From contig MU057395.1 in assembly GCA_013265495.1 (NCBI GenBank), forward strand, positions 1-34,972: DNA of 34,972 bases, given 5' to 3'. The position numbers and the translations under genes are program-made. The notes beneath the pieces are model-generated. The model had not been told where the DNA came from and did not search any database. It was given only the letters and a program-made list of their open reading frames with translations. Source of the DNA: Vicugna vicugna. Its lineage: Eukaryota. Positions 1 through 34,972 of the stretch are shown in pieces. The number at the start of each line of letters is the position of its first letter. The first letter of the stretch is position 1.

Positions 1-798
1 TAAGCAGTAGACAATAGTTTTCAGGAAAAAATGTAAACTTTCTGTGAAAAAGAGCATGATTTTTCTTAATTAAGACTTTCATTGAGTTTGTGCACCTAAT
101 GCATCATCAAGTGCTCTCACTAAACTTATCCTGAAACTCAGACCTAAGTCTCTGTGATCATTCTGCAAAACTTGTTCCCATACCCTGTCTGTATTCTCTT
201 AAGTAGTCATGTCATTTTATAGATTATTGCTCTACCTTAAATTAAATCGTTAATTCTAATCCATTCTATTCAACAATTTGCAATGATTTCAGCTATAGAT
301 TCAAAAGAATATTTCTTAAATTTCATCCACTGTTTATGTGTGTTCATTGTAGTAATACATATTTTCTCTGTCTTCTCAGTATTGGAAGTAGTATTATTCT
401 CTCACATTTATTTTAAATTATGTGATCATTCATTATAGACATTTTATGTAATTATGCCTTTCATGTAATTATTGTCTATATTTGAGAAGAGCTATCAAAA
501 ATTTACCCTATATTTACCCTTATACCCAGAGTAGTGAATTTTATTTATATTAAAGTAATTTTATAAAGTTACTTTCTTTTCACAGTGATTTTTTTAAGAA
601 GTTGACATGCAAAATTATCAGTTATTGGTGTGAATAATAAAGATACAAAAATGGCTTGAGTAGGGCTCAACAGAATCTCGGTTAAAGAAAGGTTGAGAAA
701 TTTGCTGTTACTCACATGTGTATTATTAAAAAACAAAGAAGATTACAAGCTTCAAAAATAAATCTCTGTGGCTATTTATTCTTGTTTTTGACACAATG

Positions 799-1111
799 GT
801 TTTTTTTAATTTAATTTAATTTAATTTAATTTAATTTTTTCAAATGAGGTGCCACATTTGGGGTTTTTTTCTTATTTTTTAAACTTTTTTCATTGAGTTA
901 TAGTCATTTTACAAATTTGTGTCAAATTCCAGTGTAGAGCACAGTTTTTCAGTTATACATGAACACACATATATATATATTCATTGTCACATTTTTTTTT
1001 GCTGTGAGCTACCACAAGTTCTTGTATACATTTCCCTGTGCTATACAGTATAATCTTGTTTATCTATTCTACATATGCCTGTCAGTATCTACAAATTTTG
1101 AACTGCCAGTC
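799..1111 (-). mobile_element. 5'-truncated young L1 3' end with poly(A)/(TTAAA)n tail and target-site duplication
   Basis: L1 3'UTR-like sequence at ~865-1111 and a T-rich/(AATTT)n tail at 800-840. It is flanked by the direct repeat TTGACACAATG at 788-798 and 1112-1122; the right copy is followed by TTTT/AAAA, the L1 endonuclease consensus. Confidence 0.8.
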
Positions 1112-1146
1112 TTGACACAATGTTTTAAAAATATTATTTTCTCTTA

Positions 1147-1898
1147 CTAAGATGAGAGCAAGGCAGTTCTTTTGATTAAGTCCTTAAAGGCTTTCTTAAC
1201 TTGATTATTTCCAAGGTATAAATAAATTGGTTTAATGTAGGTGCAACAGAAAACATGAGCAGTGAAACCATTTTTTTAATAGTCACTTCTTCCTTTGCTG
1301 CAGGATTCATATAGATGAAAATGCATGTGCCATAGGTGAGGGAAACCACAATCATGTGGGAAGAACAGGTGGAAAAAGCCTTTTTCCTTTGCTGAACAGA
1401 ATAGAACCAAAAAATTGTCTTGCTGATGTAAGCGTATGACAGAAACACACAAGTAAGAGTCTTATTCAGGGTCAGCACAGCACAGATTATAACAGTCTGT
1501 TCCATTAACCATGGGTCTGAGCATGAGATTTCCACTAAGGGAAATGCATCACAGGCAAAATGATCAATCTTGTTAGAGTCACAAAATTTTAGGTTTAAAC
1601 CCAGCCTAAGTGGTGGGATTAAAATACNNNNNNNNNNNNNNNNNNNNNNNNNNNNNNNNNNNNNNNNNNNNNNNNNNNNNNNNNNNNNNNNNNNNNNNNN
1701 NNNNNNNNNNNNTTTTTTTAAAAAATAGTACATGGGTGTTTTAAGATGGGAATCCACAAATGAGAGTGTGATGATGGTCAGGTTTCCAGTTACACTCAGT
1801 GTGTAGTTGATAAATAGAAAGATAAAAATCAGCACCTGTAGCTCAGGGTCATCTGTGAGTCCCAGAGGAATGAATGTTGTTACTGTACCACTTCTTGT
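1147..1898 (-). pseudogene. Olfactory receptor pseudogene, OR6C-like family
   Basis: Motifs [70 protein letters not shown]. The expected ATG position (1898-1896) reads ACA. A 1-bp deletion near 1211-1213 shifts the (R)NNQVKKAFKDLIKR tail out of frame; the restored stop is TAG at 1149-1147. TM2-TM4 fall in an N-gap. Confidence 0.9.
1628..1712. other. Assembly gap (85 N)
   Basis: Run of N inside the OR pseudogene. Confidence 1.
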
Positions 1899-4039
1899 CA
1901 CTGACTTCTGACTTCTCTCCAATCTCTGTGTGATATTCAGAGAAATTTGCTTATAGATTGTAGAGTATTTTAACTGATGTAAAATTAATGTTTTTAAGCT
2001 TTTATATTTAATCATACAATATTGTCTATAAATAAATATGTGTAGTCACATTTTACGTGTTGCTAGTTTTTAGGTTAAGTGTGTTTAATTCTTATAAACT
2101 ACCTAAGCCATGATGCTCACCCACCAACCCCTGCCACGTAGTCCACGTGTCTGTTTTTGCATTATCTTTCCTGAATGTGTGTATGTTTCCTGCTGATGCA
2201 TGTGATGACTGCCCTCTCTTCCCTTCTGCACCTTCCAGTCAATGAATTATCATCATTGATGCTACACTAGTAGGGATTCAGATGTTTCTAATGTACAATT
2301 AGTGTTTGATGTCTTGGAGTTTTCTGACATCAATCAAGAAAAATTATTTTCCCCTTGTGTACCTGGTTCATTTGTTTTATGAGTATATTTGCTTTATTGT
2401 TTGACCTATTGCAATCTCTTCTTCCTGAGATTGGGCAGTCTAGGTTGTGACCGTGTACTCAGCTCCAGTGTTTCCAAAATAGAGAAAAGTCACTAATTGA
2501 GGATTATGGCTACACAAAAGTTAAAATTCTCTTAGTAAATTTAGTCTTCCATTCAAGTAGTTATATCAAATTGAGATGTAGAAGGAATATAAAAATACAT
2601 ATATGTATTCATATTCAGTCTACCCACCTTCCTTTCATTTTTCTCCTAACCTCTCAGATGATATGTGCATCCTTGTGAAATTTACTCTGCTCTTCATCTT
2701 TGACCATTTTTCAGTCCTTGAAATATATCTCTTTCTATAAGACATTGCAACTTACTTTATAATAGAAATTAGTAAACAGATTGACAATAAAGTGTAAGTA
2801 TCTGTTTTCTGAGTATTGTATCTTTCAGAGTGCTGAATGTGAACACAGGGATCTGTAAGAGGTTTTCATTCCAGTCACAGTGCTATTTGTAGGGAGGATG
2901 AGAAGAGGAATGAAAGGGCATGCTTGTATACTTCTTTATACAGGAAGACATTCTTTTTAGTTTGAGGTTGAATACACTGTGTATTTCTTATATTTAGTGA
3001 GATAGAGATTTTTTTTACGTATCTTAAGAAATCTCCCAGGCAGTGAGATTTATCTACATAAGGGAAATTCACTCTAAAATTTGACATCTGAATAATGTAT
3101 CTTATATACATTAAAAATGTAAATTATTACCAAATTTCATTTTTGTTTCCAGAGGAAAATATAACCTAGATCCTACAAAGGCAATTACAATCAAAGAGAC
3201 AAACTTTATCATGCTTACTCCTCTGTTAATAAATCAGAGCTTCTAATGGTTGTTTAAACACAGCAAATTTAAAATTACAATGTTAAAGTCATGTTTTAAT
3301 AAAGGTATTTGTATCTTCACATTCAGGGCTTGTCTGGGAATACATAGATCTCCCTTTGTTCAGCATCTCCAACAAATTGGGAAGATTTGCATATCCTGCG
3401 CTTAGTGCTATTATAAATATTCAAATATTTTCTTGCTTTCTCCATCACTAAAACAAAAATAAATCATATTAAGGGCTGAGGAAGTCTCCCCACTGGGTGG
3501 AGGAGATGCATTTTAAACCATCAGGACACAGAGACATGCTTTTCCAATGTGCAATGTGACTTTTCTCTTTAATTTGCCAAAAATGCCACTAAGTGAAAAA
3601 AAGAAACAGTCCCTACTGACCTGCAGTCAAGAACCACTACTTAATTTCCTGGGTAACGAAGTGTGGCACAGACACAAGTAAAGCAGTCGTCAGTGGGGAC
3701 TGGGTCCTTGAGACAGGAGGATGTTACAGCAGCGTTTGACACAAGTCAGGAGGACAGCTGTAGCATTTCAATTACACAGCTCATTAAAAAAACCTCACAT
3801 ATAATAAGACATTTTGAATATTGTAATTCTTTATTATTTGAATAAAATCCTTTATTATATGAATGTTTATTATTAGTGGAGAATTTCAATCAGGTAAGAA
3901 AAAGTAATAGTTTATAACATTATCCAAGGTGACTGCTTACATTAGAGGCCTTATCTTTCCAGATACTCCTTTCTGTAAATATGTAGACTGTGTTTCTCAT
4001 GATTACATAAAAATTTGCAACCACATCTGATAATCGGAT

Positions 4040-4160
4040 ACAAAACAAGCTTTTGTAGTTGTACAACAAAATGAGTGTATTAATTCTGTTGAATTTTACA
4101 CTTAAAAAAATGATCAAAATTGTGTATTTTGTTATGTATATTTCATGACAATAAAAATAT
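4040..4160 (+). mobile_element. Old L1M (L1MB-like) 3' end fragment
   Basis: GAGTGTATTAATTCTGTTGAATTTTACACTTAAAAAAATGATCAAAATTG...ATGTATATTTCATGACAATAAAAA resembles the recalled L1MB 3' terminus. Confidence 0.6.
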
Positions 4161-4199
4161 AAACTTTTTAAAATTTAAACATATCTTAATTTATCATAT

Positions 4200-5105
4200 C
4201 ATATAATTTCCCAATTATTCACTATTAATAATGTTGGCTAGTAAGTATGTAGTGTTTTCCCTTTATGATTGTAATTTTCATATATCTCAAGCTAATTATG
4301 TGGAAAATCATTTGTGTGTTGCTATCTGTTTATCTTCCTTGGTGAAATATGTGTTACTGAGTTTTGATAATTCTTTATATAGTCTGGGTACAAGACTTTT
4401 GTCAGATATGTGATTCAAAATTATTTTCTCCCAGTTTATGGCTAGTCATATTCTTAATAGTGTCTTTCTAAGAGGAGAAATTTTTAGTTTTTGTGAATGG
4501 CATTTCATCATTTTAAAAAATGCATCAGGTATTTACTGTTTTATCTGAACGTCTTTGCTTAATTGAACAACAATTTTCTTCATATGTTTCTCCTAGAAGT
4601 ATTACAGTTTATTTTATGTATAGGTCTGTGACTCACTTTGAGTTAGTTTTTGTAAATTTATTTGTAAATAGTATAAGATACATATCAAAGTTCATTACAA
4701 ATATGGCTATCCAATAATTGCTTTTTGCATTTCTTTCAAAAATCAATTGACCATAAACATAAGGGTTTACTTCTAGAATCTTAGTTCTTTTTCACTCACC
4801 CATTTCTGTAACTTTACATCAATATCATGCTGTCTTGATTATTTAGCTTTCTTTGTGTTTGAATAAGGTAGGCAGTATAGCTGTGTTCTTTTTCAGGGTT
4901 GACTTGGTTATTCTAGGCCTTTTCAATTTCCAGAATAATTTTATACTCAAGTGCACAATATTTTCACCAAAAAATTTTGCTTGAATTTTGATTAAGACTG
5001 ACTTGAATCAACACAACATTGTAAAATGATTATAAATCAATAAAAAAAATTTAAAAAAGAATGATTTGAATCTATACATTAATTTGGAAATAATTGAAAT
5101 CCTAG
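4200..5105 (-). mobile_element. Degraded ancient L1M ORF2 fragment
   Basis: Antisense L1 signatures, e.g. TTCTTTATATAGTCTGGGTACAAGACTTTTGTCAGATATGTGATT, AGGTCTGTGACTCACTTTGAGTTAGTTTTTGTA, AAAAATCAATTGACCATA. Confidence 0.7.
5010..5056 (+). mobile_element. Extremely 5'-truncated (~47 bp) young L1 3' tip with TSD
   Basis: AACACAACATTGTAAAATGATTATAAATCAATAAAAAAAATTTAAAA matches the reverse complement of the L1 end at ~875-925. Flanked by AAGACTGACTTGAATC (4994-5009) and AAGAATGATTTGAATC (5057-5072), 14/16 identical. Confidence 0.75.
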
Positions 5106-5149
5106 AATGTGATGAACACACACTTTCTATTGCCTTCAGTCACAAAGAT

Positions 5150-5425
5150 TACAAGTGCTATTTGTAGAGGGATTTTGCATACATAGTAAGGGTCAAAATA
5201 GTTGACTTTAAGACAAGGAAATTATCTTTGCTGAGCCTTACTTAATCAAATGAACCATTGAAAAGGATGGAGGCATCTACTGGTGAAAGCAATTTGAAAC
5301 ATGTAAGACTTGACATGAAGACTGTCTGTTTCTGGCTCTGATGTCGGAGGAGGTCACGAGGCACTCCCCCTCTTGGAGTGGAGAGTAGCCGCTGCCTGAC
5401 AATGAGCTAGGAAATGGGGACCACC
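5150..5425 (+). mobile_element. ERVL-MaLR LTR fragment (MLT1-like)
   Basis: GGGATTTTGCATACATAGTAAGGGTCAAAATAGTTGACTTTAAGACAAGGAAATTATC...CTTAATCAAATGAACCATTGAAAAG resembles recalled MLT1 LTR consensus; subfamily not determined. Confidence 0.5.
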
Positions 5426-5620
5426 ATCTGATGGACGAGGTCCAGGAGAAATCAGGCACAAGCTCTCAGGAGTCCCCTCACAGTGAAATCACATAGGGAA
5501 GACCTTAATTCTCCAGCAACAATGTGTGCCTGCATGTGCAAAGTCCAGCTGGTTGGGAAGCTCCCCTGAGCCTTCGGGCCCAGGGGTCTTACTGGTGGTT
5601 GGTCACACAAGTCTGCAGGG

Positions 5621-5978
5621 NNNNNNNNNNNNNNNNNNNNNNNNNNNNNNNNNNNNNNNNNNNNNNNNNNNNNNNNNNNNNNNNNNNNNNNNNNNNNNNN
5701 NNNNNNNNNNNNNNNNNNNNNNNNNNNNNNNNNNNNNNNNNNNNNNNNNNNNNNNNNNNNNNNNNNNNNNNNNNNNNNNNNNNNNNNNNNNNNNNNNNNN
5801 NNNNNNNNNNNNNNNNNNNNNNNNNNNNNNNNNNNNNNNNNNNNNNNNNNNNNNNNNNNNNNNNNNNNNNNNNNNNNNNNNNNNNNNNNNNNNNNNNNNN
5901 NNNNNNNNNNNNNNNNNNNNNNNNNNNNNNNNNNNNNNNNNNNNNNNNNNNNNNNNNNNNNNNNNNNNNNNNNNNNNN
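5621..5978. other. Assembly gap (358 N)
   Basis: Run of N. Confidence 1.
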
Positions 5979-6105
5979 AAATTTTATTTAAAAAACTTGA
6001 TATGAATAAATAGGTAAAGATTAATTAAAACATGTTTACACATACATGTATTTTGTACACATATATCTATCAGCATACATATATTTGCACATATAATATA
6101 ATAGA

Positions 6106-6865
6106 NNNNNNNNNNNNNNNNNNNNNNNNNNNNNNNNNNNNNNNNNNNNNNNNNNNNNNNNNNNNNNNNNNNNNNNNNNNNNNNNNNNNNNNNNNNNNNN
6201 NNNNNNNNNNNNNNNNNNNNNNNNNNNNNNNNNNNNNNNNNNNNNNNNNNNNNNNNNNNNNNNNNNNNNNNNNNNNNNNNNNNNNNNNNNNNNNNNNNNN
6301 NNNNNNNNNNNNNNNNNNNNNNNNNNNNNNNNNNNNNNNNNNNNNNNNNNNNNNNNNNNNNNNNNNNNNNNNNNNNNNNNNNNNNNNNNNNNNNNNNNNN
6401 NNNNNNNNNNNNNNNNNNNNNNNNNNNNNNNNNNNNNNNNNNNNNNNNNNNNNNNNNNNNNNNNNNNNNNNNNNNNNNNNNNNNNNNNNNNNNNNNNNNN
6501 NNNNNNNNNNNNNNNNNNNNNNNNNNNNNNNNNNNNNNNNNNNNNNNNNNNNNNNNNNNNNNNNNNNNNNNNNNNNNNNNNNNNNNNNNNNNNNNNNNNN
6601 NNNNNNNNNNNNNNNNNNNNNNNNNNNNNNNNNNNNNNNNNNNNNNNNNNNNNNNNNNNNNNNNNNNNNNNNNNNNNNNNNNNNNNNNNNNNNNNNNNNN
6701 NNNNNNNNNNNNNNNNNNNNNNNNNNNNNNNNNNNNNNNNNNNNNNNNNNNNNNNNNNNNNNNNNNNNNNNNNNNNNNNNNNNNNNNNNNNNNNNNNNNN
6801 NNNNNNNNNNNNNNNNNNNNNNNNNNNNNNNNNNNNNNNNNNNNNNNNNNNNNNNNNNNNNNNNN
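6106..6865. other. Assembly gap (760 N)
   Basis: Run of N. Confidence 1.
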
Positions 6866-7029
6866 TAACCTATTTGCTGTGTGGATGAAAGATAAAACAT
6901 TTTGATTTGGTATTGCTTTTCTGACTGAAGTAATTATTAACTGAACCATGATTTTCCTAATGAACTAAAAATAGCCCACTTTTATATAAGAAGCAAAATA
7001 AAACTTTATATAAAATTAAAAGCTGTTAG

Positions 7030-8900
7030 TCTATACTTTCATGATCTGAAGTGTTCTACTAAACATTTTATTTTTTTCTTATGCCAATACCATATTAATT
7101 TGATTTCATTGATCTATAATATGTTTTGATATTGTATAAAGTAAGTTTTTATTTGCTAATTTTTATTTTTCATGTATGTGTTTTACATTCATGAGATTTA
7201 ATTCTTCCATACTAATTTAGTGGTAGTTTATGCAATAAGCTGTTTCTAATTGGAATTCTATCAAATTTACACATTAATAGTGAGCAAATTGGTATTTTTA
7301 TGATGTAATGCATTGAACCCATAATGGGATATATTCCTTGGCAGTCATAATGATTGTTTTGATTTCCAGGATCTTATTGTTAACTAAAATATTGTCAATT
7401 GATTTGTTTGAATATATTCTTTCTTTATCAAAGTTACTAAATGTTCTTGTTAAGTCTTATTAGTTTCCTATTAGATTTTGTTGTTTTCTAGGTACATAGT
7501 AATGTTATCAGGAAGGAAATATGTTTTACTGACTCTAAGTGCATGTCATTATTTCAAGGACTTATAGGTGTCTTTATGAGAAATGTTAGTGATTAAAATA
7601 TGCACACTATTAAGAAGGCATATCTACCCTTCAAAGATGTAAAAACTTGAAAAAAATATGGCTTTCATAATTTCTACCGACACTAGTTTCATAGCTTCAT
7701 TCTGATAATCCAACCATTTTATTGTTCATGTTATGGCATTTTCAAGATGGCAATGAAATTTTGAATATCAATGATGAAAGTGAGTATCCTCATTTTTCCC
7801 CCCTCATTTGTTTCTTGATTTTAATTAAGAAGAACAGAAGACACTATAAAATTCTGTATTTTTATTTCTTTAGAAATTTTAATCTTATTTTAGTAGTTCA
7901 TCATATTCTTTTTTACTTTAAATTTGTTAGGAGAGATTTTTGATTTTTTTTCTTCCAGTGATCATTTAATTAATCAAAATCCATGTATAAACTTCCTTTA
8001 TTTTGTTGTTATAACAAAACTAGTTATTTTTCATATATATGTGTATGTGTACATATGTTTCTGTATCCGTATACATTTCTCTATATCACTATCATCTATC
8101 TCCACTCTTGTATTATTTAGATTAATCTTGATCATAGTATAATTTTTGACTTTTTTAGATTCTATTTGAAATAGCCTACATACATTCAGCAGTGAATTTG
8201 TTTAATCATTTATCTTATAATGTCTTCATCAGATTTTTTTCAAATATTAAGACATTTTCATAAAATTCCATGGGGAGAGTGTTTTTTCTTTAATTGTTTG
8301 CATAGTTGAAATCGTAATGAGATTTTCTAGTGTTTTACCATGGTTAGTTTTATACTAATTTGGTCCTTTCATTTCTTCAGAAATTATTTTTATTTGCCTT
8401 CCTTAATATTTTATGGAGATCGGTATATTTGTTTTCCACACCTTGAATTAATTTTTGAAATTCTGTTTTGCTAAATCTTTTTTCATGAACTTTGAGTCTT
8501 CATATATATTTCATTTTTGTTGTGGGATTGCTATAGTTCATCTATCAAGTTATTCTAATTCATACTGCTTCAGTATTTATATTTTAAGATTGGTAACCTT
8601 ACACATTTTGCTGTTTTGTATTCATTCATGTTTCTGAGAAACATCAATTTTCATGAAAGTTTTTAAAGAATCAACTTTTAGATTTATTTATCATTTAAAT
8701 TTTATTCATTTTTTATCTAAAATTCATGTTGTACATGCTTTGGATTACTTTCATGGCTTACAAAATTTTATATTGAGCAGGAGTTGTTTTATTTTTTGTT
8801 CAGTTTAGTTTTTAAAAATAATGAATATATGTTTGGATAAAAAATTCTTTGATTTCTTCTGAGTATAGCTTTTTTGTGCTTTAGGTGAATTGTTACGAAG
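7030..8900 (-). mobile_element. Highly degraded ancient L1 remnants (approximate limits)
   Basis: Very T-rich with scattered antisense-L1-like phrases (TTTATGCCAATACCATATTAATTTGATT, GTTTTCTAGGTACATAGTAATGTTATC, TTTTTAAAGAATCAACTTTTAGATTT). Confidence 0.4.
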
Positions 8901-9969
8901 TGTCTCTATCTCGTGGCATAGGTAATTGTAAGCTTTCAAAGATTAATTTGGATTCACTACATAATTTTTCATACATACTATTAGTAAATATAGAATTTGG
9001 GCTGTGAAATCTCTCTCTTGGATAGAAAGAGGAACATATTAATGATCCCCATGTCCACATTTGTAGCTCATAAGTCAAGAAGAGACAGAAGAATTTCTAA
9101 GAGAAAATTGTTTTCCTTTTATGAGGGTGGCCACTTTTTTCTCTTAAATCCCATTTTGAAAGTCTTGATTTTATACTATTATGTCAGTCCCGTGTACTGT
9201 CACCACTTGGACCCTGACACTTCATCTCTCATCTCCATGTGGGCTTTTAAACCCAAGCCTCTAACTCATAATCCCAGAACTTGGCCCTCTCCAACCTCCA
9301 TTTAGTGCTTTCCTGGAAATCCAAGGGTTATACATAGGTTTATTTTTCTTCATTTCTGATTGTTCTGTATCTCTGATACCTTGTGATTGCCGATATTTTA
9401 ACCTTCTCTCTTAGCTATATTCCAAAGAGTATTTGTCAGATTTTACCCAGAATAGTTTTTTGTTTTTAATGAATTTTACTAGAATATTAGAAATGTTATT
9501 ATTGTCTTTCTCAATTGTTCCTTGCATTATGACGTCATGCCTTCAATAATCCTACTCAGTACTTTATTATACAGTTTCAATTCTTACTTGAATTTAAAAA
9601 AAATTTTTTTGCAAATCTGCATACAGTAATCAGCAGTATCATGCTGCCAGTTTTATGGAGAACTAAAGAATGATCTTTATTAAACCATGAAATTTAATTA
9701 TATGGGGTTGTATTTATGTATAAATAAATGATAGTAAATATTCTTTCACTTTGTTCACTGAGACAGATCTCCTTTAAGAATTTGAGTAAAAACCAAAGGA
9801 AATAAATTGAGTTGATTAAGGTGCAGTGTAAAGTAAATCTAAAGAGGAACAGAAAAACATAACAACTGAAATATAGATTATTAAAGATGGACAATTATAA
9901 GCTTCAGTAGAAAGGTTAGTAGCCATTAACCTTTTATTTTAACTTCATTTACTGACCGCTATTTTATTT

Positions 9970-10498
9970 GACTTCCTTAAGAATGATGCAGTGCTTCTGA
10001 TTGAGTCATTGATGACTTTCTTCACTTGCTTATTTCTCGGTGTATAAATAAATGGATCTAACAGGTGAAATGGAAGAAATGAGTAGTGAGACCACTTTAT
10101 TAATAGTCACTTCTTCCTTGGCTGTAGGAATTATGTGGATGAACATGTACGCACCACAAGTGATGGAAACCACAATCATGTGGGAAGACAGGTGGAAAAG
10201 GCCTTTTTTCTTTGCTGGGCACATGGAAGTCCTAAAATTGTCTTGATGATTTAAGCATAGGATAGAATTACACACATAAGAGTAAAGTGAGGGTTGGCAA
10301 AGCACAGATTACAACAATTTGCTTGATGAACCATGTGTCTGAACATGATATTTGAGGAGGGGGAAATCATCACAGAGAAGGTGATCAATTTGACTCACAG
10401 AATTTCAGATTTAGCCCCAGACTAAGTGGGGAGGTTATGAGCAACATTCCAGCCAACCAAGAGCAAAAAACAAGTCTCTGGCAAACTCTACTGTTCAT
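9970..10498 (-). pseudogene. 5'-truncated olfactory receptor pseudogene fragment, OR6C-like (intracellular loop 2 to C-terminus)
   Basis: Across shifting frames: MNSRVCQRLVFCSWLAGMLLITSPLSLGLNLKFCESN; SSHMIVVSITCGAYMFIHIIPTAKEEVTINKVVSLLISSISP; PFIYTPRNKQVKKVINDSI. Several frameshifts; clearly paralogous to 1147-1627; TM1-TM3 absent. Confidence 0.9.
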
Positions 10499-11033
10499 CC
10501 ATGTAGCTACAAATGGCATTATTTTATTTTCTTCTATGGCTGAGTAGTATTCCACTGTATAAATATACAACAACTTATTTATACAGTCATTTGTCAATGG
10601 ACATTTAGGTTGTTTCCATGTCTTGGATATTGTATATAGTGCTGCTATGAACATTGGGGTGCATGTGTCTTTTGAATGAAGGTTCTGTCTGGATATATAC
10701 CCAGGAGTGGGACTGCTGGATAATCTGGTAAGTCTATTTTTAGATTTTTGAGGAATCTCCGTACTATTTTCCATAATGGCTGTACCAAATTACATTCCCA
10801 CCAGTGTAGGAGGATTCCCTTTTCTCCACAGACTCTCCACCATTTATCATTTGTGGACTTTTGAATGATGGCCATTTCTGATCAGTGTGAGGTGATACCT
10901 TATTGTAGTTTTGATTTGCATTTCTCTGATAATTAGCGATACTGAGCATGTTTTCATGTGCCTATTGGCCATTTGTATGTCTTAATTGGAGAGTTGCTTA
11001 TTTAGGTCTTCTGCCCATTTTTGGATTGGGTTG
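10493..11033 (-). mobile_element. L1 fragment: ORF2 C-terminus and following region, 3' end and poly(A) missing
   Basis: Peptides [35 protein letters not shown] and KDTCTPMFIAALYTISKTWKQPKCP are L1 ORF2 C-terminal motifs. Confidence 0.92.
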
Positions 11034-12279
11034 AAAGTAGATGCAGAAAAAGCACTGAATAAAATTCAACACCCACTTATGATAAAAATCTAACCAAAGT
11101 GGGTATAGTGGGAACATATCTCAACATATAAAAAGCTATTTATGATGAACCTACAGCCAGCATAATATGTTCAATAGTGAAAACTTGAAAGACTTTGTGC
11201 TAAAATCCGGAACAAGGATGTTCACACTCACCACTTCCATTCAATATAGTATTGGAAGTCCTAGCCATAGCAATTAGACAAGAAAAAGAAATAAAAGGGA
11301 TCCAAATTGGAAGAGAAGAGGTAAAATTGTCACTATATGTGGATAACATGATACTATATATAGAAAACCCTAAAGGCTCCAACAAAAACTTCTAGAGCTG
11401 ATAAAAGAATTCAGCAAGGTAGCAGGATGCAAGATTAACATACAATTCAGTTGCATTTCTTTACACTAACAATAAACTACCAGAAAAGGAAAGTAAAGAA
11501 ATAATCCCTTTTAAAATTGCATCCCCCAAATAACATACTTAGGAATAAATCTGGCAAAGCAAATGAAAGACTTATACGTAGAGAACTACAAAACATTGTA
11601 AGAAAATTAAAGATGACTTAAAGAAATGGAAGGACAAGCCATGCTCTTGGACTGGAAGAATTAATATTGTTAAAATGGCCATCTTACCCAAAGCAATCTA
11701 CAGATTTAATGCAAACCCTAGCATATCACCCAGGACATTTTTCACAAAACTGCATCAAACCATCCTAAAATTTATATGCAATCACAAAAGACCCAGAATT
11801 ACCAAAGCATTATTGAAGAAGAAGACCAAAGCTGGAGGAATAACCCTCCCAGACTTCAGACAATACTACGGAGCTACAGTCATACATGGTATTAGTACAA
11901 AAACAGACATATGGATCAAGGGAACAGAATAGAGAGCCCAGAGGTAAACCGACAGACCTTTGGTCAACTAATTTTTGACAAAGGAAGCAAAAACATACGA
12001 TGGAGTAAAGACACTGACTTCAGAAAATGGTATAGGGAAAATTCGACCGCTGCATGTAAATCAGTGAAGTTAGACTACCCCCTCACACCATACCCAAAAA
12101 TACATTCAAAATGGCTTAACAACTTAAACATAAGATAAGATACTAGAAACCTCTCAGAAGAAAACATAGGCAAAACATTATCTGACATACTCCTCAGCAG
12201 TGTTCCCCTAAGGCAGTCTACCCAAGCAACAGAAATAAAAGCACAAATAAACTAATGGGACCTAACTGTACTTAGAAGC
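11034..12279 (+). mobile_element. L1 ORF2 reverse-transcriptase region fragment, inverted relative to 10493-11033
   Basis: Begins at GTAGATGCAGAAAAAGCA (DAEKA motif); includes the CTATATGTGGATAACATGATA (FADDM-equivalent) region, [13 protein letters not shown] and [14 protein letters not shown]; disrupted by stops and frameshifts. Confidence 0.92.
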
Positions 12280-12410
12280 AGAGGCCACCCCCAGGTCACA
12301 CTGTGGGAGAGATGGGAGCAAATGAATGGCTCCCAAGGGGCAGCCCCCCTCCTCCTGCAGCTGCTACTGCCACCACCTCCCAAGCCCCCTGAGCACACTG
12401 AACCCACTGT
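12274..12410 (+). repeat. Isolated copy of the GC-rich repeat unit found at 14345-15250
   Basis: AGAAGCAGAGGCCACCCC (12274-12291) is identical to 15179-15196; continues GGGAGAGATGGGAGCAAAT...AGGGGCAGCCCCCCTC like the other units. Confidence 0.8.
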
Positions 12411-14343
12411 ATTACGAAACTGGGTATAGAGGGAACACATCTCCAACAGAATCAAAGCAATTTGTGACAAACCTACAGCCAGCAGAATACTCCACCAAGA
12501 AAAGCCGGAAGCCTGTCTGCTAAAATTGGGAACAAGACAACGATGCCCACGCTCACCACTTCTACTCAACAGAGTATTCTAAGTCCTCGTAGAGCAATTG
12601 GACAAGAACAAGAAAGAAGTGGGATCCACATTGGAAAAGAAGAGCTTAAACTCTCTATATCTGGATGACATGATATTATACATAGAAAACCCTAAAGGGC
12701 TTCACAGGAAAAAAATTGACTAGAGCTGAGGAAAGAATTTGGCAAGGTAGCAGGACACAACAACAACGCACAGAAATCAGTGGCATTTCTTGACACGAAA
12801 GTAATAATCCCTGTTAAAATGGCATCCAAAACAAGACAACACTTAGGAATACATTGGACCCAGGAAGTGAAAGACTTCTATGCAGAGACCTACAAAACCC
12901 TGGCGACGGAAATTAAAGAGGACTTCAAGAAATGGAAAGACACCCCATAATCTTGCACTGGAAGAATTAATCATGTTCCAATGGCCACACTGCCCAAAGC
13001 AAGCTACAAATTTAATGTGATCCCTATCAAATTACCCAGGACATTTTTCACAGAACTACAACAAAGCATCCTAAAATTTACATGGAATCACAGAAGTCCC
13101 GGAATGACCAAAGCATTCCTGAAGAAAAAGAATGAAGCTGGAGAAATAAGCCTCCCAGACTTCACACAATACTACAGAGCTACAATCAAAACAGCACGGT
13201 ATTGGTCCAAAAAGAGACACATGGGATCAGTGGAACAGGACACAAAGTCTGGAAATAAACTCACACACGTATGCTCAATTAATCGATGATAAAAGAGGCA
13301 AGAATATACAACGGAGGAAAGACAGTCTCTTCAATAAGTGGTGCTGGGAAAACTGGACAGCTGCCTGTAAAAGACTGAAATTAGAACATTCTCTGACAGC
13401 ACGTACAAAACTAAACTCAACATGGATGAGAGACCTCAACATAAGACCAGATACAGTAAAACTCCTAGAGGAAAACACAGGCACAACACTCGCGGGTGGA
13501 CATTACAGCCATGTATTTTTTTGAACCAGCTCATGGAGTATTGGAAATAAAAGCAAAAATAAACAAATGGGATCCCATTAAACTCACAAGCTTTTGCACA
13601 ACTAAGGATACCATCAACATAATGAAAAGACAACCTACACAATGGGAGAAAAATCTTTGCAAATGATGTGACTGACAGGAGACTAATTTCCAAAGCATAC
13701 AACCAGCACATATGCCTTAATACCAAGGAAACAAGCATCCCCATCCAAAACTGAGCACAAGACCTAAACAAGCAATTCTCCAAGGAAGACACACAGATGG
13801 CCAACAGGCACAGGAAAAAAATGCTCAGCATCGCTACTTGTCAGAGACATGCAGATCAAAACTGCAATGAGGTATCACATTACACCAGCCAGAATGACCA
13901 TCATTGAGAAGTGTGTGTGAGGGTGTGGAGAAAATGGAACCCTCTCACACTGTTGGTAGGAAAGTAGTTTGGTGTAGCCATTATCAAAAACAGTATGGAA
14001 TTTCCTCAAAAAACTAAAAGTAGACTTACCCTGTGATCCAGGAATCCCACTTCTGGATATATATTCAGAGGAAACAGCAATGTGAAAAGACACATGCATC
14101 CCAATATTCATAGCACCACTATATAGAACAGCCAAGACATGGAAGCAACCTAAATGAAACAGATGACTGGATTAAGATGTGGTATATTTATATAATGGAA
14201 TACTACTCTGCCATAAAAAGATAAAATAGTGCCATTTGCAGCAATATGGTTGGAACTACAGATCGTCATTCTCAGTGAAGTGAGCCAGAAAGAGAAAAAT
14301 ACCATATGACATCACTCATATGTGCAATCAAAAAAAAAAAAAA
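12411..14343 (+). mobile_element. L1 fragment: ORF2 RT domain to start of 3'UTR
   Basis: GGAACAAGACAACGATGCCCACGCTCACCAC (GTRQGCPLSP-like), [19 protein letters not shown] and C-terminal motifs; ends in an A13 tract at 14331-14343. Confidence 0.92.
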
Positions 14344-14344
14344 C

Positions 14345-15250
14345 CCGCTGCTGACGCTGCCCCCTGACCACACTGCGCCCTGCTCCCAGGAGCAGGCTGA
14401 CATGAAGACATGCTTCCTGTGAGCCTAGGGCAGCAGAGGCCGCCCCTAGGACAGGCCCCAGGGGATATGGGAGCAAGTCAACCCCCTCCCCGCCGCCGAG
14501 CTCTAACTGCACCGCGCCTGTCTCCCAGGAGCCAACTGACCTGGGAAAATGTGTCCCGTGAATCTGGGACACTGGCGGGGAGAGGGGTGCTGCCCCCTGG
14601 CAAACTAGTCGATTTGTCCCCATCTCCCCTTCAGCTTGGCCTGGGGGCAGTCTCTGCTGCCCCTGGCACGTCCCCAGGTGAGCCTGCGCTCGGGAGGCGG
14701 GCGCTGTGTGGTCGGTGACAGCAGAGGCAGTGGCAGGGTTTAGGGTTCTGCCCATGTCAGCCTGTGGATTTGCTTCAAACTCCCCCATGGCCTGTCCTAG
14801 GCTTGGCCTCTGCTTCCCCAAGTTCGTGGAGCTCAGGTTACAGGTCAGCCTGCTCCTGGAAGGTGGGCGCTGTGCTGTCAGGGAGTGGTAGCGGCAGCGA
14901 TGGCGGGATTGGGGCTGCCTGGTGAGAGCGCGGGGGTTTGCTACCATTTCCCGCTGTTGCTGCCGCCGCCCCAGCACACTGACCGCACCGCGCCCGCCTC
15001 CCAGGAGCGGACCGACCTGTAACCTGGGTCCTGCAAACCTGGGGCTTTATTGGCCGCCCCCAGGCCAGGCTGTGGGGGAGATGGGACCAGACCCCTCTCC
15101 CAGCTGCCGCGGCGGATATCACCGCCTCCACCTCCCAGGTGCAGGCTGGCTGCGACACATGCACCGCAGCGCACATGGAGAAGCAGAGGCCACCCCAGTC
15201 CAGGCCGTGGTGGAATAGGGAACAAATCCAGGGGCTTGCACTGGGCAGCC
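14345..15250. repeat. GC-rich degenerate ~150-170 bp repeat array with units in both orientations
   Basis: Core CACYGCGCCYGYCTCCCAGGAGC..CTGACCTG..GCAGAGGCC..CCAGG..GGGGAGATGGGA recurs on + (~14345-14490, ~14491-14570, ~14945-15110, ~15110-15250) and on - (~14575-14745, ~14750-14910). Confidence 0.8.
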
Positions 15251-15604
15251 CTCATCCCACCTCAGTAGCCACTGGGGCCACTGCCGCACCACACTCGCCT
15301 TCCGGGAGCAGGCCATGGCCTGAGGGCCAGCCGGATGGTCCCCAACACCCCCCAGCCTGTCCCCACTTCATCGCGGGATACCCCCTCACTCAGAGTGCAC
15401 CCTACCTGGAGCTTATACCCTCACCCCTTACTCTGCGGGTGGGGCGGGGAATTCTGGGCTCCACCATGGCGACTGCCACCAGTGGGAGATCAGGCCTAGT
15501 GTGCCACAGCAAAGCCAATGTCTGAGGCTACAGGGCACAGTGGTTACACATATTTAAGAAATCAAAATGATAATTAGTCCATTGGTGGCCTTATTATTGT
15601 TATT

Positions 15605-16160
15605 ATTTTTTAGAGTCATATGGCATTTTTCTTTCTTTCCCGTCCACTTCCCTTAGAGTGACAATCTTCAGGTCCATCTGTATTGCTGCAGATGGCATTA
15701 TTTTCTTCTTTTTGTATGGCTGAGTAGTGTTCCATTGTATATATATATACCACATCTTCTTATCCAGTGACCTGTTAATGGACATTTGGGTTGTTTCCAT
15801 GTCTTGTCAATGGCAAATAGTGCTTCTATGAGCACTGGGGTGCATGTGTCTTTTTGAATTTTATTTCCCTCTGGATATATGCCCAGGAGTGGGATTGCTG
15901 GATCACATGGTAGGTCTATTTTCAGTTTCTGAAGGAACCTCCATACTGTCTTCCATCATGGCTGCATCAATCTGCACTCCCACCAGCAGTGTACGAGGGT
16001 TCCCTTTTCTTAACACCCTCTCCAGCATCTATCATTTGTAGACATCTCAATGGTGGTCATTCTGGCTGGTGTAAGGTGATATCTCATTGCAGTTTTGATC
16101 TGCATGTCTCTGACAACTAGCAATGCTGAGCATTTTTTCCTGTGCCTATTGGCCATTTGT
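15605..16160 (-). mobile_element. L1 fragment: ORF2 C-terminus and following region
   Basis: [49 protein letters not shown] is the L1 ORF2 C-terminal region; reverse-complement similar to 13793-14330. Confidence 0.92.
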
Positions 16161-16161
16161 A

Positions 16162-16210
16162 GGGCGGTAGGGTGGCAGGGTGGTAGGGTGGGCCCAGGGT
16201 GGGCCCACCC
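16162..16210 (+). repeat. G-rich micro-repeat / potential G-quadruplex with 14-bp palindrome
   Basis: Seven GGG tracts in 42 bp, (YAGGGYGG)x4, ending in the perfect palindrome GGGTGGGCCCACCC (16197-16210). Confidence 0.75.
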
Positions 16211-16214
16211 CTTC

Positions 16215-17910
16215 ATTGGGGAATTGCTGGGTCATAGGCTGTGTTTTCCATAGTGGCATCCAGTTTATACTCAGATGAGCATGTGTGAGCTTCCCTTGCT
16301 CCACAGTCACCAAGCACCTGATGTCCCACTTTTCATTTTGTCTGTCTGCTGGCTTTGTGATGGATTCTGATGGAGGTTTTAATTTGCATTTCCTTGGTGG
16401 CCAAAGAGATGGGGCATCTTTTCATGCTAACTGGCTATTTGAAAGAATTTTCTAAAGTACTTATTTAAGTCATTTGCTGGTTTTTTGTTTTGTTTTGTTT
16501 TTTTGTGGTTTTTTGGTGTTTTTTTTTTTTTTTTCTGTTGGCATGTCTATCTTAGGGATTTTTACAAGTTATTTTCCATATGCAAGCTTTCAGTTGGTTA
16601 CACGTTTTGTAAATATTTTTTATTCTGTGGGTTGTGTTTCACTCTCCATCTTACTCTGTTTGGACTGCTATAACAAAAGCACCATAGACTGGGTGGCTTC
16701 GACAACAGACGGTGATCTCTCACAGTCCTAGAGGCTGGCAGTCTAAGACCAAGGGACGGGCAGAGTCCATGTCTGGTGAGGAGAGGCTGTTTCTGGGTCA
16801 TAGTCTGCTGTGTCCTCTAAGGAGCTCTGGCGTTCCTGTTATAAGGGCACTAGTCCCATTCACAAGGGATCCATCCTCGTGACCCAGTCACAAATGTTCT
16901 TAATTGTAATGTGGTCCTGTGCATTAATCTTGTTTTATGGTTAATGCTGTTTGTGTCTTGATTAAGAAAAATCCCCCTAGCCTGAGGTCATGAAGATATT
17001 TTCCCGTTATTTTGTAAGAGCTTTATTTGCCTTTCACATTCAGGTCTATAATCATCAGAGTGATTTTTGTGTGTCTGTACGGATTAGGGTGTATTTAGGT
17101 TTTTTTCCGTGTAGACAGGTGGTTGTCTCAATGCTGGTTACTAAGAAAATAATTTTTTAACCACTATTATAGAGCCACATTTGATATGTATCAAGGGTCA
17201 TATATAAAGAAGGGTCTATTTCTAGATTCCCTATTCTTTACTGTTGGTTATTTTTCTAGCTTTATGCCAAGAGCACTCTGTTTTAGTCACTATAACTATA
17301 AACATTCTCAGTACATGGTAAAGGAAGTCTGTTCATCTTATCTTTAAGAATATCTCGACTATTCCTGGGCCTTTTTAATATTATCATGTAAATTTTAGCA
17401 GAGTTTGCCACAAAAAAAGTTTGTTGTTTCTTCTTTTTCTTTTTTTTTTTAATTAAAGTGTAGTTAATGTACAATATGGTGTTAAGTCCCTGTTGGATTT
17501 TTGATTGGCATTTTATTAAGTCTATAGATCAGTTTGAATCTTTCAGTTCGTGAACATGGTATACTTCTCCATATATTTGGGTCTTTTTAAATGTCTTTAG
17601 TCTTTTCCATTGACTTTTGTCTTCTTTCTTTTCTAGGTATTTTTTAATGCTATTTTTATTTTAAAATTTAATAATCTATCTGCTGGTATATTTTGAAATT
17701 CAATTTTGATTGGTTTTTTAAAAATTCATCTCCTTGTTTAATTCTTACTAATTCTCATGTTTTCTGATGTCTTTAAGGTATAGTCATATCACTGGCAATT
17801 AGTGACAGTTTGTTTCTTCCTAACCCTTGTAGCTTTCCCCTCCCCGTCCGCCTTTCCTTTACTGCACTGGCTAGGACCTCCAGTAAACTGTTACATGGTG
17901 ATGGTGATTG
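16215..17910 (-). mobile_element. Ancient L1M fragments (interrupted by an MLT1A LTR and a short young L1 tip at ~17430-17487)
   Basis: Antisense L1 phrases: GAATTGCTGGGTCATAGG, GGTTTTAATTTGCATTTCCTTG, CTAGCCTGAGGTCATGAAGATATTTTCC, CTGTTGGATTTTTGATTGG, TTACTGCACTGGCTAGGACCTCCAGTA. Confidence 0.7.
16648..16890 (-). mobile_element. MLT1A/MLT1A0-like ERVL-MaLR LTR (partial)
   Basis: GGACTGCTATAACAAAAGCACCATAGACTGGGTGGCTT...CTCACAGTCCTAGAGGCTGG...GTCTGGTGAGG...TTATAAGGGCACTAGTCCCATTCA matches the reverse complement of the recalled MLT1A0 consensus. Confidence 0.85.
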
Positions 17911-19226
17911 CAAGTGTTTTTTTTAAAGGACTGAAAAAACCAAAATGGAACATGCAAACCCTAATCCAGAGAAAATCGAGCCAAATTCTGCATTGAGGTC
18001 TGTCTTAACTATGCAGCTCTGGGTTTGGGGTTTTCCTTCTTGGTTTTTGTTTGTTTGTTTGTTTGTTTTTTTACCATATATATTTCATTGTGTATTGCTA
18101 AAAGATAATGTTTCTTTTAAAGACTATTACATCTAAAAAATGAATAAATCCTTATAATCACATTTCCCCCAATTGTTTCATTAAAGGGGCTTAAAGGTTG
18201 GGCATTAGACGGTGTATATAGTTATACAGTTATAATGATATATTCATCTACTGTGCCTCCCTGATTCCCACACCTCAGAGAGATTGTGATTTATCCAGAA
18301 TCCCACATCAAGTTGCGGTTAGAATTAAGGGTGCATTTGGAAGTGGAAATACCTTCCTTTCCTGAATTTTAAGCCCTTTTTTGTGCTGCCACTTTAGTGT
18401 TTTTGTTCATCGCAGGTTCCATCTTGAGCATCCCGCCCCCTCCTCCAGCTGTGCCTAGGAATTCTTGAATTTGTCTTCTTTCTTTAACTGTAATTGAAGT
18501 TCTCAGTCTGATAATATCTAATCCGTGTCAAAGTCCTTGAGCCCCACCTTCCAGTTTACCTTGTCCTTTTCTAAAGTGTCCTTTGAAAGCTCTTTATCCT
18601 GAGTAATAATTCTTTTACTCTAAGAGAAAGTGGCAGCCATGAACCGCATAAGCATGAGAATTTGTCTGAAATTTTTTAAAAATTTTCAGATTGATTATTA
18701 CAAAAGTAATCACTTATTTAAAAAGTAAATAAGTAATATATTTGTTTTAAAATTTTCAACAATGTGTAACTATATGAAGTAAAAACCGACTGTACCATGG
18801 TCCTGCCCACTTCTACCTCACTCCTTCCTCAGTGGTAACAATTGTTAAGTTTGCACATCTCATTCTAAACTTAACCTTAAATAGATACACCCAATATATT
18901 ATATATACTTGTATACATACATAGTTTTTTGTTCTTTGAAGATACTCAAAAGGTTTTACTTATGCTACAGAGCTTTTACTTATGCAACAGTCAATGTATT
19001 TTACAGGAAAGGTATTCTTCCCCTTGCAGTTAGTGCTGGATAGCTGTCCTTTTCATTTTTCCTGTATGACTATGTTGTAAATCAGGAAAAACAGGTTAAG
19101 AGAGTGCCTACAAATACCAGGAAGACTTGTAGGTAGATTTCCACTTCATATAAAGGCATAAAAGGATGTAAGTAGTATGGAAACTAAACCATTTATAAAT
19201 GCCATATAGCATGCATTTTTGAAAAG

Positions 19227-19332
19227 TTTTTGTTTGTTTGTTTGTTTTTTTAGTGGAAGTACTGGGGATTGAATCCAGGAATTTGTGCATGCTAAGCATG
19301 TGCTCTACCACTGAGCTATATCCACTCCCCCC
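19227..19332 (-). mobile_element. tRNA-derived SINE, camelid Vic-1-like
   Basis: Reverse complement reads GGGGGAGTGGATATAGCTCAGTGGTAGAGCACATGCTTAGCATGCAC..CCTGGATTCAATCCCCAGTAC (Pol III A and B boxes) with a (CAAA)n tail. Confidence 0.88.
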
Positions 19333-20459
19333 TTAAAAGTCTTAAAATAGAACTTAACCTACCAAAGTACCAAAAAGGACCAAATTTACAATTAGTTTAG
19401 CAAAGTTAGCTTGTTTGAAAGTTAGCTTTTCTTGTTAAAAAAAATCATCTTCAAGAAAATTTGAGAAATACAGAAAACAGAAAAAAAAAACCTACGCATG
19501 GTCATATCATAAATGTTAATAGCCAGACTCAGGCAGATTATGGCAGTAAGTAGTCTGGATTTCTTTCTCAGAACCCTTTCCTCCAAATCCCAGGTGGGAT
19601 TTTATAAGAAGGTCTCTCTGAGGCTCAAACTTATTGCAATATAAAAACTTTATTTAATCTAATTTTTAAAAGATCCCAAATAACTAAAATGTACTAGACA
19701 AACTGAATAGAATTTCTCTCTTCTCTTTATTGCCATGAGTCCTCTCTTTCCTTCTCTTGCTCCCAACTTTCATATAAACGCACTGAATTGGAGTAAACCT
19801 TAGGGTTGGCCCGTTCGGTATTTAGGAAAACAAATTTTACCAAGTCCTTTGGCATCGCTTCTAATGAATAGAACATTTTTGTTTTGTGGCCCTGCGGCAA
19901 CATAGTACTTCAGAAGGAGAATCTCCTAGCCTAGAGGAATCCTCTGAGAGCTGGCCGAAACAATTTGAACTCAGCTTCAATGAGCATCCGCTTTTTTTTT
20001 TTCCCGCTCCTTTTGGAATGACAGTTTGAAACGTTAGAAAAAGTTCATTTCTGAATTTTATAAAATTTCTAGCAAAGAGACAACTGAAGTACCCCTCGAA
20101 ACACATTTCACCAAAAACCTTTTTAATTTTTTTTTTTTTGGGCATAACAAAATCTTTGTGAGGTAGGAAAAGCAAGAAGTTAGGAGAGAGGAAAGCCTCC
20201 CACCTAGGAAATCTCTCTTTGCGTATTTCCTAACTAGCTACGGTACTTGGCACGGTAAGTGCCTTTCTCCTCCAGCCTGGACGTGTTGCTGGCTCGCTCC
20301 TCCAAGGAAGGGAACGAGATGCTGCGGGGTTTAGTAACGGTTCACTTAAAATGGATCCGCAGCGCAAGTCTGCAGTAGCACATTCAGCTAATGAAGAACA
20401 GGCTTCTGCATCAAGTCTCTGGACGCCCCTGGTACCTTCTAGTTCTGTCGTTAGGGTTC

Positions 20460-21000
20460 ACCTGACGTTGCTATATAAAAATTAGCACACTGATCCTGTA
20501 AAGCCCGCCACCTCGCCAGCGTCGCTCCCATTCTTCCCCTGCTGCTGGGAGCGGGGGGCCTGCCCTGTGCCCGCGCCGCGCTCGCTGCAAGAAGGGGTGG
20601 CACTCCCAGCCTGTCGGTCCCCGGACTTAGTCACCGTCACACGTGTCGCAGGGCGGCGCGGTTGACGGGAGCCGCCTGTCGCCCGGAACCGGCGCGCGCC
20701 GGTGACGTCACGGCGGAGGCTGCGCCGCGCGCCCGTTATGGCGGCTCCTGGGGCTGCGGCGGAGCGGCAGGGAGCTCGTCGCCCCGGCCTCCTCCTGCCC
20801 TACAACGGGGGAGGAGACGCCATCCCGCTGCGGGAGCCGCACGAGCGAGGTAAGCGGGCGGCGGTCCCCGTCCCGCCCGTCCCCGGCGCTCCCGCCGTGG
20901 CGCCGGTGGTCGCGGCCTCCGGCGTGCGTCCAGGTGCCGCGAGGAGCAGCGCTGCCTGAGTCCTAGGGCGCTCCGGCGGCGGTGACGATGAGCACGCTTC
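20460..21000 (+). promoter_or_regulatory. CpG-island promoter of the CLCN3-like first exon
   Basis: Dense CpG/GC at 20500-21000 against an AT-rich background. Full CRE TGACGTCA at 20703-20710, E-box CACGTG at 20640-20645, TATATAAAA at 20472-20480, YY1-like ATGGCGGC overlapping the ATG. Confidence 0.8.
20738..20849 (+). CDS. CLCN3: CLCN3-like alternative first coding exon (ClC-3c-type N-terminus), diverged
   Basis: ATG in strong Kozak context (GTTATGG) gives MAAPGAAAERQGARRPGLLLPYNGGGDAIPLREPHER-G. The second half matches the recalled ClC-3c N-terminus (..YLPYDGGGD(N/S)IPLRELHKR-G). Donor AG|GTAAGC at 20850, phase 1, is compatible with the exon at 32112. Confidence 0.8.
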
Positions 21001-23134
21001 TGTATTAAGGCAATTTCATACACGTTCAAGTGGTTAGCTACAGTGCCTGCCACAGGGCTCTCGTAGGAACTTACTCGATGAAAACATAGAGGATAATTTT
21101 CACACGTCAGAAAAAATAATAGTAGTTTGTGAAAACCAGAAAAGCGCCCAGCATTCATGTAAACCGTTTGGCAGGCACTGCCAAAACTGATTACATGTTA
21201 AACTGCCTTTTTTTTTTTTCATTTTTCTTGGACTGATTATTCTAAAAATAGGCTTACAGTTCTAGAAAGATACTTGAACCGCCAGAAAAATCTCTTAGCT
21301 AGATGACTTCGTTTATGAGCCACATTAGTTTGAATTTCCTGCATGATGTTGTAAACTCATTTTATGGTTTAATCTGAACTTTAATTTATGAAGAAAATAA
21401 GGAAGTCATGATTTTCCTGAGCGTGTTTAGCCTCTTTTATTTAAAATAGGATTTGTATTCTGAGAACACTTTTTTTTAAAGCATTAAGTTCCATTAGGAT
21501 TAAAAAATGGTAACATACCTAACAAATATTTATCGGTTGCACTGTGTCTACCAGACCAGACAGTATTAGGCTCTGAACAGTGGCAACATTATTTATATAT
21601 ATCCTGTAGTATTCTGTTGCTAGTAAAAGCTTGATTTTCAGATTTTGAGAAAAAATATATGACGATCATGTTACGTATGTTGTGCTTTCTGTTAGTTACC
21701 TTCTAGTAAAATACATTTATGTATATATAAATTATTCTGGTGCATTTGGGGAAATATCTAAAAGCACAAAGAAATTAAAATTTAATGGTCTTAGCACCCA
21801 GAATTGTTGGGTTTGTTAGTTTTTCCAGTTCAAATGTGTTCCTAAGCTCTCCTTTTTCCTCTGTTCCCATGATTCCTTTTTTTGGTAAGGCTTTCTTTAA
21901 ACAGGAAGCTACGTGAATGAATGGTGACCGTTAAAATGTCACAGTATTTGTTAATCAGTAATTAAACTGTGTTTTCTCTGAGCTATTATAACATTTGTTT
22001 GTTGATTTATAATAAACCAGAAGACCTGGGCTTGGGACGTTTAAATTCCTAGTGTTAAATTTGACCATCTTGGACAGAATGTATATATGGACCCCACCTC
22101 TGCATGGGAAAGAAGTCATAGCTTATATGAGAGTAGGCATGGTTACTGGTATGGTTATTACTAAAATATAAGCTCTTTATTTCTGTTATATTTTCATAAA
22201 TAGTCCTTCAGGAATTTTGCTCAAGGTGGAAATCAGTCCCACTCTTGGCAGCCTAAGCAGATTCCTTATCCTTTGATGAGCACTTACTCAGTTAGCAGAA
22301 GCCAGTGTTATTTGAAAGTAACATTGTGTCTTTGTAGTGCAGACCAAGCTGGGAATTAGGCTCACTTGACTCTACTGTAGTATGCTCGTATCTATGGATT
22401 CGAGGTTATTTGTTATCCATAGTTTATGACCTTTTGTGGCCATGGGTCAAAACAAAGGAACTGGAGATGTGGAGACAGGCAGCTAACATAAATAAAGAAG
22501 AGGAGTCAGCTTCCCTGTGAGGACAGAATTAGAATGACTAGAAACATCTCTTGGGGCTGATCAAGAGTGAGGAGGCAGATAATCAAAGTATAAAATTGTA
22601 AAGCATAGCAGCAAAGTAAACACGACTCTTTAGTGAATCCCTGAGTGCTGGAGTTAGGGATTACCTTTGTGGAGCAAACTAAATTTGATGCCACTTGTCA
22701 CAGTGAGATGGTAAGTGATGAAGGTTCCTATTTAAGTGAGTAATAGTAACACTGGAAATGCACGGAGATTAGAATTTGTTAATATATTGCTGGTAGATCA
22801 GAAATTAAGGTGACATTTTAGAAATTATTATCTTTTGGGGTATATTTCCTGTACAGAAAGTTAAGTTCTTTCATAAAATGTCTCTTACAATTTTATCAGG
22901 GAAAATAACCTTTGGTTTATTTAGATTTTAAGTTTTATGCTCTTTCTTCCCTGTTAATGACGTTTAGGTAGCTTGGAGGTTGAATGACTCTAACAGACCC
23001 TTAGAGTGGTTTGATTTGGGGGACCTTCAGCATCATTTAAATATTTCTTGTTTCATTGGAAGTGTTTATTGAGCTCCTTGATCTGAAAGCTACTATCGGG
23101 TGCTGTGGAGAACCCATGGTGGTAGTAATAGTGA

Positions 23135-23270
23135 AATTAACAACAGCTAGTACTTAGACGCTGTTGTGAGTGCTTTATGTGTAGGAATTCATTTATGTGT
23201 AACAAGACATTAATCCTCGTCACAGATCGTGAAGTAGGAACTGTTACAGTCCCCATTTTTGAGCGTTATC
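23135..23270 (-). mobile_element. MIR fragment
   Basis: GTGAGTGCTTTATGTGTAGGAATTCATTTA...AATCCTCGTCACAGATCGTGAAGTAGG..CCCCATTTT resembles antisense MIR. Confidence 0.6.
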
Positions 23271-24557
23271 CAAGTCAGCGGAGTTTGTACGTGCACATGG
23301 GGATTTGATGGGCATCCCTGGTGGAAAGGGTAGCAGCGCACGTGCTCTGGTGGGAGGGAGTGCCTAGTGTGCTGTTCGCTGGTCTGCGCCTCAGTAGAAG
23401 GGGTGCTTCAGGAGGGAAGAGGCCCGACCCTAGAGGACCTTGAAGGCCAGGCTTGTAGCAGTCTCAAACCACAGCAAGTGTGGCTTTCCTTTTGAAATAA
23501 AGTTTGAGGTCTTATTTTTTGTACATTTCTACCTGAAATCATTTCTTGACATCCATTAGCATAGAGATCTATTTAAGTAAAGCTTTTTTCTTCCTGTTAT
23601 AATAGATGAATTTGTTCATTTTTATTCCCTCCTAAAAGTATCAGTAGTTAGCACTTTTTGCACATTATTTGGAAATCTAGGTGTTAGATGATATTCTTAT
23701 AGCCACAGAAGCAATCCTATAGGTTCTTTGTAAAATGATTTTGGGATTCAGGTCCTTATTATACTTTTAGTCAACTACAAAACTGAGCCTCTTCTTACAA
23801 ATTATTTCATCTAAAGTGTCTATAAATTAAAAAGACAAATAGAGATTATTTGAGATCAGAAACTCTTTGTATTCTAAAATAGTATAAAACAAAACTGTGT
23901 TTAAGTTTACTTTGGCCACAGTATATGGATTTAAAATCTTCAGTAAAATGTGGTTCATATACTGCCTGTAGTTCTATTTTCTAAAAATAACTGGCACTCT
24001 TAGTATGATTAATTTTATACCATCTCATAGCTTGCTGTGGTTAAAAATGCTTTGTGTTTCAAAGTATCAAAACGTGAGCAGATCTCCTGCCACGTAGATT
24101 AGATTTGGGATTTTGCCTGTTTTCCCAGCATTGGAGTCTCTGTTTTGTGCTGATATGAGGCCACAGGAGACTGGTGGCTTCAACTGTATTTTAAAGTTTT
24201 GTTTCTGTTTTTCAATAGACATGTTTAATTTGTAGTTTTTTGCAGTTCTTTACAACCTTAATTAGATCAAAATGGATTTGCTTTAGTTTATCAATTTATT
24301 CCTGCCTCCATTTAAAAGAGCAAGTTTCATGAGTCTTCTAATTTATGTGATTTACAAATCACTTTACATGCAGAGGTCCTAAACAAACGTGGAACTTGTT
24401 TTCAGTTATGCTGATGTCTTAATATCCGCTTTATCACCCTAGCCTACGGATACGGCCTTTTATTTTCAAGTGTCGATAGAATGGAGAAGGAGACAGTGAA
24501 TTGGGTAATTCAGCATCGCCACTTACTGATTGTGTATCCTCTGTCAACTTTGGGATT

Positions 24558-24860
24558 TTGATGTCAAGCAGGACTCTGTGGGCTTCCCCCCAACCCCTGC
24601 CTCTTGTTTGTAGAACACCTGACATCTCCCAGGCCTCCCTGAGTCATAGAAGAGCAGACTCCAGCAGCTGATAGGACAAGCCTGCAGGCACTAGGGGAAT
24701 GACGATTCTGAACACCTGTCTCATTGATTAACTGAGATTACTCCCCCGTTTCCCTTTAAAACTTTCATGGCTCAACAGAATCTTTGGAGATGGTTTCTTG
24801 GGGGGGCATACTGGGTCCACCAGGTTGCAGGCATTCTGACTAAAAGCAACTTTCCTTTTT
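24558..24860 (+). mobile_element. ERV1-type LTR fragment
   Basis: CCCTTTAAAACT TATA-like box, GGAGATGGTTTCTTG, CCAGGTTGCAGGCATTCTGACTAAAAGCAACTTTCC (decayed poly(A) signal region) resemble ERV1 LTRs; family not determined. Confidence 0.55.
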
Positions 24861-25441
24861 GTTACCAAAGCTGTTGCCCCCAGGGTCATACCCCTGCCCC
24901 TCCCTGGACTACAAACCAGTTACTATTATCTAAGTCTCAGGAGGCAGCTTCAGAGAGAAGACACAGAACCTGTTAGAACCAAGATGGCAGAGGATCTGGC
25001 TTCCAGTGGACCTTGGGCCTCCTTATATGCTCGTGGTAATGTGTTAAAGACATACCCACCAGTGCCACAACAGTTGGCTGTTGCCATGACAACAACCAGA
25101 AAGGCCCATACAAGGGCTGACTGGCTCCATCACACCCAGAAGGAGGACATGATGGCAGAAACCTCCCATAAAAGTCCACATGGCCCGACCCAGGTGGAGC
25201 TGTCTCCACCAGCCAGCTTGGCTGCCGGCTCCCCACTCAAGCGCCTTTTCCTCACTTAAGCACTTTTCTTCCCTTCTCCCTTCTCCAGCACTTTCCTTCC
25301 ATTTCCTCGTTTCCTCGGTTGAGAAAGAAAGCAGCTTTTGCTGTGTCCCTCTGCTTCAGCTGTGAATTCTTTCCAGCTGGCAGGGAAGATCCCACCTTTT
25401 GTGGGGTCTCCATCCTAAGGAGGAGTCTTCTGCTGCTGACA
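24860..25441 (+). mobile_element. Solo LTR, ERV1 (MER41-related)-like
   Basis: Begins TGTTACC and ends CTGACA; contains CAAGATGGC..TGGCTTCCAGTGGACCTTG..ACCCACCAGTGCCAC..TTGCCATGACAAC and a GAATTCTTTCC 3' motif. Confidence 0.6.
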
Positions 25442-26214
25442 GTTGGCTTTACCTTCCAAGTCTTTGCAGTTTAAATAGACAGCAGTTAAATGTGACTGGG
25501 GGTGGTGGGATGAATTTAAAGAGCAAATGCTCCATTACCTTCGTTTATCCAGCAGACGTGTAGTTGGCCACCTGCTGAGTACAGGCTCTGTGTTACCCTG
25601 TTCATCTTTCATTTGGCCGTTTGCTGACATTCTGGAACTTCCACTATCAGCTTACCACGTTCACTTTCCCCTCCCTCACCAGGGTGACCATTTCTTACCA
25701 GTAAGGTGGCCGAGGGAAGGGAAAAACACACTGGGGACTAGACTTCCGGCTCCAAATGTATGGTTGAAACTGGGTTGTCAGGGAATATGTAGAATTTTAG
25801 ATTTCTGCCTGCCTTCTTTCATAACTTTTTTTTAAAAAGTATGTTTTGTGTGTGTGTGATAGGTTAGTCATCTGCCTGTAAGCTTAAGTGGCAGGGATCA
25901 CTGCTGTCACATCTTTTGGGATTGACCCCGGAGGTAACAAGTAGCAGTCTCAGCAGACAAATAAATACCTACTTTTGCATGTAGAACTACTGTTTGAATG
26001 TTCCTCTTTGAGAAGAGGCGTAGACTGCTGAAGGTGTGTGATGGTGAAATTTACTAATGGATTCATTCAGTTTTAAGTGTAACAGTTTAGTATTTTTTTT
26101 TCAGATCAGTTCAGCAAATATATGTTGAGGACTAGTGGGTGGGAATATAAAGGCTTTTATTTATGGGGAAAGCAGGTAATTTCACTAACGTCTATATTTC
26201 TGTAGTTATGTTTG

Positions 26215-26422
26215 TCGAATTACAGGTTTCATCATGTTGGGTTGTGACCAGTATTTTAAAAAAGAAAGGAAGGAAGGAAATAGAAAGTGGAAATATCAGA
26301 ATATATGCCAGATATTAAATATGCTAAACTTTGGTTTTACTCACGTGTGTATCTGTACACTGTGTCAGCGGGAAATGTTTCTTGCTCTGTGGGCCACAGT
26401 CAAAAGAGTTTGAAAATCAGTT
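26215..26422. mobile_element. hAT-Charlie non-autonomous DNA transposon fragment (MER112-like; family uncertain)
   Basis: TGGGTTGTGACCAGTATTTTAAAAAAG...GAAATATCAGA...CTGTGGGCCACAGTCAAAAGAGTTTGAAAATCAG is a hAT-type end. Confidence 0.55.
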
Positions 26423-26783
26423 TCTAAGTATATACCTGGAGGGGCACTTGGGTCCACGTTCTGTGCCGGAGATGAGTCTGGAACTATCTGAGGACAGGAA
26501 GAGGGCGTGTTCTGTCCTAGACCTCTGCTGAGTGAGGCACGGAGTGTGAGGCCGGTACCAGAGCAGTGCTGGTGACAGCTGCTGCAGCAGAAGGCGATCT
26601 GGAGCCAGAGGCAGAGGGGGCTCTGATGGCGGCTGGGCTGTCCTGATAGTCTGAGTGCTAAGTGCCTCCTGGGAGGAGGTAGCACAGTCCCTAATCTGCT
26701 TAGAGAGAGGGGCGTGTCCACGTGTCCTAAAACCTGCCAGCAGATAAACCATAGAATTATTTTTAGGCAGTATTTTAGGCCGT

Positions 26784-27035
26784 ACAGTGTGTAGTGGTAA
26801 GAAGTATCTCTGGAATCAGAGTGCTTGAGTTTGGATCCCTGTTCCACTGCTTACTAGCTGTGTGGCCTTGGGCATGTCTCGTAACTCTCTGGGTCTCATC
26901 TTTCTAGTTGATAGAATGGAGATCTTAATACCTGTCTCCTGGGTTGTTGCGGGGGGTAAATGAGCTAATACATGTGAAGTGCTTAGAACCACATGTAGCA
27001 CACCGTACGTGCTCAGGGCATGTTAGCGGTTTTAT
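26784..27035 (+). mobile_element. MIR SINE, near full length
   Basis: GTGTAGTGGTAAGA..CTCTGGAATCAGA..GCTTACTAGCTGTGTGGCCTTGGGCA..GGTTGTTG..TAAATGAGCTAATACATGTGAAGTGCTTAGAAC. Confidence 0.9.
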
Positions 27036-27134
27036 CGTCACAACACAGCACCTGGCCGCTAGGTGGGAAAGGTTGGTTTGATTCTGATGTCATCTGGTTT
27101 ACTATGTGTGTTCTTCTGCCACCTGTGCTTGTTT

Positions 27135-27333
27135 TACCTACTCCCAGGATCACAAAGATTTACTCCTCTTTTTAGGCATTACAGCCTCAGCCCTTACATT
27201 GAGGTCTGTGACCTGTGTAGAGTTAATTTTCATGTATGGTGCAAGGTAGGTAGGGTCTGACTTCGTTCTTCTATATGTAGGGAGCCAATTGTCCCAGCAT
27301 CATTTGTTGAAAAGACTGTTCTTTACCCATTGG
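27135..27333 (-). mobile_element. L1M ORF2 fragment
   Basis: GAGTTAATTTTCATGTATGGTG...CCAATTGTCCCAGCATCATTTGTTGAAAAGACTGTTCTTT. Confidence 0.75.
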
Positions 27334-27931
27334 TGAAAATATTTCTTTAAATAATAACGTAAAATTTAATTCTCCTACAGATAATTTTTAAACTTTTTGT
27401 TTAGATTATAGATATTAATAAACAATAAATCTGTGTTTACATGGGTGTGCATGAAATTTACAAAGTTTTGTGTCTAGGGAAAAAATAAACAAGGCAAAAA
27501 GTCCTCTTATCAATGAAGTTATTTTTGCAAGAAGGCTGCAGGCCAGTTACAGCTCATTGACTGGACAGTTTTCCCTCCTGGCTGAGGTGTTTTAGTGTTA
27601 GTCATGCTTGAACTATGAGGTATTGTTGTGATATTTAAATTATAGAATGTCCACTTTGTGGAAAGATTGGTCACTGAACATGCATTCTAGAAATTTGTTT
27701 TTCTGTCCATACCAGGCTTGATTATCTGTTAAAAATCTACAGAATTTTTGCTCAGTATGCAGTTGTAGACGAACCCAGAGCTTAAATTTGTGAAACACTT
27801 TTTTCTCCTCTTTGTCATATTATTATTCTTTTGGTTAAGATTAATACCATGTGAGTAATGAAATACAGCTTGATGAAATTCTAAATGCCAAAATATTTGA
27901 GCAGAAGCGATAACTTGCGTTTATTGATCTC

Positions 27932-28504
27932 CTATTTGTCGAGGTTATTAACAGGTGTTTTACCTCTGGTCCACGCCCCACACTCTGGAAGCAGGCGAGA
28001 AGACCCAGGCACCTGTAAGAGGTTACTAAGTGGTCTGTGCTGCGCCTGCAGCCGGGCACGCAGTGCAGCTGGAACATGACTCTGGGCTTTCTGACCTCAG
28101 AGTGTGCTAAGGTCGCAGAATCTCTCTACCAGGCCACTCTGGAAAGAAAGTGATCTTTAGTCTTTTCTAGATGCAGTTTTCAGCCATTAGATAGTAGAAG
28201 GGTGGTCGCTGGCAGCTACTATTTGTCAAGGTTATTAACAGGTGTTTTACCTCTGGTCCACGCCCCACGCTCTGGAAGCAGGCGAGAAGACCCAGGCGCC
28301 TGTAAGAGGTTACTAAGTGGTCTGTGCTGCGCCTGCAGCCAGGCACGCAGTGCAGCTGGAACGTGACTCTGGGCTTTCTGACCTCAGAGTGTGCTAAGGT
28401 CGCAGAATCTCTCTACGAGGCCACTCTGGAAAGAAAGTGATCTTTAGTCTTTTCTAGATGCTGTTTTCAGCCATTAGATAGTAGAAGGGTGGTCGCTGGC
28501 AGCT
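27932..28504 (+). repeat. Tandem duplication, 2 x 286 bp
   Basis: 27932-28217 is repeated at 28219-28504 (period 287); 7 mismatches counted by eye. Confidence 0.97.
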
Positions 28505-29621
28505 GGCGGTCAGACCTCCAGAAAAGTTTTTGTCTTAATTTTGGGTGCTGCTACTTTCAGATCTCACTCTTACAGTCCGAGGTCTAGGGATCTAGGTAAC
28601 GGGAATTGTCCTGTGTCCTTTAAAGTTCAGTCCTTAAGATTAATAGACTTCCCCTGTCTTTGTATCACTCTGCTCGAGGCTTGCATATCCAGGAGACGGA
28701 GTTTGATGAGCCCACCCTGGGTGGCGTGCTGTTTCCTTAGCTGGGGAGGGGAAGATGCTCTGGTTGACATCCTGCATTCAGTGTTCGCTAGAAGTTTTCA
28801 AAAAATAATTGGCTTGTTTCAGAAAGACGGGGAAAGGGTTACCAGGTGGGCAGAAGCAGCATTCATTGTTTAAAATTGTAACCCTTTCTGTATTAATTCC
28901 TATTCTCACTGCTTCTCTGAGTGATCAGGAAGGACAGATTGCAGCCTACATTGCAGTTCACTTGACTTCTGCCTGCACAGTCATAGAATTGGTCCCCGTA
29001 TTGGCACGGTGGCTCTGGGCACCTCCCTTCCACCTACCCCAGTTGATTCAAGACCCTCTTCTGCTCTGATCTAGGCAATACTGATAGTGGCAGGGGAAAA
29101 TCCAGATTCCAGCTTTGCCACGCGAGCATTGTGTGAATGGCTCAGCATTTATGGTAGTTTCTTTGTGGGTAAACAAAAGACGACACACATCAGTTTAAAC
29201 CATCAGACTTGTAGAAGAGAAGTTTGGGAATTTTGCTCTTCTCTTAGAAGCCACAAAATAGAACAGGTTTCATTTTTACAGTGTTTGTGTATACCATCAA
29301 CCTTGTGTTCTGTATCAACTAGTACATTTTCATTTAAATGACACACTTTTAGGTGTTTATTTTTGGCATGAGGACTGTATTACTGCCACAGAATATGAAG
29401 ATGTAATCTAATCACTTATGCTAAAATCACCTATTTGAAAAATTATGTACCAGCTTTGCTAAGTTTTTAGGGCTTTAGAAAAATTCTGAATGCCTTTTTG
29501 CTTATACATACGTCTTTATTGTAAGGTAATAACATATACCTTATAGATGCTTAATATTTAAAGACGACTTTGTCCAAAGTTACTTAGCTGGGTAGGACTA
29601 GAATCTGGGCGGTTGGTAGCA

Positions 29622-29976
29622 GTCTGTTTCTGTTTTGTGAATAAGTTCATTTGTGTCATTTTTTTAGATTCCACTTGTAAGTGATATCATATGATACTTG
29701 TCTTTCTCCGTCTGACTTACTTCACTTAGTATGATAATGTCCATCCATGTTGCTGCAAATAGCATTATTTCATTCTTTTTATGGCTGAGTAATATTCCAT
29801 CATGTATATATACACCACAGCTTCTTTATCTAGTCATCTATCAGTGGACCTTTAAGTTGCTTCCATGTCTTGACTGCTGTGAACAGTGCTGCTGTGAACA
29901 TTGGGGTGCATGTATCTTTCTGAATTGGGGTTTTCTTTAGATATACGCCCAGGAGTGGGATTCCTAGATCATATGT
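29622..29976 (-). mobile_element. L1 ORF2-end/3'UTR fragment
   Basis: TAAGTTCATTTGTGTCATTTTTTTAGATTCCAC..TGACTTACTTCACTTAGTATGATAAT..CCCAGGAGTGGGATT; homologous to 10500-10730 and 15610-15910. Confidence 0.88.
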
Positions 29977-30766
29977 TGGGCTACATCCTTTTTAACTGCT
30001 GCATTGTATTCCATTGCACAGATGTCCATCATTCATTTAATTATCAATGAATGGGACATTTCTGTTGGTTTGACTTTTGCAGTATACAAATAAAGTTTCA
30101 GTGAAAACTTTTAAGTCTTTGTGCACTTGTAGAATTGATTCCTATAAGTGGAAACTTTATATTTTAATAGATATTTCCAAATTGTCCTTCCATATGGTTG
30201 CATCAGTCTTTACTTCCACTAGCAGTGAAACACTCAAGTTTGCTAATTTTCACTCTTGGGTTAGGGTGACTGTTTCTTAGCTAGCCTGGTTTTTGTCCTT
30301 CAAACTCTTTCCTAATGGTGTAATATAAACTGTCTTTCACAGTCAGTATTCATATCACATACATGTTTCTTTTTTCAGAAATAGGTATAAACATATCTAA
30401 CATCAAATATTTAGCTGTAATTATTGTGAAACCGTAGCATGATGGTTTCAAATTACAACTTAAAATTTACATTCTTAAAGAAGTTTTCTTAGACTAATCC
30501 CACCTAGTTATAGATACTTCAGTCTTAAGATTTCCTTATCACAAATTAAACATAGGTAACGCAACTAAAATTGACTTTCTAGTGCTTTGATGTTAGAACT
30601 TGGTTTTAAAGTATATTTTGAATTTGGAATCCCCAACTTGTACCTTAAACTCAGGGATGATATTTTTGTTACCTTTGTATCTCCTGTACTATCTAGAAGA
30701 GTGCCACTTACGTAGAAAGTTCTTGATAAATGTCTTCAGGTGACTTTGGCTTGTGCTGTGGAGACT

Positions 30767-30953
30767 GCAGGTCTGGGGTTGAGCCACACCTCACTCTCAC
30801 GTGTTTCGTAAATAAAGTGTGATGATTGAAACAGCCGTATCTGTTCATTTATGTGTTGTCTGTGACCTCTTCAGTGCTTCTGTGGCAGAGTTGAGTCGTT
30901 ATGACTGTACAGCCTCCAAAATCTCAAACGCCCCGGCTCCTTTGCCGACCGCT
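30767..30953. mobile_element. MER58A-like hAT-Charlie MITE
   Basis: GTAAATAAAG..GAAACAGCC..TTCATTTATGTGTTGTCTGTG..GGCAGAGTTGAGT..TTTGCCGACC. Confidence 0.75.
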
Positions 30954-31267
30954 CTTTCAGATCATAAGCGCTTTAGCCTTCATTGTGCTTGCTTTCTAGA
31001 GCACTGGGAAGGTGTCCTGCCCCTGTGCATAATTTATGGATTTATGCAGGTTTAAGTGCTGAAAAATTCTGGAGGTGTGCTTGCTGGGTTGGAGGGCATC
31101 TGTGTAGCTTTGCCTTCCCAAAGAGGTTATACCATTTTATATTGGAACTAATGATTTTTGTGGCAGGGGCCCTTTTCTGCATAACTTTGCCAACTCAGTG
31201 CACTAGCCAACTGTTTTTATCTTTACTAATCTGATAGAAGAAAATGAAATTATAGATTTGATCTGTG

Positions 31268-31418
31268 TTTCTTTTTTTTTTAATGCACTTCTACTTTTTA
31301 TTTTATTTTTGGGGAGAATAATTAGGTTTGTTTATTTTTTAATGGAGGTACTGGGGATTGAACCCAGGACCTTGTGCATGCTAAGCACACACTCTGCCAC
31401 TGGGCTGTACCCTCCCCT
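31268..31418 (-). mobile_element. tRNA-derived SINE, camelid Vic-1-like
   Basis: AATGGAGGTACTGGGGATTGAACCCAGGACCTTGTGCATGCTAAGCACACACTCTGCCACTGGGCTGTACCCTCCCC preceded by a T-rich tail. Confidence 0.88.
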
Positions 31419-32111
31419 CTCTCTTTTTCATTTTTTTGTGTTAGATTGACCATCTTTCCAAGTTTAAGAGCCATTTTCATTTCTTTATTGTGAATTGTCT
31501 TTCAGTCTCCTTCCTTGTAGCTTCAAGTCTGTTACACTCTTATAAGGTATATAGTGGACACTTGTCAAAGATTTCTGTAACTCTGGTGAGGGGACCAGCT
31601 GGATGAGGAGCTGATTCAGAGGAGGATGCGTGAGGCTCCCGGACACTGGTAGTGCATGGGAGGAAGAACTTTGTTACAGGTCGGAGTTAAACAGCAGAAC
31701 CAGCACTGCAGCTGGGGATTTTCTTTTCTACTAGACAGAAATCATTTACATTCTACCAGATGACAGTCATAACTTTCGATTTGTCAATCTTCTGTAAGTC
31801 ATTATCTAACTAACTTTGCAGAGTCTGTGCCATAATCAATAGCAAATAGTAAGTTCAGCAGAGTTCCCGCCCCCAGAGCTTACAATGACTGTTAGGCAGG
31901 TGTGTTTGATTCTCCAGCAAGAGTTTGAAAGGATAGGCCATAGTCTTTCTGCTTTATTTCCATTTTCTTAATGCTTTCCTTCCTCTACTTTATTGCAGTT
32001 ATTTCAAGTGATACTGTTTCTTTATGAATCACTAATGAGCTGCTAAGAAGGTTGCACAGTTCACCATTGTCTCTCATAAAACAGGCTCCTTGTTCCTATT
32101 TTGCTCCATAG

Positions 32112-32268
32112 GGACTCATTACACCGTGACCAACGGAGGCAGCATCAGTGGCTCCACGCACTTGCTGGACCTCTTGGATGAGCCGATCCCGGGTGTCTGC
32201 ACGTATCATGACTTCCACACCATCGACTGGGTGTGGGAGAAGTGTAAGGGCCGAGAGAGGCACAGCAG
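32112..32268 (+). CDS. CLCN3: CLCN3-like exon (N-terminal cytoplasmic region with LLDLLDE motif), diverged and possibly frameshifted
   Basis: Acceptor TTCCTATTTTGCTCCATAG| and donor AG|GTGAGC. Encodes [51 protein letters not shown] versus recalled ClC-3 [51 protein letters not shown]. Homology is clear; functionality is doubtful. Confidence 0.9.
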
Positions 32269-33126
32269 GTGAGCGTTTCCAGGAGCTTTTAAAGTACAGT
32301 GCATAATTAGATCATTTCATAATGACTTTCTGCCAGTGACCTCAGCTTGCCAAAATTTGTTACACATTATAAGTAGATGTAAGTAAATTTCTTTGTTTTA
32401 TAAATAATACTTTTTTTCTCTATGTGACTTTTTTTTAGAAGTTTTTTTTTTAATATCCCCTGTCTTTCTAGAAAGGATTTGAAGTAGCTTAGAATTGAAG
32501 TGTCATGAGACAAAATAGGGAGGGAGGGGAACCATGGCATGTGAGCTGGGGGAGGATCAAGCCAAGGTCCAACCTGGAGGTCAGCATAGTGCTTGGCTTG
32601 GAGCAGCGCGGAGGCTGCGGCCGTGGTTCCAGCTGTTAGAGAAGGAGGCTTTTGTGGCGTGGGGTTTGCTTCCTCTTACCTGCTTCCGTGGTTTTAAATT
32701 CTGAGTATGTCTCAAATTAAGTCCTTTGTAGGGCATGTTGAATGTCGTAGTGAATCACTAATCAAAAGAAGAGTAGCTTTCACTAAAAACTACAACTTAG
32801 GTGCTGTGTTTTGTTGTTGATGGAGGCTTACAAAAACAAATTTTGAAAGGGGAAAAAAAATTCTTGAAAATAAAATTCCAAATTCCAAAAGACTGTTTAC
32901 AAATTTAAGCTCTGAAATTTACTTGTAAATAACTACTTGTGCAAATTAGTCATAAACTTTCATATTAATGTACACGTGTATGAAACCTGAAATTGAAATT
33001 AGATTATATTGTTTACAAAAAGTACTGCTTCTGAGATTCAGCAGTCAATATTTACCTTTTCTGGAAACATTTTAAATAGGTATAACTGAAAATGGGACGT
33101 AATACATGCAGTCAGTATTCTAAGAC

Positions 33127-33825
33127 CAGTAGTTCTCAAACCTTCTCATCTCAGGTCCTCTGAAACTCTAGATAATTGTTGAGGATGCCTGAGCTTTTGT
33201 TTATGTGGTTATATTAATAGGTATTTACCATATTAGATACTAAAACTGAGAAATGTAAAAGAATATTAATTCATTTAAAAAATAACTGACAAACCCATTA
33301 CATTTTAGCATAAAAAACATTTTTATGAGGAGGGAGGGTATAGCTCAGAAGCAGAGTGTGTGCTTAGCATGCACAAGGTCCTGGGTTCAGTTCTCGGCAT
33401 CACCATTAAAAATAAATAAATGATAAACTAATTCCCCCCAATAATACTATATAAAGAGAATGAAATTATTAAAAAAAGTTTTATGAAAATAACTACATTT
33501 TCCAAAATATAGAATATTTAATGAGGGAATAACATGTGTTACATATTTATAATCTCATTCATTATCGTCTGGTTTATTTAAAACTGCTGGGTTCTCGTCT
33601 ATGAAGAGAATCCAGCCTCACACAACGTGTGGTTAGAAAAGCCGAGAGTGTTTTAAAAACCTTTTCAGATCTTTGTGGATATTCTCCTCTGACCCTGCAC
33701 CATGCTGACAGGTGGTAGTTTCTTAAAGATTAGTTGCAGTGTGTGATGTGAGACTGAATCAGGGAACTTGTTTTCTTCTGTTACATTAAAGTCCCTTGAA
33801 CTTTGGTGGATGATTTTGTAGCCAT
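33127..33825 (-). mobile_element. Charlie1-like hAT DNA transposon fragment (interrupted by a SINE)
   Basis: Terminus CAGTAGTTCTCAAAC, GAGCTTTTGTTTATGTGG, AAACCCATTACAT; minus-strand peptide TLQLIFKKLP and CCAGCCTCACAC (CEAGF antisense) fit the hAT transposase C-terminal domain. Confidence 0.8.
33328..33475 (+). mobile_element. tRNA-derived SINE, camelid Vic-1-like, nested in Charlie1
   Basis: GGGAGGGTATAGCTCAGAAGCAGAGTGTGTGCTTAGCATGCACAAGGTCCTGGGTTCAG with A-rich tail; flanked by AAAAAACATTTTTATGA and AAAAAAAGTTTTATGA (imperfect TSD). Confidence 0.88.
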
Positions 33826-34972
33826 GGGAGCCACTGTCAGCCCAGCGTGCCTGAATCAGACACTGCATGCCCCGTGTCTTGTGTGATTGGTAGGTGAGCG
33901 CATTTGTTCTTGGAAGGATGAAACTTGAGAGTCATGGGCACATCAGGGAGGATCTGACTGTGTTCTAAAGTGAGGGTGGAAGAGGATCCGTAAGACAGTG
34001 TTCAGAAAATTTTAGTGAAAGTTGAAACTAAAAGAAACCACAGCATGTTGCTTTTTTCTCTGATTATGTAAGTAGTCCACGGCCCTGGAAAACACTGCAA
34101 GTAACATCACCATACGTGAAGCAGTCAGTGAGCGTCCCAGCTCTTCACATCCGTCATCTCTCTCCCTAGGGAGGTCAGATACCATTTTCAGCACTTTAAT
34201 GTGTGCTTGTATAAGCCTAAACCCTTGGGAAGCTGGGAAGTTCTACATGGAACTGTTCTTACTGTTGTTCTTAAAACGTCGAATTAAAAGAAAAAACTTT
34301 CTCAGTGCTTGTTCCTGCCTATCCTGTAGTCCTTCTACCCCAGGTTACTTGGAGGCAGATAAACATTGTATCATTTCAAATATTTATTTCAGTATCTTGA
34401 GCAATGCTGTAATCTAATTCTATTCCTATTTTATTTACTAGCTTGACTATTTCCATAGAGAGAGCCTTTCCCTCACCCGATTGTGGGGTACCCTCACGTT
34501 TGAATTGTACAGGAAGGAGGGAGGAAGTGTGAAACCACGCGGCTCCCAAGCAGCCACCAGGCGGGCCCGGCAGGGTCTTGTTTCTGCGTCTTCAAGCACT
34601 CGTGCGCTTGAACACATTTGAGGCGGGGTACGCAGCACAGCTTGTCCTTCGTGATGCCCACAGTGTTCCAGCTTTGACTGCGGGAAGCTTGTTTGGGTTG
34701 GTGCCGTGTCCTTTGACACAGCTTAGTGGACTTTGATATATTCTGGGGAAGACTCAACCTGCCTGGTTCCTGCACCAAACCTGGACTCAGCTCTTCCTAC
34801 CAGGAGACTTGATGTGGTTTGTGGACCCCCTCGCTCTCGAGTTCTGAGGTTCTTGCTACAGATGCAGGTCTCTGGGTGGGTGCTTGTCTGATTTGCAGGT
34901 GCAGCAGCTGTTTGACACTGATTCTGCCCCCAGACTCTCCTGTCCCATTATTTAGTTTAGAAAGTGCTGTAA

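Follow-up and report, generated by a model that had tools for sequence, protein, structure and literature searches.

A diverged, intron-retaining partial copy of the CLCN3 5′ region in camelids, probably a pseudogene

A 34,972-nt stretch of the Vicugna vicugna genome (assembly GCA_013265495.1, contig MU057395.1, analyzed at full length and referred to here as the window) carries two CLCN3-like exons downstream of olfactory-receptor remains. The question raised by this locus is whether these exons belong to CLCN3 itself, to a working second gene, to a decaying duplicate or to a faulty join in the assembly. The original prediction, made from the sequence, described a lineage-specific partial duplicate that would start inside the upstream intron and be driven by the internal ClC-3c promoter, either a ClC-3c-only paralog or an unprocessed pseudogene. 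ClC-3c is a known isoform, described in PMC7940362 as having an N-terminal sorting motif, and its human form is given in PMC13406507 as NM_001243374.2.

The two exons and the intron that separates them have the following layout:

20738-20849, forward strand: exon A, a diverged ClC-3c-type first coding exon of 37 codons plus 1 base
20850..32111, forward strand: intron of 11,262 nt, containing tRNA-derived SINE copies and a 287-nt tandem duplication
32112-32268, forward strand: exon B, a diverged copy, 157 nt long, of the common CLCN3 exon carrying the LLDLLDE motif

Exon A opens with an ATG at 20738, extends for 112 nt and ends in phase 1 at a GT donor (20850-51) in a consensus context (AG/GTAAGC). 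Exon B follows an AG acceptor (32110-11) behind a pyrimidine-rich tract and is itself followed by a GT donor (32269-70, AG/GTGAGC). The last base of exon A and the first two bases of exon B form a Gly codon, Gly being the junction residue in every ClC-3c-type protein compared, and the joined exons comprise 90 open codons with zero stops and zero frameshifts. If the exon B donor were left unused, the frame would reach a stop at 32270-32272 and yield a product of about 91 aa. With canonical splice sites, fitting phases and an intron of 11,262 nt, the predicted pair of phase-compatible CLCN3-like exons about 11.3 kb apart is confirmed.

We performed tblastn searches of the window (word size 2, E<=10) with five CLCN3 proteins. 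Exon B was matched by all five queries, with E values from 5e-12 to 5e-28, and exon A by one of the five (E 1.7e-8), the dromedary product KAB1255892-4, which is the only query with a 3c-type N-terminus. Exon A retains 15 of the 19 residues of the primate form of the ClC-3c core LPYDGGGD-x-IPLRELHKRG, and this core runs into a phase 1 end with the junction Gly kept, as in a ClC-3c-type first exon. All nine 3c-type N-termini compared begin the DPYLPYDGGG segment with DPY, which is replaced in exon A, in KAB1255892-4 and in the alpaca (Vicugna pacos) RefSeq protein XP_072806733.1. A search of representative proteins with the 97-aa open reading frame over exon A returned zero matches.

Exon A, predicted to be of ClC-3c type, was found to lie inside a CpG island, which also contains a short palindrome:

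20250..21250, no strand assigned: CpG island around exon A, with GC of 0.57-0.76 and CpG observed/expected of 0.97-1.10 in 500-nt windows
20703..20710, no strand assigned: palindromic TGACGTCA, CRE-like, 28 nt upstream of the exon A ATG

Base composition exceeds the usual CpG-island thresholds (GC >0.5, observed/expected >0.6, >200 nt) across 20251-21250, and the observed/expected ratio of about 1.0 at exon A reveals no CpG decay. In a GC-rich stretch some 5 kb away (14251-15500), by comparison, the CpG ratio has decayed to 0.37-0.48. The persistence of an undecayed island beside a decayed GC-rich stretch suggests that the promoter region at exon A is still unmethylated, and that the locus may still fire and be transcribed. 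The palindrome TGACGTCA occurs at two sites in the window against 0.11 expected, and the copy near the ATG constitutes a putative CRE-like site.

Beyond these two exons, CLCN3 content was absent from the window. The tblastn searches with the five CLCN3 proteins identified no MESEQ-type exon on either strand, including the intron and the 20.7 kb upstream of exon A, in agreement with the original prediction, in which none was seen upstream. The same searches detected no later CLCN3 exons in the window, all hits outside exons A and B having E>=0.6. A weak match to the next-exon peptide at 22099-22146 (E 1.3-9.5) is out of order, falling before exon B, and was attributed to chance. No Pfam match to the CLC (PF00654) or CBS (PF00571) domains was obtained among the 64 of 81 open reading frames of at least 70 aa that were scanned, so that the window presents two N-terminal exons without the domain pair expected of a functional CLCN3. 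The prediction had assumed that the MESEQ exon precedes the 3c exon, and the 3c exon the common exon. This order, probably also that of mammals, was seen in one collinear gene model, from Naja naja (1/102 proteins with both exon types).

Exon B is strongly diverged. It is identical to Camelus ferus CLCN3 at 46 of 53 positions, with 7/53 residues (13%) replaced, and to chimpanzee CLCN3 at 45 of 53. Among the sequences compared, the positions replaced here do not vary from frog to primates, and the other named tetrapod CLCN3 sequences, judged by eye, show at most about four differences from each other in the common exon. The near-invariance expected of the N-terminal common exon of a functional CLCN3 is thus lost in exon B. 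The replacement of 13% of invariant residues is what leads us to read the copy as a pseudogene. A metagenome scan with exon B returned two loci with 57-60% identity over 20-23 residues, which were judged unrelated.

The manner in which the copy arose is indicated by its intron. The open reading frame of exon B aligns to contigs of the canonical locus with 72% identity over 76 aa, including about 23 codons of the upstream intron, and the intron of the window sits at the parental junction; homology that extends into the intron, together with the parental exon-intron structure, is characteristic of an unprocessed pseudogene and indicates a copy made at the DNA level. A processed pseudogene derived from a retrotransposed transcript was rejected, the exons being 11.3 kb apart and bounded by splice sites.

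Protein searches located relatives of the copy in other camelids. In these searches 79 of 82 candidates passed among longer proteins, 23 of 23 among proteins of near length, and 54 of 128 when XP_072806733.1 was compared with longer proteins. Exactly one protein was identical to exon B, namely XP_072806733.1 (47/47 residues), a 75-aa product on a 29.8-Mb record named 'H(+)/Cl(-) exchange transporter 3-like'. In the second coding exon it agrees with exon B at every diverged residue that it covers, and the product stops after 75 residues, at a codon that the window reads as Arg (CGA, 32252-32254) and that may be TGA in the annotated genome. Its first coding exon is of a less diverged 3c type and is absent from the window, where exon A matches it best (74% over 27 aa; E 6e-10 with XP_072806733.1 as query). 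The last 22 residues of exon A are identical to this exon at 19 of 22 positions, and its N-terminal part has a 9-codon insertion; with about six substitutions over its length, exon A resembles that exon plus the insertion. Since the first exon of XP_072806733.1 is not exon A and is missing from the window, the locus must be more complex than one pair of exons, or multi-copy; a second duplicate copy, an alternative first exon >32 kb upstream, gene conversion and an assembly difference are all possible sources of the mismatch.

Two camel entries point to the same lineage. The 150-aa Camelus dromedarius product KAB1255892-4, three GenBank records of one product whose model skips most exons, joins a 3c-type exon to a SISGS exon and to later CLCN3 exons with a divergence of about 18-20%. 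Camelus ferus EPY83607 contains a partial SISGS-type exon directly before a canonical SISSS-type exon. Both entries have the derived SISGS motif of the window, and the camel copies share with the window the Gly-Leu-x-Leu-Pro-Tyr form of the 3c exon, which places them in the same duplicate lineage. They differ at sites where window and alpaca agree, with Met in place of Val and Lys in place of Glu, and the Val would put the window on the llama/alpaca side. Among the proteins found, the derived residues are confined to alpaca and camel entries, so that the predicted lineage specificity can be put at the level of camelids. The presence of the SISGS motif in both camels and the llama/alpaca group suggests that the duplication predates the camel/llama split. 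The coexistence of SISGS-type and canonical SISSS-type exons in EPY83607 substantiates the prediction of a diverged, intron-retaining second copy and points indirectly, through the genome of C. ferus, to a separate intact parent gene. Together with the divergence of exon B, it rules out that the window contains the true CLCN3. Any counterparts here of the diverged later exons of KAB1255892-4 would lie beyond the window.

The region upstream of exon A was examined for further genes and repeats, and the receptor remains in it were delineated as follows:

1179..2045, reverse strand: olfactory-receptor pseudogene 1, matching Pfam 7tm_4 (E 7.1e-17; 62.5 bits against a cut-off of 27) and broken by an N run at 1628-1712
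10033..10789, reverse strand: olfactory-receptor pseudogene 2, interrupted and spread over two frames

The atlas matches of the first pseudogene are olfactory-receptor clusters at 0.97-0.98. Fragments of the second gave no Pfam match when searched alone, and its 10033-10308(-) fragment is 53% identical to the first over 58 aa. The 7tm_4 match and this identity together confirm the olfactory-receptor nature of both, so that the predicted olfactory-receptor pseudogenes near the copy are two, located 10-20 kb upstream and assigned at the level of the olfactory-receptor family. Between them and exon A, the 10.5-16.4 kb interval is occupied by repeated LINE-like pieces (LINE-like sequence amounting to about 6 kb ahead of exon A) and the GC-rich stretch. 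Pfam revealed no further genes among the 64 of 81 open reading frames of at least 70 aa, a Sha_B_N match at 34076-34414 (20.6 bits against a cut-off of 24.4) being ascribed to chance, and the only Rfam matches were three tRNA-like ones, all coinciding with interspersed repeat copies. No boundary of homology is demonstrated at position 16160, from which the original prediction ran the copy.

This arrangement might reflect an assembly artefact, in which olfactory-receptor and CLCN3-like sequences were chimerically joined or the GC-rich exon A region was drawn from a misplaced paralog. Such an artefact would account for an exon A that differs from the first exon of XP_072806733.1 beside an exon B identical to its second, and the repeat-rich 10.5-16.4 kb interval between the receptors and the copy, as well as the N runs at 1628-1712, 5621-5978 and 6106-6865, speak for it too. 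These are, however, the only N runs in the window, and none occurs in 6866-34972, so that olfactory-receptor pseudogene 2 and exons A and B lie on one unbroken stretch. In addition, the 401 nt around exon B (32000-32400) were recovered from 14 runs, apparently of DNA, which span five studies and four organism codes and contain a 0.91 share of the 44 words sampled. The divergence of exon B is therefore not the error of one assembly, and these runs, together with the identity to RefSeq XP_072806733.1, rule out sequencing error. We consider an artefact improbable. The same share of words was missing in all 14 runs, about the cost of one base difference. RNA runs contained only 0.07-0.14 of the 44 words from 32000-32400 and provide no evidence of expression.

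A second alternative is that the segment from the 3c exon to the common exon was duplicated locally, in tandem or within the gene, and lies within the true CLCN3 locus or adjoins it. EPY83607 argues for this arrangement, as a single 1.96-Mb scaffold contains the MESEQ exon, filler, the partial SISGS exon, the SISSS exon and the rest of CLCN3, and gene models are collinear with their scaffold. That the SISGS exon of this scaffold has the MESEQ exon on one side and the true exon on the other also counts against the original prediction that the copy sits next to an OR6C cluster on a different chromosome. The EPY83607 scaffold is nevertheless a draft and may hold a paralogous contig placed in a gap, and in the window exon A is preceded by a pair of olfactory-receptor pseudogenes and LINE-like repeats of about 6 kb, with no MESEQ exon in 20.7 kb. 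A local duplication of this segment would, moreover, be too small to supply the diverged later exons of dromedary KAB1255892-4. We regard a local duplication as possible but rather unlikely.

A third alternative is a working lineage-specific gene, producing either a short peptide from the ClC-3c N-terminus, dileucine sorting cluster included, or a longer protein through exons beyond the window. At this locus the ATG survives along with both splice sites, 90 codons are open and LLDLLDE is retained, the CpG island is intact, RefSeq annotates it as protein-coding, and three dromedary GenBank records describe one product. Set against this are the replacement of 13% of exon B residues at tetrapod-invariant sites, the loss of DPY, the 75-aa length of the RefSeq product and a dromedary model that skips most exons and whose kept exons are 18-20% diverged. 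A working gene is accordingly improbable, and the original suggestion of a working paralog was not upheld, as the RefSeq model is limited to 75 aa and starts with an exon that the window lacks. We also considered a more elaborate version, in which a camelid CpG-island mini-gene has been kept for tens of millions of years and expresses only the ClC-3c N-terminal sorting region, as a 75-91-aa decoy peptide that would tune trafficking of the ClC-3/ClC-4 exchangers. The sorting region in question includes the LLDLLDE dileucine/clathrin-binding cluster. This scenario is highly improbable.

Taken as a whole, the evidence makes it probable that the copy is a partial, unprocessed duplicate derived from the 5′ part of CLCN3, and that it arose at the DNA level in camelids before their split, has since evolved under relaxed constraint and is now a pseudogene. 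The part of the original prediction that holds is accordingly that of a lineage-specific unprocessed duplicate. Under the proposed course of events, the 5′ part of CLCN3 would have been duplicated in the camelid lineage before camels diverged from llamas and alpacas, and the duplicated segment would have included the alternative first exon of ClC-3c together with its CpG-island promoter, as well as the intron and the common exon that follows it. The copy would later have evolved free of the constraint that holds ClC-3 almost invariant. The share of it present in the window would encode no transporter and at most a short N-terminal peptide, 75 aa long according to the RefSeq model of alpaca and about 91 aa long if the exon B donor is unused, and the locus would today be a probably transcribed pseudogene with a promoter region that may still be unmethylated. 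As exons A and B contain no stop or frameshift, we infer pseudogene status from relaxed constraint and from the short or patchy camelid gene models.

The value of the copy is mainly practical. It is already annotated by RefSeq as 'CLCN3-like' in alpaca, and we found no published description of it in the titles and abstracts of the 12 papers listed out of 18 that name both CLCN3 and camel. Camelid CLCN3 gene models are already contaminated by it, as illustrated by the exon that appears twice in EPY83607 and by the short 'CLCN3-like' dromedary and alpaca entries, and it can mislead CLCN3 read mapping and variant calls. The copy also illustrates, on a small scale, a duplicated CpG island without CpG decay beside exons that drift. 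It has no bearing on any open question about ClC-3 function, unless the short peptide is expressed and active.

Compared with canonical ClC-3c, the window has the same two-exon 5′ architecture, with a first exon that ends in phase 1, a Gly junction and an LLDLLDE exon, and in both the first exon lies within a CpG island. It departs from the canonical form in the replacement of 7/53 (camel) or 8/53 (primate) residues of exon B, in the loss of the conserved DPY and the insertion of 9 codons in exon A, and, relative to canonical CLCN3, in having neither further CLCN3 exons, CLC or CBS domains nor the MESEQ exon. Unprocessed pseudogenes in segmental duplications near olfactory-receptor genes retain their introns, and the intron flanks are duplicated with them. 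In comparison with such pseudogenes, the window displays no disabling lesion in its two exons and no CpG decay, whereas it shares with them partial gene content, relaxed constraint and surroundings rich in olfactory-receptor pseudogenes and LINEs. The locus most likely belongs to a well-known class, that of partial duplicated pseudogenes that retain introns, and is located in repeat-rich, olfactory-receptor-bearing DNA.

The codon at 32252-32254, within the copy of the common CLCN3 exon at 32112-32268(+), reads CGA in the window, and the 75-residue CLCN3-like alpaca protein in RefSeq (Vicugna pacos XP_072806733.1) stops immediately before it. In all 14 DNA sequencing runs holding 0.91 of the 44 words sampled around this exon, the words that were absent approximate the number that one base change within 32000-32400 would cost.

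The following additional features were annotated in the window:

1628-1712, N run of 85 nt
5621-5978, N run of 358 nt
6106-6865, N run of 760 nt
14330-15520, GC-rich stretch of 1.2 kb (GC 0.60-0.66)
19254-19325(-), 31343-31414(-) and 33334-33405(+), one tRNA-like Rfam match each (scores of 30-44 bits)
27929-28502, tandem duplication of a 287-nt unit inside the intron (20850-32111)

The two copies of the tandem duplication share 97% identity in perfect register, and the event looks recent. All three tRNA-like matches coincide with copies of interspersed repeats, belonging to families D6, I4 and I5, and are probably tRNA-derived SINEs rather than tRNA genes. The GC-rich stretch, preceded by an A-run and showing a decayed CpG ratio (0.37-0.48), is flanked by inverted LINE-like arms (13816-14156 and 15783-16138, 75-94% complementary) and has no match in Pfam. 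AT-rich simple sequence borders the longest N run.

The public Camelus ferus CLCN3 model EPY83607 (P0004) is a chimera in which the common N-terminal exon occurs two times, first with the derived SISGS motif of the duplicate and then with the canonical SISSS form, and its MESEQ (ClC-3b-type) first exon is followed by ~115 residues of filler.

Follow-up and report, generated by a model that had tools for sequence, protein, structure and literature searches.

Introduction

CLCN3 is a disease gene in humans, where a processed pseudogene of it, CLCN3P1, is known. GSGIP, GKEGP and FSLEE (with the proton glutamate) are the selectivity and gating motifs of CLC proteins, and CLCN3 exons 11-13 code for the final transmembrane helices and for two CBS domains (PF00571). 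In the ClC-3c isoform of the endosomal 2Cl-/H+ exchanger ClC-3, the N-terminus sorts the protein to recycling endosomes (PMC7940362).

The sequence analysed here, referred to as the window, is a stretch of 34,972 nucleotides of vicuña (Vicugna vicugna) DNA. Its positions 16224-34972 very probably represent the 5′ part of an unprocessed CLCN3 pseudogene that arose by segmental duplication on the camelid lineage and lies beside OR6C2-like genes. Like CLCN3P1, it is a CLCN3 copy that is dead and lies away from the parent; in contrast to CLCN3P1, it has introns and a promoter, and so originated by DNA duplication rather than retroposition. As in other unprocessed pseudogenes formed by partial segmental duplication, parental introns, splice sites and promoter are kept, the copy is truncated at both ends, frameshifted and changing at a neutral rate, and the parent is intact in its old synteny. 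It differs from them in a CpG island that has not decayed after ∼12% divergence and in the existence of a second variant. The first exon has its homologue in the ClC-3c-specific exon (PY-GGGDAIPLRE...), whereas exons 11-13 and the CBS domains of CLCN3 are lacking in this assembly, as is the MESEQ exon, and the frame is broken.

Results

The separate, conserved CLCN3 that an earlier note, made from the sequence alone, had named as a point to check is present in the same genome on the 4.8-Mb contig C8841, in normal synteny. NEK1, the MESEQ exon, the 1c exon and exons 2-13 follow one another there, all exons being open, with an identity of 90-100% to pig-type ClC-3 (72-75% for the alternative C-terminal exons). 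When the exon-2 peptide of the window was compared with the whole genome, matches were found on the window's own contig (C70, 100%), on C10229 (98%) and on C8841 (87%). Two weaker loci, at 60% and 54%, belong to other CLC genes and are probably CLCN4/CLCN5.

Alignment of the window with C8841 gave six collinear blastn HSPs of 81-87% identity, gaps included, which extend over 18.7 kb with introns; aligned intron bases are 89.4% identical. Since homology starts at C8841:515,866, between the parental MESEQ and ClC-3c exons and 13.8 kb downstream of the former, the copy begins inside the upstream intron, as expected of the partial segmental duplicate proposed in the earlier note. The note's two phase-compatible CLCN3-like exons, separated by an intron of ∼11.3 kb, were likewise recovered; the joined two-exon peptide is 81-87% identical to CLCN3 proteins, and the splice sites of the copy align with those of the parent. 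The MESEQ exon, which the note had not found upstream, was indeed not detected in the window: none of four motifs (MESEQ, SEQLFH, LLDGAG, SYNSIT) occurs in its six frames, against four of four at the canonical locus, and tblastn of the MESEQ-isoform protein matched exon 2 only. The tandem duplication within the intron is specific to the copy, two window HSPs overlapping on parental positions 529,065-529,325. Coordinates of these and other features are collected in the table below.

Features of the window and of the canonical CLCN3 locus. Positions are those of the window unless C8841 is given.
Feature	Position	Strand	Remarks
OR6C2-like open frame	1176..2045	-	289 codons; 85-N run at 1628-1712; without obvious start codon
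Degraded OR6C-like pseudogene fragments	10033..10490	-	Cut by L1; BLASTP to Camelus OR6C2-like P0155
L1 piece	10479-11033	+	See L1 fragment abutting junction
L1 piece	13295-14343	-	See L1 fragment abutting junction
GC-rich, CpG-poor dispersed repeat	14350..15600		Between OR relic and copy
L1 fragment abutting junction	15616..16161	+	L1 pieces: blastn to L1 copies of the C8841 stretch, 75-85% identity; L1 ORF2-like frames
G-rich filler, 62 nt	16162..16223		Between L1 fragment and start of CLCN3 homology; from alignment
Duplicated CLCN3 segment, 5′ part of copy	16224..34972, to contig end	+	Collinear with C8841:515,866-535,763
CpG island, putative ClC-3c promoter of copy	20480..20980	+	72 CpG
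TGACGTCA palindrome	20703-20710		Within CpG island; conserved in parent and C8317
ClC-3c first coding exon homologue	20738..20849	+	37-codon frame from ATG at 20738; phase-1 end; donor GTAAGC
Intron between the two exons	20850..32111	+	11,262 nt; parental intron 11,678 nt
Tandem duplication, 287 bp	27932..28504	+	2 copies, 97% alike; inside intron; TRF
CLCN3 exon 2 homologue	32112..32268	+	ccatag acceptor before 32112; GTGAGC after 32268
NEK1 first coding exon	C8841 482.76 kb	-	Head-to-head with CLCN3
MESEQ exon, canonical CLCN3	C8841 502,083
ClC-3c exon, canonical CLCN3	C8841 521,174
Exon 2, canonical CLCN3	C8841 532,931

Further pieces of the copy were found on C2855 (parental 537,745-544,071, ∼87% identity) and C7078 (parental 544,881-546,648, 81% identity). 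Exons 2, 5, 6, 7, 8 and 10 are recognisable in the copy, exon 8 matching Pfam Voltage_CLC. Searches of the assembly, which may be incomplete, with PF00654 and a 777-aa ClC-3 for exons 11-13 of the copy gave matches on C8841, C3091 and C5843 alone, the last two being the loci of the other CLC genes.

The ATG at 20738 is distinct from the canonical ClC-3c start. It corresponds to the ATG of an upstream ORF, whose parental TGA stop has become GGA in the window copy, and was fused in frame with the exon by a deletion. This deletion (∼35 nt against the parent and 41 nt against C8317) removed the canonical ATG, the lost stretch containing ...ggccATGgac.... Exon 2, 157 nt long against 158 in the parent, has lost one nucleotide 3-4 nt before its donor, in both C70 and C10229, and carries 8 amino-acid changes in 53 residues. 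In exon 6 a GTTA microduplication (+4) shifts the frame. A 3-nt in-frame deletion in exon 7 turns GAPIGG into GARI-R, and exon 8 shows a 9-nt in-frame deletion and a donor altered from GTGAGT to GTGGTT. Among the CLC motifs GSGIP and FSLEE are kept, and GKEGP has become GKEGS, behind the +4 frameshift. The transmembrane-domain reading frame is discontinuous, being interrupted in exon 2 and again in exon 6, although a compensating frame change could lie in exons 3 and 4, which are not assembled for the copy. Outside the window the lesions are known from small contigs. The exon-2 deletion alone is found in two contigs; the indels on C2855 all belong to a single small contig beside an N run, where assembly error is conceivable. 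What looks like a TAG stop where C2855 matches PF00654 and proteins is not a lesion, as it consists of the intron acceptor AG and one further base. No in-frame stop occurs in 398 codons of the copy; this was rejected as a sign of selection, since neutral simulation gave a probability of ∼0.14 (0.07-0.17) for zero stops.

The rate at which the copy has changed was estimated against the parent. K2P distances were 0.118 for introns (23,830 aligned nt) and 0.091 for exons (1,200 nt). Over the 398 codons, in which 56 residues have changed, dN was 0.067 and dS 0.176, dN thus lying near the 0.059 by which introns have diverged per lineage. In exons 2, 5, 6, 8 and 10 every one of the 49 amino-acid differences fell on the copy's side. 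These values show that the protein sequence of the copy has changed at about the rate of its introns, which is presumed to be neutral. Pairwise omega was 0.38, which becomes ∼0.76 for the copy's lineage when dS is divided equally, so that a degree of early constraint is conceivable. Exons have fewer gap openings per kb (3.3, from 4 observed) than introns (12.0), a contrast that is reduced because about half of the indels in introns arose on the parent's lineage. The identity profile is flat (0.80-0.94 per 400 nt) and free of conversion tracts, and gene conversion between the two loci was therefore rejected.

Parent and copy have seven residues in common that differ from the majority of 8-13 other vertebrates, three of them found in no other species compared. 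These derived residues, common to the copy and the camel-type canonical gene, support placing the duplication on the camelid lineage and agree with the lineage-specific copy postulated in the earlier note. They also led to the rejection of cross-species contamination, CLCN3 orthologues being nearly invariant in the exons compared. Mammalian substitution rates lie at 1-2.2e-9 per site per year, from which the intron distance would give the copy an age of roughly 25-60 million years; an age in this range predicts that the copy is older than the split between Old and New World camelids, and that alpaca, llama, guanaco and vicuña all carry an orthologue of it.

A second variant of the copy, ∼98% identical, differs from the first at 44 of 2,349 aligned columns and by a 41-nt indel at ∼20.78 kb of the window. 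Variant B keeps the canonical ATG, whereas copy A, that of the window, is without a normal start. That the copy is real is supported by DNA runs from seven studies under four organism labels, in which 70-76% of sampled words of window positions 27000-34972 were present, and by a protein model. This only model of the copy, the 150-aa Camelus dromedarius entry P0081, is a patchwork that carries copy-type residues and agrees with exon 2 of C10229 at 26 of 26 residues; no database protein of at least 315 aa exceeded 82% identity to exon 8 of the copy. A non-exhaustive search of the literature on CLCN3 in camelids yielded no paper on a duplicate. A Y-linked or ampliconic origin was considered as a further possibility; a search of the alpaca Y-chromosome paper (PMC7830431) gave 0 occurrences of CLCN3.

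Upstream of the copy the window contains OR6C-like relics, in keeping with the earlier note. The segment 1179-1625(-) matches Pfam 7tm_4 (PF13853; E 1.4e-15), and its best named relatives among proteins of the usual OR length (∼310 aa) are annotated 'olfactory receptor 6C2-like' (85-86% in Camelus, 82-84% in Vicugna). The second, degraded relic aligns with residues 215-290 of P0155 (45% identity, E 2e-18) and, in a wider match, with residues 50-169 (E 4e-14), of which 135-169 are convincing; Pfam gave no match to it at E≤0.01. For the dispersed repeat between relic and copy there were 377 first-look candidates in the genome, and 40 scored copies were 73-82% identical. The CpG observed/expected ratio of the repeat is 0.23-0.63.

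The join itself, at ∼16.2 kb, is supported by this contig alone, and an assembly chimera was therefore weighed, in which the CLCN3-like DNA is real but its adjacency to the OR6C2-like genes is not, the near-identical small contigs being alternative haplotypes of a single copy that might be located elsewhere. Such an artefact would be easier to accept in that C70 is an unplaced contig of 35 kb, the sequence from 10.4 to 16.2 kb consists almost wholly of repeats (L1 pieces and the dispersed GC-rich repeat) and the copy is scattered across five small contigs. However, positions 6866-34972 are free of N runs, so that the join lies in contiguous sequence and not at a scaffold gap, and the flanking repeats are old, at 75-85% identity to other copies, and for that reason an improbable cause of misassembly. 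Since the OR6C-like cluster is likewise broken up into small contigs in this assembly, a small contig is to be expected here, and the number of differences between the two variants is high for alleles. A chimera is accordingly considered unlikely, and the pseudogene beside OR6C2-like genes is retained.

CpG islands are defined by a length >200 bp, a GC content >0.5 and a CpG observed/expected ratio >0.6. The island of the copy has 501 bp, a GC content of 0.75 and a ratio of 1.02, compared with 1.05 in the parent. It retains 52 of 78 parental CpGs (67%), against 71 of 235 (30%) in introns, and has gained 16 new ones. Retention of a CpG-rich promoter would imply that it has escaped germ-line methylation and may be active even now. 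The intact island is compatible with drive by the internal ClC-3c promoter, itself putative, from which the copy may give a non-coding or nonsense transcript. Scans with Rfam and ARAGORN found tRNA-like SINE heads only. RNA runs X15-X20, three of them labelled 'reproductive system metagenome', contained 6-14% of sampled words, shares that were not taken to indicate expression or a tissue.

A further reading would have the pseudogene not only transcribed but functional in its own right, yielding either a CLCN3-modulating non-coding RNA or a ClC-3c N-terminal tail peptide of ∼90 residues (exon 1c and exon 2, with the LLDLLDE stretch). CpG retention and gain in the island, conservation of TGACGTCA in the parent and both variants, and the ATG of copy B are in its favour. 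Yet the island sequence itself has diverged more than the introns have (81-88% identity), the eight changes in exon 2 all lie on the copy's side, and copy A has no normal start, which makes such a function improbable. Slighter still are the chances of a more specific proposal, that the copy is not mere debris but that transcription, perhaps in germ-line or reproductive tissue, has held its promoter free of methylation over tens of millions of years, the product being a regulatory RNA antisense-independent of CLCN3 or the tail peptide. If this were true, the peptide could compete for the machinery that sorts ClC-3c/ClC-4 to recycling endosomes, and the copy would act as a modifier of endosomal ion transport peculiar to camelids.

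Discussion

The earlier note had left open whether the locus is a ClC-3c-only paralog or an unprocessed pseudogene. The second description is favoured here because the start codon is lost, indels break the frame, 3′ exons were not found and protein change is about as fast as that of the introns. A functional ClC-3c-only paralog specific to the lineage, with transcription from the internal promoter and a fast-evolving but active Cl-/H+ exchanger as its product, would fit the compatible exon phases, the kept splice sites, the intact CpG island, the lack of stops and the preserved GSGIP and FSLEE, but is largely refuted and hardly credible in view of the exon-2 deletion in two contigs, the +4 frameshift in exon 6, the altered GKEGP and broken GAPIGG, the missing canonical ATG of the window copy, a dN near the intron rate on the copy's lineage, the restriction of exon 11-13 and CBS-domain matches to the parent and two other CLC loci, and an annotation that holds the 150-aa patchwork and no long protein.

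For the pseudogene, the following course of events is proposed. A segmental duplication on the camelid lineage copied some 31 kb of the parental CLCN3, from within the intron that precedes the ClC-3c exon as far as approximately exon 10, and placed the copy beside OR6C2-like olfactory-receptor genes. The MESEQ exon was never part of the copy. Drifting later at the neutral rate, it acquired the start-codon deletion, the frameshifts and the motif-breaking deletions, and the second variant either derived from it later or is segregating. Such a copy is unable to make a Cl-/H+ exchanger. In this account the duplication and its limits, the lesions, the neutral rate and the retained CpGs are demonstrated, whereas the age, the activity of the promoter and the way in which the join arose are inferred.

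The importance of this finding is mostly one of annotation hygiene. In one camel record the copy has already given rise to a spurious model of 150 aa named 'H exchange transporter 3', and another camel record has a CLCN3 model that contains a copy-type exon-2 fragment; reads derived from the copy can also contaminate CLCN3 variant calls or expression estimates. In addition, the CpG island has outlived its gene, a point that would be of modest interest if transcription were confirmed. For the camelids, the locus provides a dated example of a segmental duplication on their own lineage into an olfactory-receptor region.

Results

The CLCN3-like segment of the window consists of two exons, where the earlier note had placed them, separated by an intron of 11,262 nt, and their joined reading is plainly CLCN3-like. 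The 53-residue peptide of the second exon (exon 2) matched 78 proteins at E<=0.001, with 70-87% identity to ClC-3 proteins from fish to mammals. The MESEQ exon (the ClC-3b-type exon) is absent from the window, as had been noted: the motifs MESEQ, SEQLFH, LLDGAG and SYNSIT, each present at the canonical locus, were not found in any of the six frames of the window, and tblastn of the window with the MESEQ-isoform protein P0035 returned exon 2 only (background on ClC-3 isoforms: PMC7940362).

Features of the window and of related contigs of the same assembly
Feature	Location	Strand	Details
First exon (ClC-3c-type)	window 20738-20849		ATG at 20738; 37 codons + one base (phase 1); donor GTAAGC
Exon 2	window 32112-32268		preceded by ...ttttgctccatag; followed by GTGAGC
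CpG island	window 20480-20980		GC 0.75; 72 CpG; observed/expected 1.02
OR relic	window 1179-1625	-	Pfam 7tm_4, E 1.4e-15
Second OR relic	window 10033-10490	-	aligns with residues 135-169 and 215-290 of 6C2-like receptor
Dispersed repeat	window 14350-15600		GC 0.62-0.68; CpG-poor; internal inverted self-similarity
N runs (n=3)	window 1628-1712, 5621-5978, 6106-6865		all upstream of 6,866
NEK1 first coding exon	C8841, 482.76 kb	-	MEKYVRVQKIGEGSFGK...
MESEQ exon	C8841:502,083		
ClC-3c exon	C8841:521,174		MDAAADPYLPYDGGGDAIPLRELHKRG
Exon 2, parent	C8841:532,931		remaining exons run to 559.5 kb
C2855 (5,775 bp)	parental 537,745-544,071		~87% identity; exons 5-8
C7078 (1,772 bp)	parental 544,881-546,648		81% identity; exon 10

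When the exon-2 peptide was compared with the whole genome, five places were found: the window itself (100%), C10229 (98%), C8841 (87%), and C3091 and C5843 (60% and 54%). The last two each carry a full set of CLC exons and are other CLC genes, probably CLCN4 and CLCN5. C8841, a contig of 4.8 Mb, carries a complete CLCN3 in its usual neighbourhood beside NEK1, the separate conserved locus whose existence had been left to be checked. All exons of this parent gene are open and have 90-100% identity with pig-type ClC-3, the alternative C-terminal exons only 72-75%. A further CLC-like match, at C7944:4,102,873-4,106,517 (PF00654 positions 173-288, 215 codons without introns, two in-frame TGA), may be a processed CLC pseudogene.

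Alignment by blastn of the window with C8841:470,001-570,000 gave six collinear matches, in which window 16224-34970 corresponds to C8841:515,866-535,763 at 81-87% identity including gaps. Parental sequence upstream of 515,866 had no match to the window save unrelated L1 copies, so that homology starts between the MESEQ and ClC-3c exons, 13.8 kb downstream of the former and 5.3 kb upstream of the latter; the proposal of a duplicate beginning inside the upstream intron is thus borne out. The parental breakpoint lies in what appears, by comparison with the general L1 ORF2 C-terminal pattern, to be an old L1 3' fragment; on the window side it is preceded by another L1 fragment (15616-16161) and then a G-rich filler of 62 nt. 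Two small contigs, C2855 and C7078, carry further exons of the copy; exons 3 and 4 fall within the unassembled 2 kb separating the window from C2855. Exons 11-13 of the copy were not found in the assembly with either the Voltage_CLC profile (40/40 candidates scored) or a 777-aa ClC-3 (53/53 scored), only C8841, C3091 and C5843 giving matches to them. As assembled, the copy covers ~31 kb of the parent, without either end of the gene.

A second version of the copy was seen on C10229 (5,713 bp, of which 4 kb are an N run) and C8317 (732 bp), which share 96.8-99.4% identity with stretches of the window and together differ from it in 44 of 2,349 aligned columns; exon 2, for instance, reads TMT in C10229 and TVT in the window. 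The two versions may be paralogous copies or deeply diverged alleles. Copy-type sequence also appears in gene models of other camels. P0081, a Camelus dromedarius model of 150 aa that bears the name 'H exchange transporter 3' and begins MDAAAGGLFLPYDGGGD..., is pieced together from exons 1c, 2, 4 and 10 of the copy type, its exon-2 part matching C10229 at 26/26 residues. P0004, a 914-aa Camelus ferus CLCN3 model, has a copy-type exon-2 fragment (…SISGS…) directly before the true exon 2, as well as ~110 residues of non-CLC sequence. The copy is therefore present in other camel records, where it has misled gene prediction.

Several lesions distinguish the copy from its parent. The window lacks 41 nt relative to C8317 (~35 nt relative to the parent), including the canonical ClC-3c ATG, which C8317 retains, reading MDAAAAAGLFLPYDGGGD.... 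The ATG at 20738 is instead the start of a short upstream ORF, which in the parent (C8841:521,100-521,175) comprises an ATG and 11 codons before a TGA, ~70 nt ahead of the main ATG. In window 20700-20790 this TGA has become GGA, and the deletion brings the upstream ORF into frame with the ClC-3c exon; in C8317 the ORF continues out of frame through the main ATG. Exon 2 is 157 nt long in the window rather than 158 (parental CACAG-ACGG-GTGAG to CACAG-CAG-GTGAG), the same loss is seen in C10229, and the exon offers no alternative GT that restores the frame. The remaining lesions are known from one small contig, C2855: a 4-nt GTTA microduplication in exon 6, 60 nt from an N run, behind which GKEGP reads GKEGS; a 3-nt deletion in exon 7 (GAPIGGVLFSLEE to GARI-RVLFSLEE); and, in exon 8, a 9-nt deletion and a change of donor from GTGAGT to GTGGTT. 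A 'TAG' within the exon-8 matches was rejected as a stop, being an intronic acceptor.

Introns of copy and parent (23,830 aligned nt) are 89.2% identical, with K2P 0.118, a transition/transversion ratio of 2.07 and 12.0 gap openings per kb, while exons (1,200 nt) are 91.6% identical, with K2P 0.091 and 4 gap openings. A neutral copy and a constrained parent would be expected to give roughly 0.059 + 0.25 x 0.059 = 0.07-0.08, so nothing in the exons points to protection. Copy and parent differ at 56 amino acids across 398 aligned codons (dN 0.067, dS 0.176, omega 0.38). At all 49 differences in exons 2, 5, 6, 8 and 10 the parent carries the majority residue among 8-13 other vertebrate ClC-3 sequences (rows below 85% identity, from isoforms without that exon, having been removed block by block), which places all protein change on the copy's lineage, where it proceeds at about the per-lineage intron rate. 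No in-frame stops occur in the 398 copy codons, which is unremarkable since simulated neutral substitution gave none with a probability of 0.07-0.17. Gene conversion between copy and parent left no sign, the identity profile being flat at 0.80-0.94 per 400 nt.

The CpG island around the first exon has a parental counterpart with an observed/expected ratio of 1.05. It keeps 52 of 78 parental CpGs at aligned positions and has 16 of its own; three intron stretches keep 71 of 235, with TG/CA accounting for most losses. At 81-88% identity to the parent, the island is no better conserved than the introns and perhaps somewhat worse; CpG richness, not sequence, is what it has retained. A TGACGTCA palindrome at window 20703-20710, a putative cAMP-response element, has been conserved between the parent and the two variants.

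Other features of the intronic sequence were recorded. Window 27932-28504 holds a tandem duplication with a unit of 287 bp (2.0 copies, 97% matches), and because the parent has a single copy of the unit (529,065-529,325) the duplication arose in the copy. Three tRNA-like matches (31343-31414(-), 19254-19325(-) and 33334-33405(+); Rfam tRNA, 30-44 bits), one of which ARAGORN calls tRNA-Ala AGC, most likely represent the head portions of intronic tRNA-derived SINEs.

The OR6C-like relics upstream of the CLCN3-like exons are real. Among matches of ordinary OR length, the top named relatives of the first are 'olfactory receptor 6C2-like' proteins of Camelus bactrianus, C. ferus and C. dromedarius (85-86% identity), followed by those of Vicugna pacos (82-84%); for both gene families of the window the nearest named proteins come from Camelus. 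The second relic is heavily degraded, interrupted by L1 and without a match in a Pfam search. The window is a whole contig of 34,972 bp in an assembly of 2.03 Gb in 12,405 contigs, and from 6,866 to its end it is unbroken and free of N. The OR6C-like cluster is scattered over contigs including C11927, C9626, C5865, C9927, C11158 and C9621, within their first few kb to ~130 kb, and the nearest relatives of the window OR there are 84-87% identical; with the cluster so divided, an unplaced 35-kb contig from such a region is not unusual. For the dispersed repeat, a first look gave 377 candidates genome-wide, 40 scored copies being 73-82% identical.

Parent and copy have seven residues in common that set them apart from the majority of the other species; of these, three are absent from all 8-12 others compared (Gly in QLGLAL, Val in SMAVGA and Gln in FIFQ). 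The duplication is thus later than their origin on the lineage leading to Vicugna vicugna, and it postdates the split of that lineage from the remaining artiodactyls in the comparison, pigs and cetaceans. Mammalian neutral rates are 1-2.2e-9 per site per year, at which the intron K2P would correspond to roughly 25-60 million years and the 1.9% between the two variants would be a few million years. In DNA runs under four organism labels from seven studies, 70-76% of sampled words of window 27000-34972 are present; the run with the highest share may be the source sample, and since other runs also carry the sequence it is not private to one assembly. RNA runs contain small shares of the sampled words, which do not count as evidence of expression.

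Discussion

The CLCN3-like segment is real and is best read as an unprocessed pseudogene. The structural inference of the earlier note is right, and of its two readings the pseudogene stands, whereas a ClC-3c-only paralog is opposed by the lost ATG, the frame-breaking indels, the lack of exons 11-13 in the assembly and change at about the intron rate. The copy adds one more example to a familiar class; a non-exhaustive search of the literature on camelid CLCN3 duplicates found no description of it. All that sets it apart is a CpG island that has not decayed and which, judged by its CpG content, would have escaped germ-line methylation through most of its history. Such escape usually accompanies promoter activity, and the island makes transcription from the predicted promoter worth testing. 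In practice the copy matters for annotating camelid CLCN3 and for mapping reads to it.
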